In this document: positions 1-64,000 of the stretch, one piece after another
Numbering within the stretch: the first letter of the stretch is position 1
How the letters are laid out: each line of letters begins with the position of its first letter
Assembly (NCBI GenBank): GCA_003649205.1
Contig: QMRC01000005.1
Coordinates: 59,821 to 123,820 of the forward strand
Length of the DNA: 64,000 nucleotides
Reading direction: 5' to 3'
Origin: Thermoprotei archaeon
GTDB lineage: Archaea > Thermoproteota > Thermoprotei > Thermoproteales > B15-G16
Notes under the pieces: model-generated
Database searches by the model: none
What the model was told of the DNA's origin: nothing
What the model saw: only the letters and a program-made list of their open reading frames with translations
Position numbers and translations under genes: made by a program

Positions 1-1
1 A

Positions 2-781
2 ATCCCTCCATCAGATACTGTTAAGGTGTGTCGTGATAAGTACCTCACATATCTCAAACTCAAGAAATGTGGTATTCCCGTACCTGAGACATACCTGGTG
101 ACTAACCTAGATGAAGTCGATAGAGTTGTCAAGGATCTCGGTGGTAGGGTTTGGGTTAGAGCCAGGAAAGGTGCTGGTGGTAGGCTAAGTCTACCTTGTA
201 CTTCAAGTACTGAGGTTAAGCTGTGGATTGAGCTGTGGAGTAGAAGAGGTATCCCCATAGAGGACTTCATAGTTCAGGAGTACCTACCAGGTAGGGATCT
301 TGCCTGGGATAGTCTGTGGTACAACGGTGAGCTCATTATGTCATTTGTTCGTGAAAGGATTCACTACATATTCCCCCACATATCCCCATCTAGAGTTACA
401 GGAACACCAACAGTATCCAAGATAGTTAGGTACGATAAAGTCAATGAGATATGCGTAAGAGCGGTTAAGGCGCTCTGTGATAAACCTCAGGGTTTCTTCT
501 GTATTGACCTCAAGGAAGATTCAGAAGGTAATCCACGCATAACTGAAGTTAACATAAAGGCTCACACAACAGTTGGTCTCTGGTCCTTCGTAGCCTCAAG
601 AGTACTGAAGTTACCTCCCTACTATAACATGGTCTACACGTACGTGAAGTTAGGTCTTGGGGATGAAGTTCCTCTAAGTGAGATACCGAAGTTTGACATC
701 TACCCTGAGATAACGCTACTGAGACACATAGATTGTGGTGTTTGGATCATAAAGAATGGAGAGAAAATTAGGGTTCTATGA
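2..781 (+). CDS. ATP-grasp domain protein (carbamoyl-phosphate synthase-like), 5'-truncated by the window edge
   Basis: Frame is open from base 2 (IPPSDTVKVCRDKY...). ATP-grasp motifs: DKYLTY..L...GIPVP, QEYLPG, IDLKE...ITEVN. Confidence 0.75.
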   Translation: MPPSDTVKVCRDKYLTYLKLKKCGIPVPETYLVTNLDEVDRVVKDLGGRVWVRARKGAGGRLSLPCTSSTEVKLWIELWSRRGIPIEDFIVQEYLPGRDLAWDSLWYNGELIMSFVRERIHYIFPHISPSRVTGTPTVSKIVRYDKVNEICVRAVKALCDKPQGFFCIDLKEDSEGNPRITEVNIKAHTTVGLWSFVASRVLKLPPYYNMVYTYVKLGLGDEVPLSEIPKFDIYPEITLLRHIDCGVWIIKNGEKIRVL

Positions 782-802
782 ACTTGCCAAGTAGTTACGG
801 TA

Positions 803-1480
803 CTACGAGACACCAAGTGCTCTATCACCAGCATCTCCTAGACCTGGAACAATGTAACCCCTCTCATCTAACTTCTCATCTATAGCAGCTGTGAAGACTT
901 CAACTGGGTACTTTGAGAGTACCCTCTCTATAGCTAGTCTCGTTGATATCACGGTGATGAGGATACATCTCCTAGGTTTACCACGCTTGTATACTTCCTC
1001 CAGTACTCTCAACATGGTACATCCAGTAGCGAACATTGGATCAGCAACTATAGTCACTGTATCATTTAAGTCATTTGGAAGCTTTATGTAATTCATCTCT
1101 ATATCAAATACGTAGTCAGGAGCTGCAATCCCCTTCTCAACTCTACGAGCACTAACAATACCAATTCTAGCCTTTGGAAATACCTTCAGTAGACCCTCAA
1201 CAAGTGGTATTGCTGCTCGTAGAACATTGACTATAACAACTCTATCTAAATCCTTTATCTTGACCCCCTTTGCTTTTGATAGAGGAGTCTCAATGAGTAC
1301 TTCCTCAACATCGAATGTCCTCAGTACTTCATAACCTAGGTACGTACCTATCTCACTTAACTTCGTCCTAAATACTTCAGGCGGTGTATCCTTATTTCTT
1401 AATACTGTAAGTATTTCCTGCACCAGAGGGTGGATTATGATCTTTACCCTACCACCATACTCTTCCCTGAATGGAAGCAC
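803..1480 (-). CDS. upp: Uracil phosphoribosyltransferase
   Basis: HPLVQ, VLRAA, ADPMFATG PRPP loop and GYIVPGLGDAGDR signature. Confidence 0.95.
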   Translation of the reverse strand: MLPFREEYGGRVKIIIHPLVQEILTVLRNKDTPPEVFRTKLSEIGTYLGYEVLRTFDVEEVLIETPLSKAKGVKIKDLDRVVIVNVLRAAIPLVEGLLKVFPKARIGIVSARRVEKGIAAPDYVFDIEMNYIKLPNDLNDTVTIVADPMFATGCTMLRVLEEVYKRGKPRRCILITVISTRLAIERVLSKYPVEVFTAAIDEKLDERGYIVPGLGDAGDRALGVS

Positions 1481-1487
1481 AGAACCC

Positions 1488-4052
1488 TCATGTGAGTGAG
1501 ATTAGGTCTTTAATTAACTTTTGCATTGTAGCTTTTACTCTACGGTACAGTATTACCGCTGTGAACACTATGACACTTATCAATGTTATGAGAATAATCA
1601 TAGCCTTGTACTCTAGCAATCTCTCGAATACACTGACCTTCTTCATCCCAACCAGGTAAGTAGCTTTAGCGAGTAGAGCACCCGATGATTGATCTACAAC
1701 TCTTACCTCTACAGTATAGCTCTCTATGGGTATTCTCGGTATTGGAATTATAACATCCTTACCAAGTGGCAGAGTTACCTCCTTAAGCACGGTCTTATAT
1801 GTTGTATTACCATGAAGCAACTTCATCACCACTAATGCCTCGATGCTATTAGTTGTTGAATTTACTAATCGAATTATGAGATTATTCTCAAACCTTTTCA
1901 CCGAGACTACAGGTTGTGTACTTAATTTAGTCGATGTAGTTACCTTCGTGAAGTTAACGTAGATGTGTTCTGTACCTGGTATTGATACATTGACTCTATA
2001 TGTTGCGTATCCTCTCTTCAAGAACACCAACGTATAGTTACCAAATGGCATTAGCAACGTTAAGTGATTACCTGCTACTCCTGTCTCATATACTACCTCA
2101 CCACTCTTAATTACGTAGACTCTGAAGTTCCTTACATCACTACGTATCTTCACGATGTACTTACCAATGTAGATCGGTATAGTTACCCTCCGAAGTAGTA
2201 GAGAGTCAGTTAGTAACTCAGCAGTAATGGGTACAGTACTCTTATTCTCCACTATGGTGATCTCACTAAGCTTCTCAACATATGGTCTATCGAGTTCCCC
2301 ACTTAGAATCCTCTCAAGAATTACTCTCTCACCAACAAGTACCCTTAAGTTGATGAAGGGTACTGTAACGTTACCCGTTTTCGTAATAGAAATTACTACC
2401 CTAGTCATCGTGGTATTGATCAAGTACTTCCTAGCAGATATGTCGATGCTGTACCTCAGAATGTACGTGTATCTGAGAGGACCTTCCAGAACTGCGACAC
2501 CTGGTATAACAACCTTCAACAACTCCACTTTATTAACTCCAGGCCGTAAACTACAGGTAGCGGTGAAGTACTCGTAGAAGCGGACTACTTTACCACAGAT
2601 ATTAGCAACAGCATAACCTCTAGGAATGTTTACATCAACCTTTACACGAAGTGTAGTCCTATCAACATGGCACCTGAAGTAGTGCTTTACCCTCAATACG
2701 TTAAATGTCCAGGAGAAGTCACCAGAGATAAATCTCACATACTTAGCGCTAGAGATATCAGGTATATGAAATACAACCACTGAACCTCTAACCTCGATAG
2801 GTTTGATAATGCGCTCTCCAACTTCGAGTACTACGTCACTTGTCTCACTAGTAAGGGGTTCCATATTTAATCTACAGCAAGTAAACCTCAGGTAGGTAGT
2901 GAAGTTAGTGTAAACTGTCTGTACTTCTTTAGGTACTATACGCATGAACCATTTACGTACAACATCACTAGCTGGCTTACCCTTAAGATCATAACTCGTA
3001 TCGCTAGGTGTACCTGTAGAGGGGTCAGTTGTCCAACCCCACACAAATACACCTCTAAACCATGGTCTTGGATTACCTAGAAATGCACGGAAGAGAGCTT
3101 CGAAACACATAGCTTGCTTCTCTGGATCAGGTTTACCAGAATCACTAAACTTCCAAGGCTTAATCTCAGCACCCTTAACTGATCGATATCCAACCTCTGT
3201 AAGCACGATAGGTTTCCCATATCTCCTAGCTAATTTCTCCAGATCTGACATCACATTCCTACCATGTACTGTGTGATACCAGCACTCTACAAGTTCGCTA
3301 ACTGACTTAACCTCGGTTCTCGATAGCTCAAAATAAGCACTAACACCAATGAAGTCTAAGTACCTAAACCACTCAAGATCTAGTAGCTCACGAAATCCCC
3401 ACTCACTATACCACCAGTTAGTGTTGTACGTAATTAACCCTGAGTACACACTCCTAACACTATCAATGATGTCAACCCAGTAACTAGCGTACTTACGGGA
3501 CTTCAAGCTCTCTAGCTCAGAACCAATACAGAGCACTTCAACACCAAGCTCTTGAGCTAACTTAGCATAGTGTAGAACAGCTCTCTTGTACGATCTAAAC
3601 CACTCTTCAACATCTGAAGGCTTGATAAAACCTCTCCACGTACCATCATCAACTAGGAGAAATAGTACCAGCATTACCTTGAGACCAAGGTTGTGAGCAA
3701 CTTCAACCATCTTTCGAAGCCCTAGGTCTTGAGACTCATCGATCTCAACCGTACAGCTATACCTATCATACTGATGCAGATAGACTACAAGCGCTACGTA
3801 GTTGGGACGTAGTACCTCCCTCAATTTCCTTAGCTCCTTAATAGCTTCATCACTACCATAGGGATACCTTTTGGGGAGTAGGTAGACACCAGCAAAGTAC
3901 TCACTTACTTCTGAATCAATGCCTGATGCTACGTCGTACGACCATTCCTCAACTCCATCCCGAATAGCTACATCGCTGTAACTACTGAGCACTATTCTCG
4001 TTATTGCGATTACCACTATGAGTAGTAGAAGTAGGCCAACGAGTTTACTCAC
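1488..4052 (-). CDS. Secreted, C-terminally membrane-anchored glycoside hydrolase, GH113-like (beta-mannanase family), with beta-sandwich/PEGA-like stalk
   Basis: N-terminal hydrophobic signal. Motifs WRGFI, WF.SY, IGSELES (acid/base Glu), ITYNTNW, LDFIGVSAYF and LTEVGY (nucleophile Glu). PEGA-like GNYTLVFLKRGY. C-terminal TM helix followed by YRR. Confidence 0.75.
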   Translation of the reverse strand: MSKLVGLLLLLIVVIAITRIVLSSYSDVAIRDGVEEWSYDVASGIDSEVSEYFAGVYLLPKRYPYGSDEAIKELRKLREVLRPNYVALVVYLHQYDRYSCTVEIDESQDLGLRKMVEVAHNLGLKVMLVLFLLVDDGTWRGFIKPSDVEEWFRSYKRAVLHYAKLAQELGVEVLCIGSELESLKSRKYASYWVDIIDSVRSVYSGLITYNTNWWYSEWGFRELLDLEWFRYLDFIGVSAYFELSRTEVKSVSELVECWYHTVHGRNVMSDLEKLARRYGKPIVLTEVGYRSVKGAEIKPWKFSDSGKPDPEKQAMCFEALFRAFLGNPRPWFRGVFVWGWTTDPSTGTPSDTSYDLKGKPASDVVRKWFMRIVPKEVQTVYTNFTTYLRFTCCRLNMEPLTSETSDVVLEVGERIIKPIEVRGSVVVFHIPDISSAKYVRFISGDFSWTFNVLRVKHYFRCHVDRTTLRVKVDVNIPRGYAVANICGKVVRFYEYFTATCSLRPGVNKVELLKVVIPGVAVLEGPLRYTYILRYSIDISARKYLINTTMTRVVISITKTGNVTVPFINLRVLVGERVILERILSGELDRPYVEKLSEITIVENKSTVPITAELLTDSLLLRRVTIPIYIGKYIVKIRSDVRNFRVYVIKSGEVVYETGVAGNHLTLLMPFGNYTLVFLKRGYATYRVNVSIPGTEHIYVNFTKVTTSTKLSTQPVVSVKRFENNLIIRLVNSTTNSIEALVVMKLLHGNTTYKTVLKEVTLPLGKDVIIPIPRIPIESYTVEVRVVDQSSGALLAKATYLVGMKKVSVFERLLEYKAMIILITLISVIVFTAVILYRRVKATMQKLIKDLISLT

Positions 4053-4121
4053 ATGGTGATGTGCATTTGTTAAATTGTTAAAAGTTACTTTACGATCTAT
4101 GTCTAGAGGTTGGTGATGTAG

Positions 4122-5660
4122 ATGGTTGCTCTAGATCTAGCATTTACAGTAATCCTATCCCTACTAGCTCTCTACAGTGCTTACTACTTAAGCATGTTCA
4201 GTGTAACAGTCATGAGGTCTAGAAGATGTAGCGGAGCTATTTCAGATACACATAGTAGTAGTGAAGTTGAGACATCTAGCAACTCTGCAGGATTACGTTC
4301 TAGACCATTTGTATCAATTGTTGTTCCAGTGAAGAATGAGAGGTATGTCGTGCGTAGATTACTTGAGGCCTGTAGTAACCTAATGGATAGGTATGGTAGG
4401 GAGTTCTGTGAGTTAATTATAGTTGACGACTCTGTGGACGATACTGTCGATATATTGAGAGAATTGGTTACAGAGTACAATAGACGTGGTTACAGAGTGC
4501 TACACCTCCATAGGGGGTTGGGTGATAATAGCTGTAAAGCTGATGCTCTTAACTACGCGATGAAGTTCGTCAAAGGAGATTACGTGGTTCTCTTCGATGC
4601 TGATTTCATACCACCTCCAGACATACTCCTTAAGACGATACCCGAGCTAGAGAGCAACCCGAGACTTGGGTATATTCAATGCTGCTGGGAACACATAAAT
4701 AGAAACTACAACATAGTAACGAGAATAGCTTCGTTGAATTACGAGCTACAGTTCCTCATAGAGCACCCAGCAAAAAGTACCTTGGGTGCACCCGTACTAA
4801 TTAATGGCTCAGCATGCATACTGAAGAGAGAAGCTATAGAGGATGCTGGTGGTTGGCAACTTAGCCTAGCTGAAGACCTGGATCTAGCAGTTCGTATGTG
4901 GTTGAGAGGATGGAGAGGGAAGTACAAGCCAGATATCGTGTGCTACTGTGAGGCCCCACCAAACTTCATGGCATTCCGTAGACAACAATTCAGATGGGCA
5001 CTAGGGTACGGTCAAACAGCTAGAAGACTACTCAAGACAGTACTAGGAGCAAGTACTCCACTAAATCAAAAGCTAGATGTGAGCGTTACATTACTGAGGC
5101 ACACAGTGTACCCGCTAATGCTAACACTCATAATACTTCTGCTAATGTACTCTCTCCTAAATGAAGTACCTAGGGACACGACGTATATATCGTCACTAGC
5201 TAGCTTTCTAACCATATCTCCCTGGATAATATTTACCTACGTAGCATTTAGAAAGAGTAGTGACATAACATCGTTCATAAAGGAAATATTCACGATGCTC
5301 CTCTTCAGCTTAGCACACATAGGATTAGCTCTCAGCAACTCAATAGCGTACATAATCGGTCTAGTCAATACCCACTACGTCAAGTTTAGGAGAACGCCAA
5401 AGTACGATATAAGGGGTAGAGGTGACAAGTGGGTTGATAAGGTATACCAGGTAAGGCCCGGGATCCTACCCTTTATAGAACTCGCAATAGCGTCATTACT
5501 ATGGTTTTCGATAGCTAGATGGTTCTCTCAAGGTAATATTCCTCTAGGACTTGGATCACTACCATTTGCGTTGGGATTGACATTTACGTCAGTGTCAACA
5601 ATTGTTCACTGGCTATCCGTTATTAAGCATGGTGTTGTCCATGGTGAACAACCTTGGTGA
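4122..5660 (+). CDS. Processive GT2 glycosyltransferase (cellulose/mannan synthase-like), membrane-integral
   Basis: IVDDS, KADALN, FDADF, AEDLD and QQFRW (D,D,D,QxxRW). Multiple TM helices and an FRRTPK gating-loop-like motif. Confidence 0.9.
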   Translation: MVALDLAFTVILSLLALYSAYYLSMFSVTVMRSRRCSGAISDTHSSSEVETSSNSAGLRSRPFVSIVVPVKNERYVVRRLLEACSNLMDRYGREFCELIIVDDSVDDTVDILRELVTEYNRRGYRVLHLHRGLGDNSCKADALNYAMKFVKGDYVVLFDADFIPPPDILLKTIPELESNPRLGYIQCCWEHINRNYNIVTRIASLNYELQFLIEHPAKSTLGAPVLINGSACILKREAIEDAGGWQLSLAEDLDLAVRMWLRGWRGKYKPDIVCYCEAPPNFMAFRRQQFRWALGYGQTARRLLKTVLGASTPLNQKLDVSVTLLRHTVYPLMLTLIILLLMYSLLNEVPRDTTYISSLASFLTISPWIIFTYVAFRKSSDITSFIKEIFTMLLFSLAHIGLALSNSIAYIIGLVNTHYVKFRRTPKYDIRGRGDKWVDKVYQVRPGILPFIELAIASLLWFSIARWFSQGNIPLGLGSLPFALGLTFTSVSTIVHWLSVIKHGVVHGEQPW

Positions 5661-6493
5661 GGACTACAGTACTGATTAAGGTTGAAGATAGGTTAATCGG
5701 TGAGGCTAGGAAGGGACTTGAGTTATTAAGGATTCTCCTCACAAGGCTACCTAATCTAGAAGTTGTGGTTGAGGAGGGTGGTGGTAGTGAGTTAGGTGGG
5801 GTATCAATCGATGTTCTTATACGTGTTTTACCTGTGGTGGATGGTGTGCTTGAGGTTGTGGTTGAGGAGTATGTTACTGGTAAGAGGTTATGTAGGACGT
5901 ACTTAATTGATTTGTCGAGTCAAAGTATTGGAACTTTTGTATCCGTAATTGGTCTTCTTGTGAGGTTTCTTCATGGATTTAAAGTGTATAGGTTTTGTGT
6001 GGTGAAGCCTTTGCAAGCTACTTCAGATATAGGTGAAGATTGTGTACTTGTTCAATGTGGTCGAGATTGTAGGTTGTGTTCCGACTTGGTGAGTAAATTG
6101 GTGTTTGTTGTACCGAGTGTATACGGTGATGTGAGTGAGAAGTTCGTTAGGTTAGTGAGGAGTATTCAGGTATCTACTGGGGCGCTGTGTGTGTTATGTA
6201 GGTTAGTTTCAGCTACTCGAGAGTTTCTAGTAGTGAAGCTTCCTTGTGAGAAATTGTGTAGTTTCTTTAATTATCTTAGCCCTGTAACTATTGTTGGGGT
6301 GAATAGTGAGGTATTTGAGGGGTTTATTACTGAGGTTAGGGGTGAAGTACTTAGGATTAGGTCTCTTCAACATGTTGTACCCTCCCTTGTGGATAACTTG
6401 ATTAGTAACTACGCAGTTCTGTCTGTAGGTCATAGAGGTGTTGAAATTAAGTACTTTCTTGAGATGATGAAACGTATTCACGGTGAAGGGTGA
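5654..6493 (+). CDS. Hypothetical protein (Val/Cys-rich), overlapping the GT2 stop
   Basis: 279-aa ORF overlapping the GT2 3' end by 7 nt. G+T-rich coding strand; no motif recognised. Confidence 0.6.
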   Translation: MVRTTVLIKVEDRLIGEARKGLELLRILLTRLPNLEVVVEEGGGSELGGVSIDVLIRVLPVVDGVLEVVVEEYVTGKRLCRTYLIDLSSQSIGTFVSVIGLLVRFLHGFKVYRFCVVKPLQATSDIGEDCVLVQCGRDCRLCSDLVSKLVFVVPSVYGDVSEKFVRLVRSIQVSTGALCVLCRLVSATREFLVVKLPCEKLCSFFNYLSPVTIVGVNSEVFEGFITEVRGEVLRIRSLQHVVPSLVDNLISNYAVLSVGHRGVEIKYFLEMMKRIHGEG

Positions 6494-6515
6494 TCGAAGA
6501 CGGGCGTCCTGATTA
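6461..6515 (+). ncRNA. Box C/D guide sRNA predicted to target 16S rRNA (C1402 and A1374, E. coli numbering)
   Basis: Box C ATGATGA 6464-6470, D' GTGA, C' GTGATCGA, box D CTGA 6509-6512. Guides ACGTATTCAC and GACGGGCG are complementary to conserved 16S GUGAAUACGU and CGCCCGUC. Confidence 0.8.
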
Positions 6516-7223
6516 ACCCATGAGTGCTAGACTAAATAGCTTGGATACCAGTGTAGTTAATTCGGTACAAAAATCCTTCCTTCCACCTCTATACTCTCCG
6601 TCTACCTCAACTTCAATAACACCGTACCTAAATCTAATCTTAGCACTAGGAATCTCCTCTTCAATCTTTTTAGTAATCCTCTCACTCTCATCAACTGATA
6701 GTGGTAAAGCTACGAGAGAAACAATGTACGTATACTTACTCAATTCCTCCTTAACATGAACCTCAACCCTACAGAATTTACCTCTGTACACAAGAGTATG
6801 TCGAAGTTCAATGACATTACCTCTCTGAAGAATCAACCAATCTCCAGGTAGTAGCTCACGTAAGTACGTAATGAGAGTCTTAGGTTCTTCACATCTCTTC
6901 AATCCCTCAATCACCAAATCCCTGATAAATTGCTCGAGAGAGTCTAAGTCATCAAAATAGATATCTCTAGATCTAATCCAGAAGTATGCCTTACCGAGAC
7001 CACTCTCGTCTCTGACATAGTCCACATCTATGTCTCTAATGGAGGCTACATCACGTAACTCACGGTACTCATGTAAATCTAAAGGAAATAAGACGAAGAA
7101 GATAGGTCTATACCTGTTGTTTACCTTATCACGACAGGCTCTAATAACTAATTCCTTACCAGCTATCGAGATACACTTCATGTACAGATCCTTATTACCA
7201 ATACTCTCATTCTGAATCCACAT
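6513..7223 (-). CDS. Hypothetical protein
   Basis: 236-aa ORF with upstream GAGGAG SD-like site and normal composition; no motif recognised. Confidence 0.7.
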   Translation of the reverse strand: MWIQNESIGNKDLYMKCISIAGKELVIRACRDKVNNRYRPIFFVLFPLDLHEYRELRDVASIRDIDVDYVRDESGLGKAYFWIRSRDIYFDDLDSLEQFIRDLVIEGLKRCEEPKTLITYLRELLPGDWLILQRGNVIELRHTLVYRGKFCRVEVHVKEELSKYTYIVSLVALPLSVDESERITKKIEEEIPSAKIRFRYGVIEVEVDGEYRGGRKDFCTELTTLVSKLFSLALMG

Positions 7224-7281
7224 TGCTCCTCAGTACTCAGTACCGTAGGAGAACTATTAAGCTTCACTTTCAAATTGAGAT

Positions 7282-7650
7282 ATGAGCCATATGTCTGATA
7301 CTAGGAGAGTTAAGCTAGGTAGAAAGCTGAGGTTCAATCCAGAGCTAATTAGGGAGATCGCTCGTGGTAGGAAGACCTGTACTGTGAGGTTAGGTATTGT
7401 CGAGCCTACATCTAGAACTGTAGTCCTCTACTGTAAAGGGAGACCTGTCGCTGTAGCGGAGATAGAGTATGTTAGATACATGAAGGTTAGGGAGCTTGGT
7501 GAGGGTATAGCTAGATTAGATGGATTTAGTAGTCGTGAGGAATTGCTTGAGAGGTTAACCAAGATATACCCATACCTGACTCCTGATGACTGGGTTACTG
7601 TAATTAAGTTCCGCATCATTAGGTGGATAAGAAGACCAAGGGTAAGGTGA
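7282..7650 (+). CDS. ASCH domain protein
   Basis: I..GRKTCTVRLG, ARLDGF and L.KIYP, typical of ASCH/PUA-like proteins. Confidence 0.85.
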   Translation: MSHMSDTRRVKLGRKLRFNPELIREIARGRKTCTVRLGIVEPTSRTVVLYCKGRPVAVAEIEYVRYMKVRELGEGIARLDGFSSREELLERLTKIYPYLTPDDWVTVIKFRIIRWIRRPRVR

Positions 7651-7654
7651 TCGC

Positions 7655-8788
7655 ATGTCACTTAGCGAAATTAAGTCGAGAATACTGAGGTTGAGAGAGG
7701 AAATGAAGAAGAGAGGTTACAGCCATGCATTAGTAACAACGCGTTCAAACGTCTTCTACTTCAGCAACTACAGGACACCACTTCCAGAAGACTACTACGT
7801 CTACACAGTGATCTCCCTAGATGCTGAACCCATACTCTACGTACCTAGACTAGAGCTTGATAGTGCTGAGGAAGTGTCCAAGGTACCTGTCATAGGTTAC
7901 TCCACGTATGAGGTAGAGAGGAGACCGGGTGAGTGCTGCATAGTCATTAAGTCTCCTCTCGACTTAATCAAGGACTACTGTGAACGAACAGGTACCAAAG
8001 TAACTAAGTTACTAATTGACAAGTTACTTCACAAGCTCAGTATCAAGATGAAGGAAGAAGGTATTGAATTTGAAGAGGAATCAGAGGTATTCAAAGAACT
8101 TAGGTCTATTAAAAGTGAGTATGAGGTTGAGATGATAAGGAAGGCAGTAGAGATCACAGAGGAAGCTATTGTGAGTACACTAAGTGACCTCAGTAAAGAA
8201 CCTCGTGAAAGGGACATAGCTGCTAAGTTGATGCAGTTCCTAGTAGCTAAGGGATGTGAGGAGCTAGCGTTTGTACCCATAGTTGCTTCAGGACCTAACG
8301 CAGCAAATCCGCACTACACTTACGGTGATAGAGTAATTAGGTCGGATGAGGTCATTATTATGGATGTTGGTGCTGTGTACTGTGGTTACTGTTCGGACAT
8401 TACGAGAACTATCGTCACTGGTGCTTCACCACCTAAGGTTAGGCAGTACTTGGACGCTGTTCTGGAGGCTCAGCAAGAAGCAATAGCGAGGATTCGTGAT
8501 GGTGTGAAGGCATGTGAGGTTGATAAGGTAGCTAGAGAAGTTCTCTCCAAGTATGGATTGAGTAGGTACTTCATTCACGGTCTTGGTCATGGAGTTGGTA
8601 TTGAGGTTCATGAAGCACCTGCACTATCTCCATCGTCAACTACTACGTTGCGAGAGGGTATGGTAGTTACTGTGGAGCCAGGCGTGTACATTACGAAGGT
8701 GCTGGGTATCAGAGTTGAGGATGTTGTATATGTGAGTAAGAGTGGGTGTAGAGTGTTGACGAGGTTGAGTAGAGAACTGTATGCATGA
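7655..8788 (+). CDS. pepQ: Xaa-Pro aminopeptidase/prolidase (M24B)
   Basis: RSIKS.YE, DVGA...GYCSDITRT, HGLGHGVG.EVHEAP, VEPGVY and RVED metal ligands. Confidence 0.9.
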   Translation: MSLSEIKSRILRLREEMKKRGYSHALVTTRSNVFYFSNYRTPLPEDYYVYTVISLDAEPILYVPRLELDSAEEVSKVPVIGYSTYEVERRPGECCIVIKSPLDLIKDYCERTGTKVTKLLIDKLLHKLSIKMKEEGIEFEEESEVFKELRSIKSEYEVEMIRKAVEITEEAIVSTLSDLSKEPRERDIAAKLMQFLVAKGCEELAFVPIVASGPNAANPHYTYGDRVIRSDEVIIMDVGAVYCGYCSDITRTIVTGASPPKVRQYLDAVLEAQQEAIARIRDGVKACEVDKVAREVLSKYGLSRYFIHGLGHGVGIEVHEAPALSPSSTTTLREGMVVTVEPGVYITKVLGIRVEDVVYVSKSGCRVLTRLSRELYA

Positions 8789-8797
8789 GGAGTAGGC

Positions 8798-10234
8798 ATG
8801 GTCCTTGGAACTTGGGTGTATTGGGACCTTGTGAAGAATGTACCTCTTATACTAAAACCTGTAGATGAGCATTGTGAAGCGAAGTTCGTAGATAGTGATG
8901 TCCGTCCTCTCTTTATACCTGAAGTCAATAGATTGAAGCAGTTGCTCGCTCAGGAGTTTGGTGAATCAGCTCCGAGTAAGATAGTTAGGTCAGATGTTCT
9001 CCTCTGTTCACAGGTTAAGAACTACGTAGACGATATGAAGATGATCATTGCTGAGGGTGATACCCTCTGCTACATGTTCTTTGACGTACGTACAATGAGT
9101 TGGAGGGTTAGACTAGGCCCATTAGGGGCATCGAGAGCAATTCAAAGTGACTTAGTTTCCTGGTGTGTACTACCTTGGAGATGGTTTAGGAGAGGAGTAT
9201 TCTCGAGAAGTGACTTTGAGGAATTTCACGATCGTGGTACTGATCAAGTGGTCATACTATCTCGCGATCGTAAGATCATTGGTCTCGGTGTATGCGTTAA
9301 GGATAAGGTTATCGTGATAAAGAAGTGGAGACCACGAGATATCTCAGATACGAGAGAACTACCTAGATCAACATGGTATGACGTACTGAGAAGCAACGAA
9401 GATAATCTCTACACCCTGAGGTCAAAGGTTCTACGCTTCATACACACAATAGTTATCGGGAACAGAGGTAGAGCAATGTACGTAACCTTCTCAGGTGGTA
9501 AGGATAGTACGGTCCTCCTATCGCTTCTACTCGAGTACGGTATCGACGCTAAGATACTCTTTAATGACACCAAGTTAGAGCATCCAGAAACGTATGGAGT
9601 TCTAGAGCACTACATGAAGAAGTTAGGTTGTGAGATAGAGGTAATTAAAAGCGACATAGATTTCATGAGTGAAGTAATGAGGAGAGGGCCACCGGCTAGG
9701 GACTATAGGTGGTGTACTCGTTACCTTAAGGTTAGACCAACCATTAGGTACTGGAAGAGGGTAAGTAGACCAATACTGTGCTTCACAGGTTTGAGAAAGC
9801 TTGAGTCACTATCTAGAGCTAAATTGAAGAAGGTGTTTAAGCAATATGAAGAACCTAACGTAGTTTACGTAGCACCTCTCCTAGACTGGAATAGCTTAAT
9901 GGAGTGGTTATTCATACTGTGGAGATCCCTACCATACATCCCCCTGTACTTACTCGGTTATGAGAGAATTGGTTGCTTCATGTGTCCATCGTGTACGTTA
10001 GCAGAGCACAGGATAGTTAAGGTACTTCATCCTGATCTATGGAGTACGTGGGAGGATGTACTCAGGAATTTTGCTCAGAAGCACAACCTACCTAGTGAGT
10101 GGGTAACCTATGAGCTATGGAGGTGGTTAGGTGATGCACCTAAGAAGAGGATCTTATGTAGATTAATTAGGAGAGATGACTTAGCTAGAGAGTACTCCTA
10201 CGCAGTAGAGTACAGGGAGGAACCTCTAGTATAG
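8798..10234 (+). CDS. Phosphoadenosine phosphosulfate reductase family protein (PP-loop, Cys cluster)
   Basis: FSGGKDS PP-loop, PPARDYRWC, GLRK.ES..R and YERIGCFMCP. Confidence 0.85.
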   Translation: MVLGTWVYWDLVKNVPLILKPVDEHCEAKFVDSDVRPLFIPEVNRLKQLLAQEFGESAPSKIVRSDVLLCSQVKNYVDDMKMIIAEGDTLCYMFFDVRTMSWRVRLGPLGASRAIQSDLVSWCVLPWRWFRRGVFSRSDFEEFHDRGTDQVVILSRDRKIIGLGVCVKDKVIVIKKWRPRDISDTRELPRSTWYDVLRSNEDNLYTLRSKVLRFIHTIVIGNRGRAMYVTFSGGKDSTVLLSLLLEYGIDAKILFNDTKLEHPETYGVLEHYMKKLGCEIEVIKSDIDFMSEVMRRGPPARDYRWCTRYLKVRPTIRYWKRVSRPILCFTGLRKLESLSRAKLKKVFKQYEEPNVVYVAPLLDWNSLMEWLFILWRSLPYIPLYLLGYERIGCFMCPSCTLAEHRIVKVLHPDLWSTWEDVLRNFAQKHNLPSEWVTYELWRWLGDAPKKRILCRLIRRDDLAREYSYAVEYREEPLV

Positions 10235-10845
10235 GGTCTACATACAGGTCTTGTCCTACCCTCCCTAATAGCCTCTAATATGTCGTAGTTATCGAAGCGA
10301 CTCGACTGAACACTCACCACTGTGTAAGCGGTACCAACTTCCTCAAGTGCATGAGCATCACTACCTGCTACCTTAGGTAGACCAAGCTCATTAGCTAGCT
10401 CCATAGCCCTCTCATTTTCTTCAACACTACAGCTAGGGTTGTACACCTCAATAGCATCAACTTCGATATCGTAGAGGTACTCGCCCAACCCACCTCTAGT
10501 AACACTAAATGGATGTGGTGCAATTGTGATGAACCCTCTATCTCTAGCCCACCTTACGAGTAGCCTAAGGTCCTTAGGAACATAATTCACATCCTGTGGT
10601 TCAGGAAGGAGCACAATCACAGCACCTAGATTGGTCATTAACTCAGCACCACAGAGAACAACCATATCGTAACCGAATTCACGAACGTACCTATAGGTAG
10701 TGAATCCACCACTAAACGTCTCGTGATCAGTAACAGCGACACCTAAACCAACTTCACGACAGTACTCCACTAAGTCAACAACCTTAACCCTACTATCACC
10801 TGAATACACCGTATGTACGTGAAGATCTACAGCAATATATGTCAC
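10198..10845 (-). CDS. PHP-domain metal-dependent phosphoesterase
   Basis: DLHVHT..S.D, VTDH, PHPF, IEVYN and AGSDAH motifs. Confidence 0.9.
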   Translation of the reverse strand: MTYIAVDLHVHTVYSGDSRVKVVDLVEYCREVGLGVAVTDHETFSGGFTTYRYVREFGYDMVVLCGAELMTNLGAVIVLLPEPQDVNYVPKDLRLLVRWARDRGFITIAPHPFSVTRGGLGEYLYDIEVDAIEVYNPSCSVEENERAMELANELGLPKVAGSDAHALEEVGTAYTVVSVQSSRFDNYDILEAIREGRTRPVCRPYTRGSSLYSTA

Positions 10846-10853
10846 TAACTACA

Positions 10854-11747
10854 TCACCTCCTCTTCCTAGCAACAACACCCCAAACCTCATCAACCTTCC
10901 AAACATCAAAACCAACAATCCTCAACCTCTTAACAACACCAGACATCACATCTAACCTACGGTACTTCGCACCCGGATAACCAACGTAGTGATAGAGAAA
11001 ACCACCTGGTTTAAGCACACGATAGAGCTCCCTATAGAACTCAGTACTATACAGCTCACCAGCTAAACTAAATCTAGGTGGGTCATGAATTATTCTATCA
11101 AACGAAGAATCCTCAAGGTACTTAACCACCTCACACGCATCACCGAGAATAACCGTAACTCTTGAGCTAGCTAACTCACGTGACCAAGGATTGTACTCAG
11201 CAATCTTAAGAACATTAACATCCTTCTCAATCGTAACTACATGACAGGCACCTCTCCTAAGAGAACCAATAGCAGTATAGCCAAGACCTGTACACACATC
11301 GAGAACCCTACAGCAGGGTCTAACCCTGGCGGCGGCAACCTTACTCATGGAGTCCTCCCACGGAGAAATCCCACATATCCTATGCATGTGAATACCTGAA
11401 ATCTCTAACGTAGGAGCAGTCTCAGGACCGACGCACCTAAGCTTGTAATACCTCTCTTCGGTAGCTAACGACAGGTGTACCAACCTATCACCTAAAACAG
11501 CATAGAGATCAGTCTCATCACAATCCTCGAGAACAGACCTAACCTCATCAATACTAATAGAAGAATTAGGAAAGTACACGTATCCATCCCTAACCTCAAC
11601 TCTAGCTCTTGAAAGTCCTAAATCGAGAGTAACCTCAACAAATTCCCTACCAGCTTCAAGACACCGCACAATCTCCTCAAGAACAAACCTCGAAACAACA
11701 GGTACAACCACTGGTCTAAACTCATACACAGTAAACAGACCAACCAC
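10854..11747 (-). CDS. Archaeal SAM-dependent methyltransferase (COG2521-like)
   Basis: PTLEISGIHMH, VLDVCTGLGYTA, NPWS and HDPPRFSLAGELYS. Confidence 0.85.
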   Translation of the reverse strand: MVGLFTVYEFRPVVVPVVSRFVLEEIVRCLEAGREFVEVTLDLGLSRARVEVRDGYVYFPNSSISIDEVRSVLEDCDETDLYAVLGDRLVHLSLATEERYYKLRCVGPETAPTLEISGIHMHRICGISPWEDSMSKVAAARVRPCCRVLDVCTGLGYTAIGSLRRGACHVVTIEKDVNVLKIAEYNPWSRELASSRVTVILGDACEVVKYLEDSSFDRIIHDPPRFSLAGELYSTEFYRELYRVLKPGGFLYHYVGYPGAKYRRLDVMSGVVKRLRIVGFDVWKVDEVWGVVARKRR

Positions 11748-11795
11748 CCCAAGCCACTTAGGGATAAGGTTAATAGATTGAAGAAAAACCTAATC

Positions 11796-12138
11796 TATGG
11801 AGCGGACCCGGGATGGGACGGCAATCCCCGCCGTCCGTCGGGGCAAACCCCCGATCCGCATGGGGTTAGCGGCATCCGAAACCCTCTCTGTTGGTGTACA
11901 CACCCCCTAGTACCGCCATCTAGCGGCGATGAACCCCAGCCCCCTGGGGCTACCGCAGGCGGCGGGCCGTCCGTAGGGACGGACCTAGCCGCTTAAACAC
12001 CCGAACCGGGTTAGGCCCGGGAGGGAGCAGCCCTAAGGGTGGGCGGTAGCGTTCAGGGGTGTACTGGGGTGAGACCGCTAGGTGGTATGGGCTAGGGGGT
12101 GTGTACACCAACAGAGAGGGGTTGGGGTCCGCTCCATA
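11796..12138 (+). ncRNA. ffs: Signal recognition particle RNA (7S RNA)
   Basis: Helix 1 TATGGAGCGGACCC/GGGTCCGCTCCATA, a long near-perfect helix 5, helix 6 with GTAG (GNAR) loop, and helix 8 TAGGCCC-GGGA-GGGAGCAG (SRP54 site). Very high GC. Confidence 0.95.
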
Positions 12139-12247
12139 ACCTAATTCCACTCCACTCACTGCTTTGCTTACAGGACTACACCATTAGTGATTTCAGTCGG
12201 TGAGTCTAGGTAAGAGTACGAGTAGTGTTATGGAGGTGTGGAGGATT

Positions 12248-12323
<76 letters not shown>

Positions 12324-12336
12324 GTTTCATTACTTG

Positions 12337-12699
12337 TCACATTAGTGTTGGGGTTATAAGCTTAGTGTTATCATTACTACTTTCCTCAACGGTCTTCACT
12401 CTCTCTATCTCAAGTACTTCAACTTCATCTCCAGGCTTAATTCCGTACTTCTCTCTGATTTCCTTTGGTATTGTGAATTGTCTTGAATCAGTGTGTCTTG
12501 TCCTAAGTAGCTTTACTCTCGGTAATTCGATAACTTCACCATTGTTGACCTTCCTTATCCTAACCCTTGCATATCTTGCTCTCGTCAATCCCAATGCTCT
12601 AACTAGTTGTGCTGGTACTAGTACCTGATTATTTATATACACTTTAACTCGATAGGGTAGAGATGTGATGTTGTACCCTTTAGCTCCTCTACGACCCAT
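12337..12699 (-). CDS. AbrB/SpoVT-family DNA-binding protein (two swapped-hairpin repeats)
   Basis: NNQVLVPAQLVRALG and RQFTIPKEIREKYGIKPGDEVEV. Confidence 0.85.
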   Translation of the reverse strand: MGRRGAKGYNITSLPYRVKVYINNQVLVPAQLVRALGLTRARYARVRIRKVNNGEVIELPRVKLLRTRHTDSRQFTIPKEIREKYGIKPGDEVEVLEIERVKTVEESSNDNTKLITPTLM

Positions 12700-12776
12700 A
12701 TTAGTACCTCGCGTAATTTCTATGAGTTGAAAGTTTTATTAGTGCATTTATGTTCTTCGTTTACGTGAGGAGTTCT

Positions 12777-12953
12777 ATGATGAGGGTTATTAGTGTCCGT
12801 ATACCTAAGAGTTACCTAGATAATATCAAGCGATTGATTGAGGAGGGTAGGTATAGCTCTGTATCGGAATTCGTCCGTGCTGCTATAATGGAATTGCTTA
12901 AGAAGAATAGAAGGGTTGAGTTCTCTAACATTGTTGAGGAGGTTCTAAGCTAA
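12777..12953 (+). CDS. Ribbon-helix-helix transcription regulator (CopG/Arc/MetJ, CdrS-like)
   Basis: MRVISVRIP...I..LIEEGRY.SVSEFVRAAI.ELL. Start moved to ATG 12777, downstream of the GTGAGGAG SD. Confidence 0.85.
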   Translation: MMRVISVRIPKSYLDNIKRLIEEGRYSSVSEFVRAAIMELLKKNRRVEFSNIVEEVLS

Positions 12954-12954
12954 A

Positions 12955-13722
12955 ATGTCCTCCCAGACAGTATCCGACATCTTACCTAGAGCACCTACGG
13001 GTATAGACAGGCTTGATGAAATTCTCGGTGGTGGTTTAATTCGTGGAAAGACATACTTGGTCACTGGTGAGACTGGTACTGGTAAGACTATTTTTGCTCT
13101 CTCATTCATTGTTTATGGTGCTGCATTGGGTGAGGCGGGAGTTTACGTTACTGTTGATGAAGATGTCGAGAGTTTCATGCTTGGGGCTAAGGCTTTTGGT
13201 TGGGACCTAGAGAAGTTAGTTGAGAGAGGTAAGCTAAGTATTGTCTCTCCTTCTGAAGACTTCATTGATAGGATTAGGAGAAAGGACCCTGATGCTGTTG
13301 CTAAGTCCTTGGTCAGGGATATAAGTGAGGTTGTTGAGAGAATTGGTGCTCAGAGATTGGTTATTGACCCTATAGCACCGTTAGTGTGTATGGAGAAGGA
13401 TGTTCAGGTGCTTAGGGAATTCACTAGGATACTGATAACGAGGCTTGAACGCGATGTTAGGTGTACAACATTAATTACGTCTGAAATACCTTCAGGTTCA
13501 TTGTCTCTGAGTAGGTTTGGTGTTGAGGAGTTTCTAGCTTCTGGTGTATTTGTTCTTGGCTTGGCTAGAAGAGGTAGTAGGTTTATTAGGACGTTAACCA
13601 TTAGGAAGATGCGGTGGCTACCTGTTAAGCCTACAGTATACGAGTTCGATATTGTGCCCGGTAGGGGCATTGTAATTAAAGGTCCGCTTGAGGAATCTTC
13701 AACCTACTCTCTTCACTGGTGA
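12955..13722 (+). CDS. KaiC/RAD55-like RecA-superfamily ATPase (single domain)
   Basis: TGIDRLDEILGGG, Walker A GETGTGKT, Walker B RLVIDP, GVEEF and IRKMR. Confidence 0.92.
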   Translation: MSSQTVSDILPRAPTGIDRLDEILGGGLIRGKTYLVTGETGTGKTIFALSFIVYGAALGEAGVYVTVDEDVESFMLGAKAFGWDLEKLVERGKLSIVSPSEDFIDRIRRKDPDAVAKSLVRDISEVVERIGAQRLVIDPIAPLVCMEKDVQVLREFTRILITRLERDVRCTTLITSEIPSGSLSLSRFGVEEFLASGVFVLGLARRGSRFIRTLTIRKMRWLPVKPTVYEFDIVPGRGIVIKGPLEESSTYSLHW

Positions 13723-13778
13723 GTTAACTGCTAGTTAAGACACACATCTTTTAACCTCTCTTTGTGTTTCCTGTTTTG

Positions 13779-14408
13779 ATGAGTGGTACTGAGATTCTTA
13801 AGAGGTACTTCGGTGTTAAGCTTAGGTTTAGGTGCATGATGTGTGGTGCTTGTTGCAGAAGGTACTGGGTTTGTCCTACACACTGTGATATCGCTAGGAT
13901 ATCTAAGTACGGTGGTTTCAATCCGAGGGAATTCCTAACACTAATGCCTAAGGAGAGAGCTGGTAACTGGAATGCACCTTCCTTCCTCGTTAAGGTCGGT
14001 GGTAGGGTTGGTGAGTACTATGTCGTCATTAAGAAGAGGAGAGATGGTTACTGCTTCTTCAATGAGTTTAGAGGTGCTAGGGTACTGTGTAAGGTTCACA
14101 GCTATAAACCTCTCGTCTGTAGATTCTACCCCGTAGTATACTGGGTAAAGGGTACATCTGTCTTCTTTGAAGTACATGATGATGCCATTGGCTTTTGCCC
14201 TGGTATAGGTAGAGGTTCAATTTATGATCTAGACTACCTCTTTGGAGTAGTCTTGAGAATTAGAGAGGAGAAGAGAATGTTCTTTGAATTAGCTAGTAAG
14301 TGGAATGAAGCTGTTTCTCGAGGCAAGATCAATCCTACCTTTGACAATCTGATCTCCTACATACATAGTCGTGGTCTTGAGGTCATAGAGCATGGAGGTC
14401 ATAGCTGA
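13779..14408 (+). CDS. YkgJ/UPF0153 cysteine-cluster (CxxCxxCC) protein
   Basis: FRCMMCGACC, C.F, CKVH..KP..CRFYP and CPGIG. Confidence 0.88.
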   Translation: MSGTEILKRYFGVKLRFRCMMCGACCRRYWVCPTHCDIARISKYGGFNPREFLTLMPKERAGNWNAPSFLVKVGGRVGEYYVVIKKRRDGYCFFNEFRGARVLCKVHSYKPLVCRFYPVVYWVKGTSVFFEVHDDAIGFCPGIGRGSIYDLDYLFGVVLRIREEKRMFFELASKWNEAVSRGKINPTFDNLISYIHSRGLEVIEHGGHS

Positions 14409-15153
14409 GGGTTCTGAAGTTCTTCTGTACTTCAGCAAGAAGTACAAGTACTTGGTTAAGGTGACGAAGCAGAAGTTCTCAACACATAGAGGTGTTATAG
14501 ATCTATCTCAATTAATTGGAAAACCCTTCGGAAGTACGTTGGAGACTGATGTTGGTGAGAAGTTTGTAGTTGCAAAACCTACATTCATGGATTATCTCGA
14601 GAGGTTTAGGAAGGTGACACAAGTTATATACCCTAAGGATGCTGCTGCTATCGTACTGTTTGGTTGTATTGGACCCGGTTCTAGAGTTGTTGAAGCTGGT
14701 CTTGGTTCTGGTGCGCTCTGTGCTGTTTTAGCGTACTATGTCAGACCTACGGGGAAGGTGTACTCGTATGAGATTAGGAGGGAATTCATAGAGGTTGCTG
14801 TTAAGAACTTGAGTAGAGTTAACCTCCTCGATTATGTTGTCATTAAGGAGAAGGATATAACAACAGGTATCGATGAGGAGAATGTAGATGCTGTTGTCCT
14901 TGACATGGCTACCCCATGGTTGGTAGTACCACATGCGCATAAAGCGCTCAGAAACGGTGGTTACTTCATATGCTTTAGCCCAACAATAAATCAGGTGGAG
15001 AAAGTTGTTAAAGCGCTCAAGGAACATAACTTTATCGACATAACTACCTTCGAGCTACTGCTGAGGACGTATAAAGTAGAGGAAGGATCTACAAGACCTG
15101 AGACGTGGATGGTAGCGCACACAGGTTACTTGACAGTAGCTAGAAAGCCCTAG
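14392..15153 (+). CDS. trmI: tRNA (adenine57/58-N1)-methyltransferase
   Basis: THRG, TQVIYPKD, VVEAGLGSG, LDMATPW, FSPTINQV and TRP....AHTGYL. Confidence 0.95.
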   Translation: MEVIAEGSEVLLYFSKKYKYLVKVTKQKFSTHRGVIDLSQLIGKPFGSTLETDVGEKFVVAKPTFMDYLERFRKVTQVIYPKDAAAIVLFGCIGPGSRVVEAGLGSGALCAVLAYYVRPTGKVYSYEIRREFIEVAVKNLSRVNLLDYVVIKEKDITTGIDEENVDAVVLDMATPWLVVPHAHKALRNGGYFICFSPTINQVEKVVKALKEHNFIDITTFELLLRTYKVEEGSTRPETWMVAHTGYLTVARKP

Positions 15154-16562
15154 TATCTCTTAAGTGCTAAGTTAAGTAAACCGCGTAGATAAGCAATGAC
15201 AACAGGTAGCACAGTCAACGCTGTGTACACTAAACCTCTCATCACAGCACCAATGAAGATAGCTACGCTCACTACTGCTACACATATCTCAGGTAGGTAG
15301 TGAATGAAGCTAGTGTAGAACCACCTAGCACTACCCTTAGGTGTGATGCACCATTCCTGTGGAATCCTAAGTAAGCACTTTAGTGTAGAGATTAGTAAGC
15401 AGGGGCTCATCAACGTAATCATTATCGACGATGCTCCAAGTAGCTTAATAGCCTTCACAAATGAGATTTCCATTCTTCTAGTGAACATGAAGAAGACGGT
15501 AATGTAGGCTACTGAGCTAAGTACCCAGAGGATGAGTGCTATGTAGAATGCCCATAATTGGACATCACGTACATAGGCAACGGTTAGTGTGAGAGCGAAG
15601 AGAGTTAGCAGTATCAACATAGCTCCTACGTACTGGGAGAGGTATAGTAGTACATCGATCTTCTCCCTTAGCTTTACCTCTTTACTCCTAAAGAATTTAG
15701 GTAATTTATTGATTATTAGGTAAGTTGCCCCGTATACCCACCTAATCTGTTGTTTACGAAATGATGCATATGTAGTGGGTACCTCAACGTAGACAAGACA
15801 GTCGTGATCGTAGTGGATTTGGTAACCACGCATCATGACTTCTAAACTTAGATCCAAATCCTCAATGATACTTTCAGGGAATCCACCAACTTCATTCAAT
15901 ACGTGTTTCTTCACTACTGAACCTGTCCCAAGTATAAATGGTCTTAGGGATAGAGCGTACCTACCTCTCATTAGTACATTGAACATGAAATCCTGTGATA
16001 GAGCTATTGCTCTAGATACTGCACTATCGTCTGGATTTAGTGCAGTCCATCGACAGGTGTAGGCAGCTACCCTGGTATCTGACGTGAGGTACGATACCGC
16101 TCTCTTAAGGAATTCGGGTGTGATTACGTTATCGACGTCGATAATAGCTATGTAATCAGCATCTACGTGCTTAAGTGCGTGGTTTAGTGCAGAGGCCTTG
16201 TACTTACCACTTTTTCGAAATAATGCCTCAATATCTATGAGTTCACGAAATCTAGAGACAATGTTAAGTATAGCTCTCTGCTCCTCAGCAGTGTAGTCAT
16301 CACATACTAGGATTATCTTCAATTTATCCCTTGGGTAATCGAGCTTAATGAGCGAGTGAAGTACTCTCTCAATTAAGTCTATAGGTTCTCTCTTAGCAGG
16401 TACTATCACTGCAACTGAGGGGTACATTACCAGGTTTGGTAATGGTCTTCTTAGTTGTGTTCTCATCGCTGTGAATCCATAGATTGAGTGGAGTAGGAGT
16501 ATTGTAGCTGAGAAGGATGCGGAGATTACTAGTAGTATGGAGGGTACGAGTTCTATCATCAT
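15150..16562 (-). CDS. Second processive GT2 glycosyltransferase (cellulose synthase-like)
   Basis: VCDD, KASALN, IDVD, IEDLD, QQIRW, WCITPK and multiple TM helices. Confidence 0.9.
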   Translation of the reverse strand: MMIELVPSILLVISASFSATILLLHSIYGFTAMRTQLRRPLPNLVMYPSVAVIVPAKREPIDLIERVLHSLIKLDYPRDKLKIILVCDDYTAEEQRAILNIVSRFRELIDIEALFRKSGKYKASALNHALKHVDADYIAIIDVDNVITPEFLKRAVSYLTSDTRVAAYTCRWTALNPDDSAVSRAIALSQDFMFNVLMRGRYALSLRPFILGTGSVVKKHVLNEVGGFPESIIEDLDLSLEVMMRGYQIHYDHDCLVYVEVPTTYASFRKQQIRWVYGATYLIINKLPKFFRSKEVKLREKIDVLLYLSQYVGAMLILLTLFALTLTVAYVRDVQLWAFYIALILWVLSSVAYITVFFMFTRRMEISFVKAIKLLGASSIMITLMSPCLLISTLKCLLRIPQEWCITPKGSARWFYTSFIHYLPEICVAVVSVAIFIGAVMRGLVYTALTVLPVVIAYLRGLLNLALKRY

Positions 16563-16608
16563 ACGCGGTAAACATCTAGATGTTAGGACTTACCTCAGTT
16601 TCGCTATG

Positions 16609-17346
16609 TTAGAGTTGGAGGATTACATCTATGTAGAAGTCCTTATCTAGTATCGTCTCTCTTCTCTCAAGTACTTTCCTCCATGCATTACCGATAGCAA
16701 CTAGTATGGATATGCCTCGTAGTCTACACTTAGCTTTCTCAAGGATTGATAGTAGAGCATCAAGTGTCTTTCCGCTTTGTGCTATGTCATCAACTATTAG
16801 TACAGTTTCGTTTACCTGTAGGAAGCTCCTAGGTACGTACAACATGAATGAAGTGAATGGTTCTTTACCGACTATTGTGGCTTCGTAATACTCATCTATG
16901 GACGGGTCTCGGTCACGTTTAGCTACAACAAATGGTTTGCCAAGTGCTAGAGAGGCTGTTACTGCTAAGGGTATGCCATCGACTGCTGCTGTCAGTATTT
17001 TGCTAGGTGGTGATCTGCTAAAGATCTTCTTAACTCTTCTAGCGTAGAGTTTAAGGAAGACAGGGTCGTAGAGAACCTGCTTGAGGTCTATTATGCCTCC
17101 CTCTCTCAACCTTATCTTTTTCTCAACATAGGTCTTGGTATTAACTACCGTACTGAGTGTGGAAATTATCTTGCTGGCATGTTCCTTACTTGGAATTACA
17201 TAACCATTTACGTAGCGGCAGAGAACAGATTCGGGGATACCGACTATCTTCGCTAGCTCTCTATACGAGAGTGAGAGTAGGTTGCGTGCCGCCTGTAGTA
17301 GTTCTATAGCAAATGCCCTATCACTAAGTCTCTTGGGTTCGAGCAT
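16609..17346 (-). CDS. XRE-HTH plus phosphoribosyltransferase domain protein (PurR-like regulator)
   Basis: SYRELAKIVGIPESVLCRYVNG HTH and VLIVDDIAQSGKT PRT motif. Confidence 0.88.
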   Translation of the reverse strand: MLEPKRLSDRAFAIELLQAARNLLSLSYRELAKIVGIPESVLCRYVNGYVIPSKEHASKIISTLSTVVNTKTYVEKKIRLREGGIIDLKQVLYDPVFLKLYARRVKKIFSRSPPSKILTAAVDGIPLAVTASLALGKPFVVAKRDRDPSIDEYYEATIVGKEPFTSFMLYVPRSFLQVNETVLIVDDIAQSGKTLDALLSILEKAKCRLRGISILVAIGNAWRKVLERRETILDKDFYIDVILQL

Positions 17347-17396
17347 GTATCTTTAGTGTGTAGGTGCTGGATCAATATAAATATCTTGCCTACTAT

Positions 17397-17452
17397 TGTT
17401 CAGCGACTAATCCCTTCATCAGCACCTCAGTTACCTGGAATTTCATCACCCC
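17397..17452 (-). ncRNA. Box C/D guide sRNA
   Basis: Minus strand GTGATGA-(12 nt AATTCCAGGTAA)-CTGA-GGTG-CTGATGA-(12 nt AGGGATTAGTCG)-CTGA. All four boxes are near-consensus with symmetric 12-nt guides; intergenic. Confidence 0.88.
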
Positions 17453-17510
17453 ACACATGATTAGGGAAAAGTAGATAAGAGGTATACGTCATCTTTCCGT
17501 AGGTGAGTAC

Positions 17511-17921
17511 ATGAAGGCTTTCTTCAAGGAGTTGAGTATCAGGACTAGAAATAAACTTGAGGTTGTTAACATAACTCACTACGTTGAGGATGCTGTGAGA
17601 GAGTCAGGTATTAGGGATGGTATATGTCTCGTCCACGCACCCCATGCAACAGCAGCCATCGTAGCTAATGAGTACGAGAGTGGATTAGTAGAGGATATAC
17701 TTACGAAGATAAGGGAGGAGTATCCAGAGGATGGTAGGTGGAAGCACAATCTAATTGACTACAATGCAGCAGCACACTTAGCATCAGCGTTCATCGGTGC
17801 ATCGAGGATATTTCCTGTCAGAAACGGTTCTCTCGTTAGAGGTACCTGGCAGCACATACTCCTTATCGAACTTGATGGTCCGAGAACAAGGAGGGTGGTT
17901 ATTGAGGTTCTTGGTGAGTAA
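17511..17921 (+). CDS. yjbQ: YjbQ/UPF0047 family protein
   Basis: PHATAA..NE, HN..D.NAAAH, GTWQ and ELDGPR. Confidence 0.92.
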   Translation: MKAFFKELSIRTRNKLEVVNITHYVEDAVRESGIRDGICLVHAPHATAAIVANEYESGLVEDILTKIREEYPEDGRWKHNLIDYNAAAHLASAFIGASRIFPVRNGSLVRGTWQHILLIELDGPRTRRVVIEVLGE

Positions 17922-17922
17922 T

Positions 17923-18225
17923 ATGTGTGGTGGAAATACTGAAGAGTTGAAGCGGAGGATATACGATGCCCTCAAAGATGTTATGGATCCGGAGATAGGT
18001 CTCAACGTTGTGGATGCTGGTTTCATCAAGAATGTACTCGTTGATCAGGAAGGTAATGTCACTGTAGAGATGATCTTAACGACTCCTTTCTGCCCCCTTG
18101 CACACATAATGATTTCTCAGGTAAGGAGAGCTGTGGAGAAGATACCTGGTGTCAAGAGTGTTGATGTCAAGATAGTGGGCTTCGGTATTCCCGAACAACT
18201 TCTTAGAAGACTAGGTTATCGCTAA
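17923..18225 (+). CDS. DUF59/SufT (MIP18-like) metal-sulfur cluster assembly factor
   Basis: ALKDVMDPEIGLNVVDAG and LTTPFCP. True start is probably ATG 17923, after the GGTGAG SD. Confidence 0.9.
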   Translation: MCGGNTEELKRRIYDALKDVMDPEIGLNVVDAGFIKNVLVDQEGNVTVEMILTTPFCPLAHIMISQVRRAVEKIPGVKSVDVKIVGFGIPEQLLRRLGYR

Positions 18226-19181
18226 ATCCTGTACCTCGTTAGGAGTAAGAGCGCTATTGCAGTAGCTAAAACATCCGCTAGTGCACCGGGATTGATACCA
18301 TTATGTGAAGCCCAAGCATCTAAACTCCAGAGCAAGCACATACCAGAGCTAGTAGTAACACCGCCTAATCTCAGTACCTCACATGCTCTCTGTCTAAGCT
18401 CATTAGCTAAATCCTTTCCACGCTTAGCAACAACCAAAGTATCCTCATACCTACTGAGCAGCTCCAGAAATGTCTCCACAACAGCATCATTCCACACACC
18501 AAACCTCTCAACATTCCTACGCAGAAAACACAATGCCACCTGTGTCAGTGGATACCCCTCAACCAATTCCCTTGAAATCAAGTCCCACATGGATGAACAC
18601 AGCAGAACATCATACAGCGTAATACCTCTCTCCCTTAGTAACCTAGCAAAATTGGGATCCCACACATTAGGATGCTCAGAAGTCATGGGTGCTCTCTTTC
18701 TCAAGTACCTCGGTGACGCTACTCTAATAGCTCTATAGAACCACACAGCATCACTCACATCACTGTGCTTCACCAAGGTACATGCGGTACTGATACACTT
18801 ACCAATGTGGAGGAGCCCACATCTACGATATACAAATCCCAATGCCACAGCCAGGGGAACCAGTAGGGTTGCTGTACCTAAATTGGTATTACCTCCTCTA
18901 TGTCGTGACTTACAGGTTCTAACAAGTCTATACACCATGTATCCAAGACCACACCTCATATCCTCTGATGTACTATCTGCTAATCGATATCCTCTGATGA
19001 ATGCTCTATAGAACACCTCAACACTGGCAACCCCACTAATGACGAAGTGCTCAATGCTAGTATCTTCGTGATCCTTCAGTCTATGTACATTACCTGGCTT
19101 CGGAAAAGCAGTAGCCTCTAGTATGGTAGCTGTCGACAAAGCCCATGAACAGAACCAAGCTACCTCTCTAACCTTCATCAA
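18222..19181 (-). CDS. citG: CitG-like triphosphoribosyl-dephospho-CoA synthase family protein (C1-cofactor-cluster type)
   Basis: LE...PKPGNVHR, NTNLG..LL.PL, DTLV..K.G and NPG..AD. Confidence 0.85.
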   Translation of the reverse strand: MMKVREVAWFCSWALSTATILEATAFPKPGNVHRLKDHEDTSIEHFVISGVASVEVFYRAFIRGYRLADSTSEDMRCGLGYMVYRLVRTCKSRHRGGNTNLGTATLLVPLAVALGFVYRRCGLLHIGKCISTACTLVKHSDVSDAVWFYRAIRVASPRYLRKRAPMTSEHPNVWDPNFARLLRERGITLYDVLLCSSMWDLISRELVEGYPLTQVALCFLRRNVERFGVWNDAVVETFLELLSRYEDTLVVAKRGKDLANELRQRACEVLRLGGVTTSSGMCLLWSLDAWASHNGINPGALADVLATAIALLLLTRYRI

Positions 19182-19243
19182 GCTAGATGCACCTGTTTAT
19201 ATTTACAATTTCTCAACGTATTGTAACTTAACTCATCTACGCA

Positions 19244-20041
19244 CTAGGAACTAGACTTCCTGAATTTTGATACTCTTCTAGCAACCATGCTAGCTATGAC
19301 ACCAGCACCTACACCATTGTCGATATTAACGACTGCTACACCGAGGGTACATGATTGTAGCATTGAGAGTATAGCAGCTAAACCCTTGCCGCCCAAACCA
19401 TATCCCACAGATCGTGGAACAGCAATCACTGGAACATCTAGGAAGGATGCGATTACCGAGGGTAATGCACCTTCCATACCAGCAACAACAACTACGATGT
19501 CTGGATCAAACTCCAGTATCTTCCTAATGGCGTAGAGTGCTCTACACATGTTTGCAATACCGACATCGTACACAGTTAATACAGTACATCCCATCTCCTC
19601 AGCAATGACCTTAACCTCCTCAGCAATAGGGATATCAGCTGTACCAGCAGCCACAACAGCTACCCTACCTCCATGTTGCTCCTGTTCGAGATCTTTCCTC
19701 TTCACCACAATAATTCTAGCCTCTTCTCTAACCTCAAGAATGTACCCGAGAGAGCTGAAATCAATTGACTTCAGCACCTTAATATGCTCTGGTTTAACTC
19801 GACTAATGATTACCTTTGGTTCTCCTCTCTTAACGAGGTTTAAGACAATTTCCTTCACGATTTCAGGTGCCTTAGGTTCAGCAAAAACAATTTCAGGTAC
19901 TCCTCTTCTAACATACCTACCAATATCGTAGAGTACGTATCTTGTAACCTCCTCAAATTGATAAAGTTTGATCAGCTTCTCAGCTTCATCTATTGATAAT
20001 TGTCTTGAACGTACTTTCTCAAGTATGCTTCTCAAATCCAT
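19244..20041 (-). CDS. larB: LarB / AIR-carboxylase (PurE)-related protein
   Basis: D..R..R.GVPE, AGTADIPIAEE, DVG, AGMEGALPSV, SVGYG, MLQSC and VNIDNG.GA. Confidence 0.9.
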   Translation of the reverse strand: MDLRSILEKVRSRQLSIDEAEKLIKLYQFEEVTRYVLYDIGRYVRRGVPEIVFAEPKAPEIVKEIVLNLVKRGEPKVIISRVKPEHIKVLKSIDFSSLGYILEVREEARIIVVKRKDLEQEQHGGRVAVVAAGTADIPIAEEVKVIAEEMGCTVLTVYDVGIANMCRALYAIRKILEFDPDIVVVVAGMEGALPSVIASFLDVPVIAVPRSVGYGLGGKGLAAILSMLQSCTLGVAVVNIDNGVGAGVIASMVARRVSKFRKSSS

Positions 20042-20243
20042 AGAGATCCCTACATTGCTTTCACATTGAACTCACTTAGGCTTACCTTTGACTTAGGCTC
20101 AATCTAACTTAATATTACTTTACTCTTACCTCAAAGAGAAGTTCTCTATACCTTGACTTGTTAACTCAGTACATGTGAAGATCTAGACCACATGCTTAAG
20201 CACTTTTAATTTCTCATTCATGAGTTTACTACGGTGATCACTG

Positions 20244-21125
20244 GTGATTATCGGTGTCGTTACGAGGAATCCACATGGATGGGCAACTAAAGAGCTGAGG
20301 AAAGCTATTGAGAAGTTAGGTCACGTACCATTTATCTTCAGATTTCGCGACATTATCGCTGAGGTTGGTTTTCCTGCAAGGGTTTTCGTTAAGGGTTGTG
20401 ATGTGTCATCGTTATCAGCTATCATAGTTAGGCCTATTGGTAGGTGTAGTCTTGAGCAAGCTATCTTTAGGATGGATGTACTTCACTGGATTGAGGATCG
20501 TGGTGTATATGTCGTGAACTCTCCATCAGCTATAGAGATTGCTGTTGATAAGTACAGGACTCTCTACCTTCTCGAGAGAGCTGGTATTCCTGTTCCTAAA
20601 ACCGTAGTTGGTGAATGCTGTGAGGAAGTTCTCAAGTACATCAATGATTTAGGTAAACCTATTGTCGTTAAACCTCTCTTCGGATCGAGAGGTTTAGGTT
20701 CGTTTAGAGTACGTAGTAAGGACTATGCATGGCGGGTTCTGAGCGACTTAGCATTCCTCAAGCACGTGCTGTATGTTCAGGAGTACATTAGACATAGAGG
20801 TCGTGATATTAGAGTTTTCGTTATTGGTGATAGAGCTGTTGCCGCGATGTATCGAGTTGCTAGAAGCTGGAAAACCAATGTTTACTTAGGTGCTAAACCT
20901 ATTAGGTTGTATCCTATTCCTCAGGAGGTTGAGGAGTTAGCGATTAAGTCGTGTAGAGTTGTTGGTTGCGAGATTGCGGGAGTAGATATTGTTGAGGATA
21001 GAGAACGTGGGTACTTAGTTCTTGAGGTAAATAGTCAACCTGGTTGGAGGGGCCTCCAGTCTGTTACTCCATTCTCCATAGCTGAGGAGATAGTGAAGTA
21101 CGTAGTTAGTAGAGTTAGAAGGTAG
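20244..21125 (+). CDS. RimK-family alpha-L-glutamate ligase (MptN/Orf5-like, H4MPT- or furan-modifying)
   Basis: ATP-grasp motifs KPLFGSRG, QEYI, DIRVFV, WKTNV, GVDI and LEVNSQPG. GxxSLEQ..FR.D.L motif; adjacent to mch. Confidence 0.85.
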   Translation: MIIGVVTRNPHGWATKELRKAIEKLGHVPFIFRFRDIIAEVGFPARVFVKGCDVSSLSAIIVRPIGRCSLEQAIFRMDVLHWIEDRGVYVVNSPSAIEIAVDKYRTLYLLERAGIPVPKTVVGECCEEVLKYINDLGKPIVVKPLFGSRGLGSFRVRSKDYAWRVLSDLAFLKHVLYVQEYIRHRGRDIRVFVIGDRAVAAMYRVARSWKTNVYLGAKPIRLYPIPQEVEELAIKSCRVVGCEIAGVDIVEDRERGYLVLEVNSQPGWRGLQSVTPFSIAEEIVKYVVSRVRR

Positions 21126-22100
21126 CTACTTCTCTGGTGTAAATGATAGTGATCTCTTGAGCATGTAGACATCGACTCTACCTGAGTAGAATACTTTGCT
21201 CGTTCTCCTGTTAGTTATCTGCACAAGAGCTACGGCAAATACTGATGGATCTAGCTTGTAGAGGTCGAAGTTAACTTCACTGAATATATCATACATCAAC
21301 CTACCACTATATTTCGAGTTTGTGAATGGTGCTTTCTCGATTATAGCTGCTATCTCAGAGTCATCGCAGTCAACTACGTAGTATGTCTCTCCTCCATACG
21401 CTATCATGTCATTTGTCTTGGCGAACATTAGGTTATAGTTTGGACAGGGTGGTGCTACTGGACATGCTCCAGAGGCTGTAATCACCTTCCTTAAGTCAAA
21501 TCCAAGGTATCTCAGCCTGTACAAACCTGTCTCGACAACTCTAGCACTTACCTGTATCGTTCCGGTCACAGAATTAAATGATGTCACTACAACATAGAGG
21601 TTCTTTGGTGATATACCACAGGCTTCAGCAACCTTAACTAGGACTCTATCTGGTGGTAGTCTATCAGTTTCAAGTACTAGAACTGCTTCATCACTTGTTT
21701 CGTGGTATTGAAACTCCTCATACCACTTCTTCGGCTTTCTAGCAAGTGCCCTAGCAGGACCTGAACCAAGAGCATAGAAGTTCTCATCTGCGATTCTCCA
21801 ACCAGCTAGTTGTGAGAGAAGGCAAGCCTCGATTGGGTAGTCCGTGTAGACTATTACACAGGGGAGTGCTAGCTCATCATACCTTCTTACCGTAAGGTCT
21901 ACACGAGCTAAACCACCTAGACTAATCTTCGACAGCTCTATACCCATGTCCATACTACCCATGGTCTCAACACCAGCATCAACAACAGTAGCACCGCAAG
22001 GATACCTATGGACCTTGACCTTGTATAGATCGGTATTCGACAGAACTCTATCCAATATTCTCAGTGCTAACTTATTCATTGAAATACCCACACCTACCAC
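21126..22100 (-). CDS. mch: Methenyltetrahydromethanopterin cyclohydrolase
   Basis: SMN, VDAG, SQLAGW, ALGSGPARAL, QVSARVVE and TND...YGG. Confidence 0.95.
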   Translation of the reverse strand: MVGVGISMNKLALRILDRVLSNTDLYKVKVHRYPCGATVVDAGVETMGSMDMGIELSKISLGGLARVDLTVRRYDELALPCVIVYTDYPIEACLLSQLAGWRIADENFYALGSGPARALARKPKKWYEEFQYHETSDEAVLVLETDRLPPDRVLVKVAEACGISPKNLYVVVTSFNSVTGTIQVSARVVETGLYRLRYLGFDLRKVITASGACPVAPPCPNYNLMFAKTNDMIAYGGETYYVVDCDDSEIAAIIEKAPFTNSKYSGRLMYDIFSEVNFDLYKLDPSVFAVALVQITNRRTSKVFYSGRVDVYMLKRSLSFTPEK

Positions 22101-22951
22101 CCCAACAGCTCAGTCAGGTACCTCAGGTGACTATTTTTATCCAAGGAAATGAATAACCTCCCACTACAACTAATGTCAGCCATTGCATCTCCTCTCAAAA
22201 GTAGGAATGTTCCTCTATACTCTCTTCCTAACTCCTTAACACGAACCTTCTCAGCTATGGAATCGATGTAGAACGTGGGTACAATATCATCAACCCTACC
22301 TAGAATCACTATTCGACCATCCCTCATGTTTAAGCCAGGATAACCCTTACAATCACCCTCGATAACGATAGTACCACCACGCATATTCACACCAGGTAGA
22401 GCATCTGAAGAACCTTCAACAACTACTACACCACCTCTCATACCTCTACCAACCTCAGCACCAGCTGAACCATGAATTATAATGATACCACCTCTCATAC
22501 CCTTCCCTGGCTTCTCTCCAGGTAATGAAGCACCTACATAATTACCCACATCACCATAAACCTCAATAAAGCCACCACACATGTGTGTACCTAGCCAATC
22601 ACCTACATTACCACGAACAATAACACGACCTCCAGTCATTCCATAGCCTAAGAATGCACCTACATCACCCTCAATGATGACATTACCTCCAGTCATCCTC
22701 CTACAGATCTCTCTAACCTTACTAAAATCACCAACTAAGTGAAGCGTAATCTCTTCAACACTACTAGGTACTGAACCCTGATACTCAATGTCGAATAATT
22801 CGGTTAGAGGTACCTTCTTAGAACCTTCAAGAACGTACACATCAGTAAGTTCTCTAGGTGACTTACCCACAAAGGTATCAGGCCTGAGAACAGAAGCGTA
22901 TACAGGTACCTTGAACAAAGTCCTTGGTTTGACGTAGATTTCAACGACCAT
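22094..22951 (-). CDS. fwdC: Formylmethanofuran dehydrogenase subunit C
   Basis: Repeated G..M.GG.I.I.G beta-helix units (GXGXG domain); located in the fwd operon. Confidence 0.95.
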   Translation of the reverse strand: MVVEIYVKPRTLFKVPVYASVLRPDTFVGKSPRELTDVYVLEGSKKVPLTELFDIEYQGSVPSSVEEITLHLVGDFSKVREICRRMTGGNVIIEGDVGAFLGYGMTGGRVIVRGNVGDWLGTHMCGGFIEVYGDVGNYVGASLPGEKPGKGMRGGIIIIHGSAGAEVGRGMRGGVVVVEGSSDALPGVNMRGGTIVIEGDCKGYPGLNMRDGRIVILGRVDDIVPTFYIDSIAEKVRVKELGREYRGTFLLLRGDAMADISCSGRLFISLDKNSHLRYLTELLGW

Positions 22952-22953
22952 AC

Positions 22954-24666
22954 CTAAACCCTCGAAATTACCTTGACCTCCTTAACACTTCTCAACTCTT
23001 CAATTCTAACCTCGTAAGTACTTAGAGAAACGCTGTACCAACGCTTAAACCATTGCTCAATTTCCGCTTTAACAGATTTTTCGAGATCAGGTGACACAAC
23101 TGGATTAATGTAGTACGTTGAACCATAGATAACTCTCGTGACCTCACCGTCCTTAACAACGACCTCACCACCCTTGATGACGTACTTAGCTCTACGTAGA
23201 GCCTTAATCAACTTCTCGTAATCCCTACTGGGATCTACCTCACGAGGATCAATATCGTAGATAGCTACATCAGCATCAGCACCAACACCTAGATGCCCCT
23301 TAGTCTTCTCTAAACCAAGTAACTTCGCAGGAGCGGCACGTGTAATGATAACAAACTCAGTCCAAGTATACTCCCTATCTATGCTAGGTAAGATGCACTT
23401 CCTCAACCCCCTCTCATTTAGCTTCTTCATAACTTCATCTCTAGCTCTCTTACTCATCAACCAAGCAACGATCCACGGATACCTAGTGAAGGGTCCACCA
23501 TTTGGGTGATCAGTCGATATCACTACCCTCCAAGGATCACGAACGAGGAGAGCAATCTCCAAACCAATACACCACTGAATAGTATTCACGTAACTCTTCT
23601 TACGGTACTTATACGGAACAATACCAGCAGCACACTCACACTCAGCATCTGTACTTGACCACTTCCACTTAGTTAAGTGATATAGTACGTACTCGTAAGG
23701 TGCATCAGCAGTCATCGTCGTCTGTGTACCAAAGATCACTTGACCAAGATCGATACTAACTCTGGGATTCCTATTAATTTCCCTAGCTAACTCCTCACTA
23801 GCACTACGTAGATTACCCCAAGTCTCACCACCATAAGCATTGAACTGAATGTGAGTTATGTGCATGATGGGTCTATCAAGTATAGGGAACTTCTCCGTCA
23901 ACCTAATGGTTTCGAGAGTTGTCTCGTAATTACCTGGAAAGCCAAGTCTATTGCAGTGGATATGAACTTTGTGCGGTATACCCAGTCTAATGCATGCATC
24001 AAGTGTGTACTCGATTATATCTCTCGGCTTAACACCCCAGCCTGGAATCTCATCGTCAAGACTAATCCCTATACCACGACCCCAACCCCAAGCTTCACCA
24101 GCACCTGGATCAACTAACTTAACAGCATATCCCTTAACTGTCCTCAATAGCCAAGCGATGTAGGTAGCTACCTTATCTCTAGCATCTTCGCGAATGAATT
24201 TAAGGATAAACCAATTCGAATCGAAGAGAGGTAGCATGGCCTTGTCCACGTACGGAATGTCGTCAAGCTCCTCGTGTGTATGTCTAGACTTGATAGGTGG
24301 TGAAGCTGGTTCAATAATCATGGTGTAACCCATCCTGATATACCGATACCCAATTACAGTAGTTGATGGTGTTGTTTTACCAGAACCACTATGTCTCCTG
24401 CCTGGAATGTACCTCAGTATGCTAACCCTATGATCTTCAGGTCTCATTACCCTACCTAGGTTAACCTTTGGACCTGCTACGTGAGTGTGCAGATCTATGC
24501 CACCAGGTACAACGAGCATGCCCCTAGCATCTATTACGTAGGCTTCCTTGGGATCCACCTTCTCAGTGGGTACTATCTTACCGTCTTTAATGGCTATATC
24601 CATTACCTCTCCTTCAATACCATTTAGTGGGTCGTACACTACTCCATTCCTAATCAATATCTCCAT
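22954..24666 (-). CDS. fwdA: Formylmethanofuran dehydrogenase subunit A (binuclear amidohydrolase)
   Basis: DLHTHVAGPKVN.GR, RHTHEE, K.V.PG, HIHCN, TMTAD, STDHPNGGPF and KGHLG.GADAD. Confidence 0.97.
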   Translation of the reverse strand: MEILIRNGVVYDPLNGIEGEVMDIAIKDGKIVPTEKVDPKEAYVIDARGMLVVPGGIDLHTHVAGPKVNLGRVMRPEDHRVSILRYIPGRRHSGSGKTTPSTTVIGYRYIRMGYTMIIEPASPPIKSRHTHEELDDIPYVDKAMLPLFDSNWFILKFIREDARDKVATYIAWLLRTVKGYAVKLVDPGAGEAWGWGRGIGISLDDEIPGWGVKPRDIIEYTLDACIRLGIPHKVHIHCNRLGFPGNYETTLETIRLTEKFPILDRPIMHITHIQFNAYGGETWGNLRSASEELAREINRNPRVSIDLGQVIFGTQTTMTADAPYEYVLYHLTKWKWSSTDAECECAAGIVPYKYRKKSYVNTIQWCIGLEIALLVRDPWRVVISTDHPNGGPFTRYPWIVAWLMSKRARDEVMKKLNERGLRKCILPSIDREYTWTEFVIITRAAPAKLLGLEKTKGHLGVGADADVAIYDIDPREVDPSRDYEKLIKALRRAKYVIKGGEVVVKDGEVTRVIYGSTYYINPVVSPDLEKSVKAEIEQWFKRWYSVSLSTYEVRIEELRSVKEVKVISRV

Positions 24667-24670
24667 ACAA

Positions 24671-26377
24671 TCACCTCCTTAGCTTCTCCATGACTTTAGC
24701 ATATATGTCGTATAGGATTACGTGATCTGGCCTAATGCCAGGTGGTGGCTCTACTACTTTCCTCATTCTAATTGGTACGTGATCCATTCTATACGCTGTA
24801 CCCTCACACTCGATACCTACAATAGCTGAAGGTATTATGTAGTCTGCCATGCATGCTGTCAAACTACACTTCGGATCTATGACTATGAGCGGTACCTTAC
24901 TCATGCTCTCAACAGCTCTCTTCGGCATGTGTGCTGCTGGGTCAGATGCAATAACTAAAACAGCATCGCAATCTCCTCTGAGTAATATGTCTGTTGATGT
25001 TGTTAGACCTGGTATGTGTCTCGGATAACCCTTAGCAAATTCAATTGCATAGGGGTAACCCGTTAACCAGCATAGTGCAGCATTTGTCCCTGTTACATTG
25101 TAGTGTCCTCTCATTGGTATAAGTACAAACTTAGTCCACTTATTCAGATCTTGGACCAGTCTAATCGCTTCAACGATGTTCCAGTACTTCCCCCTAGTCA
25201 TTGTGATTCCGAGACCGAAGAACAGTACTCCAAACCTAGCTGATATCATTAATTCAGCAAGTTCATAGACCTTTTCTACAGGTACACCAGCAACCTCAGG
25301 TACCTCTAGCTCAAGCTCATTCACTACTGCTCTTAGTGCACGAAGTAGCTCAAGGTCTTTATTCGGCTTTACCTTGATAAAGAGATCAGCTACCTTAGCT
25401 ATCTCCGTCTCCCTAACATCAACTACAACAACCTTCCTATTCTTTCTACCACCAATGAAGAAACCTTGGGCAAGGTACGTGTACCTAACTCCATGTCTTA
25501 GATGTGCTGCAAGTGGATTACAGCCCCAGTAGATTATTAAGTCAGCTCTATTCTTGATCTGACCTAACGTAGCAGTTACCACACCAACTTCCTGCTCAGC
25601 AAGTATTGTAGGTCCATGACAGAATACAGCAGTATTATCGATAACTCCACCTAGTGCTTCTGCAAGCTTAACCCCGATTCTGAGTGCTTCATTCGATGAA
25701 CTTGACCAACCGAAGAGTAGTGGGTACTTCGAGTTAACCAGTACTTCAGCTACCTCATCAACTATCTTCTCATACGGTACCTCAATGAACTTATCACCTT
25801 GTCTCTTGTATGGCTTTAGGATCCTGTTACGGTAGTGATTCAGGAACTTAGACATACCTAGTACACAAGCTCTCTCAACCTTCACAACCCTGTTACCAAC
25901 AACGTGAACCACAAGGTCATCACATACACATCCACAGAAAGGACAAGCAACATCAGTGAACACCTGCTCAGGACCTGGAACCTTCTCTACCTCCGTTCGA
26001 GGTGGTAGCAAGTACTTGGGTACTAATCTAGAGAGAGGAGTTACTTCTTCACCTGTCTTCTCTACCACAACCTTAATACCCTTGAAATCAGGCATACCAG
26101 AGCCATGTGTGTCAGGTCTCACCACAGCATTAGCCCATGGGCCTAAGGGCATGAAGCAGATTCCTGGCGACCTACCCTTAGCTCTCTTAACCTTAACAAC
26201 TACCTCACCAAACTCACTCCGAACCTTAACCCTATCACCTTCACTAACACCAAGCACCTTCATATCTTCCTCATCTAGAAATACAGCAGCAACAGAGTTC
26301 TCGTACTCATGACTTATCTTATCTTCAACAAACCTTCCCTGTTCAACAATTCTACCAGTGACTAGGATAAGTTCCAT
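24671..26377 (-). CDS. fwdB: Fused formylmethanofuran dehydrogenase subunits D+B (Mo/W-bis-PGD)
   Basis: The first ~115 aa are FwdD (TGR, GPWAN, GMPDFKG). FwdB follows, with CPFCGCVCDD, CHGPT (metal-ligand Cys), MRGHYNV and GTAYRMD. Confidence 0.93.
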   Translation of the reverse strand: MELILVTGRIVEQGRFVEDKISHEYENSVAAVFLDEEDMKVLGVSEGDRVKVRSEFGEVVVKVKRAKGRSPGICFMPLGPWANAVVRPDTHGSGMPDFKGIKVVVEKTGEEVTPLSRLVPKYLLPPRTEVEKVPGPEQVFTDVACPFCGCVCDDLVVHVVGNRVVKVERACVLGMSKFLNHYRNRILKPYKRQGDKFIEVPYEKIVDEVAEVLVNSKYPLLFGWSSSSNEALRIGVKLAEALGGVIDNTAVFCHGPTILAEQEVGVVTATLGQIKNRADLIIYWGCNPLAAHLRHGVRYTYLAQGFFIGGRKNRKVVVVDVRETEIAKVADLFIKVKPNKDLELLRALRAVVNELELEVPEVAGVPVEKVYELAELMISARFGVLFFGLGITMTRGKYWNIVEAIRLVQDLNKWTKFVLIPMRGHYNVTGTNAALCWLTGYPYAIEFAKGYPRHIPGLTTSTDILLRGDCDAVLVIASDPAAHMPKRAVESMSKVPLIVIDPKCSLTACMADYIIPSAIVGIECEGTAYRMDHVPIRMRKVVEPPPGIRPDHVILYDIYAKVMEKLRR

Positions 26378-26434
26378 ACATAGGGTTTAAAGGTCAATAA
26401 CTAAATTTTTCAGTTTTCCACGACCATACAGCCA

Positions 26435-27319
26435 CTACGTAAGAGATTTCTTACGAATGACAACTATAGGACAATGCCTAAACCTTAAGAGATCACTCCA
26501 GGTAACCTCATGAAACTCCTTACCCACCCTACGTGACACATCGAGAACAGTTCTTCCCAAACCAAAACCCCTAACCCTCTCAGCAATCCTAGCTACCTCA
26601 AGTAACTCAGCAACATTCTCCAGAGTAACAGGTACTGAAGAACCAACAATCGTCGGGTACTCACTGAATACATACCTGAAGAACCTACCTAAGAAATACC
26701 CGAAGAAACCAAGGTTCTTAGCCCAGGGAATACAGGTACTCCTCGTAGCGAGAATAATACGTGGATTACACTTATGGACGTACAGCCTATCACTATCAAC
26801 AATCAAAACCTTAACACGAACACCTAACTCGCTAAGTATTGTACCCGAAATTAGTTTAGCGACTCTAGTAGCTGTATCAGGACTAAGAGGTAGTGAAACC
26901 AATTTGTAAGGTACATTTGTCGCATCAACACCAGCCTCACCAATAGGCTTGAGGAAGTGACGTACACCATAGCTAATAAGTACAAACTTCTTGTGCTTAC
27001 TACCATCAGTAATCGGGTAGTGAAGCAATAACTCAACGAACTCTCTACGCAATTTCAGAATTTTTACCAAGAATAGACCACAGAACACTCTCTGGTAAAG
27101 TAGAGTGATGACCTTGTCTAAGCTGCTGACCGGTATCAGATCTTCATCAAAGAGATTTCCAAGGGCAGTGGATATTGCCTTCTCAGAAATGACTAAGTAA
27201 TCACCATCATGAATGATACCATGGAGTAACTCTCTAACCTTCTTCACAACGTTAGTTCCGGGTAACCAGTATCTACAATACCTCCTAAGTACTCTAAATC
27301 TACGTCTAGTTGAAGACAC
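26435..27319 (-). CDS. CofE-like gamma-glutamyl ligase family protein
   Basis: YW.PG, DYLVISEKAIS.A.G, GVD.TN.P, IVDSD and PIVVIR; lies between ftr and fwdDB. Confidence 0.7.
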   Translation of the reverse strand: MSSTRRRFRVLRRYCRYWLPGTNVVKKVRELLHGIIHDGDYLVISEKAISTALGNLFDEDLIPVSSLDKVITLLYQRVFCGLFLVKILKLRREFVELLLHYPITDGSKHKKFVLISYGVRHFLKPIGEAGVDATNVPYKLVSLPLSPDTATRVAKLISGTILSELGVRVKVLIVDSDRLYVHKCNPRIILATRSTCIPWAKNLGFFGYFLGRFFRYVFSEYPTIVGSSVPVTLENVAELLEVARIAERVRGFGLGRTVLDVSRRVGKEFHEVTWSDLLRFRHCPIVVIRKKSLT

Positions 27320-27321
27320 AA

Positions 27322-28278
27322 TTAGATTTTCTCAAGTAACTTCCTCTCTTCCAACCACTTGAGAGCGTAGTCGAATGATTCTAGTAGTGGTATCCTGTAC
27401 CTTCCCAGCTTTCCACCAAAGTTAACCGATGTTATCTTGATGACACCATTCACCTTGGCTGCTGCTATGGCACCAACACCCATAGCTAGCTTAACGTACT
27501 CCTCCTTAAGTCCATTTATAACAATTTCGTAAACACAGTTCACATTAGGTGGGACCTTAGTGTCAGGTACCTTACCTCTCAGCGTTGGACAGTAGGGGTG
27601 GTTTGTTGATGCAGGTAGCTTCGGATACCTATTTGAACCAACCTTTGAACCTGATCTCACGATACCACCAGGGAATGGACATATGACGTAGGGGCAAAGT
27701 CTCCTAATTGCTCTAACAGCTTCTGTAGCAGCTCTCAATCCTGAATCTAGGTCTCTAGCTAGGATCACAATGTTACCACCAGCAACACCCGAAACAACGC
27801 CAACACTATCCTCAACAATGAACTCACCCTCCATGACAGGTATTCTCCACACAGTTCTACCGTACATAGCATCCTTTACCTCGTAACCATCACCAAACTT
27901 AGCAATAGACTGACCTATCCTAAGTCTCCTCCTCACCTTAGGTAGTCCATCGAAGAGAGCTGTAGTAGGACACGTAAGTACTGTCTGTCCAACTCGAGCA
28001 AGTACCTGCACCTTGAGTTCAGGTATCGATCTGTGGTAGATCTGTATGTAGACTCCTGGTCTCCCATCTGGAGTGCTCTTAGGGGATACTAGCTTCTCTA
28101 TACCTGCTTCAGCAGGGCACGCAATTATCGATGTAGCGAAACCAGTAGCACACCTAGCAGCGGTGAGAGCCCACTTCCTGTCCCTAGCAGTTATCAGTAA
28201 CCTCGTTCCATACATTGGAAATGCTTCAGCAAATGAATCCTCAAGTTTCTTTCTCAGCTCCTCAATCGAGTTCATCAC
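27322..28278 (-). CDS. ftr: Formylmethanofuran:tetrahydromethanopterin formyltransferase
   Basis: DSFAEAF, TGFATSII.CPAEAGI, TPDGRPG, GQ.VLTCPT, FGDG, SGSKVGS, YEIVING and NFGGKLG. Confidence 0.97.
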   Translation of the reverse strand: MMNSIEELRKKLEDSFAEAFPMYGTRLLITARDRKWALTAARCATGFATSIIACPAEAGIEKLVSPKSTPDGRPGVYIQIYHRSIPELKVQVLARVGQTVLTCPTTALFDGLPKVRRRLRIGQSIAKFGDGYEVKDAMYGRTVWRIPVMEGEFIVEDSVGVVSGVAGGNIVILARDLDSGLRAATEAVRAIRRLCPYVICPFPGGIVRSGSKVGSNRYPKLPASTNHPYCPTLRGKVPDTKVPPNVNCVYEIVINGLKEEYVKLAMGVGAIAAAKVNGVIKITSVNFGGKLGRYRIPLLESFDYALKWLEERKLLEKI

Positions 28279-28326
28279 GGGGGTTATTGTTCCTCAAGTT
28301 ATTTAAGCGTTTGAACGGTCTCTCAG

Positions 28327-29355
28327 ATGGGTAACTTCATGGGATTGATTGAGGGTTACTACGTTAAGGTACGTAGTGGTGACATATTCGCAGTAAAGGA
28401 CGTAGTTCAGCCACCAGGTAAGGTCGTTGCTTATCCAAAGTACGTACTTACTCCTAGTGGCTCTAGAATATGTAGAGAGGATGGTGCTAGGTATAGGAAG
28501 GTAGAGACTGTTCCTGAGTTATACCGTGTCCTTTATGAAAGGTACGGAAACTACATTGTGTATGACGTATTTTACGGTAGAGAAGTTCCTGAAATTCCTC
28601 TATCCGATGTGGTTAGGATATATGATCCTCGAGTAAAGCTTCAAGAGTTAATGAAATCTCCACTACAGGATAGTGTAGTCAGGGATGTCGTTGATTTCTG
28701 TAGATTACTCTCTAGGGTAACTCCCACTGATAGTATTGGTGTTTCGGGTTCAGTTCTAGTTTCTTTACATGAAGGTTCATCAGATATTGATGTCGTGGTT
28801 TATGGTCGTGAACATGGGTTCAGAGTGTACGGTTATCTGGAGAACCTAGTTAATGTAAGTACTGATGTTCGGAGATACGATGAGGTTCTACTAAAAAGAC
28901 TGTACATTTCAAGGGGTAGAGAAACTCCAATGGATTTCACGACATTTGTTAGGCATGAGGAGAGACGTGTTCTTGAGGGATTGTTTAGGGGGAGAGAGTA
29001 CTTCATAAGGCTTATTCAGCTACCTAGCGAACTTGATGTAAGATACGGTACTTACGTAGTTCGGAAGCTAGGTACCTGTGTATTGAAGGCTATCGTTGTT
29101 GATGCTAGTGAATCAATATTTACGCCCTGTAGGTACAGGATTAAGGTCATTGAATTCCTAGAGGGTTCTGAGAGGGAGGTTTGTGAGGTATATAGTTTGA
29201 GAGGTAGGTTCTGTGAACTTGCTAGTGAAGGTGATACCGTGATATGTCGTGGTACTCTTGAGGAAGTTCACTACGTAGAGAGTGGAGAAGTTAGGTATAG
29301 AGTGTACCTAGGTGATACAGGAGATTACTTAGTGAATCTAGCACTTAAGTACTGA
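28327..29355 (+). CDS. Pol-beta-fold nucleotidyltransferase, COG1665-like (paralog 1)
   Basis: GVSGS..V.LH...SDIDVVVYG, N-terminal F.VK...PP....Y.KY, and an OB-like C-terminus. Confidence 0.78.
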   Translation: MGNFMGLIEGYYVKVRSGDIFAVKDVVQPPGKVVAYPKYVLTPSGSRICREDGARYRKVETVPELYRVLYERYGNYIVYDVFYGREVPEIPLSDVVRIYDPRVKLQELMKSPLQDSVVRDVVDFCRLLSRVTPTDSIGVSGSVLVSLHEGSSDIDVVVYGREHGFRVYGYLENLVNVSTDVRRYDEVLLKRLYISRGRETPMDFTTFVRHEERRVLEGLFRGREYFIRLIQLPSELDVRYGTYVVRKLGTCVLKAIVVDASESIFTPCRYRIKVIEFLEGSEREVCEVYSLRGRFCELASEGDTVICRGTLEEVHYVESGEVRYRVYLGDTGDYLVNLALKY

Positions 29356-30418
29356 ACCACCTAATAGGTTTGAGGTAGTCCTTACCACCCGCATCAACAC
29401 TACCAACTGTGACTCTGCGGTATACCTCACCACTTGACTTAATCACCTTCTCCAATCTACCAAATACCTCAATCTCCTCACCAGGCTTAGCTAGATCACA
29501 GTACAGTCCCTCATAACACACTACTTCTCGAATATTACTTACCTTAGGTCCCTCAAGAATCCTCACATTACGTACTACGTACTTAGCTGGTAAGAAAATT
29601 GATTCACTATCATCCTCAACCACAGCTCTAATCTTAATCAATCCTTCACCAATGTACCTCTCATCACCATACTTCTCACGTACTTCATGTTCAAGCTTTA
29701 CGGGATGAACTGAGAACTGTCTACCACGGTAGAGAGCTCTATTCCACTTCTCAGAACCATATAGTCGTCGTGCTTCATTTGGTGTAAGTGGGTGTATCTT
29801 TATGATATCTTGAACCCATGCTTCAAGTACTTCTCCTCTAGGTCTCTTAAATGGTGATTTAGGGTCATCGTACAGTTGCAGCAGGGTCTCCTTAACCTTG
29901 AGGGCATTCTCCCTACCATACACAATGATGTCTACATCAGAGTACTTCACATTGTGTATCCGCAACAGAATTGATCCAGTAATACCCATGTACGTAGTGG
30001 AGACACCACTAAACCTCGATAACTCCTCAACTAATTCCTTAGCCAAAGCCTCTAACTCATCTCTAGGCTCTTTCAATATCTCTCTTAACCTCTCCTCAGG
30101 TAAGTAGTGTACCTTGACCCTACTACGTGGAACCTCAATAACTTCAACACCAAGAACTTCGTCATACACCACGTATTCAGGACAGTTCTTTCTCAGGAAA
30201 TCCATGACCGTACTGAAACCAATAGCACTGTAAAACGGTAGTACCCTACCATACATCTTACCATCTCTAGACCACTTAATACGTATCTTAGACTCTACAC
30301 CAGGAACGTACTTGAGGTAACAGATGACTCTATCTGGTGGATGTACATTACCTATTACACAGAATATGTAACCCTCCACACTCTCAATGAAATCTCTATC
30401 ACGGAAGGTAACTCTCAT
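29345..30418 (-). CDS. Pol-beta-fold nucleotidyltransferase, COG1665-like (paralog 2)
   Basis: RDRDFI, HPPDR...YLKY and GITGSILL.IH...SDVDIIVYG. Start set at MRVTF (the ORF track extends to 30469). Confidence 0.8.
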   Translation of the reverse strand: MRVTFRDRDFIESVEGYIFCVIGNVHPPDRVICYLKYVPGVESKIRIKWSRDGKMYGRVLPFYSAIGFSTVMDFLRKNCPEYVVYDEVLGVEVIEVPRSRVKVHYLPEERLREILKEPRDELEALAKELVEELSRFSGVSTTYMGITGSILLRIHNVKYSDVDIIVYGRENALKVKETLLQLYDDPKSPFKRPRGEVLEAWVQDIIKIHPLTPNEARRLYGSEKWNRALYRGRQFSVHPVKLEHEVREKYGDERYIGEGLIKIRAVVEDDSESIFLPAKYVVRNVRILEGPKVSNIREVVCYEGLYCDLAKPGEEIEVFGRLEKVIKSSGEVYRRVTVGSVDAGGKDYLKPIRWFST

Positions 30419-30481
30419 AGAACTCACTGAGGAAGATATTGAGCGCATAAATATATTCCTTAAGACCATGACGAGTAGTAG

Positions 30482-31777
30482 GTGGCTAAGTTGCTGATAT
30501 ACCTAGTAAATCCGCAGGTACCTAGGTCACGAGATGAGGAGAAGAAAGGTCTATACCCACCACTTGGCCTACTCTACATAGCCACAGTACTCAAGGAGAG
30601 AGGATACGAAGTAAAGATATACGAGCTGAACGTAGAGTCATCAAATAAGCTAATTCACGATGTACAGAGAGAGCAACCTGATGTAGTAGGTATAACAGTA
30701 CACACAGTGAGCTTCCCAATAGTGAAGAGCCTCATTAAGGAGCTGAGACAATCATCACCAAGCACCACCATAGTATGTGGTGGTCCACATGCAACACTTT
30801 GTCCAGAAGACTTCATTAACATAGCTGACATAGTTGTGAGAGGTGAAGGTGAGGAAGTAGCTAGAGACCTACCTAATCTACTACATGCAATTAAGGAACT
30901 GAAGACCAGAGCTATGAAGACTACACTAGTGGTTCAGGGAGCTAGTCCGAACATAGATGAGCTACCAATACCTGATAGAGCACTACTCAATACATCGTAC
31001 TATGGTGAGAACATTGGTGTACTCGTAACTAGTAGAGGTTGTCCATTCAATTGCTTATTCTGTTGTGTTCGATACCTCTTCTCTAGAGCTTACAGAGCTA
31101 GATCACCTATGAAGGTGCTACAGGAAGTACTGTACCTAGTAGATAGATTCAATGTACATCGAGTGAAGTTTGTGGATGATGAGTTTACTGTAGTTAGGAG
31201 TAGGGTTCGTGAAATTTGTCAGCTTCTCAAGGAATATGGAGTAGGTGTGACCTGGAGTTTACCCAATGGTATTAGAGTTGATACAGTTGATGAGAGGTTA
31301 CTTAGGGATATGAGTGAAGCTGGTTGTGACTTAGTGTGGTTTGGTATTGAGTCTGGTTCTGAGAGAGTGCTTAAGTACATTAGGAAGGGCATTGATTTGG
31401 AGAAAGCTAGAGGAGTGATTAAGATAGCTAAGGACTACGGTATTAGAGTTGGTGGTTTCTTCATGATAGGAGCACCAGGTGAAACACTTGATGAGTTTAA
31501 GAAGATAATAGACCTAATACCTAAGCTGGATCTAGACTACATACACTTCAGCATAGCAACACCATACCCAAACACTGAGTTCTGGAACTGGGTTCAGGTA
31601 CATGGGAGGTTCATAACACTAGACTACCAGTACTTTGAGAAGACATTCATCTTTGAAACACCTGACTATACGATCAGAGATAGATTGAGAGCTGTAGAGC
31701 TACTAGAGAGAGAACTAGGTTACTACGAGTTAAGTGACGACGTTAAGATCATAGAGGAACTACTTACACGGACCTAA
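30482..31777 (+). CDS. Cobalamin-binding radical SAM protein
   Basis: PPLGLLYIA, GGPHAT, VRGEGE, SRGCPFNCLFC (CxxxCxxC) and GIESGS. Confidence 0.92.
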   Translation: MAKLLIYLVNPQVPRSRDEEKKGLYPPLGLLYIATVLKERGYEVKIYELNVESSNKLIHDVQREQPDVVGITVHTVSFPIVKSLIKELRQSSPSTTIVCGGPHATLCPEDFINIADIVVRGEGEEVARDLPNLLHAIKELKTRAMKTTLVVQGASPNIDELPIPDRALLNTSYYGENIGVLVTSRGCPFNCLFCCVRYLFSRAYRARSPMKVLQEVLYLVDRFNVHRVKFVDDEFTVVRSRVREICQLLKEYGVGVTWSLPNGIRVDTVDERLLRDMSEAGCDLVWFGIESGSERVLKYIRKGIDLEKARGVIKIAKDYGIRVGGFFMIGAPGETLDEFKKIIDLIPKLDLDYIHFSIATPYPNTEFWNWVQVHGRFITLDYQYFEKTFIFETPDYTIRDRLRAVELLERELGYYELSDDVKIIEELLTRT

Positions 31778-31823
31778 AGTACAGGTTCAGGAGACTAACT
31801 AAGTCACGGCTGAGTGGAGCTTC

Positions 31824-32540
31824 ATGAGGGGGAAGGTCATAGTTATCGGCCATAGAGGAGCTCCAAGGTACGAACCTGAGAACACGATACCGAGTTTTCT
31901 GAAGGCGATAGAGCTAGGCGTAGATCTAGTTGAGTGTGATGTGAGGCTCACAAGGGATCTGGTACCTGTGGTCTTTCATGATGAGGATCTAGCAAGACTT
32001 CTAGGAGTGAGGGTTAAGGTACGAGAGCTAACAGTAAGTGAGTTGAAGAGATACAGGATTAGGGGAAGAGAAATACCAACTCTAGAAGAGGTACTCAATG
32101 CACTCAAGTGTAGGTGTGGTCTCATAGTTGAGATCAAGGAGAGGGATTCAGTGGATACAGTACTGAACGTATTGAGGAAGGTAGGAGTACTTGGCTGTGG
32201 AAAGCCAATATACGTAGCTTCCTTCTACCACACAGTAGTTAGGTACGCAACAGAAGTAGAGCCGAGAGTTCGAGGAATAGCTATCATATCCTGTGAACCA
32301 GTTGACCCAGTACACATAGCTAGAGAGGCAGGTGCTGAGATGCTAGCAGTCAGGTACTTGTACATAACGAGAGATCTAGTTGATAAGGCTAAGAGAGCAG
32401 ATGTAAAGGTAATGGCATGGACAGTAAATGACGTAGACGTACTCAGGAGGCTCATAGAGAAAGGAGTAGATGCAGTAGCAACAGACGACCCTAAGCTAGT
32501 AATCAGCTACCTCAAGCACTTAAGTACTCACGAAGAATAA
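31824..32540 (+). CDS. Glycerophosphodiester phosphodiesterase family
   Basis: GHRGA...PENT, ECDVRLTRD, VFHD, VEIK, AWTVND and VATD. Confidence 0.92.
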   Translation: MRGKVIVIGHRGAPRYEPENTIPSFLKAIELGVDLVECDVRLTRDLVPVVFHDEDLARLLGVRVKVRELTVSELKRYRIRGREIPTLEEVLNALKCRCGLIVEIKERDSVDTVLNVLRKVGVLGCGKPIYVASFYHTVVRYATEVEPRVRGIAIISCEPVDPVHIAREAGAEMLAVRYLYITRDLVDKAKRADVKVMAWTVNDVDVLRRLIEKGVDAVATDDPKLVISYLKHLSTHEE

Positions 32541-33165
32541 GGTAACTCCACAGAGAATTAATATTGAGAAAAACATACCTACCAAATAACCTACACACTT
32601 CTTCAGCAGAAACGTAGACAATACCTGGAATTGAACGAACAACATCAGACATAGAGAAAGAGAAACCAAGCAGTAACCTCCTTAACCAAGAACGTAGAAA
32701 ACGAAGAATAGCGGTAGAGTAGCAAGCAACAAAAGGCTCAAGACAACCACAAGACCAAACAGGAACACAAGCAACACCACCACGAGATCTACATTCCTGA
32801 ACTAAGTACCTAAGCAACGCAGAACTAACGAAAGGGTTATCACAGGAAACAACAGCAACAAAGCACTTACCAAGCAAACTCTCAACGAAATCAAGAATAG
32901 AGAACAAGCCAACAACAGGATGACTATACGAATCCAAGACATCACGAATAACAAACCAACGATCAAAACACGAACCAAACCTAGACAAAATATGACGCCA
33001 GAAATCACGCTGATACCCCTCACGAACACAAACCACCAATACATCACAACCACACAATCTCCTCAATAACAAATCAGCAACAGAAAAACCACCAACATCA
33101 AGACAAGCCTTATACACACCCAACCTACTCGAACCACCACCAGCAACAACACCAACAACAAACAT
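32512..33165 (-). CDS. mobA: Molybdenum cofactor guanylyltransferase (MobA-like), compositionally divergent
   Basis: VAGG.SSRLG..KA, VSCDNPFV, EPF.A.Y and FLNIN. Coding strand is extremely G+T-rich. Confidence 0.75.
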   Translation of the reverse strand: MFVVGVVAGGGSSRLGVYKACLDVGGFSVADLLLRRLCGCDVLVVCVREGYQRDFWRHILSRFGSCFDRWFVIRDVLDSYSHPVVGLFSILDFVESLLGKCFVAVVSCDNPFVSSALLRYLVQECRSRGGVACVPVWSCGCLEPFVACYSTAILRFLRSWLRRLLLGFSFSMSDVVRSIPGIVYVSAEEVCRLFGRYVFLNINSLWSYLILREYLSA

Positions 33166-33232
33166 AGTAGCTCAAGGTAAAGAAACCTGAAAACTACAAA
33201 ACAGTTAATCAAGATACCTCAACAATTCAAAC

Positions 33233-33249
33233 ATATAACTGTGTTATAT
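33233..33249. promoter_or_regulatory. Inverted repeat, candidate operator
   Basis: ATATAAC-TGT-GTTATAT in the divergent mobA / DUF2193-like intergenic region. Confidence 0.4.
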
Positions 33250-33379
33250 TTTTCTATCTATAGCACAAAATTAATCGGTATATTTTCTCCTGCACATTTA
33301 ATAGGGTATTCAGGAATAGCTAGCTCATGTACTAACTTATAAGTATGAGTAAAAATTAATTTGTAACGAGGTCGTCCCT

Positions 33380-34948
33380 ATGTCAGTTCCACCAGAGGTT
33401 ATTAAGAAGATGGTTGAGGATGCAATAGCAGTGCAGAGAGCTGACATAGGTGTCATTAAGGAAAAGAGAGGAACAAAATTCACAATACCAGATGCACTAC
33501 CGTACGTAGAAGCAGTAAGGAAGATGGCACCAGTAGGGCCAATGAAGAAAGAGGTCATTGACCTACATGTAAACTCGGTGGTAGCACACTACGAGATACT
33601 GAACGAAATTGCAAAGGATAAGACAATTAGACCAGAAGACGACCCATTTGTAGAACATTACCAGACACCAGTAGTACTGAAGATACTGTATGAACTAGAT
33701 CCAAAGTTCAGAGAAGCAGTAGAGACCTTCGTTAAGGAGCTAGAGAAGAGAAGGGATCTAATTGGTAGAGAAGCAATGAGAAAGTACTGTGGCTTCTACG
33801 GACCAACCTGTGTTGTAGACTTCGCATACTCAGTAGGTGGTATGTCAGGACTCTTCGCCTACATCCTAGAGAAAGTACCAATAGACAAGAAGTACAAAGA
33901 GGCAATACTAGCGGCAAAGAGCTGGGGTATGAACACAAGCTACGGCTTCGGCGCTAAGTTCATATCAGCAATTGAAGCAGGTAAGACACTAGAGGAAGCA
34001 CTCAGCGCAGAGATCGAGATGTTGAAGAAGATCTGGCTAACACCAGTGGAAGCACAGGTAGAGGTGATGAAGGAAGCTGGTCACATTAGCTTTGACCCAG
34101 CAGAGTACATGAAGAGGTATGAGCAGAGGATTAGACCATATGTAAAGGCAGCACTAGATGCTGGTGTGCATCCAGGTAACATCTGTGTGGTACCGGCGTA
34201 CTGTGTTGGTGATGTAGGACACCACATAGCCCAGTCAATGTACAATATGGCGAAGGACGACGTCGTAATGGCGATAATGGAGGCTGTAACAGAGGTTATG
34301 ATATCAACACTAGAGACAGCACTAAAGGAGGGCAAGCTAAAGAGTGAGTATGATGTACTGAGAGTAGCAACAGGTTCAACAGCCGCAGCAGTAGCATACA
34401 TAGCTGAGCAAGACGGCTTCAGCGCATCAATGATAATTGACCTACTAGTGAAGAGGTTCTTCAACCTAGTCCTGAAGTCACCAGCAAGAGGTGTAGCAGC
34501 TGAACTACACAACGTAGACTTCATGGACATGCTACTGAGGGGCTGGAAGATAATTACACCAAAACCATGGGGAAGAGGTGGAGAGGTAATTAAAGGTGTT
34601 AAGGTAGATCTAACACCAATCGAGAAGAATGAAGTACTCAAGAACCCACAGAGATACACCTATCCAGGCTGTGCAATTACAGTGAGGTTCTCAGCACTAA
34701 TGAGATTAGCGGACTTCCCATGCCTACTAACAAGTGAGCCAGTAACAGCAACACTCAACACCTACATCGTAGCACTACGTCCAGAGACCGTGATTTCACC
34801 ACCACCAATATGTAAGAGCTGTGCACCAAGCTTCATACTAACAGGAAGATGTATCCACTGCTACTACAGAAGAGTAATTGCTAAGGAAGTACCACTAGTG
34901 AGTGTCTTTGCAGATGGAGTCCTTGGAGGAGCCGGAGCACTAGGTTAA
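33380..34948 (+). CDS. DUF2193-like protein of unknown function with C-terminal Cys motifs
   Basis: PEDDPFVEHYQTP, GFYGPTCVVDFA, KSWGMNTSYG, YCVGDVGHHI, ELH, CAITVRFS.LMRLADFPCLLTSEP and CxxC..CxxC. Confidence 0.8.
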   Translation: MSVPPEVIKKMVEDAIAVQRADIGVIKEKRGTKFTIPDALPYVEAVRKMAPVGPMKKEVIDLHVNSVVAHYEILNEIAKDKTIRPEDDPFVEHYQTPVVLKILYELDPKFREAVETFVKELEKRRDLIGREAMRKYCGFYGPTCVVDFAYSVGGMSGLFAYILEKVPIDKKYKEAILAAKSWGMNTSYGFGAKFISAIEAGKTLEEALSAEIEMLKKIWLTPVEAQVEVMKEAGHISFDPAEYMKRYEQRIRPYVKAALDAGVHPGNICVVPAYCVGDVGHHIAQSMYNMAKDDVVMAIMEAVTEVMISTLETALKEGKLKSEYDVLRVATGSTAAAVAYIAEQDGFSASMIIDLLVKRFFNLVLKSPARGVAAELHNVDFMDMLLRGWKIITPKPWGRGGEVIKGVKVDLTPIEKNEVLKNPQRYTYPGCAITVRFSALMRLADFPCLLTSEPVTATLNTYIVALRPETVISPPPICKSCAPSFILTGRCIHCYYRRVIAKEVPLVSVFADGVLGGAGALG

Positions 34949-35049
34949 ACGAGAACCATCCTATTAACTCATCCCTATAACCAATCAATTTTTACCAACC
35001 CTTACCTCTCCTTCACGAGAAGAATGGGATTACCTTTACCTAGTCAATA

Positions 35050-35095
35050 ATATGTATATTTATCACTATATATACATATAGAGACTTATATAAAC
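35050..35095 (+). promoter_or_regulatory. 10-bp perfect inverted repeat just upstream of the TATA box of the aquaporin gene
   Basis: ATATGTATAT-N10-ATATACATAT (35050-35079), followed by TTATATAAA (35087-35095) upstream of the start. Confidence 0.55.
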
Positions 35096-35122
35096 CCCCA
35101 ATACGCTACAACTACGGGGAAG

Positions 35123-35854
35123 GTGGGCGGTATGGCCGCTAAGAGTCAACCAACCATAGCACAGATGTTCATATCAGAGCTCATTGGTACCTTTGCACTA
35201 ACATTCTTCGGTGCTGGATCGGTGATATCTTTCCCAGCAGTAATGGGGCCAGGACCAGCAGCACTATTTGCTATTGGTGCTACTTTCGGTTTCATTATTG
35301 CAATAATGATATACGCTACAGGTCACATTTCAGGGACTCATATTAATCCATCAGTAACAATTGGTTTACTAGCCGTTAGGAGATTTCCAGGTAAGCTAGT
35401 TGCACCATACATAGTAGCTCAGTGTATTGGTGGTATTCTAGCTGGTCTATGCCTATATGCATGCTACCCAGTAGCAGGTAGAAAAGTGCACTTCGGCTCA
35501 ACACTACCGAACTACACCCTAGGTGTTACAGATGGTGCTGCTGTACTGATTGAGATTTTACTAACTTTCTGGCTACTTTTCGTGATCATGGGTACTGCTG
35601 TTGACAAGAGAGCACCACCAGGATGGGCTGGTTTCGCAATAGGTTTCACTGTTGCATGTGATATCTGGGTGGGCGGTCCACTAACAGGTTCAAGTCTTAA
35701 CTTCGCTAGATCACTAGGACCTGCTATTGCAGCAGCCATTGCAGGTGACTTCATACCATTAGCAAAGCTGTGGATTTACTTGGTAGGTCCAATTATTGGT
35801 GGTGTACTCGGAGCTGTAATCTACGAGTACTGCTTCAAACCAGCAAGATCGTAG
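35123..35854 (+). CDS. MIP/aquaporin family channel (AqpM-like)
   Basis: ELIGTF, ISGTHINPSV, EILLTF and TGSSLNFARS, with six TM helices. Confidence 0.93.
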   Translation: MGGMAAKSQPTIAQMFISELIGTFALTFFGAGSVISFPAVMGPGPAALFAIGATFGFIIAIMIYATGHISGTHINPSVTIGLLAVRRFPGKLVAPYIVAQCIGGILAGLCLYACYPVAGRKVHFGSTLPNYTLGVTDGAAVLIEILLTFWLLFVIMGTAVDKRAPPGWAGFAIGFTVACDIWVGGPLTGSSLNFARSLGPAIAAAIAGDFIPLAKLWIYLVGPIIGGVLGAVIYEYCFKPARS

Positions 35855-35924
35855 GAAGTTAAGAGGTAGGAGGAGGGTAGTGAGTAATTCCTCTCTTTTT
35901 CCCTTCTTTGTACTAACTCAAATA

Positions 35925-36560
35925 TTATCTATTTCGTTGCTGTGCTGTTTGTTGTGGTTGTGTTGCTACCTGCGGTTTATAGTGTGGACAGAAGTACTTG
36001 TATGGACACTCTCCACACTCTCTGGGATCTCGTGGTGATGACCAGCTCTCTATGAGCTTTCTAACATCCTCATCTGTGAACTCTTCCGTTACCTCTACTT
36101 CACGTATTCCCCTTGGTGATAGGTAGAGTATGTAGGCTTTCTTAGCTCCTGTAACCCACTTATAGAGCTTTACCTGCATTATGTGTCTCTCCTTCGGTAA
36201 TGTCTCTAGCGGTGCTGTTGTGAACTTGAAGTCTATCAGTACTTCGCCATCGAAGTAATCTGGTTGTGCGTATATAGTGTACCTTGTACCTCCTACATCA
36301 ATTGTCTTACTGAATACTTTCTCGCTGTAACCCAGTATACTCTCTAAACCCTCGTGAATAGCTTCGCTAACTATGTTTATGGGCTTTATCGAGTTCGCTA
36401 TGACTATGTGTGGTAGAGTTCTGTTGAATGTTGCTCTCTGCTTACAGCCACACAGTTCGTAGACAGCTAGTTCCTGTAGTGATTGCCTACCTTCGAGCAG
36501 CCACTGGTGGTACTTCTTAATTATGTGATCTAGGTACTTCTTCAGCAATAGCTCCAACAC
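35925..36560 (-). CDS. Solo Cas4-like PD-(D/E)XK nuclease with Fe-S staple
   Basis: N-terminal Cys, IH, PDY...LIDFK, QVKLY and C-terminal CGECPY..FC. No other cas gene or array nearby. Confidence 0.8.
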   Translation of the reverse strand: MLELLLKKYLDHIIKKYHQWLLEGRQSLQELAVYELCGCKQRATFNRTLPHIVIANSIKPINIVSEAIHEGLESILGYSEKVFSKTIDVGGTRYTIYAQPDYFDGEVLIDFKFTTAPLETLPKERHIMQVKLYKWVTGAKKAYILYLSPRGIREVEVTEEFTDEDVRKLIESWSSPRDPRECGECPYKYFCPHYKPQVATQPQQTAQQRNR

Positions 36561-36626
36561 ATTAACTCACCCTTCAACTAGTTGTGTGGTGCTGATTATC
36601 TCTCTTAAATTCATAACCACGATGAG

Positions 36627-37712
36627 TTAAGATCTCAAAATATCAATACATGCCTTCAATCCACTTACTAAGTATTCGATATCTTCCTCAGCTATGTACC
36701 CCATGACACCAACTCTAATTACTGAATTCTCCAATATCCCAAGACCTCTCGCTACCACGATACCAAACTCCTCTCTAAGTGTCTTCACAATAGACTTAGC
36801 ACTGAGGTCACTAGGCACCTTCAGTACAGCTACAGTACTTGACCTAACCTCAAATCTCGGAAATCTAGTGAACTCTATAGTTTTAACTCTCTCATACAGT
36901 AGATCGGTTAAGTACCTGAATCTCCTCCATCGACCTTCTAATCCTTCCTCCTTGAGAATCTGTAGTGCAGTCTCAAGACCGTACAGCACGTTAATTGCTG
37001 GTGTGTAGGGTGTTTCTGATCTCTCGTGAACGTATTTGATGTACCTAGTTAAGTCCATGTAGATTGGTTTACCTCGAACTTTCTCAGCAACCTTAATAGC
37101 TTCTGGACTCAAAGCAACAAACGATACTCCAGGAGGTGCACCAATACACTTCTGACTACAACCAGCAACAGCATCAATACACCACCTATCCATGTAGAAT
37201 TCCTCACCACCAATAGCTGAAATAGCATCAACACATACGAGTAGACCATATTTCTTAGCTAACTCCGCAATCCTCTTTAACTCTCGTAGAGTAACACCCG
37301 TACTAGTCTCCGTAAACACAGTGAATAGCGCTTTGTAGTGTCTTCTCTCAAGCGCATTCTCAACATCACTTATCTCAACAATATCTCCTAATGGAGCTTC
37401 AACAACATCTACCACAGCTCCTCTCCTAATTAATGACTCGCGTAATCTCTCACCAAAGAACCCAAATGATAGAAGCAATACCCTATCACCAGGCTCAATA
37501 AGCGAGTACACCATAGACTCAACAGCTAGGGTACCTGAACCGGTAAGTACAGCAACCTCACCCTCAGTAGTCTGTACGACGTACTTAAGATCATCCACTA
37601 CCTTCCTGAGCAATGACCTAAATTCCTGAGTTCTATGACTAATGACCTGTCTAGACATAGCTTCAAGTACTTCCCTACGTAGGTATACGGGACCCGGTGT
37701 AAACAACTTCAT
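36627..37712 (-). CDS. Class V PLP aminotransferase (serine-pyruvate/alanine-glyoxylate; archaeal phosphoserine aminotransferase candidate)
   Basis: FTPGP, SHR, GSGT, ETSTG, DAIS, SQKC..PPG, TPYTP and RVG.MG. Confidence 0.9.
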   Translation of the reverse strand: MKLFTPGPVYLRREVLEAMSRQVISHRTQEFRSLLRKVVDDLKYVVQTTEGEVAVLTGSGTLAVESMVYSLIEPGDRVLLLSFGFFGERLRESLIRRGAVVDVVEAPLGDIVEISDVENALERRHYKALFTVFTETSTGVTLRELKRIAELAKKYGLLVCVDAISAIGGEEFYMDRWCIDAVAGCSQKCIGAPPGVSFVALSPEAIKVAEKVRGKPIYMDLTRYIKYVHERSETPYTPAINVLYGLETALQILKEEGLEGRWRRFRYLTDLLYERVKTIEFTRFPRFEVRSSTVAVLKVPSDLSAKSIVKTLREEFGIVVARGLGILENSVIRVGVMGYIAEEDIEYLVSGLKACIDILRS

Positions 37713-38686
37713 GTAAGGTACCTCAGACTAGTTAACTCACGCCTTATCTTCTCAATTAGTTCTAGAGCTATTCTCTCCTGTGCTTCATATGTTTGAGCAC
37801 CTACGTGAGCAGTAATGACTACCCTTGGGTGTTTTATCAGATCGAATTCCCAAGGGTACTTAGGCGGTTCATTCTCAAGAGTATCGAGACCTGCGGCATA
37901 TACAACCCACTCATTCAGTGCTCTAAGCAGTTCCCTCGTATCTATCAATGCTCCTCTAGCTGTATTAACTATAATAGCTCCTCTCTTCAGTACTTCGAAC
38001 TCCTGCCTACTAATCATGTGGTAGGTATCCTCCTTTAGAGGTACATGTAGTGACACAACATCACTTCTCCTAAGTAGTTCATGTAGAGAGGAAACGATTT
38101 CAACACCTAGTTTCTCAGCTTTTTCCCTCACATTAGCTACGTCGTAAGCAATGACCCTCATCCCCAGTACCTTAGCTATCTCAGCTACTCTACTCCCAAT
38201 CCTACCAAGACCAACAATACCGAGAACCTTACCAAATAGCTCAATACCTACCTCCTTAATCCATTTACCCTCTCGAACATTAGTAATTACTGAAGCTATT
38301 TTCCGTGCAGCAGCTATCATGAGACATATCGTTAACTCAGCAACGGACTCCGTTGAAGCTCCTTCAGCAGAGATGACCTTGATACCTCTCTCCCTAGCTT
38401 TCGCTACGTTAATGTTATCAAGACCTGTGCCAGCTCTAGCAATGATCTTTAGCTTCTCCCCTCTACGTAGTAGCTCTTCGTCAATTCTTAACCTACCTCT
38501 CAGAATTAGTATATCGAAGTCTGGTAATATAGCAGCTACTTCATCCCTTGAGATACCCGGCCTATACACAACTTCAAGACCTAGCTCTTTAAGACCATTA
38601 ATTAGAGTAGTACTGACTGGGTCAATCACCAGTACCTTAACTCTCTGAAGAGAGGTATAGTGTTCATGACCTGAGGATGTGGACAA
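37709..38686 (-). CDS. serA: D-3-phosphoglycerate dehydrogenase / D-2-hydroxyacid dehydrogenase (no ACT domain)
   Basis: RAGTGLDNI, SVAELT, GLGRIG, HVPL, NTARG, EPP and HVGAQT.EAQ. Start codon uncertain. Confidence 0.82.
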   Translation of the reverse strand: MSTSSGHEHYTSLQRVKVLVIDPVSTTLINGLKELGLEVVYRPGISRDEVAAILPDFDILILRGRLRIDEELLRRGEKLKIIARAGTGLDNINVAKARERGIKVISAEGASTESVAELTICLMIAAARKIASVITNVREGKWIKEVGIELFGKVLGIVGLGRIGSRVAEIAKVLGMRVIAYDVANVREKAEKLGVEIVSSLHELLRRSDVVSLHVPLKEDTYHMISRQEFEVLKRGAIIVNTARGALIDTRELLRALNEWVVYAAGLDTLENEPPKYPWEFDLIKHPRVVITAHVGAQTYEAQERIALELIEKIRRELTSLRYLT

Positions 38687-38744
38687 TTTGACAATAGAAT
38701 CACCCCCAAGGAGGAGATAGCCTATGTGGGCTAGGTTCGGAATT

Positions 38745-38789
38745 TCAGCAACAACATGAGCTATGTGATGGTATGAGTGAAGTCACCAT
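38745..38789 (-). promoter_or_regulatory. Candidate leader peptide/uORF MVTSLIPSHSSCCC upstream of serA
   Basis: ATG..TGA, 14 codons, 4 Ser plus 3 tandem Cys. Followed by two hairpins, the second covering the GGGGGTGA SD. Confidence 0.35.
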
Positions 38790-38888
38790 GTTCGTTAGTA
38801 CTTAATTTTTCTCTCTTACTTGAATTTATTCGTTACGTCTAAGTTACGTCGCTTGAATACTTATTACCTAGGTTTCTTGATGTGTTGT

Positions 38889-38952
38889 GTAGTGATGAGA
38901 GGGGGCCTCTAAGAATATGACTGGTGATTGATCGCCGGTTCTAGCTGACTAC
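38889..38952 (+). ncRNA. Probable box C/D sRNA
   Basis: GTAG/CTAC terminal stem, box C GTGATGA 38892-38898, D' ATGA, C' GTGATTGA and box D CTGA 38945-38948. The D' guide is unusually long (18 nt). Confidence 0.6.
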
Positions 38953-38959
38953 TTGATGG

Positions 38960-39487
38960 GTGATTACTATGTCGGTACCTGCTTTTGTGGATGCTTTAAA
39001 GAAATTAATCGTCGTTGTACATAATGTACATGCTGTTAGTAGGGTTACTGAAGCAGCTAAGGTAGTGTATGGTATGGGTTTTGAGAACTTCGTTGTATCT
39101 AAGGCTATTGGTGCTGCTGCTCAGTCAGGTGTTCCTGAAGTTCATAAGCTAGCGTATAAGCTAGGTAAGTCATTCCTATTTGTCGCTGATATACAGGATA
39201 TCTTAGAGCTAATTAAACCAAGTAGGGTATACATCATTACACCACCTAGTTATGCTAAGGAGTTGTTCAATCCCAGTGAAGTGGCTGAAGCTCTGCTGAG
39301 AGGTGAAACTGTTGCTATTGTAGTTGGTGGTTCTGAACCCGGATTAACGAAGAGAGAGCTTGAACTTGGAAAGGTAGTTACGTTAGATACCTCTGGTGAC
39401 ATTGGTACTGTTGGGTACATTGCTACAGTACTCTACTTAATTAGGGAGAGGCTTAAGGAATTAAGTGGACAGAGTAGTGCTACCTAG
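38960..39487 (+). CDS. DUF2122-like protein (SpoU/SPOUT-like; often labelled RecB-family nuclease)
   Basis: VVHNV....R, GAAAQSGVPE..KLA.K and GGSEPGLTKRELE.G. Confidence 0.75.
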   Translation: MITMSVPAFVDALKKLIVVVHNVHAVSRVTEAAKVVYGMGFENFVVSKAIGAAAQSGVPEVHKLAYKLGKSFLFVADIQDILELIKPSRVYIITPPSYAKELFNPSEVAEALLRGETVAIVVGGSEPGLTKRELELGKVVTLDTSGDIGTVGYIATVLYLIRERLKELSGQSSAT

Positions 39488-40445
39488 ATTCCTGCTCCTC
39501 TAAGTACTTCTTTACCTCTCTAGCTATTGCTCTCGCTAGTGGTACGGGCACTGCCTCACCTACTTGATTGTACTGAACTTCACGACCTCCTAGGAATATG
39601 TGGTCATCGGGGAATCCCATTAATCTAGCGTGCTCTCTAACAGTTAGTAACCTATCTCTGAATGGGTGTATGAACCTTGATGAACCCATTACTGTTGGTG
39701 CTGGTTTATAGGGGTGTAGTCTTATGAAGTTCCTAAAGGTTCCTGTAGCACCTCGATAGTATACGAGTGCTTGTCCCCACTTTAACTTAGCTATTCTCCT
39801 CCTCTTTCTTGGTGAAAGTGGGTGAAGTTCATGGTTAGGTATATCATGTGGCTCATCTGGTTCAGGTAGATCACCAATGGCCTCAATTACTGTTACCTTC
39901 TTACCGTACTTAGGTGGGTTAAGTGGTATGTTTGATATAAAGATCCTCCTCCTACAGGATGGTGTACCATAGTCTTCTGCTCTCAGTATGTTGAAGTATA
40001 TGCGTTTGTAGCCAACTCTTGCAAATTCCTCTCTTAAGTACCTCTTGAGTGGTCCCTCAGCAACATCTACTACATTCTCCATAACGAAGACCTTAGGCCT
40101 TAACTCACCGACTAACCTAATGAAGTGGAGAACAAGTTGACCAATGGGATCTGTGTACAGTCTATCAACTGGATCAGGGTACCTACTTGGGTTAGTTCGT
40201 GTAAATGGCTCACAGGGTGGTCCACCAATGACAACATCAGGTTCCTCACCAATTACCGACAGTACGTCTTCACCTGTAATCTCCTTAATGTCCTCACATA
40301 TGACGTAAGCATCCTTGAAATTCTCCTGAAATGTTAAGCAACATGGCTTGAAGTTATCAATACCTAGAACTATTTTAAAGCCCTCGAGTGAAAATCCTCT
40401 TGAGAATCCTCCAGCGCCGCAAAACAAATCCACAACTGTGTACAT
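39480..40445 (-). CDS. dcm: DNA (cytosine-5) methyltransferase, orphan
   Basis: DLFCGAGG, GGPPC (catalytic), FVMENV, YGTP..R.R, RLLTVRE.ARLMGFPD and QVGEAVP. Confidence 0.93.
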   Translation of the reverse strand: MYTVVDLFCGAGGFSRGFSLEGFKIVLGIDNFKPCCLTFQENFKDAYVICEDIKEITGEDVLSVIGEEPDVVIGGPPCEPFTRTNPSRYPDPVDRLYTDPIGQLVLHFIRLVGELRPKVFVMENVVDVAEGPLKRYLREEFARVGYKRIYFNILRAEDYGTPSCRRRIFISNIPLNPPKYGKKVTVIEAIGDLPEPDEPHDIPNHELHPLSPRKRRRIAKLKWGQALVYYRGATGTFRNFIRLHPYKPAPTVMGSSRFIHPFRDRLLTVREHARLMGFPDDHIFLGGREVQYNQVGEAVPVPLARAIAREVKKYLEEQESR

Positions 40446-40521
40446 GTACTCCCGTGAGTTAGTGATGGAGGGGTAAGAATTAATTTTGTGATTTTCACTG
40501 ATTTACTGGGAAGTTGAGACC

Positions 40522-41367
40522 ATGTTCAATACATTAACCACAGGTATCGTAGCGTTACAGGTCTGGTCCGTAGCTATACCAGCTATAGTGATAGCACTAA
40601 TCGTGGCAATTCTCCTCCTCTCTATGATTAGGATAGTGAAGGAGTATGAGAGAGCTGTCGTATTTAGACTAGGTAAGTTAATTGGTGTTAAGGGTCCTGG
40701 CCTCATAATTGTCATACCATTCATAGACTCTGTACGAATGGTAGACCTAAGGACTAGAGTTATTGATGTACCTAGACAGAAGATACTGACTAAAGATAAC
40801 GTAGAGGTAACTGTAGATGCTGTAGTTTATTACAGAGTCTTCGATCCAGAGAAAGCTGTACTAGCTGTAGAGAACTACCACCACGCAACAGCTCTCATGG
40901 CAATGACCTTGCTTAGAGATGTAGTTGGACAAGTAGAACTAGATGACCTACTAATGAGAAGAGAGGAAATAAATAAAAAATTAACAAAGTTACTCGATGA
41001 GATAACCGATCCCTGGGGCATTAAGGTAACAGCAGTTACAGTGAAGGAAGTTACACTACCTGAATCACTACTGAGAGCAATAGCTAAGCAAGCTGAAGCA
41101 GAACGTGAGAAGAGAGCTAGGATAATCGTTGCTGAAGGTGAACTCCATGCGGCAAAGATAATGGCTGAAGCAGCTAAGATCTACCAGGAGAGACCTGAAG
41201 CTCTAGTACTAAGACAGCTTCAGACACTTGTTGATGTGGCAAGGGAAAAGAACCTAGTAGTGATAGCTCCATCAGACCTCTCAACATCAGTAGGTCTAGT
41301 CACAGCACTTCAGAGAGCGCTCCAGAGAAGATCTTCAAGCTCAAGTACTGAGGAGAGGGTTGGGTAG
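40522..41367 (+). CDS. Stomatin/SPFH (slipin) protein
   Basis: YERAVVFRLG, GPGL..VIPFID, TKDNV.V.VDAVVYYR and QAEAERE.RA. Confidence 0.95.
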   Translation: MFNTLTTGIVALQVWSVAIPAIVIALIVAILLLSMIRIVKEYERAVVFRLGKLIGVKGPGLIIVIPFIDSVRMVDLRTRVIDVPRQKILTKDNVEVTVDAVVYYRVFDPEKAVLAVENYHHATALMAMTLLRDVVGQVELDDLLMRREEINKKLTKLLDEITDPWGIKVTAVTVKEVTLPESLLRAIAKQAEAEREKRARIIVAEGELHAAKIMAEAAKIYQERPEALVLRQLQTLVDVAREKNLVVIAPSDLSTSVGLVTALQRALQRRSSSSSTEERVG

Positions 41368-41370
41368 GTA

Positions 41371-42729
41371 ATGAGGAGAAGTTTCTACCATGTAATCTCA
41401 ACTTTTTGCCTGGTAGTAATACTCCTAACTCTGAACCTAACTCTAGCACAAGTTCCTGAAAACTACATACCTGAAGAGAGAGGAGCTATAGTAGTTAGAG
41501 GTTATATAACTAGTGAAATAACCCAAGCAACACTGAGTTATGTAGAGTCAGTACTTAAGTACGCACAGGATAGAGGTGCTGTAGCCGTAGTACTAGTACT
41601 CAACACACCAGGTGGTTACCTAGATGCCACGCTCAAGATTGTTGACCGAATAGCGAACTCAACAATACCTGTTATCGGGTACGTTGCCCCAAGTGGAGCT
41701 AGAGCTTGGTCGGCAGGAACGCTGATACTTCTAGCTACACACATCGCAGCTATGGCACCTGGCTCAATAATAGGTAGTGCACAACCTGTGGAGTATGATC
41801 CAGTAACAGGTACGACTAGGCCAGTCAATAGCAGCAAGATACTCAATGCTATAACGAAGCAATTTGAGGGATTAGCTAAGCTAAGAGGTAGAAACGTAAC
41901 AGCAGCTAGGCTATTTGTTCTAAAGAACCTAAATCTAGAAGCAAGTGAAGCACTTAAGTACCACGTTATTGAGGTAATTGCATCAAACATACGTGAACTC
42001 CTTGAGAAAGTAGATGGAATGACTGTGAAGACAGCTGCAGGCACAGTAACGCTCCATACAGCAAATGCAGTTATTGAAGACTGCAGACCATCAATTAGGG
42101 AACGTATTCTAGAAGTTCTCGCTAATCCACTAGTATCGAGTATCCTATTTTCACTAGGTCTATGGATTGTCCTCTTCGGTGTAATATCAGCTCACTACTA
42201 CGCTGCAGCTGTGGGCGCCTTCTTCATGATACTCGGTCTGCTTGGACTAGGATTTAGCGTAAATCTCATAGCACTTGCACTGCTCCTCCTAGGTTCAATA
42301 TTCCTATTCGTTGAGGTATTTGTAACACCAGGCTTTGGAGTGTTGGGTATAACAGGTATATTGATGCTCATACTGGGTACAATACTGCTACCACATCTAA
42401 CACCGGAGAAGTGGTTCATAGGTGGTGAGTGGTTTAGGCAATTAATCGTGACAGCTTATGCTCTAGGTGGTTCACTAGGTTCGATAATGGGATTTGTACT
42501 GTATAAAGCTGTAAAGGTGCATAGAGCTACACCAAGGAGTAGAGCTCTAATTGATCTGAGAGGTGAGGTCGGTGAAGCTCTTGACGATATAGAGCCTGGT
42601 AAGGAAGGTTTCGTACTGGTTCGTGGTGAGTACTGGATGGCTAAAGCTACTGAACCCATTAAGAAGGGTGAGAAGGTCGTTGTCATTGGTAAGGAAGGTC
42701 CTTACCTAATCGTACGTAAACTTACTTAA
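41371..42729 (+). CDS. nfeD: NfeD membrane-bound serine protease (stomatin partner)
   Basis: NTPGG, AWSAG (catalytic Ser), IGSAQP, a TM block, and a C-terminal OB domain with V.GEYW.A. Confidence 0.92.
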   Translation: MRRSFYHVISTFCLVVILLTLNLTLAQVPENYIPEERGAIVVRGYITSEITQATLSYVESVLKYAQDRGAVAVVLVLNTPGGYLDATLKIVDRIANSTIPVIGYVAPSGARAWSAGTLILLATHIAAMAPGSIIGSAQPVEYDPVTGTTRPVNSSKILNAITKQFEGLAKLRGRNVTAARLFVLKNLNLEASEALKYHVIEVIASNIRELLEKVDGMTVKTAAGTVTLHTANAVIEDCRPSIRERILEVLANPLVSSILFSLGLWIVLFGVISAHYYAAAVGAFFMILGLLGLGFSVNLIALALLLLGSIFLFVEVFVTPGFGVLGITGILMLILGTILLPHLTPEKWFIGGEWFRQLIVTAYALGGSLGSIMGFVLYKAVKVHRATPRSRALIDLRGEVGEALDDIEPGKEGFVLVRGEYWMAKATEPIKKGEKVVVIGKEGPYLIVRKLT

Positions 42730-42748
42730 GTACGTACCTACTGAGTCC

Positions 42749-43987
42749 TTGGGGATTTTCTTGAGTGAAGTACCTGTCATTGAAGGTGGTAAGTCGATTA
42801 TAGGTAGAAGAATTGAGGCTTGGGCACCAATTGATGATGATGATATTAAAGCCGTTGTCGAGGTTCTCAAGAGTGGTAGATTAAGCCAATTAGTTGGTAC
42901 TAAGGTTCAGGAATTCGAGAACTTCTTTGCTCGGTACCACGGTGTTAAGCACTGTATTGCTGTATCCAACGGCTCAGTTGCTCTCTACATAGCATTGAAA
43001 GCCTTAGGCGTAGGACCTGGTGATGAAGTTCTAGTACCTGCATTTACATTCGTATCAACAGCAACCTGCGTGGTATACGCCAATGCTGTACCCGTATTTG
43101 TTGATGTTAGTAGAGAGACCTTTAACATGGATCCATGTGACCTAGAGGATAAGTTGAGGAAGCACAGAGATAGAGCTAAAGCTGTAATTGTTGTCCACCT
43201 CTGTGGACATCCAGCTGAGATGGATGACATAGTCAAGATATGTAGGGAGTATGGAGTTTACCTAATTGAGGATTGTGCTCAAGCTGTGGGTGCTGAGTAT
43301 AGAGGTAGGAAGGTAGGTACATTCGGTGATCTTGGTTGCTTTAGCTTCTACCAGACTAAGAACTTAACAACAGGAGAGGGTGGTGCCATAATCACGAACA
43401 ATGATGAATTAGCTAAGCTCTGCAAGATGATACGTTGTCATGGTGAAGAGACAAGGTACGAACATGTGATGCTAGGTTTCAACTTCAGAATGACTGAGCT
43501 ACAGGCAGCACTAGGAATCTCACAGCTCAGAAAGCTAGATAGGTTAAATGAGAGGAGGAGAGAGATAGCTAAGGTATATACTGAGGCCCTATCTAAGAGC
43601 GATCTCCTTATATTACCAAGCGAGAAACCCTACGTCAAGCACGTGTGGCACATATACAATGTTCTCCTCCATGTAGAGAAGATGAGAGTTAGTAGGGATT
43701 ACTTCGTTAAAGCACTTAAAGCTGAAGGAGCTATAGTATCGGTATGTTATCCTAAGCCAATCTACAGACAATTACTATTCCAAGAACTTAGAGGTCATGG
43801 GAAGGGTTGCCCTTGGTCATGTCCATACTATGGGAAGACCATCTCGTACAAAGACATTAAGTGCCCAAATACAGAGTGGATATGTGAACGAGTCTTTACA
43901 CTATACACATTCCCAACACTAAGTAATGAAGATGCTGAACTTATGGCAAAAGCAGTACTGAAGCTTCTCAACTACTATAGGAAGTAG
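42749..43987 (+). CDS. DegT/DnrJ/EryC1/StrS aminotransferase
   Basis: NGS.AL, FTFVST, IEDCAQA.G, FSFYQTKNLTTGEGG and NFRMTELQAA. Confidence 0.93.
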   Translation: MGIFLSEVPVIEGGKSIIGRRIEAWAPIDDDDIKAVVEVLKSGRLSQLVGTKVQEFENFFARYHGVKHCIAVSNGSVALYIALKALGVGPGDEVLVPAFTFVSTATCVVYANAVPVFVDVSRETFNMDPCDLEDKLRKHRDRAKAVIVVHLCGHPAEMDDIVKICREYGVYLIEDCAQAVGAEYRGRKVGTFGDLGCFSFYQTKNLTTGEGGAIITNNDELAKLCKMIRCHGEETRYEHVMLGFNFRMTELQAALGISQLRKLDRLNERRREIAKVYTEALSKSDLLILPSEKPYVKHVWHIYNVLLHVEKMRVSRDYFVKALKAEGAIVSVCYPKPIYRQLLFQELRGHGKGCPWSCPYYGKTISYKDIKCPNTEWICERVFTLYTFPTLSNEDAELMAKAVLKLLNYYRK

Positions 43988-44029
43988 TTTAAAATGGAGA
44001 TTCACTTAAATCTCAGACATCACAATACC

Positions 44030-44098
44030 TAACAGGTCCTCTTGACGCGGGATGAGACCCGTGGGATGATAGAGGATCTCCCGGCCTTCTAAACAACC
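44030..44098 (+). ncRNA. Candidate K-turn hairpin RNA, possibly a non-canonical (lower-stem-less) H/ACA guide
   Basis: GGTCCTCT-TGA / GATGAT-AGAGGATC K-turn, apical stem CGCGGG/CCCGTG, and ACA at 44093, 14 nt after the stem. G-U pairs favour the + strand. TATA-like CTTAAA ~25 nt upstream. Confidence 0.55.
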
Positions 44099-44126
44099 CT
44101 AACTCAACTTTACTCCCAAAGCTTAC

Positions 44127-44906
44127 TTAGTGAGATGCTGAGAGTGGCCAGGAATGAGCTGGTGAGCGATGATTGCATGTCCGGTTTCTGAGACCACGTG
44201 TGTACAAATCGAGGAGTACGTCAATGCACCTATGTGCTCTACCAAACCTAAGCCATCTCAGTACCTTAACTTCTCTAAAGAGTGCTCTGAGCACCTTCGC
44301 CAGTACATCTCTTCCACCTAGCTGAGCAATTACAGTGATAAATAGTTCACTAGAGTACGTTGGTTCTGCTATTATACCTGCATCACCAAGCACTATGTGA
44401 TACAGCTTACCTTTCCTGCAGACCTTACCATCAAGATCCTGAGTAACAAGCTTGATTAGCTTGAGAAGTGGCATAATAACCTTCATACTCACAACGTACG
44501 GCGGTATTCCCTCAATCTCCAGGTATCTGTGAAGTAGGGAATTGAGTACTTTCTCACCGACACCTACACCATCACCAGAAGGTACGTAATCTTCAAAGAA
44601 CAACTCATCGATTAACCTATAGTATACTCGAGGTCTACTAGCTACATAGACATAGCACTCAAAAATACCCTTGGTATGTACGACAACGGTATCAATTACA
44701 TAGACATCTCCTCTACACCAAGCAGGAACAACCTCACTACACACCTTAATACCGGATCCAGGAATCTTGACTAAGTACTTACCCTCACCAAAACCCTCAC
44801 GAACATCAACAATGCAATTCTCTGAGTAGTTAAGAGACAATACCTTATCACCACACTTAACGGGGATGCTACTGTAGTCTGGTGTCAGCACTAGCTTTTC
44901 TATCAT
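44127..44906 (-). CDS. Hypothetical protein
   Basis: 259-aa ORF with AGGTGAG SD; no motif recognised. Confidence 0.7.
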   Translation of the reverse strand: MIEKLVLTPDYSSIPVKCGDKVLSLNYSENCIVDVREGFGEGKYLVKIPGSGIKVCSEVVPAWCRGDVYVIDTVVVHTKGIFECYVYVASRPRVYYRLIDELFFEDYVPSGDGVGVGEKVLNSLLHRYLEIEGIPPYVVSMKVIMPLLKLIKLVTQDLDGKVCRKGKLYHIVLGDAGIIAEPTYSSELFITVIAQLGGRDVLAKVLRALFREVKVLRWLRFGRAHRCIDVLLDLYTRGLRNRTCNHRSPAHSWPLSASH

Positions 44907-45001
44907 GTACTCACCTATGTAGTAGTTGAGGAGATGAGGTAAAAGAGGGTATTGAACACTTTAAGCGAGGTAGTTATAGGTCATAGGATTGTAGAGGATA
45001 G

Positions 45002-45193
45002 TCATTCCAACTTTAACTCTCGTAGTAACCTCTTCAAACGTGGATCATGCGTTACAGCGTGGTATATAGCATCTTCAACACTACATACACGAGTACCACA
45101 CCTACGACACTTCCAGTGCTTTTGCCCCCCTTCTTCAACCACTTCGTACAAGTGCACTAGCTCTCTAGGGAGTTCAGGTAGTGACGTAATCAC
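45002..45193 (-). CDS. Small C2H2-type zinc-finger protein
   Basis: WKCRRCG......DAIYHAVTH; coupled to the upstream ORF. Confidence 0.65.
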   Translation of the reverse strand: MITSLPELPRELVHLYEVVEEGGQKHWKCRRCGTRVCSVEDAIYHAVTHDPRLKRLLRELKLE

Positions 45194-45612
45194 TACCTCA
45201 CTGGTCTCAAGATCTTTACTGTACCGTAACCTGTGAGTAAATCCTTTATTAGATTTAGAGGTTCTTGATCTAAACTCTCGAAACCTATTATCTTAACTTC
45301 ACCTGGGTACACATGTACGTAGTGATCTATGTCGAAACGAATAACAACGTCATTTGTACCGAAGACCACCTTGAAATTCCTTCTTGAATTAATTAACCTC
45401 TCTACAACCTTCGCTACTAAATCTAGTTGTGCTTTAGAGATTCTCCTCCTACCTCTATGTCTACGAGCTAACTTAAGCTCCTCTTCACCAATACCCTTCC
45501 TAATACCGTGAACTGAGTCAATGAGTACTAGCTCACCTTCGTAACCCTTAATCTCGAAGTTCTCACATTGCTCAACTTTCTTAAGTACATCACTAGGCTT
45601 TAACCTCTCCAT
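45193..45612 (-). CDS. Hypothetical protein
   Basis: Likely start MERLKP at 45612 after GGTGGAG. Composition is typical of real genes. Confidence 0.7.
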   Translation of the reverse strand: MERLKPSDVLKKVEQCENFEIKGYEGELVLIDSVHGIRKGIGEEELKLARRHRGRRRISKAQLDLVAKVVERLINSRRNFKVVFGTNDVVIRFDIDHYVHVYPGEVKIIGFESLDQEPLNLIKDLLTGYGTVKILRPVR

Positions 45613-45733
45613 AGCTCCACCAACAACATCTAAGGAAACATCTAAAAATAAGTTAGTACCGTGAACTAGCATAGGGCATTTATTGAGGTAAACTAGATTA
45701 CCACCTTAAAGGATTGTGTCTTGTGGTGTGGAG

Positions 45734-45889
45734 ATGAAGGGTATTGAGTACTGCCCATCTTGCAGTAGTAGGATGATTGTAAGGAGTGTACGAAGGTACT
45801 ACAGCTCAATCTTCCAATCCTATGTCCAGGAGATAGTTTTTGTATGCCCAAACTGTTCTATAAAGATAACTCACTACGACATTTTGTGA
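45734..45889 (+). CDS. Small Zn-ribbon protein (51 aa), absent from the ORF track
   Basis: MKGIEYCPSC...FVCPNC...DIL*, with GGTGTGGAG SD; directly upstream of serS. Confidence 0.7.
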   Translation: MKGIEYCPSCSSRMIVRSVRRYYSSIFQSYVQEIVFVCPNCSIKITHYDIL

Positions 45890-45899
45890 GGTGCAAGTC

Positions 45900-47435
45900 A
45901 TGAAGTTCATACTTAGTGGAAGAATTGAAGCTAGCTCAGAGCTAGATCAGTTGAGAGAGGTAGTTGCTGAAGCTTTGAAGAGAGCTGAAGAGACAGTACT
46001 GCGTAAAGGGGTACCGAAGGGTCAGGAGGGTGCTCACGTACTGAGTTGGTCTATTGAGGGTAGGCTCATCAGAGTAAGCATTGAAGGTAGTAGGTGGGTT
46101 AGAGCACATGTAGCACTCAAGCGATTACAGAAGTTCTTAGCTGAGCAGCTTGCTAGGTATAGGGTAGGTGTGAGGAGAGTTTACTGTGATGAGTACGTAA
46201 TCGAGTTACCTAGACCATTCAACGAGAGGATTGTAGAGAACCTACACTACTACGATAAGGTTAAACACGTTGAGGTATCTGATACAGGTGTCAAGATAGT
46301 ACTACATGACTTAACTGAAACTGAGCTTGAGCGTGGTGATATTGATCGCTTAGTTAGATTAGTTACGTCACCACCTAGAACTATTAGAGATGAGTTAGCA
46401 GGTAAGGTAGGTAAGGTAATTGCTCAATCACCACCGAAAAAGCATTACCTAGAAGGTAATCCAACTGAATTAGCTGAGAAACTGGGTTGGGCTGTGAGAT
46501 TTCCAGGTAGAGCACAGTGGATATACTTACCACCAATGGCAGCACTCATAAGGGCAATACGTGACATATTTTACGAGTACGTAGCTAAACCACTTGGCTT
46601 CATAGAGGTACTCTTCCCCAAGCTAATACCGATAGAGATCGCCTTCAGAGCTAGGAAGCTACAGGGTGAACCTGGTGGAATGTACTACGTTTGCGTACCT
46701 AGGTATAGAGAGAAGGAGAAGTACATACCATTCCAAATAAAGGCAGAGATAACACAGGAATTACCCATGGATGAACTTAAGAAACTACTCGAGGAACCTA
46801 GCTACATACTCGATCCTATTCAGTGCCTTCCATTCTACCAGCTCTACAGAGGTAGAGTACTGAGGAAGGAAGACCTACCCATCAAGGTTGTTGAGTGCGG
46901 TGGTCCAACATACAGGTTTGAGGCAGGTGGTGCTAGAGGTCTAGAGAGAGTTGATGAGTTTTGGAGAATGGAGCATGTATGGCTTGGATTACCTGAGCAA
47001 TGTATTGAGATAAGGAATGAAGTGATGAAGAAGGTAGTTGAGGTAGTTGATAAGGTACTCGATCTAGAGTGGAGAATACAGTTTGCTGGAGATACGTTCT
47101 TCCTAGCTGAAGACCAGAGAATAGACGAGGATATACAGATACCGAGTGATCCTAAGTACGAGCTCCAGATCTACCTACCATATAGAGGTCCCAGGGACAG
47201 TACGGAAAAGGATGTTTGGCTAGCGTGCGCATCATTTAATCTAGCAGGTAATCACTACACTAAGTACTTCGGAATTAAGTGTGCAACCGGTGAAGTACTA
47301 TGGACTGGTTGCTGCGGTATAGGGCTTACTAGAATGGCATTAGCGTTCATAGCTCAGAAGGGGTTTGATACAAGTAACTGGCCTGAAGAGGTGCGAAAGA
47401 GAGTTGGTGAGATCAAGAAACTACCTGGTCTATAG
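45900..47435 (+). CDS. serS: Seryl-tRNA synthetase, methanogen-type (type 2, Zn-dependent)
   Basis: Long alpha/beta N-domain (LRKGVP, RWVRAH.A..R, VGVR), FPGR.QW, FPKLIP, QC.PFY, YRFE.GG..G.ERV.EF.R.E and WTGC.G.G..R. Confidence 0.9.
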   Translation: MKFILSGRIEASSELDQLREVVAEALKRAEETVLRKGVPKGQEGAHVLSWSIEGRLIRVSIEGSRWVRAHVALKRLQKFLAEQLARYRVGVRRVYCDEYVIELPRPFNERIVENLHYYDKVKHVEVSDTGVKIVLHDLTETELERGDIDRLVRLVTSPPRTIRDELAGKVGKVIAQSPPKKHYLEGNPTELAEKLGWAVRFPGRAQWIYLPPMAALIRAIRDIFYEYVAKPLGFIEVLFPKLIPIEIAFRARKLQGEPGGMYYVCVPRYREKEKYIPFQIKAEITQELPMDELKKLLEEPSYILDPIQCLPFYQLYRGRVLRKEDLPIKVVECGGPTYRFEAGGARGLERVDEFWRMEHVWLGLPEQCIEIRNEVMKKVVEVVDKVLDLEWRIQFAGDTFFLAEDQRIDEDIQIPSDPKYELQIYLPYRGPRDSTEKDVWLACASFNLAGNHYTKYFGIKCATGEVLWTGCCGIGLTRMALAFIAQKGFDTSNWPEEVRKRVGEIKKLPGL

Positions 47436-47510
47436 TTTGTCCCCCGCCTACATCACGCAGTTTCATCGCGTGCACATGCACGCTCACTGCGCTTCCCCGG
47501 CGGGGGTGCC
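47435..47510 (-). ncRNA. Canonical single-hairpin H/ACA pseudouridylation guide RNA
   Basis: Minus strand: lower stem CCCCCGCC/GGCGGGGG followed by ACA; pocket GGGGAA / GATGTA; upper stem GCGCAG/CTGCGT; K-turn TGA..GATGA. Pocket top is 14 nt from ACA. AAAAATTTAAG promoter ~25 nt upstream. Confidence 0.85.
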
Positions 47511-47555
47511 AAAGACTGTATTTTACGCTCTTAAATTTTTATGTGAGTTCTTGCG

Positions 47556-48293
47556 GTGGTTATTGTGTTTGCAGTTTCGACCTGGTGCTTCTTCACTCTA
47601 CCTCTCGTTCCAGTACTAAAGTTTCTGCGTAGTAGGGGTATTCAAGTAATTGAGTTGTGGTGTGATAGGTCTCATCTAGATCCATTCATGTCCCCTATAG
47701 AGGCTATGCGAAGAGTTGTAGAGATTACTAGGGAGCTTGGTATTGAGATTCGTTCTCTACATATTCCATGTGAAGTGAGGATTCGTGATATGAATAGACT
47801 CTTAGTGTTCTTAGATGAAATGTCTAAACTAGGTTCTCTAACCTACATTATTCTCCATCCACAAAGTGATATTGAAGTTATGAAGAGGCTTGCTGAGGAA
47901 GTGCATAGTAGGGGCATTCGAATTCTCTTAGAGAATTCCATGGAGTTTGGTGATCTTAATGAATTGCTTAATCTAGTTAAGCTGTGTGGTCTTGATGGTT
48001 TATGTCTTGACCTTGGTCATCTACTAATTCACTACGGTGTAATTCATGTAGCTAAAGCATTTAAGTACATGAATCAAGTTAAGACAATTCACCTACACGA
48101 TAATGATTCAATGCTCGACCTACACCTCATGGTGGGTAGTGGTGTCTTTCCATACCATGTGCTATGTGAGCTAGTTAAGGAATTTAATCCTCAGGATGTG
48201 GTTACTGAGGTTTACTATGGGTACTATGGTGATGATCCAAGTACCCTAGTTGATAAAGTGAAGAGGTTCTGCTACTCAATTGGTATGGTATAG
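47556..48293 (+). CDS. Sugar phosphate isomerase/epimerase (AP endonuclease 2 TIM barrel)
   Basis: IELW, SLH.P, ILHP, LLEN, CLDLGH, IHLHDN...DLHL..G.G and TE. Confidence 0.85.
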   Translation: MVIVFAVSTWCFFTLPLVPVLKFLRSRGIQVIELWCDRSHLDPFMSPIEAMRRVVEITRELGIEIRSLHIPCEVRIRDMNRLLVFLDEMSKLGSLTYIILHPQSDIEVMKRLAEEVHSRGIRILLENSMEFGDLNELLNLVKLCGLDGLCLDLGHLLIHYGVIHVAKAFKYMNQVKTIHLHDNDSMLDLHLMVGSGVFPYHVLCELVKEFNPQDVVTEVYYGYYGDDPSTLVDKVKRFCYSIGMV

Positions 48294-48724
48294 TCCTCTT
48301 TAATAACTCTGAGAACAACCATAGTTGTTGTGTTGAGTACACCATCTAGCTTTCCTATCTCATCCAGTACCTTAGCTAGCTCCTCTCTACTACCTACTCT
48401 AACCTTAAGTATAGCGTAGTAGTCGCCAGTCACATCATAGATCTCGCATATGCTGTTCATGGTCTTTAACCTCTCCAAGATACTATCGTACTTCCTAGGT
48501 TCAGCTCTAATCGCTATTATAGCGGTCAGGGTCTTACCCACCTTCTCAGGATCAATAATTGCTTGGAACTTCCTTATTACCCCATTCCTACGTAACTTCC
48601 TTACCCTTAGGTGAACTGTTGCTTCGCTAACACCTAATCTCTTAGCTATTTCAGAGAATGGAATTCTACAATTTTCCTGAAGGATCTTCAGTATCTCTTT
48701 ATCGATGTGATTCAGCTCTACCAT
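48272..48724 (-). CDS. Lrp/AsnC family transcription regulator
   Basis: IDKEILKILQEN.R.PFSEIAKRLGVSEATV..RVRKL and DVTGDY. Confidence 0.95.
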   Translation of the reverse strand: MVELNHIDKEILKILQENCRIPFSEIAKRLGVSEATVHLRVRKLRRNGVIRKFQAIIDPEKVGKTLTAIIAIRAEPRKYDSILERLKTMNSICEIYDVTGDYYAILKVRVGSREELAKVLDEIGKLDGVLNTTTMVVLRVIKEDYTIPIE

Positions 48725-48956
48725 GACCCCCACCGAGTACTTAGTTAACAATCTGTTACTGTAGTTTTAAAGGTAGTGAATTTAGAGCTTATGTACACTA
48801 CGAGTATACTCAAGGAATCTTTAACTACTTAAAGTCTATTACTGCACTATTCCTGCTCAAGCATCTATTTCAATATGTTTCGGTCATGCTATTGTGAGGA
48901 AGTATTTTAAGTGAGGATCATTGTGATTTTGGTGACTGCATAGTAATGGTGATGGT

Positions 48957-49847
48957 ATGAGGATAGCTGTTGTTCACGATACTCTTAGACCAACCTACAC
49001 ATCAAAGCAATTACTTAGAGCAATCAAGGAGCTTGGTGGTACACCAGTATATATACCACTTAGCTTCCTCTCTGTTGAAGTTTCCTCTGAAGAACCCTTC
49101 AAGATTAGAGGTAAAGTGCTCTCTCTCGATGGTGTATTAGTTAGGTCTATTGGCTTTACACTTGATGTTGATCAATTTGTGTTTAGGGCTGCCATCCTTC
49201 TCCACATGGAGGAAACAGGTATCTATGTAATGAACCCCATACTATCGTTACTGAGGTCTAGGAATAAGTACCTGAGCTTGGTCTCACTTAAGAGGGCAGG
49301 TATTTTAGTACCCTTCACGTTAGTAACCGAGGATATTTGGTATGCATATGAAGTAATTAAGAAGTTAGGTGATGTAGTGATAAAGCCAATTCAAGGTTCA
49401 AGAGGTTACGGTGCAATGAGGTTTAAAGACGCAGACCTAGCTTACGAAGTCATGAGGACACTAATTAGCTTTAGAAAACCTATCTACGTACAGCAATTTA
49501 TTGAGAAACCAGGTCGTGATATACGTGCCTTCGTTGTTGGTGAGAGGGTTATAGCCGCCATGTACAGGATAGCGCCTGAAGGTTCGTGGAAGACGAACAT
49601 TGCTCAAGGAGGTAAGGGTGTACCCTGTAAGTTAACACCAGATCTAGAGGATCTAGCTATTAAAGCTGTTAAGGCTCTTGGTCTATGGTATGGTGGTGTC
49701 GACATTGTAGAGAGTAAAGATGGACCTATGGTACTTGAAGTGAATGGAACGCCTGACTGGAGAGGTCTTGAAGCGGTTACTGGCGTTAATCCAGCTAGAG
49801 AAATCGTTGAATATCTTATACGTAAGATAAAGGGTGTTGAGCAATGA
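48957..49847 (+). CDS. RimK/LysX-family ATP-grasp amino-acid ligase (second paralog)
   Basis: KPIQGSRG.G, QQFIEKPGRDIR.FVVG, WKTNIAQGG, GVDI and LEVNG.P. Confidence 0.9.
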   Translation: MRIAVVHDTLRPTYTSKQLLRAIKELGGTPVYIPLSFLSVEVSSEEPFKIRGKVLSLDGVLVRSIGFTLDVDQFVFRAAILLHMEETGIYVMNPILSLLRSRNKYLSLVSLKRAGILVPFTLVTEDIWYAYEVIKKLGDVVIKPIQGSRGYGAMRFKDADLAYEVMRTLISFRKPIYVQQFIEKPGRDIRAFVVGERVIAAMYRIAPEGSWKTNIAQGGKGVPCKLTPDLEDLAIKAVKALGLWYGGVDIVESKDGPMVLEVNGTPDWRGLEAVTGVNPAREIVEYLIRKIKGVEQ

Positions 49848-49999
49848 CTAAGTGGTTACTTAGGTGTACTAAGTGCGGTAATGTACGAGTGCTGGAGGTA
49901 GGTTACGATCTTAGAGCGTTCAAAAAGATGTACATATTCTGTCCCAAGTGCAGGAGAAATACACATCACGAAATAGTCTCAGTACAAGTTGAGGAGTGA
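49844..49999 (+). CDS. Small Zn-ribbon protein (51 aa, ends in EE), absent from the ORF track
   Basis: MTKWLLRCTKCG...IFCPKCRRNTHHEIVSVQVEE*, with an ATGA overlap on the ligase stop. Confidence 0.8.
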   Translation: MTKWLLRCTKCGNVRVLEVGYDLRAFKKMYIFCPKCRRNTHHEIVSVQVEE

Positions 50000-50001
50000 G
50001 C

Positions 50002-50619
50002 TTACGACGAATTAACTCTAGTCAGTAGTTCCTCACATCGGCACTTCAGTCTCTCAAGTATCAATACATTGAGCATCAAATCCTCTAACTCACATCTACA
50101 CGACTTAACTACCTCACGAAGCTTACGCAATTCCTTCACGTCACTAGTCAAGAATATTCTAGCCTTAGTAGTGTCGTACTTCACTGCTCTATCTCTCAAC
50201 CTAGAACTATATTCAGAGATCTTCTCATCAATAACCTTCATCAGTTCCCTAAGTCTAACTACAGCATCCTCACGACGATCCTCATCAATAGCCTTCTCGA
50301 TCTCGCAAATACGCTCAATCAAGTCATCGACTTCAGAAACTCTACCTTCACCACTCTTATCAACATAAACCAACTTCCCATCCTTAACCAAGACTTTACT
50401 AGCATCGACAACACACAACCTACCATCAGATAGCTGAATCTCAACGGCCTTAGGCCTACCGGTCTTCGAAGAAATTAAAATCCTACGAATAACACCCAAC
50501 TTAGCACCATCAACACCATACAACCCCCTATCAATACCTCTTAAAAGCTCTCTCAACTTACTAACATCAACTTGACTAAGCTGAGTACTGTCAGTACTTG
50601 ACTTCCTGAATAAGTCCAT
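50002..50619 (-). CDS. PRC-barrel plus coiled-coil protein (CdvA-like architecture)
   Basis: LYGVDGAKLG.I..I.I...G....VEI PRC barrel followed by a long helical region. Start set at MDLFRK. Confidence 0.55.
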   Translation of the reverse strand: MDLFRKSSTDSTQLSQVDVSKLRELLRGIDRGLYGVDGAKLGVIRRILISSKTGRPKAVEIQLSDGRLCVVDASKVLVKDGKLVYVDKSGEGRVSEVDDLIERICEIEKAIDEDRREDAVVRLRELMKVIDEKISEYSSRLRDRAVKYDTTKARIFLTSDVKELRKLREVVKSCRCELEDLMLNVLILERLKCRCEELLTRVNSS

Positions 50620-50712
50620 GAACAGTGACACAATCAACACCAGAGAGACTCTACAAACTATTGTGAATAAAGGTAATGTTTCAGTCACAATAGACTACAC
50701 TAGGGAATATCC

Positions 50713-51351
50713 GTGAGTAAGGAAAAACAGCTAGAAGAACTAAGGCGAGTAGTTCTTGAATGTAGAAAGTGTAAGCTATGGCAGTATAGGAGGAATGTAG
50801 TCTTCGGTGAAGGTTCACCATACACATCGATAATGTTCATAGGTGAAGCACCAGGTGAGAAAGAAGATCTAAGTGGTAGACCATTCGTTGGATCAGCAGG
50901 AAAACTCCTTACACAACTAATCAACTCAATAGGCCTTAGGAGAGAAGATGTCTACATAACAAATGTATTGAAGTGTAGACCCCCAGAGAATAGAGATCCG
51001 GAACCAGATGAGATAGAAGCGTGTAGACCATACCTTGAGAAACAGATCGAGATAATTCAACCAGAGATCATAGTGACCTTAGGTAGGTACTCAACGAAGT
51101 TCATCCTAGAGGCAGCAGGTACAACACCGCAACCCATATCCAGAATAAGGGGTACAGTCCTGAGATTAAAGCTCAGATTCTTACCTAGAGAAGTGATAGT
51201 ACTACCAATGTACCACCCAGCAGCAGCACTATACAATCCCAGAGTGAGGAGATACCTAGAGGAGGACTTCAAGAAGTTAAGGCAGTGTATAGAGCACAGG
51301 ATAGCACTTAAGGAACCAGTAACACTCGACAAATTCTTCAACACCACGTAG
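50713..51351 (+). CDS. udg: Uracil-DNA glycosylase family 4 (Fe-S)
   Basis: C.KC.L, IGEAPG..ED..GRPFVG.AG, NVLKCRPPENR and YHPAA. Confidence 0.95.
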   Translation: MSKEKQLEELRRVVLECRKCKLWQYRRNVVFGEGSPYTSIMFIGEAPGEKEDLSGRPFVGSAGKLLTQLINSIGLRREDVYITNVLKCRPPENRDPEPDEIEACRPYLEKQIEIIQPEIIVTLGRYSTKFILEAAGTTPQPISRIRGTVLRLKLRFLPREVIVLPMYHPAAALYNPRVRRYLEEDFKKLRQCIEHRIALKEPVTLDKFFNTT

Positions 51352-51405
51352 GTAATTAATGAGCTAATACTTTTATGCTCATCACAACTCTACTTAACTT
51401 TAGAG

Positions 51406-52863
51406 GTGTTTACCATTGCCGGCACAGTAGAGAGAAAATTATGGTCTGAAAAATTCATGGAGTGGTTTCACAAAGTACTTCGTGAAGCAGAGATCTACGA
51501 GATGAGGTATCCAGTTAAGGGATGCTACATCTGGATGCCTTATGGGATGAAACTTAGAAACAACATCATATCGCTAATCAAGAAGCTCCTCGATGAGACA
51601 GGTCATCAGGAAGTACTCTTCCCAACATTCATACCTGAAGAATTTATCAGAAAAGAGAGTGAGCACATAGCTAAGTTCGAAGACGAGATCTTCTGGGTAG
51701 TTAAGGGCGGTAAACGAGAACTAGAGACAAGACTAGCTCTTAGACCGACAAGTGAGACAGCTATAATGCCGATCTTCAAGCTCTGGATCAGAGCACATAC
51801 AGATCTACCACTCAAGATATACCAGGTAGTCAGCATCTTTAGATGTGAAACAAAGGCAACACACCCAATGATTAGAGTACGAGAGGTAACTACATTCAAA
51901 GAAGCACACACAGCACATGCAACGTTTGAGGAAGCAGCAAAGCAAGTTGAGGAAGCAATTAGCATATATAGGAAATTCTTCGACACATTAGCAATACCAT
52001 ACGTCATATCGAGAAGACCTGAGTGGGATAAGTTTCCAGGTGCAGTCTACACAATAGCATTCGACACAGTACTTCCCGATGGTAAAGTGCTTCAGATAGG
52101 TACGGCACACAACCTAGGACAGAACTTCTCAAGAGCATTCGAAGTAACATACCTAAGACCAGATGGTAAGCATGAGTACGTCTACACCACGAGCTACGGT
52201 ATCTCTGAGAGAGTTGTTGCAGCTGTTATAGCGATTCACGGTGATGACCGAGGACTAGTACTACCACCAACAGTAGCCCCCATACAGGTAGTCATCGTAC
52301 CAATATACTACAAAGGCCAGGAAGAGTACGTGATATCTCACTGCCGTAAGGTAGCTGAATACCTAAGATCAAGAGGATTTACGGTAGCCCTAGACGATAG
52401 AACAGACAAGACCCCTGGATGGAAGTTCTACTACTGGGAGATGAGAGGAATACCTCTTAGACTTGAAGTTGGTCCACGTGACATAGAGAACAAGGTGGTT
52501 ACAGTAGTTAGAAGAGATACCTTAGAGAGAAGGACAATTGCTCAAGACATGCTAGATGTAGAGCTACGTAAGTTACTAAATGAAGTATATGAGAACCTAA
52601 AGCAAAGAGCTTGGTCCTGGTTCAATGAGCACTATCACACAGCAAGTAACATAGAGGAAGCTAGTGAGAAGATGAAGCTAGGTGGAATAGTGGAAGTTCC
52701 ATGGTGTGGAAGTGAGGAATGTGGTTTAGCAATTGAGGATACACTAAATGCGAGAGTACTAGGTGAACCAGTCGATGAGTATAGGAAGTTACGTGGAAAG
52801 CTGAAGTGTATTAACTGTGGTAAGGAGAGTGATAAGGTGTTACGAATAGCAAAAACCTACTGA
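51406..52863 (+). CDS. proS: Prolyl-tRNA synthetase (archaeal/eukaryal type)
   Basis: LRPTSET, FR.ETK, RVRE, QIGT.H.LGQNFS, YGIS.R, a C-terminal Zn site and terminal TY. Confidence 0.97.
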   Translation: MFTIAGTVERKLWSEKFMEWFHKVLREAEIYEMRYPVKGCYIWMPYGMKLRNNIISLIKKLLDETGHQEVLFPTFIPEEFIRKESEHIAKFEDEIFWVVKGGKRELETRLALRPTSETAIMPIFKLWIRAHTDLPLKIYQVVSIFRCETKATHPMIRVREVTTFKEAHTAHATFEEAAKQVEEAISIYRKFFDTLAIPYVISRRPEWDKFPGAVYTIAFDTVLPDGKVLQIGTAHNLGQNFSRAFEVTYLRPDGKHEYVYTTSYGISERVVAAVIAIHGDDRGLVLPPTVAPIQVVIVPIYYKGQEEYVISHCRKVAEYLRSRGFTVALDDRTDKTPGWKFYYWEMRGIPLRLEVGPRDIENKVVTVVRRDTLERRTIAQDMLDVELRKLLNEVYENLKQRAWSWFNEHYHTASNIEEASEKMKLGGIVEVPWCGSEECGLAIEDTLNARVLGEPVDEYRKLRGKLKCINCGKESDKVLRIAKTY

Positions 52864-52921
52864 TGCTCTATAGAGGTAAGAGTTAAATACTTTTTAAAAA
52901 TTGTTCAAGAACGGTGATTAC

Positions 52922-53227
52922 ATGCCAAAGAAGAGGAAGAATAGAGGAAGACATAAGGGAGATAAGGGTAAGGAAGGTTACGTACAGTGCGATAACTGTG
53001 GAAGATTAGTACCGAGGTCAAAGATAGTTAGAGTTACTAGACCATATGTACCAGTCGATCCACAGCTAGCTAAGGAGCTAGAGGCGAAGGGGGCAATAAT
53101 TCCGAAGTACTACGTAACGAGGAATTACTGCATTAACTGTGCAATATTCTATGGAATAATCAAGGTCAGACCAGAAGAGGAGAGAAAGAAGAAGCAGTCA
53201 CTCGGTGCCAAGCCAACAAGCAAGTAA
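52922..53227 (+). CDS. rps26e: 30S ribosomal protein S26e
   Basis: MPKKRKNRGR.KG.KG, CDNCG..VPR.K and YCINCAI..GIIKVR. Confidence 0.97.
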   Translation: MPKKRKNRGRHKGDKGKEGYVQCDNCGRLVPRSKIVRVTRPYVPVDPQLAKELEAKGAIIPKYYVTRNYCINCAIFYGIIKVRPEEERKKKQSLGAKPTSK

Positions 53228-53268
53228 CTTGTTATCGAAGATCCTCAATTGTACTCACTACTTAGGTT

Positions 53269-53916
53269 TTGAGCATTCAATCATTAGTACTCGTGTCCTC
53301 ACTTAATCTAGATTCCCTGGAAGGTCTCAGAATATTTATTGTTAAATCATCAACTGCAAGAACAGTAGGAGACTTCGGCCTGAAATGTCTAGCTGGTGAG
53401 AGTGGTCGTTTAGATGTCATTTGCTCATGTATCATAGCTGCCTTCAAGCTTAGGAATGGTATTAGGAGGAACGTTCTCTTCTACGCTGTTCTAGAAGGTC
53501 CTCCAAGACCGCCAATAACATTTGAGATCAGAGGTTGGGAGGTACATGATGTACCTACTAGTGAAGTTGAGGTGGCTAAGGTGATTAGAGATCTACTCAA
53601 CGTAGATACTGTATGTGACCCTAGGTATCCAGGTTACTACAAGTATCGTATGTCATTTAGAGATCTAGTACTTGCTCTCAAGAGTAGAGGTGTAACACCA
53701 GTGTACCTACATGAGGGAGGAATTGACATAGCTAGAGCATTCCTACCGAAGAGAGTTGCTTTCATAATTGGAGATCACATAGGTCTACCCGTGGAAGATG
53801 AGAGATTTCTAGATAAGTTAGGTGTTCAGAGAGTTAGTTTAGGACCGAGGATTTACCTTAGTTGGTTTTGTGTAGCTTTAATTAATATGTATCTCGATGG
53901 TCTATGGGTTGTGTAA
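53269..53916 (+). CDS. trmY: tRNA (pseudouridine54-N1)-methyltransferase
   Basis: L.G.SGRLDV.C, YLHEGG.DI, FIIGDH.G and VSLGP..Y SPOUT motifs. Confidence 0.88.
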   Translation: MSIQSLVLVSSLNLDSLEGLRIFIVKSSTARTVGDFGLKCLAGESGRLDVICSCIIAAFKLRNGIRRNVLFYAVLEGPPRPPITFEIRGWEVHDVPTSEVEVAKVIRDLLNVDTVCDPRYPGYYKYRMSFRDLVLALKSRGVTPVYLHEGGIDIARAFLPKRVAFIIGDHIGLPVEDERFLDKLGVQRVSLGPRIYLSWFCVALINMYLDGLWVV

Positions 53917-53919
53917 ACT

Positions 53920-54507
53920 ATGACAATTGCTAGGTTTAGGAAGTACTTCGTGAATATGTTAAGTATCCTCTCGACTCCATTTCTCAGGTTAAGTCCAAAT
54001 ACCATAACCATACTCTCACTTCCAGCATCGATCATGTACCTGTACTTCATGCTACAACATCGGTATGTACTGGCTATAGGTTTCTTAGCTCTATCAGCTC
54101 TAATGGATGCTATAGATGGTGTAGTTGCTAGAGCTAGGAACTTAGTTAGTAGAAGGGGTGCATTTCTCGATTCAACAATCGATAGAGTAAATGATTTCCT
54201 GTACTTAGTAGGTCTTTATCCTCTGCTCACTACCGGTATGGATTACGTACTACTTCTACTTGCTCTAGTATTCACGTACTTAATTAGCTATGTAAGAGCT
54301 AGAGCTGAGAGCTTGGGGTTGAAATTAGAGGGTGTAGGTTTCTTTGAGAGAGCTGAGAGAGTGCTTGCTCTAATGTTGATTCTCACCCTGTTTTCAATAC
54401 TTAGGGATCGCCTAACTATCGTACTAGGTCTGGTTGTGTACGTGCTCTGTGCTCTCGTAACAGCACTACATAGAGTAATTTGGGTGTTTACGAGGCTCAA
54501 AGATTAG
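53920..54507 (+). CDS. CDP-alcohol phosphatidyltransferase (archaetidylinositol-phosphate synthase-like)
   Basis: SPNTIT, DAIDG.VAR.....S..GAFLDS..DR, SYVRARAE and ERAER. Confidence 0.9.
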   Translation: MTIARFRKYFVNMLSILSTPFLRLSPNTITILSLPASIMYLYFMLQHRYVLAIGFLALSALMDAIDGVVARARNLVSRRGAFLDSTIDRVNDFLYLVGLYPLLTTGMDYVLLLLALVFTYLISYVRARAESLGLKLEGVGFFERAERVLALMLILTLFSILRDRLTIVLGLVVYVLCALVTALHRVIWVFTRLKD

Positions 54508-55364
54508 CTGGATACTCCTCTACTTTTCATTTTCTCCTCAAGAATTTTCTTCATCTTAACAGCATCCTCATCCAGTACCGGTGATTCACTTATTATGACT
54601 GCATCTAGTCCAAGCTCAATGAGTAGCTCTGCAAGTGGCTCAAATGGCGGTCCATAGTCCTTCTCGTCAAGTGTCCTATGTTCTCTCTCACCACCTTTAC
54701 CGAAGTCAACGTGTGTGAAGTGTATGTGAAGAGGTTTAATGGCTATATCACCTAACTCCTTCTCAACTCTATCAATTATCTTCAGGTAATCATCCTTAGT
54801 CCTGATTATTCCCTGATACCGTGCATGTATGTGAGCGAAATCTATGACAGGTTTACACAGGTCAACGCTTCTACAAATCTCAATCACTTCATCTAGTGAA
54901 CCAATCTGCGAAGTCTTACCTGTAGTCTCAGGTCCAAGTAGAATACCCTTGATGTTCTCCTGCTTAACAAGCTCAACAGCTCTCTTTAGAGATTCAATAC
55001 ATACTCTAACTGCTTCAGCAGTACTTCTCTTACCGTAGTAACCTGGGTGGAAGACCACTAGGTAAGCACCCATCCACGAGGCTGCCCTAGCTGCAGTAAC
55101 TAGTCTATTGATTGAAGCTTCAATAGTCTCCACCTTTTCTGAAGCTAGATTAATTGCGTATGGTGCATGTAGTGAGAGCAAAACATCGTACTGTCTAGCT
55201 GCTTGACCTAAAGCTCTAGCATCGCTCTCACTTATCCTAACACCTCTAACTGCTTGATACTCAAATGCATCAAGGCCTTTAGCTCTCAAATAGGCGGGAA
55301 CACCAATAGTCGATCCACGATAATTCACTGGCCTACCAGCAGGGCCAAATCTAACTCTCATCAT
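54504..55364 (-). CDS. nfo: Endonuclease IV
   Basis: RFGPAG, HAPYAINL, FHPG, PETTGK..Q.GSL.E, DFAHIHAR, HIHF and ISESP. Confidence 0.93.
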   Translation of the reverse strand: MMRVRFGPAGRPVNYRGSTIGVPAYLRAKGLDAFEYQAVRGVRISESDARALGQAARQYDVLLSLHAPYAINLASEKVETIEASINRLVTAARAASWMGAYLVVFHPGYYGKRSTAEAVRVCIESLKRAVELVKQENIKGILLGPETTGKTSQIGSLDEVIEICRSVDLCKPVIDFAHIHARYQGIIRTKDDYLKIIDRVEKELGDIAIKPLHIHFTHVDFGKGGEREHRTLDEKDYGPPFEPLAELLIELGLDAVIISESPVLDEDAVKMKKILEEKMKSRGVSS

Positions 55365-55377
55365 TATTCACCTTCAA

Positions 55378-55542
55378 TTAACTAATCACGAACTCATAAC
55401 CACAGAAGGGGCACCTAACGTAGCTGCAACCAATTGTAGCGTATGAGCATCCACTACATGCCGTTGCTCTAGCATAAGTTATGTCAAATTTACGACCACA
55501 TCGAGGACAAGTAACGAGCTTTGTACCACCACGTAATTTCAT
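55378..55542 (-). CDS. Small Cys-rich metal-binding protein (54 aa), absent from the ORF track
   Basis: MKLRGGTKLVTCPRCG...ACSGC.....GC..VRCPFCGYEF (7 Cys). GGTGA SD; directly upstream of nfo. Confidence 0.75.
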   Translation of the reverse strand: MKLRGGTKLVTCPRCGRKFDITYARATACSGCSYATIGCSYVRCPFCGYEFVIS

Positions 55543-55612
55543 CTGCAATCACCAGAGAAATAGCAACAAAACTTATTAAAAGAATTGCTCTACCCAAACT
55601 CAGTGATATGCT

Positions 55613-55990
55613 ATGGGAGCAGATCGTGATGTTGAGCTAATTTTGATGAAGAAGATGCTGAAGTACCAGAAAATGGCTATAGCAGAACAACTAGAGAAGA
55701 TGAAGTCATCTACAAGAAGAGATCCTGAAGAGGTAGTTCGCGAGTACCTAACTGAGAGAGCGAAGGAAGTACTCGAGTATGCTAAAGCTCAGTACCCTGA
55801 GCTGACTCGTGAAGTAGTTAAGAAACTAGCTGAACTAATTGAGAAGGGTACTATACGTGAGCAACTCGATGCTGTGACATTGCTAAATATCTTCAGATCG
55901 ATTGGTGTAGAGGTTAAGTTACCTACGAGGATAGTGATAAGAGAAGGGGGTAGGACAATTAGTATTAGCGAGAAGCTGAGGGAGGAGTAG
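55613..55990 (+). CDS. PDCD5/TFAR19-like double-stranded DNA-binding protein
   Basis: D.EL.L...K, LT.RA.E.L..A..QYPE and L..LI..G.I...LD. Confidence 0.8.
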   Translation: MGADRDVELILMKKMLKYQKMAIAEQLEKMKSSTRRDPEEVVREYLTERAKEVLEYAKAQYPELTREVVKKLAELIEKGTIREQLDAVTLLNIFRSIGVEVKLPTRIVIREGGRTISISEKLREE

Positions 55991-56422
55991 GTGAGTAGTG
56001 AGATAGTTGTAATAGTTATCGAGAATGGTGAGGTTAGGAAGATTGAGAAGAAAAGTGGTGAACTTGAGGATGTAGTTAAGGACATAGCCAGGAAAGAGCT
56101 TGAGGAGTGGGATGTGACCTCTTCAGACTTTGTAGTATTGAGAGATAGCTACTCATTAACTCTTCCTCTCCCTCTAACTAAGGAACAGTACGAGAAATTA
56201 CACAAGTACGGTATTAAGAGGAGAGGAAACGTAGCTGAGGTAGATTTACCGATATTCGAGATCTCACGAGAAATAAGTTTTGAGGGTGAGGAAGGCCCTA
56301 GTGCAGGTAGGGTAATAGTTGTTGCACCTTACGTAAATGATGATGTTACGAGAGATATAGCTAATCAAGTAACTGAAGCGCTTAAAGGGGTTGAGGAGAG
56401 TAGTCAAGACGTTGAAGAGTAG
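55991..56422 (+). CDS. DUF2286-like conserved crenarchaeal protein
   Basis: VK..A...LEEW....SDF.VLR, LPL and V.LPIFEIS. Confidence 0.65.
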   Translation: MSSEIVVIVIENGEVRKIEKKSGELEDVVKDIARKELEEWDVTSSDFVVLRDSYSLTLPLPLTKEQYEKLHKYGIKRRGNVAEVDLPIFEISREISFEGEEGPSAGRVIVVAPYVNDDVTRDIANQVTEALKGVEESSQDVEE

Positions 56423-59046
56423 CTAAATAGTGTTGTTACTCCCTTGAGTACTTCATCAACTTTCATACCTAAAGCTTCTAGTAACTGACCGAATGTAGTC
56501 TCAATGTGTGATATGTACTTCTCCTTATCTATCTCATCTATCCTAGCTAACTGAACAGGTTTAACCCCGTCCTTACCTCGAACCTTAACGTAGTGAATTA
56601 TGTCTCCGGGAGCTACCTCAATACCGAATATCTTCAACTGCTTAGCAGCCTTCACGTGAGGTGGTGTTGTCCTCTTGTACTCACTAAGTGGCTTGGATAA
56701 CATGACCTTAAATGCTAGTTGGTCAAGTGGTATCTCACCTCTCTCCAGTTTCCTCCTACAGCTCCTAATGGATTCGATGATCTCAGTCTTCGCTTTGCTC
56801 AGGTCGTTAATGTCATTCACTGAAGATAGTATGTTCAATGCTTCTGCGAAGGCTGTCTTCAGAAATTCTGGTGTATTCCTCTTCTTTCCAACCATACCCT
56901 TGATATCTACCTTACCGTCCCTGTAGATACCGAGGTAATTCTTCTTCTTTCCACTAAATGCTACGTACCTATACTCCTTATCTACATCGAGGTCGACACC
57001 CAGAGCTTCCTCAACCCACTCAAATAACTGCTTGAGCTTCTCTGGATCTGGATTCCATATGAAGAGGCTATCTGTATCACCATAGATAACCGTTAGACCT
57101 AGTTCCTGTGCTTTAGCTATTGTCTTACTGATAGCAATCCTACCCAGCGCAGTTGTCGCTTCAGCAACTGGTGGACAGTAGAGTGGAAATGTCTCTGCAC
57201 CGAAGACACCATAGCTAGCATTAATGAATACCTTCATTGCGTTCTGAACAACATCATACTGCATCTTCATTACAGGATCCTTCTCCATCTTAGCTAACTT
57301 CTTGTATACCTCAACTCTTAGATCCCTAAGTAAGCCTATGAGAAGTGATGAAATTCCCCTCCTCTTCCTACATACCCAATGTGGTAATCCGGGTAGTGTA
57401 TTGCTCTTACACTCTTCATGAGGACACCTAACAGTCTCATAGGATAGATTCCACTTCTTGATTAATGATGGGTACAGTGATGCGAAGTCAGATACTATGA
57501 CGTTGAAGAATATACCTGGTGGTGGTTCTATGACTATAGCACCCATGTACTTCTTGCCCTTAATTATTGCCTTCGTCGTGATCACGGACTTCATTGAGAG
57601 TATATCCTCCTTCTCTGGTATGAGGTAGTTCCTCTTCCTATGCTCGAAGTACAGCATGTTCTTGATCCATGCTGATACAGCAGACCTTGTTAGGTCTTCC
57701 ATCGGTAGCTTCGATATTCTCATCAGTAGCACTATTAACTTCATTACAAGGTCATTATTGAAGGTCGTTAGCTGTAGAGTTAACCAAGCATCTCTAAAGC
57801 AGTAGTTTGCAAGCTCCATGTACGTTAGCTCGGTAATGTGCTTTTCGAGAGTTATCTTACCAACATTCAGTAGTGCCTGTGCTATTGCATCTAGTGTCTT
57901 AACTTCTTGATACCTACCTCCGAAAGCATATGCTTGAATTGCTCTATTAGAGAAGAACTTGTATAGATCAACGTGTATACCGATTGCTAGATCCATGTAG
58001 TTTCTCCTAGGTATGATCGGTATTTCCTCTCTTGTGAAACCTAGCTTAAGTGCTCTATTGTATAGGTACTGTAGGTCAAATGCATCACCATTGAAAGTCA
58101 GCACAACTGGGTACTCGAGCATCACCTTGAATACTTCTCTAAGTAATTCCCTCTCCGACCTGTAGAACTCAATCTTCACGTCCTCAGGTAGTTCAGGTGG
58201 TTTCTCACCCATCTCAACACCAGGTCTCTCAAGTAATAGTACTCTCTTCACTCCATCGTTAGAAGCGATAGCTACTGCAATTACCTCGTAGTGTGCATCC
58301 TTTGGATTTGGTAGTTTATTTGGTGCTGGTGAGAATACCTCGATATCAATAGCTACTCTACGGATGTTCGGTACAGGGGCTTGAAATAGTTCAAGCCACT
58401 CATCAACTAGTTTCTGGTACTCTGGATCACCTTCATACAGTTTATACACCTTCTCCTTTACATCAGATGGCACTTCGATAGGTACCTTGACCAGATTACC
58501 GTTCTCAATCCTGTAGAACATACCTGGAATCAGTTGTCTATCGTAGATGTAGCATAGGTGGTACTTAATCTTAGACTCCCAGGTCTTGGGTAACATCTCC
58601 CTAATGGATTCCTTTGCGCCACCTATCGATAGAGGGTCCTTAGCAATAACCTTAGTAACGACGACCTCTCGATCATGAAGTGGATCGTACTTCTTAACCA
58701 CTTCAATGTGATCAAATCCCTTGTGCATTATGACGTTCCTGTACCTCTTAACAAGTTCCTCAGGTGGTACATTAGTTAGGAGGTATGGTTTGTGACCTGT
58801 ATTATCGTACCAGAAGTATATCTTTCCGCTCGATGGATCATAGAGCTTACACAACGCCTTACCTGCTTTACCATCGTAGGTTACCGATAGTAAGATACAG
58901 GGTGGCGTACTTGTAGGTACCTCAGCTCTAATATGGACTTCAGCTACCTCCTCTTCCTCTTCTCTAAACTCTTCCTCTAGCCCTTCCTCTTCCTCAATTT
59001 CATCTCTTTCTCGAAACCTATACTCTTCAAGAGCTCTAGGGGACAT
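56404..59046 (-). CDS. polB1: DNA polymerase B1 (replicative, crenarchaeal)
   Basis: HKPY, exonuclease DIEV / FNGD.FD, DFASLYPS, KV..NASYG, YGDTDS and KKNY; acidic N-terminal tail. Confidence 0.95.
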   Translation of the reverse strand: MSPRALEEYRFRERDEIEEEEGLEEEFREEEEEVAEVHIRAEVPTSTPPCILLSVTYDGKAGKALCKLYDPSSGKIYFWYDNTGHKPYLLTNVPPEELVKRYRNVIMHKGFDHIEVVKKYDPLHDREVVVTKVIAKDPLSIGGAKESIREMLPKTWESKIKYHLCYIYDRQLIPGMFYRIENGNLVKVPIEVPSDVKEKVYKLYEGDPEYQKLVDEWLELFQAPVPNIRRVAIDIEVFSPAPNKLPNPKDAHYEVIAVAIASNDGVKRVLLLERPGVEMGEKPPELPEDVKIEFYRSERELLREVFKVMLEYPVVLTFNGDAFDLQYLYNRALKLGFTREEIPIIPRRNYMDLAIGIHVDLYKFFSNRAIQAYAFGGRYQEVKTLDAIAQALLNVGKITLEKHITELTYMELANYCFRDAWLTLQLTTFNNDLVMKLIVLLMRISKLPMEDLTRSAVSAWIKNMLYFEHRKRNYLIPEKEDILSMKSVITTKAIIKGKKYMGAIVIEPPPGIFFNVIVSDFASLYPSLIKKWNLSYETVRCPHEECKSNTLPGLPHWVCRKRRGISSLLIGLLRDLRVEVYKKLAKMEKDPVMKMQYDVVQNAMKVFINASYGVFGAETFPLYCPPVAEATTALGRIAISKTIAKAQELGLTVIYGDTDSLFIWNPDPEKLKQLFEWVEEALGVDLDVDKEYRYVAFSGKKKNYLGIYRDGKVDIKGMVGKKRNTPEFLKTAFAEALNILSSVNDINDLSKAKTEIIESIRSCRRKLERGEIPLDQLAFKVMLSKPLSEYKRTTPPHVKAAKQLKIFGIEVAPGDIIHYVKVRGKDGVKPVQLARIDEIDKEKYISHIETTFGQLLEALGMKVDEVLKGVTTLFSYSSTS

Positions 59047-59120
59047 ACTCTATAAAGTATTGACCCTACTTGAGTAATAAGGGTAGTGTGAGTATGTACG
59101 AGCTATTTATTTAGAATCAG

Positions 59121-60065
59121 CTATAGCACCAGATCTAGAGTACCAACAAGAGGCTCTATGTGATCCCTCCACACGATTACGGTATCTTCAAACTGGGCAA
59201 CTATACCACCAGAAACCTCAATTAGCACTGGATACTGAATTACTAGCTTCCTCGATCTAAGTTCATCCATAATGTGCTCAACTACATCTCTACTGTACTT
59301 CTTAACTAACCACCTAGGTGTGAAGGGTAAAGCATGGTACTCACTATTTATGAAGTTAAGTACCTCAAGTACCTCCTTATCCTTTATTTTCTTCATCTTC
59401 TTACGATCGAGAATTAACGAGAATATGTAGACCTCACTGCCATCCCTAACCCTACCAATACCACTTGTTGAGAATGGTTCAATAGCATAGACCTCACCTT
59501 CATTCACCTTCTCACTAGATGGTATGTAGACATTGGGTACTGACTTCCCTGCATGTAGTCTGTACCTAGCTATTAAGTGACCTGTGAGATTCTCGATTGG
59601 TCTATACCCGTGATCACGAATTACCTTACTAATGACCCTACCTACATCGCCAAGTCTAACACCTACTCTAAACATCTTAATAGCTTCATCTAATGCCTTT
59701 GCACAAGCCATTACAAGTGAAGTTGCTTTAGGATCGAAGCTCAGTGTTATGGCGGCATCCACTATGTAACCATTGACGTGTACACCGACATCTACCTTAA
59801 CGACTGATGAAGGTGGTACTACGCGGACATCGTCGGGAGGTGACGTGTAGTGCGCTGCTATCTCGTTTATCGATATGTTAATTGGAAATGCTGGTTTACC
59901 ACCCTCGTGAATTATGTACTGCTCCAATCTCTCACAGATCTCAATGAGTGGTTTCTCCGGCTCAACAACGTCGAGAGCAAGCTTAAGAACTTTACGAGCT
60001 ATCTCACCTGCTCTCCTATAACATCGAACCTCCTCATCACTTAACATCGGACAACACCTTGACAC
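59121..60065 (-). CDS. map: Methionine aminopeptidase type II
   Basis: AFP.N.S.N..AAHY, KVDVGVHVNG..D.A, NLTGH, AIEPF and QFEDT. Confidence 0.95.
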   Translation of the reverse strand: MSRCCPMLSDEEVRCYRRAGEIARKVLKLALDVVEPEKPLIEICERLEQYIIHEGGKPAFPINISINEIAAHYTSPPDDVRVVPPSSVVKVDVGVHVNGYIVDAAITLSFDPKATSLVMACAKALDEAIKMFRVGVRLGDVGRVISKVIRDHGYRPIENLTGHLIARYRLHAGKSVPNVYIPSSEKVNEGEVYAIEPFSTSGIGRVRDGSEVYIFSLILDRKKMKKIKDKEVLEVLNFINSEYHALPFTPRWLVKKYSRDVVEHIMDELRSRKLVIQYPVLIEVSGGIVAQFEDTVIVWRDHIEPLVGTLDLVL

Positions 60066-60147
60066 GTAATTAAGTGAAGAAAAGTATATTTACGCTTTGA
60101 CTTAACAACTATTAAGTCTGCGTGTTGCATGACTTAGGTGACATGTA

Positions 60148-61395
60148 ATGGGTGGAGTATCTATTACCGCTAAGTACCTTGTCCATGCAATATTTGAGGT
60201 AGATGGAATAGTTGACAAGCCAGATGTCATTGGCGCTATCTTCGGTCAGACAGAAGGTCTTCTAGGGGATGAGCTTGACCTACGTGAGCTACAGATGACA
60301 GGTAGAATAGGTAGAATAGAGGTTGAACTTGAGGTAAGAGGAAATAAAACCTATGGAAAAATTCTCATACCATCAAACCTAGATAGAGTTGAGACTTCAC
60401 TAATAGCTGCTGCACTCGAAGCAGTTGATAAGGTAGGTCCCTACTCAGCTAAGATAAAGGTTGTTAGAATTGAAGACCTTAGAAGTGAGAAGAGAAAGAA
60501 GATCATTGAGAGAGCTAAGGAATTACTCAGAACACTTGAACAGGAGGAACTACCAGATACTAGAGCAATAACCGAGGAAGTTCTTAGAGCTGTTAGAGAG
60601 GTTGAGATTGTAAAGTATGGACCTGAAGGGCTGACTGCTGGTCCTGATGTCGATAGATCAGACACCATAATCATTGTGGAAGGTAGAGCAGATGTAATAA
60701 ACCTAGTTAGGCATGGATATAGGAATGTAATTGCTCTTGAAGGAGCTACCGTTCCAAAGACAATAATTGAGCTATGTAAGAAGAAGACAGCGATAGCATT
60801 CGTTGATGGTGATAGAGGTGGAGAAATGGTACTACGAGAGCTATTGAGAGTAGCTGATATTGACTACGTAGCTAGAGCACCACCAGGTAAGGAGGTTGAG
60901 GAACTATCTGCTAAGGAAATAGCTAAGTGCTTAAGGAACAAGGTACCTGCTGACCAGGTAAGAGCAGCATTGCTAAAGGAGGAAAAGATCAAGGCCAAAC
61001 CCGCTAAGGTAGAGGAAGTACCGCAAGAGGAGAAACCCAGTGAAGTAGCTAAGGTTGAGGTAGCAGTACCTGAATACGAGATACCTACACAAGTACTCTC
61101 ACACATCAAGGAGATTCAGGGTAGACTTGAGGCATACCTCTACGATGAGAATTGGAATGTCATTAGCAAGATACCTGTTAGAGATCTAGTAGACTACCTA
61201 CAAACAACCAGTGAAAAGGTCCATGCAGTAGTCTTTGATGGATTAATAACCCAGAGAATCCTAGACATTGCTGGAAGCAAGGGAGTTAAGGTAGTGATAG
61301 GCTTTAGAGTTGGTGGAATAGTCAAGAAACCAAGTGACGTAAAGATACTGACATTTGATGACGTGCTCAAGGTTGCTGAGACAGCAAGTAAGTAG
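60148..61395 (+). CDS. dnaG: Archaeal DnaG (TOPRIM; exosome-associated)
   Basis: KPDVIGAIFGQTEGLLG, VEGRADV, DGDRGG and APPGKEVEEL. Confidence 0.97.
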   Translation: MGGVSITAKYLVHAIFEVDGIVDKPDVIGAIFGQTEGLLGDELDLRELQMTGRIGRIEVELEVRGNKTYGKILIPSNLDRVETSLIAAALEAVDKVGPYSAKIKVVRIEDLRSEKRKKIIERAKELLRTLEQEELPDTRAITEEVLRAVREVEIVKYGPEGLTAGPDVDRSDTIIIVEGRADVINLVRHGYRNVIALEGATVPKTIIELCKKKTAIAFVDGDRGGEMVLRELLRVADIDYVARAPPGKEVEELSAKEIAKCLRNKVPADQVRAALLKEEKIKAKPAKVEEVPQEEKPSEVAKVEVAVPEYEIPTQVLSHIKEIQGRLEAYLYDENWNVISKIPVRDLVDYLQTTSEKVHAVVFDGLITQRILDIAGSKGVKVVIGFRVGGIVKKPSDVKILTFDDVLKVAETASK

Positions 61396-63771
61396 CTACG
61401 TAAAGAACTCAAGTAGTGACTTCTGCTTTCTCCCCGTTCTCAACTGATCCTCCTTAATACCGAAGTAACCAAGTATTCTCATAGCTGCTGGAATTATCTG
61501 CTTATCGATGTAGTACTCGACATCTATTTCATCAATTGACTTAACCAAGATGTATGGCTTAGCTTTCTGAGCTAACTTACCACTACCCTTAGTAACTATG
61601 TAACCCACCTTATCACCCACCGAGAGCTTGTAACCTAGCTCAAGTAACTTCTTAGCTGCAGCCACATGAGCAGATAATACCTTGTACTCACTCAAGTCCT
61701 TACTCAAGGTCTTCCAGATAATGAGCTTACTTAGAGGTACCTTACCGCTTCTCAATTCCTCAATTACTCTATGTACGTACTCAATAGCCTTATCGACACT
61801 TCTCTCCTTTAGCACAATTTCAATAGTCTTCTCCTGTACCTCCTTAGCAATCTCAGCCCAATCACCACGAACAGCTTCAAAACCAACTATGTCAATTCTA
61901 CCATCAGGAAGTAGTCCACAGTACCTCTTCTTAGCTTCTGTAAAGAATACCCTAACGTATATCTTATCTGGTTTCATCTCGAGACCAAGCTCTTTCTCAA
62001 CCCACTCGATGAGCTTCCTGATCCTGTCCTCATCATAGTTCACAAATATGCTGTCTGTATCACCGTAAATTACCTTTAGACCGAGTTGAGTGGCGTAGTT
62101 AATGGTCTTCTTAATCATCTCCCTACCCCAAGCAGTTACAGCCTCAGCAACCTCCCTCATGTACCACCTAGCACCAGTCCAACCACAGTATCCGTACGTA
62201 GCATTTGCTATTACCTTGACAGCTTTTTGCCTCTCATCGAGTATCCTGTACTCAAAGCTAGTTGGTGGGTACTTCTTCATTTCCTCTCTAATAGCTTTCC
62301 TGTACTTAATTAGCGTCTCAAGGACTTTCCTGTAGAAACCTGGAGGTTCTCTTCTAAATCTATGACCAACTTCAGGTGCTACGTAGACCATATCCGGTGC
62401 TATCTCCTCCATTGGAGGTACGTAGGTATCAGGTGATATGTTGTACTTAATCATTATATTTGGGTACATCGCTGAGAAGTCTAGCACAGCAATATTCTCA
62501 TGAATACCAGGTTTAGGTTCAAGCACTATGGCACCTCTATACGTTTCAGCTGGTCTCTCAACTCTATTCGGTACTAGCTCATTGAACTTGTACGCATACC
62601 TCATCAATAACCACTCAACTCTAAAACCAACAGATGCAGCACCTACCTGGTCTAGCGGTATTCCTGTAATGGCTGATAGCTGGATAGCGAACGGTAGGAA
62701 CTTCTCAGCAAGACCAAGTATACTCTCAACATCGTCCATTGCATAGCGCATTAGTAGTGGTCTCCTACTCTCATCGTCCCAGTACCTGTATATTTCATGA
62801 CCTTCAATAAGCACCCTCTCACTCTTCTTCTTAACACCGAGGTAATCAGCAACATTCTCAAGAGTCTTAACCTTAATCTCTGGTATCTCCTCAGCAAAGT
62901 TGTAGAGATCCACATTCGCTCTACCGAGTATGGATATGTGACCATAGACACTGGTAGCTGGCTCAGTATTCAACCTCGATACATTTAGCTTAACCTTAAC
63001 GTACTTACTCCTCTCAAGTAGGTATGGCCAGTCAAATTCATTGCTATTATACCCAACTATTATATCTGGATCAAATTCACGAATTACCCTAACGAACTCC
63101 CAGAGCACATCTCTATCTCTCCTTCCTTCAGCTGTTATCAGCTTCTTTAAACCAGTGTTCGTAGCGATGGAGATTATTATCACTGGATCCTTCTCAGGCT
63201 TCGGTGCACCTGTAGGATTATAACACTCAATATCAAAAGCAAGAACCTTAAGCTCTGGAACACTCCTCATCTCAGGTATTGGCTTCGGCACCCCCTTAGC
63301 CAGATACACTGCGTCAAATTGCCAATCACGAGGTTTCTCAATTTCCTCAACCTCAACTTCGTGCCACGTACATGGGTAGATGTCGTTATCGATCATGTAC
63401 CTCATGTAGTACCTTATATCTGCCTCAAGTACATCTTGAACGAAAGGTAGTGACCTAGCTTCCTCACGAAGGGTCGGTACATCAGGCGGCCTCTGACAAG
63501 TGACCTTGACTACCTTAAGTGGCTTACCAAAGTACTTCTTCTCAACAACATCAAGTGACAGTACCTTAGCTCTAAGACCCAACTTCTTCAAACCCCTAAG
63601 CACAGCATCCATAGGTACATCCTGTTTAGGAACAACATAGAAGTAAGGTCTGAAACTCCTATCACATACAACAACCCTCTTACCGGTGTCCGTGATACCG
63701 AACATCCTAATCTCTGGTATGTCACCAACCATGTCGTACGTTATGTCTAAGAGCCAAAACCTAATCCTCAT
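61396..63771 (-). CDS. polB3: DNA polymerase B3
   Basis: FRPYFY, EADIR, FDIE, YNS..FD, DFSAMYP, K..ANA.YG, YGDTDS, KKRY and PIP box QKSLLEFF. Confidence 0.95.
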   Translation of the reverse strand: MRIRFWLLDITYDMVGDIPEIRMFGITDTGKRVVVCDRSFRPYFYVVPKQDVPMDAVLRGLKKLGLRAKVLSLDVVEKKYFGKPLKVVKVTCQRPPDVPTLREEARSLPFVQDVLEADIRYYMRYMIDNDIYPCTWHEVEVEEIEKPRDWQFDAVYLAKGVPKPIPEMRSVPELKVLAFDIECYNPTGAPKPEKDPVIIISIATNTGLKKLITAEGRRDRDVLWEFVRVIREFDPDIIVGYNSNEFDWPYLLERSKYVKVKLNVSRLNTEPATSVYGHISILGRANVDLYNFAEEIPEIKVKTLENVADYLGVKKKSERVLIEGHEIYRYWDDESRRPLLMRYAMDDVESILGLAEKFLPFAIQLSAITGIPLDQVGAASVGFRVEWLLMRYAYKFNELVPNRVERPAETYRGAIVLEPKPGIHENIAVLDFSAMYPNIMIKYNISPDTYVPPMEEIAPDMVYVAPEVGHRFRREPPGFYRKVLETLIKYRKAIREEMKKYPPTSFEYRILDERQKAVKVIANATYGYCGWTGARWYMREVAEAVTAWGREMIKKTINYATQLGLKVIYGDTDSIFVNYDEDRIRKLIEWVEKELGLEMKPDKIYVRVFFTEAKKRYCGLLPDGRIDIVGFEAVRGDWAEIAKEVQEKTIEIVLKERSVDKAIEYVHRVIEELRSGKVPLSKLIIWKTLSKDLSEYKVLSAHVAAAKKLLELGYKLSVGDKVGYIVTKGSGKLAQKAKPYILVKSIDEIDVEYYIDKQIIPAAMRILGYFGIKEDQLRTGRKQKSLLEFFT

Positions 63772-63781
63772 GATACCACAC

Positions 63782-64000
63782 TCAGGGGAGTAGGAGGTAC
63801 ATGACTAGAGCATCTTCACCATCAGAATAATACCCACGAACTATATATGCCTTCCTAAACCCAAGCTCCTCATACATCCTAATAGCTATGTAGTTGCTAA
63901 CTCGAACCTCAAGCCTAACAACACGTACACCCAATCTCCTCAACTCCTCAATACACCTACTGAGAAGTAACTTACCGATACCCCTACCACGAAACTCAGG
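63782..64000 (-). CDS. RimI/Ard1-like GNAT N-acetyltransferase, 5'-truncated by the window edge
   Basis: PEFRGRGIGK, LEVRVSN..AI.MYE.LGF and YYSDGEDA..M; not in the ORF track. Confidence 0.88.
   Translation of the reverse strand, partial: PEFRGRGIGKLLLSRCIEELRRLGVRVVRLEVRVSNYIAIRMYEELGFRKAYIVRGYYSDGEDALVMYLLLP

Follow-up and report, generated by a model that had tools for sequence, protein, structure and literature searches.

Does the cluster of fwd, ftr and mch genes carried by this uncultured Thermoprotei archaeon make up a pathway in its own right, and what do the less familiar genes around it do? The cluster and its partners lie at positions 18222–30469 of the window, the term used here for the whole 64,000-nucleotide stretch of DNA analysed. 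The initial annotation took them for a self-contained, non-methanogenic C1 module that brings its own genes for cofactor tailoring and uptake. Our answer differs: the stretch is the upper methyl branch (CO2 ↔ methenyl-H4MPT) of a complete H4MPT-dependent Wood–Ljungdahl pathway in a non-methanogenic host. The fuller reading, in which this branch of a pathway without Mcr is joined by four gene families that would finish the side chains of C1 cofactors, is in our judgement a likely one.

The core operon and the rest of the pathway

Genes were assigned by combining open reading frame (ORF) calls with Pfam and NCBIfam profile searches, and the core C1 genes are the following:

21126–22100, minus strand: Mch, methenyl-H4MPT cyclohydrolase (TIGR03120, 339.4 bits against a cut-off of 228.8)
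22094–22951, minus strand: FwdC (TIGR03122, 229.7 bits; cut-off 130.65)
22954–24666, minus strand: FwdA, amidohydrolase subunit (TIGR03121, 756.7 bits; cut-off 392.75)
24671–26377, minus strand: FwdD–FwdB fusion, molybdo/tungstopterin subunit (FwdD model at residues 1–122; TIGR03129 at residues 143–562, 528.2 bits)
27322–28278, minus strand: Ftr, formylmethanofuran:H4MPT formyltransferase (TIGR03119, 395.9 bits; cut-off 292.6)

From Ftr through Mch all genes are on the minus strand, with intergenic gaps of −7 to 57 bp, and form one tightly packed operon. The cluster is not compositionally distinct, with a GC content of 0.43–0.44 compared with 0.41–0.47 over the whole window. The FwdB translation contains CPFCGCVC...C, which we take to be an Fe–S motif, and the Cys-His of VFCHGP, presumably the active-site motif; retention of both marks the enzyme as a dehydrogenase rather than a hydrolytic Fhc. 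The same searches bore out the genes that the initial annotation had named and placed, namely ftr, the cofE-like gene, fwdDB, fwdA, fwdC and mch together with the flanking and downstream genes, and its description of the genome as crenarchaeal in type agrees with the best named ProRS matches, which are to ‘Thermoprotei archaeon’ (62–66%).

As had been noted from the letters alone, no Mtd, Hmd, Mer, Fae, Mtr, Mcr or Cdh family was found among the selected window ORFs of at least 90 amino acids. Other contigs do encode such enzymes. Mer is found on contig C2 (170818–171780, 458 bits), and near it are CdhA, CdhC and CdhD, a CooC-like ATPase, an FrhB-like protein, CofD, a true CofE (274.9 bits) and ACD, the ADP-forming acetyl-CoA synthetase. 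Contig C6 carries an MtdA/B-type dehydrogenase (Mpt_N plus Rossmann domain), which stands in for the F420-dependent Mtd, and contig C1 a cluster of MtrH, a B12-binding protein, three URO-D-type methyltransferases and RACo. MfnB and MfnF-like (TIGR03123 family), the methanofuran core genes, lie outside the island on contig C14. These contigs match that of the window in GC content (0.431–0.440) and tetranucleotide usage (r 0.957–0.989). A genome-wide search, at 93.8% completeness, found no McrA, so that the claim of a non-methanogenic host stands as far as tested, nor did it find an F420-type Mtd (PF01993), FolD or Fae. RFAP synthase was likewise not found in the host genome, where the best match is a mevalonate kinase, and the pterin pathway as understood is thus incomplete here; among 65 genomes with Ftr, the enzyme was detected (E 1e-20) in only 29.

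A formyl or formaldehyde module operating without the rest of the Wood–Ljungdahl pathway would suit both the gene content of the window and the absence of detected McrA, F420-type Mtd, FolD and Fae from the genome. Three related genomes, moreover, bear Ftr without CofE or CofD, so truncated versions of the module may exist elsewhere. For the present host this reading fails because the rest of the H4MPT pathway is encoded on those compositionally matching contigs, with MfnB and MfnF also outside the island and the DUF2193 and MIP genes described below unlinked to Ftr, and we hold it to be very improbable. Of the two findings that the initial annotation had named as counting against it, a full pathway elsewhere is present, and a lack of conserved linkage to the C1 genes is seen for only some of the accessory genes.

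In the complete pathway that we favour, methyl groups would enter at methyl-H4MPT, part of them being oxidised to CO2 via the operon and part condensed to acetyl-CoA, although the reductive direction would also be possible. An H4MPT Wood–Ljungdahl pathway has already been reported from several Thermoproteota lineages in the accessible part of one study (PMC10667645). The fwd-ftr-mch operons of non-methanogenic Wood–Ljungdahl archaea (Bathyarchaeia, Korarchaeia) encode the same enzymes, above curated cut-offs, and as in this host the partners are Mer and CODH/ACS, with no Mcr. Unlike in those archaea, FwdD is fused to FwdB, the CofE-like gene separates ftr from fwdDB within the operon, the dehydrogenase is of the MtdA/B type with no F420-dependent Mtd (PF01993) found, and the host belongs to an order that is otherwise Ftr-less, as judged from 28 other sampled genomes.

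Partner genes and their proposed role in the side chains of C1 cofactors

Five genes encode the partners for which a conserved association with C1 genes was found:

18222–19181, minus strand: CitG-like protein, orf7-type (PF01874, 209.9 bits, full length)
20244–21125, plus strand: RimK-family ATP-grasp glutamate ligase of the MptN/Orf5 (MyfB) type (TIGR00768, 222.5 bits; cut-off 143)
26435–27319, minus strand: CofE-like ligase (PF01996, only 49.6 bits)
28327–29355, plus strand: nucleotidyltransferase paralogue A, 342 amino acids (G-S-G-S...S-D-I-D; PF01909 sub-threshold, 18.6 bits)
29345–30469, minus strand: nucleotidyltransferase paralogue B, 374 amino acids (true start probably residue 18, at 30418)

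Judged by where they lie and how they are distributed over genomes, these four unnamed families look like missing enzymes of side-chain synthesis for the two C1 cofactors. Phyletic counts were made in 251 sampled Thermoproteota genomes, which are related and so not independent samples, and gene order was compared over 80 related loci.

The CofE-like protein has the CofE fold (2phn, E 8.4e-9), with structural matches to CofE chains only, and shares invariant residues with the host's own CofE. It is, however, just 25% identical to that protein, has an inserted helical stretch at about residues 66–134 and reaches 25.5 bits with the NCBIfam CofE equivalog (cut-off 180.65). Both it and Ftr occur in 62 of the 251 genomes, Ftr alone in 3, the CofE-like protein alone in none and neither in 186; put differently, the paralogue is present in 62/65 Ftr-bearing genomes and 0/186 Ftr-less ones. 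It belongs to a paralogue family distinct from the F420 CofE, whose distribution tracks Ftr and not F420. Directly adjacent to it, within 300 bp, lie MptN-like (7 loci), CitG-like (7), Ftr (7) and ThyX (22) genes. The ATP-grasp protein, found in 15/80 related loci, scores 264.2 bits with the MptN_Meth model, under its cut-off of 350. The pairing with a RimK-family ATP-grasp recalls CofE and CofF, and we propose the CofE-like protein as a candidate glutamyl ligase for H4MPT or methanofuran; the co-occurrence with Ftr fits both cofactors equally.

The CitG-like protein falls well below the CitG and MdcB equivalogs (46–55 bits; cut-offs 272–282), and CitX was not found in the host genome; four archaeal control genomes have the same combination of CitG-like present and CitX absent. 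Neither nucleotidyltransferase has a Pfam or NCBIfam match at 1e-3, PF01909 remaining sub-threshold for both (18.6 and 13.7 bits; cut-off 21), but the label given initially is upheld by the invariant G[ST]GS...SD[IV]D motif of the family together with a predicted terminal-uridylyltransferase-like palm domain. The paralogues are 32% identical to one another (E 5e-33). In the predicted model of paralogue B (pLDDT 89.7) residues 1–20 are disordered, the palm resembles TUT7 (Z 8.4) and a C-terminal OB fold follows (Z 7–8); its Atlas record starts at residue 18. Its homologues in Ignisphaera, Methanomethylicia and unclassified Thermoproteota loci are 54–61% identical, and the family is 53–98% archaeal in the Atlas.

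CitG-like and nucleotidyltransferase genes occur together in 105 of the 251 genomes, the latter alone in 10, the former alone in 9 and neither in 127, so that both are present in 105/124 genomes with either. They lie within 5 kb of each other in 30/85 genomes listing both, many at less than 300 bp, and the nucleotidyltransferase paralogues are adjacent in 40/57 genomes; 9.2 kb separate the CitG-like gene from the pair in the window. Among the 186 Ftr-less genomes, 63 have RFAP synthase and 63 a CitG-like or nucleotidyltransferase gene, with an overlap of 61.

We propose that the CitG-like protein acts on the pterin side chain as an ATP-dependent triphosphoribosyl transferase and that, with the nucleotidyltransferases, it builds the ribosyl-phosphate-hydroxyglutarate tail of methanopterin-type pterins. 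In this scheme, ATP would serve the CitG-like enzyme as donor of a 5-triphospho-alpha-ribosyl group, which is attached to the pterin precursor at its ribityl end as adenine leaves, in the way that CitG acts on dephospho-CoA. The Pol-beta-type nucleotidyltransferases, acting in the manner of CitX/MdcG, would then link 2-hydroxyglutarate, through its hydroxyl, to the alpha-phosphate and release pyrophosphate. Finally, the CofE-like ligase and MptN-like ATP-grasp would extend the tail of H4MPT (preferred) or of methanofuran by one or more glutamates, in parallel with CofE and CofF on F420. Against the ATP-dependent step, White is said to have proposed PRPP, not ATP, as the ribosyl donor in 1996. 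Hoenke et al. reportedly placed CitX/MdcG in the Pol-beta-type transferase class in 2000, with a two-step CitG/CitX chemistry.

The CitG/CitX (MdcB/MdcG) systems of citrate lyase and malonate decarboxylase likewise pair a CitG-family protein with a Pol-beta-type nucleotidyltransferase. Unlike CitX, transferases of the host type have 340–375 amino acids, with a predicted extra N-terminal domain and OB fold, and the acceptor proposed here is a small hydroxy acid rather than an acyl carrier protein. A second parallel comes from methylotrophic bacteria, whose ‘archaeal-like’ C1 islands (mch-orf5-orf7, fhcCDAB) also bring Mch together with an Orf5/MptN-type ATP-grasp and an Orf7/CitG-type protein, as described in the available text of PMC3615186; Orf5 (MyfB), the counterpart of the MptN-like protein, is a methylofuran glutamate ligase according to the portion consulted of PMC8141765. 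The host differs from these islands in the retained FwdB motifs, the lack of a detected Fae, and the addition of the nucleotidyltransferase pair and the CofE-like gene.

Alternatives to a role in cofactor synthesis

Because the predicted palm resembles RNA terminal uridylyltransferases and is accompanied by an OB fold, an RNA substrate would fit too, and the nucleotidyltransferases, perhaps with the CitG-like protein, might modify RNA or tRNA, their proximity to C1 genes being incidental. The closest palms are those of TUT7, TUT1 and GLD-2 (Z 6.7–8.4), the OB fold is like those of SSB, the MCM N-terminal domain and the AsnRS/AspRS anticodon-binding domain (Z 6.6–8.3), and 56 Ftr-less genomes possess the family. 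We nevertheless think this unlikely, as such Z values are within the range that the tool calls common, the family is missing from all 28 sampled order-mates of the host and all 36 genomes of family f6, and among Ftr-less genomes it tracks RFAP synthase in the overlap given above. The 30 genomes in which it stands beside the CitG-like gene, the homologues that adjoin CofE-like and MptN-like genes as well, and the clustering of orf7 with bacterial H4MPT genes in the same available text (PMC3615186) also argue against it. A comparable question arises for the ligases, which could act on F420, the CofE-like protein as a second F420:glutamate ligase setting tail length and the ATP-grasp as CofF. Membership of the CofE superfamily by Pfam and fold, the F420-dependent Mer of the host, the canonical CofE retained in 59/62 paralogue-bearing genomes and the 106 bits scored by the ATP-grasp with the CofF model would all accord with this. 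Three genomes of three families (G178, G226 and G231; 94–99% complete), however, keep the paralogue and Ftr while CofE and CofD are both absent, and 118 genomes, including all 36 of f6, match PF01996 and have no such paralogue. Given also the low CofE equivalog score and the far better match of the ATP-grasp to MptN than to CofF, we regard an F420 role as improbable.

Both co-occurrence and gene order might instead stem from common descent in a handful of large clades, Bathyarchaeia among them, rather than from shared function. The relatedness of the genomes allows for it, many positives fall in families f13, f15, f20, f31 and f35, and most Bathyarchaeia loci place the CofE-like gene by ThyX and ACD, not Ftr. 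Against this, Ftr and the CofE-like gene are gained or lost jointly inside families f8, f27, f28 and f41: only 1/11 genomes of f8 has them, both in the same genome (G178), and they switch together in f27 (1/2), in f28 (3/4) and even within one genus (g99, G226 versus G202). The order MptN-like / Mch FwdC FwdA FwdDB Ftr / CofE-like is found again under six different lineage names (Nezhaarchaeota, Bathyarchaeia, Thermosphaera, Methanomethylicia, Ignisphaera and Desulfurococcaceae), and the 28 sampled order-mates of the host have neither Ftr nor CofE-like, CitG-like or nucleotidyltransferase genes. Descent by itself is in our view a poor candidate, and cofactor side-chain synthesis remains the preferred reading.

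Neighbours with no conserved C1 linkage

The other genes flanking the operon or downstream of it are:

19244–20041, minus strand: LarB, PurE-like carboxylase/hydrolase (NF033503, 228.8 bits; cut-off 175)
30482–31777, plus strand: B12-binding radical SAM enzyme (PF02310 and PF04055)
31824–32540, plus strand: GDPD, glycerophosphodiester phosphodiesterase (PF03009, 151 bits)
32512–33165, minus strand: MobA-like NTP transferase (PF12804, 64.5 bits)
33380–34948, plus strand: DUF2193 Fe–S protein (PF09959, 736.8 bits)
35123–35854, plus strand: MIP/aquaporin-type channel (PF00230, 171.6 bits; TIGR00861, 171.7 bits)

The initial annotation treated these, too, as partners of the C1 genes. Conserved linkage extends to the CofE-like, CitG-like, nucleotidyltransferase and MptN-like genes, and not to LarB, the radical SAM enzyme, GDPD, the MobA-like protein, DUF2193 or MIP. 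LarB, GDPD and the MobA-like gene were found in none of the 80 related loci, and the radical SAM enzyme, for which every NCBIfam equivalog is under its cut-off, in one (30% identity). LarB and Ftr occur together in 37 of the 251 genomes, LarB alone in 70, Ftr alone in 28 and neither in 116. The name mobA holds as far as membership of PF12804, whereas the MobA equivalog, with 60 bits, stays below its cut-off of 164; the protein may possibly make the guanine dinucleotide cofactor of FwdB. These four genes have no conserved link to C1 genes, and the block at 30482–35854, from the radical SAM enzyme to MIP, is outside the C1 system.

The suggestion that the island brings its own uptake genes is not sustained. 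DUF2193 and MIP form an independent two-gene unit of Fe–S protein and channel, with DUF2193 in only 1 of 160 sampled genomes of the phylum, the host itself; over the 80 related loci the two genes show counts of 0–1, with MIP in none. Such pairs are already described from methanogens, with no C1 link in the part of PMC12375889 available, which also reports that the family binds a [4Fe-4S] cluster and that 91% of methanogen DUF2193 genes adjoin a MIP or porin gene. As in methanogens, the host DUF2193 is full-length with four C-terminal cysteines and MIP follows 174 bp downstream; unlike there, the family is rare in the phylum, and the motif, CKSC-x6-T-x2-C-x2-C, has T for the published D (same source). 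In one related locus (L029), which has no MIP match, a 69%-identical DUF2193 copy lies within the C1 cluster.

Gene content of the island and the host genome

An ORF map with Pfam and NCBIfam scans of the window bore out the gene list that had been read from the sequence alone, as well as its statement that no mtd/hmd, mer, fae, mtr, mcr or cdh gene is in the window, no further C1 family being seen among the scanned ORFs. The genes concerned are as follows.

Genes of the island (window positions; scores in bits)
18222-19181, CitG-like gene, beyond the MptN-like gene, together with LarB
19244-20041, LarB, beyond the MptN-like gene
20244-21125, plus strand, MptN-like ATP-grasp gene, tail to tail against Mch
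21126-22100, minus strand, Mch; TIGR03120 339.4, above the equivalog cut-off of 228.8
22094-22951, minus strand, FwdC; TIGR03122 229.7, above the cut-off of 130.65
22954-24666, minus strand, FwdA; TIGR03121 756.7, above the cut-off of 392.75
24671-26377, minus strand, FwdD-FwdB fusion; TIGR03129 (subunit B) 528.2, above the cut-off of 327.8
26435-27319, minus strand, CofE-like gene, between Ftr and FwdD-FwdB
27322-28278, minus strand, Ftr; TIGR03119 395.9, above the equivalog cut-off of 292.6
28327-29355 and 29345-30469, two convergent ORFs (the nucleotidyltransferase pair), on the opposite side of Ftr
past the convergent ORFs, a B12-binding radical SAM gene, GDPD, a MobA-like gene, DUF2193 and a MIP channel

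The minus-strand run from Ftr to Mch (Ftr, CofE-like, FwdDB, FwdA, FwdC, Mch), with intergenic gaps of -7 to 57 bp, looks like a single operon. The N-terminal 122 residues of the fusion scored 126.5 bits against an exception-model cut-off of 175 for FwdD and matched PF01568 at 62.7 bits, whilst the FwdB part has a cysteine cluster and a Cys-His pair (CPFCGCVC...C and VFCHGP), which we take to mark a true dehydrogenase, the first as its Fe-S motif and the second as its active-site motif, unlike bacterial FhcB. The MptN-like protein stays below the MptN equivalog NF040720 (264.2 bits, cut-off 350) and exceeds the RimK subfamily model TIGR00768 (222.5 bits against 143.4). Since the GC content of the island is similar to that of the remainder of the window, we rejected a recent import, a comparison that speaks against recent transfer only. 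The operon alone is an ordinary archaeal C1 cluster, of the known fwd-ftr-mch type of non-methanogenic Wood-Ljungdahl archaea; what is notable is the host lineage, the MtdA/B-type replacement described below and the CofE-like gene embedded in the operon.

The genome containing the window (2.07 Mb in 31 contigs, 93.8% complete, 4.2% contaminated) also encodes Mer (458 bits) and CdhC, the latter with CdhA (Prismane), CdhD, a CooC-like ATPase, an FrhB-like protein, CofD, the canonical CofE (274.9 bits) and an ADP-forming acetyl-CoA synthetase as neighbours, and with a 476-aa ORF between CdhD and the CooC-like gene. On contig C1 (locus L089, 9299-18557) an MtrH-family methyltransferase adjoins a corrinoid protein, in a cluster that further holds three URO-D/MtaA-type methyltransferases, an MFS transporter and a RACo-type activase and presumably resembles methoxy- or methyl-compound:H4MPT methyltransferase systems. 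MfnB and a TIGR03123 (Orf9/MfnF-type) protein adjoin each other on contig C14. The F420-dependent Mtd (PF01993) gave no match in this 93.8% complete genome, and its step may be filled by a bacterial-type NAD(P) dehydrogenase of the MtdA/B type, a 320-aa protein (contig C6, locus L088, 9107-10069, minus strand) in which the MtdA/MtdB N-terminal domain (Mpt_N, 79.6-82.7 bits) precedes a Rossmann domain. HypD and a HypE-like gene lie near this gene. In the same genome neither FolD nor Fae was found, the sole TIGR00144 (RFAP synthase) match was mevalonate kinase, and McrA (PF02249) gave no match; given the completeness of the assembly, absence of McrA is likely, not proven.

In GC (0.431-0.440) and tetranucleotide usage (r 0.957-0.989) the contigs with these genes agree with the window contig. 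The genome thus has a complete H4MPT Wood-Ljungdahl pathway, of which the island forms the upper methyl branch. The initial annotation had taken it for a self-contained, non-methanogenic C1 module that brings its own cofactor and uptake genes. With the remainder of the pathway on other contigs it is not self-contained, nor does it bring an uptake system; the interpretation is supported in part, in that four or five unnamed partner genes do have conserved linkage.

The host is an uncultured Thermoprotei lineage whose sampled order-mates are without the entire system. The window ProRS has its top named matches in 'Thermoprotei archaeon' MAGs (62-66% identity), followed by Culexmicrobium, Geothermarchaeota, Vulcanisaeta (58%), Nezhaarchaeota and Thermoproteus tenax (57%). 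According to the kinship table, two families with 28 sampled genomes, mostly closed and of about 2 Mb, belong to its order, and Ftr, CofE, CitG-like, the nucleotidyltransferase family and RFAP synthase were found in none of the 28. What the cluster adds is a full H4MPT Wood-Ljungdahl pathway for an order in which the other sampled genomes are without one.

Conservation of the partner genes

Gene order was compared at loci collected with a profile of CofE-like homologues from species-representative genomes, with flanks of up to 10 kb; the 22 proteins of the window served as tblastn queries (E 1e-8, query coverage of 50% or more). Among the best 80 of at least 355 confirmed matches, Ftr was present at 18 loci, MptN-like and FwdDB at 15 each, FwdA at 13, FwdC at 12, Mch at 10, and CitG-like and either nucleotidyltransferase at 9 each, whilst DUF2193 and the radical SAM enzyme were found at one locus each and LarB, GDPD, MobA-like and MIP at none. 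The two nucleotidyltransferase queries cross-match; by clustering, 8 loci hold one or both paralogues. In this set of 80 the CofE-like gene directly adjoins MptN-like, CitG-like and Ftr in 7 loci each, and the order MptN-like / Mch-FwdC-FwdA-FwdDB-Ftr / CofE-like recurs in loci named Nezhaarchaeota, Bathyarchaeia, Thermosphaera, Methanomethylicia, Ignisphaera and Desulfurococcaceae. The closest of the 80 loci, from an unclassified Thermoproteota MAG (L029), has both nucleotidyltransferases, CofE-like, DUF2193 (69% identical), Ftr (67%), the Fwd genes, Mch and MptN-like. Most loci from Bathyarchaeia (L023-L086) have another arrangement: thyX is immediately followed by the CofE-like gene on that strand (22 loci), and an ADP-forming acetyl-CoA synthetase comes immediately after the CofE-like gene (22 loci), sometimes with Mtd, Mer and Cdh genes near; in the host genome the acetyl-CoA synthetase (contig C2, 172088-174442) adjoins the canonical CofE and not the paralogue.

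Each of the families below was also searched for in one sample of 251 Thermoproteota genomes, each at least 80% complete, and the resulting counts overstate independence because the sampled genomes are related. PF01996, the CofE superfamily, was found in 180 of the 251, the CofE-like profile in 62, Ftr in 65, the nucleotidyltransferase profile in 115, CitG in 114, RFAP synthase (E 1e-20) in 92 and LarB in 107.

Co-occurrence in the 251 genomes (both; first only; second only; neither)
CofE-like and Ftr: 62; 0; 3; 186
Nucleotidyltransferase and CitG-like: 105; 10; 9; 127
Nucleotidyltransferase and Ftr: 59; 56; 6; 130
LarB and Ftr: 37; 70; 28; 116

Ftr and CofE-like were gained or lost jointly within three families (f8, f27 and f28) and one genus (g99). 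Of the accessory genes, CofE-like, CitG-like, the two nucleotidyltransferases and MptN-like have conserved linkage or co-occurrence, and LarB, DUF2193, MIP, radical SAM, GDPD and MobA-like have not. LarB itself passes its equivalog model (NF033503, 228.8 bits against a cut-off of 175) and has no general tie to Ftr. In the window it lies 62 bp from CitG-like, and in five genomes of family f35 (G147, G154, G179, G185 and G221) it lies some 230-270 bp from a gene of the nucleotidyltransferase family. For the radical SAM, GDPD and MobA-like genes the best 80 loci give no sign of conserved linkage; a role for the B12 radical SAM protein as a pterin methylase is without support, the gene occurring at a single one of these loci.

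The supposed uptake genes belong to a unit described in methanogens. DUF2193 was found in one of 160 genomes of the phylum, the present one; it matches its Pfam family at 736.8 bits, and MIP starts 174 bp downstream. In methanogens it is a [4Fe-4S] cluster-binding protein, and 91% of the genes for it have a MIP or porin gene as neighbour (PMC12375889). The window copy is alike in its Pfam match, its MIP neighbour and its C-terminal motif CX2CX6TX2CX2C, which keeps all four cysteines and differs in having T in place of D.

A candidate substrate for the CofE-like ligase

The CofE-like protein reaches only the Pfam superfamily model (49.6 bits against 25) and scores 25.5 bits with the CofE equivalog TIGR01916, far below the cut-off of 180.65. 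It is 25% identical to the host's own CofE, with 13 invariant residues in common, whilst members of its own family are 34-41% identical to it. The predicted model (pLDDT 86.9) matches the CofE structure 2phn (Foldseek E 8.4e-9, TM 0.49-0.60), and no fold other than CofE chains appeared below E 0.5 in the Foldseek search; the family profile reached CofE in the PDB at just 36 bits. Of the two possible ORF starts the longer is preferable; the shorter called form (270 aa) would be missing the invariant Tyr-Trp-x-Pro.

A second F420 ligase would account for the CofE fold and for the canonical CofE being kept in 59 of the 62 genomes with the paralogue. The other three (G178, G226 and G231, 94-99% complete) are without CofE and CofD yet keep both CofE-like and Ftr, and 118 genomes with a PF01996 match are without the paralogue, so that a test of its occurrence against F420 biosynthesis came out negative. 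The three genomes may run the Fwd-Ftr-Mch steps without F420, and their retention of the paralogue with Ftr makes a second F420 ligase less likely and favours a substrate linked with Ftr, which would be either H4MPT or methanofuran. We lean towards H4MPT because the CofE-like gene neighbours CitG-like and ThyX, and because the phospho-2-hydroxyglutarate end of H4MPT mimics the phospholactate end of F420-0. The obvious alternative is gamma-glutamylation of methanofuran. The bacterial counterpart ligases, MyfA and MyfB, are ATP-grasp enzymes (PMC8141765). For sarcinapterin ligase we found nothing in the open-access literature.

The CitG-like protein and the nucleotidyltransferase pair, with a proposed role in pterin side chains

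The CitG-like protein matches its Pfam family over the full length (209.9 bits) and does not reach the CitG/MdcB equivalogs (best 55.2 bits, cut-off 282). A search of the genome for CitX found none, and archaeal control genomes likewise have CitG-like without CitX. The two nucleotidyltransferase ORFs (342 and 374 aa) are paralogues with 32% identity. They carry the Pol-beta nucleotidyltransferase superfamily signature and palm fold, scoring below the Pfam gathering threshold; in the signature G-[ST]-G-S...S-D-[IV]-D, residues G162, G165, S166, S177, D178 and D180 do not vary across 12 sequences. In the predicted model of the 374-aa protein (pLDDT 89.7) the palm is closest to terminal uridylyltransferases (TUT7, 8oef, Z 8.4, rmsd 2.7 A over 85 residues), followed by a C-terminal OB fold (Z 7-8); by the warning of the tool itself, Z values of this size are common. 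Foldseek gave no PDB match at E ≤0.001 for the whole model, and a wider VIA search split it into palm and OB fold; for the N-terminal domain (residues 27-122) neither found a fold match. PDB sequence searches with both proteins gave nothing useful, and in the Atlas the family appears only as archaeal hypothetical proteins. The paralogues adjoin in at least 40 of 57 genomes, and CitG-like lies within 5 kb of a member of the family, often within 300 bp, in at least 30 of the 85 genomes listing both.

CitG makes an alpha-linked 5-triphosphoribosyl adduct from ATP, and CitX and MdcG, which are Pol-beta-type transferases, link the alpha-phosphate of the adduct to a hydroxyl with release of pyrophosphate. 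We know of no assigned enzyme for several steps of methanopterin side-chain assembly and methanofuran glutamylation in archaea. The same two-step logic, reused for a soluble cofactor, could apply here: the CitG-like protein would add the alpha-ribosyl group through a triphosphoribosyl intermediate, and a CitX/MdcG-like reaction of the nucleotidyltransferases would complete the alpha-ribosyl-5-phosphate-hydroxyglutarate tail of methanopterin-type pterins. An RNA substrate for the pair is the rival reading, and the OB fold and uridylyltransferase-like palm of the model would suit it; against it, the distribution of the family in the 186 Ftr-less genomes parallels that of RFAP synthase, with RFAP synthase found in 63 of them, CitG-like or nucleotidyltransferase in 63, and an overlap of 61. 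That the family tracks RFAP synthase and not Ftr is consistent with a function in the shared pterin side chain, also in lineages with modified folates and no C1 pathway; the Sulfolobus control genome has both CitG-like and RFAP synthase. Among the 65 Ftr-bearing genomes, RFAP synthase (TIGR00144, E 1e-20) was detected in 29 and not in the other 36, in which the arylamine part of H4MPT may come from a divergent enzyme or from a non-homologous one.

The full scheme joins these two steps, attaching alpha-ribosyl-5-phosphate and 2-hydroxyglutarate to methanopterin-type pterins, to a CofE-like protein that would act as a non-F420 glutamyl ligase, its substrate being either H4MPT, at the phospho-hydroxy-acid tail that is structurally analogous to F420-0, or methanofuran. 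We put it forward tentatively, and consider it rather doubtful that every part will hold; like all the functional proposals made here, it draws on comparative genomics within the Thermoproteota. If it is true, the CitG-like protein and the pair would be long-missing enzymes of methanopterin-type pterin assembly, and every archaeon with RFAP-derived pterins would use the route, Sulfolobaceae-like lineages without a C1 pathway among them. The main value of the island lies in its partner genes, four concrete candidate families that can be tested as purified proteins. A gene inventory of 2011 estimated about seven unknown proteins per cofactor (PMC3087415). We found no paper in the open-access literature that proposes these roles for the CitG-like/COG1665 families, nor anything on these genes in the accessible parts of PMC8498797, PMC8305020, PMC6787355 and PMC9635834.

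Several other features of the window deserve mention. A second RimK-type ATP-grasp gene (48272-49847, 125 bits), adjoining an AsnC/Lrp regulator, is probably of the LysX/ArgX type and unrelated to the island. At 45891-47435 (plus strand) lies a seryl-tRNA-synthetase-like protein with a tRNA_bind_4 N-terminal domain (122 bits), a domain that Pfam associates with the unusual SerRS of methanogen type. Two family-B DNA polymerase genes (56404-59046 and 61396-63771, both minus strand) lie within 2.4 kb of each other, with an M24 peptidase gene and a Toprim-domain gene between them. At 17511-18225 the YjbQ (UPF0047) and DUF59/Fe-S-assembly ORFs overlap by 125 bp as listed, and the true start of the latter is probably further downstream; a YjbQ homologue of 56% identity is found in locus L083.
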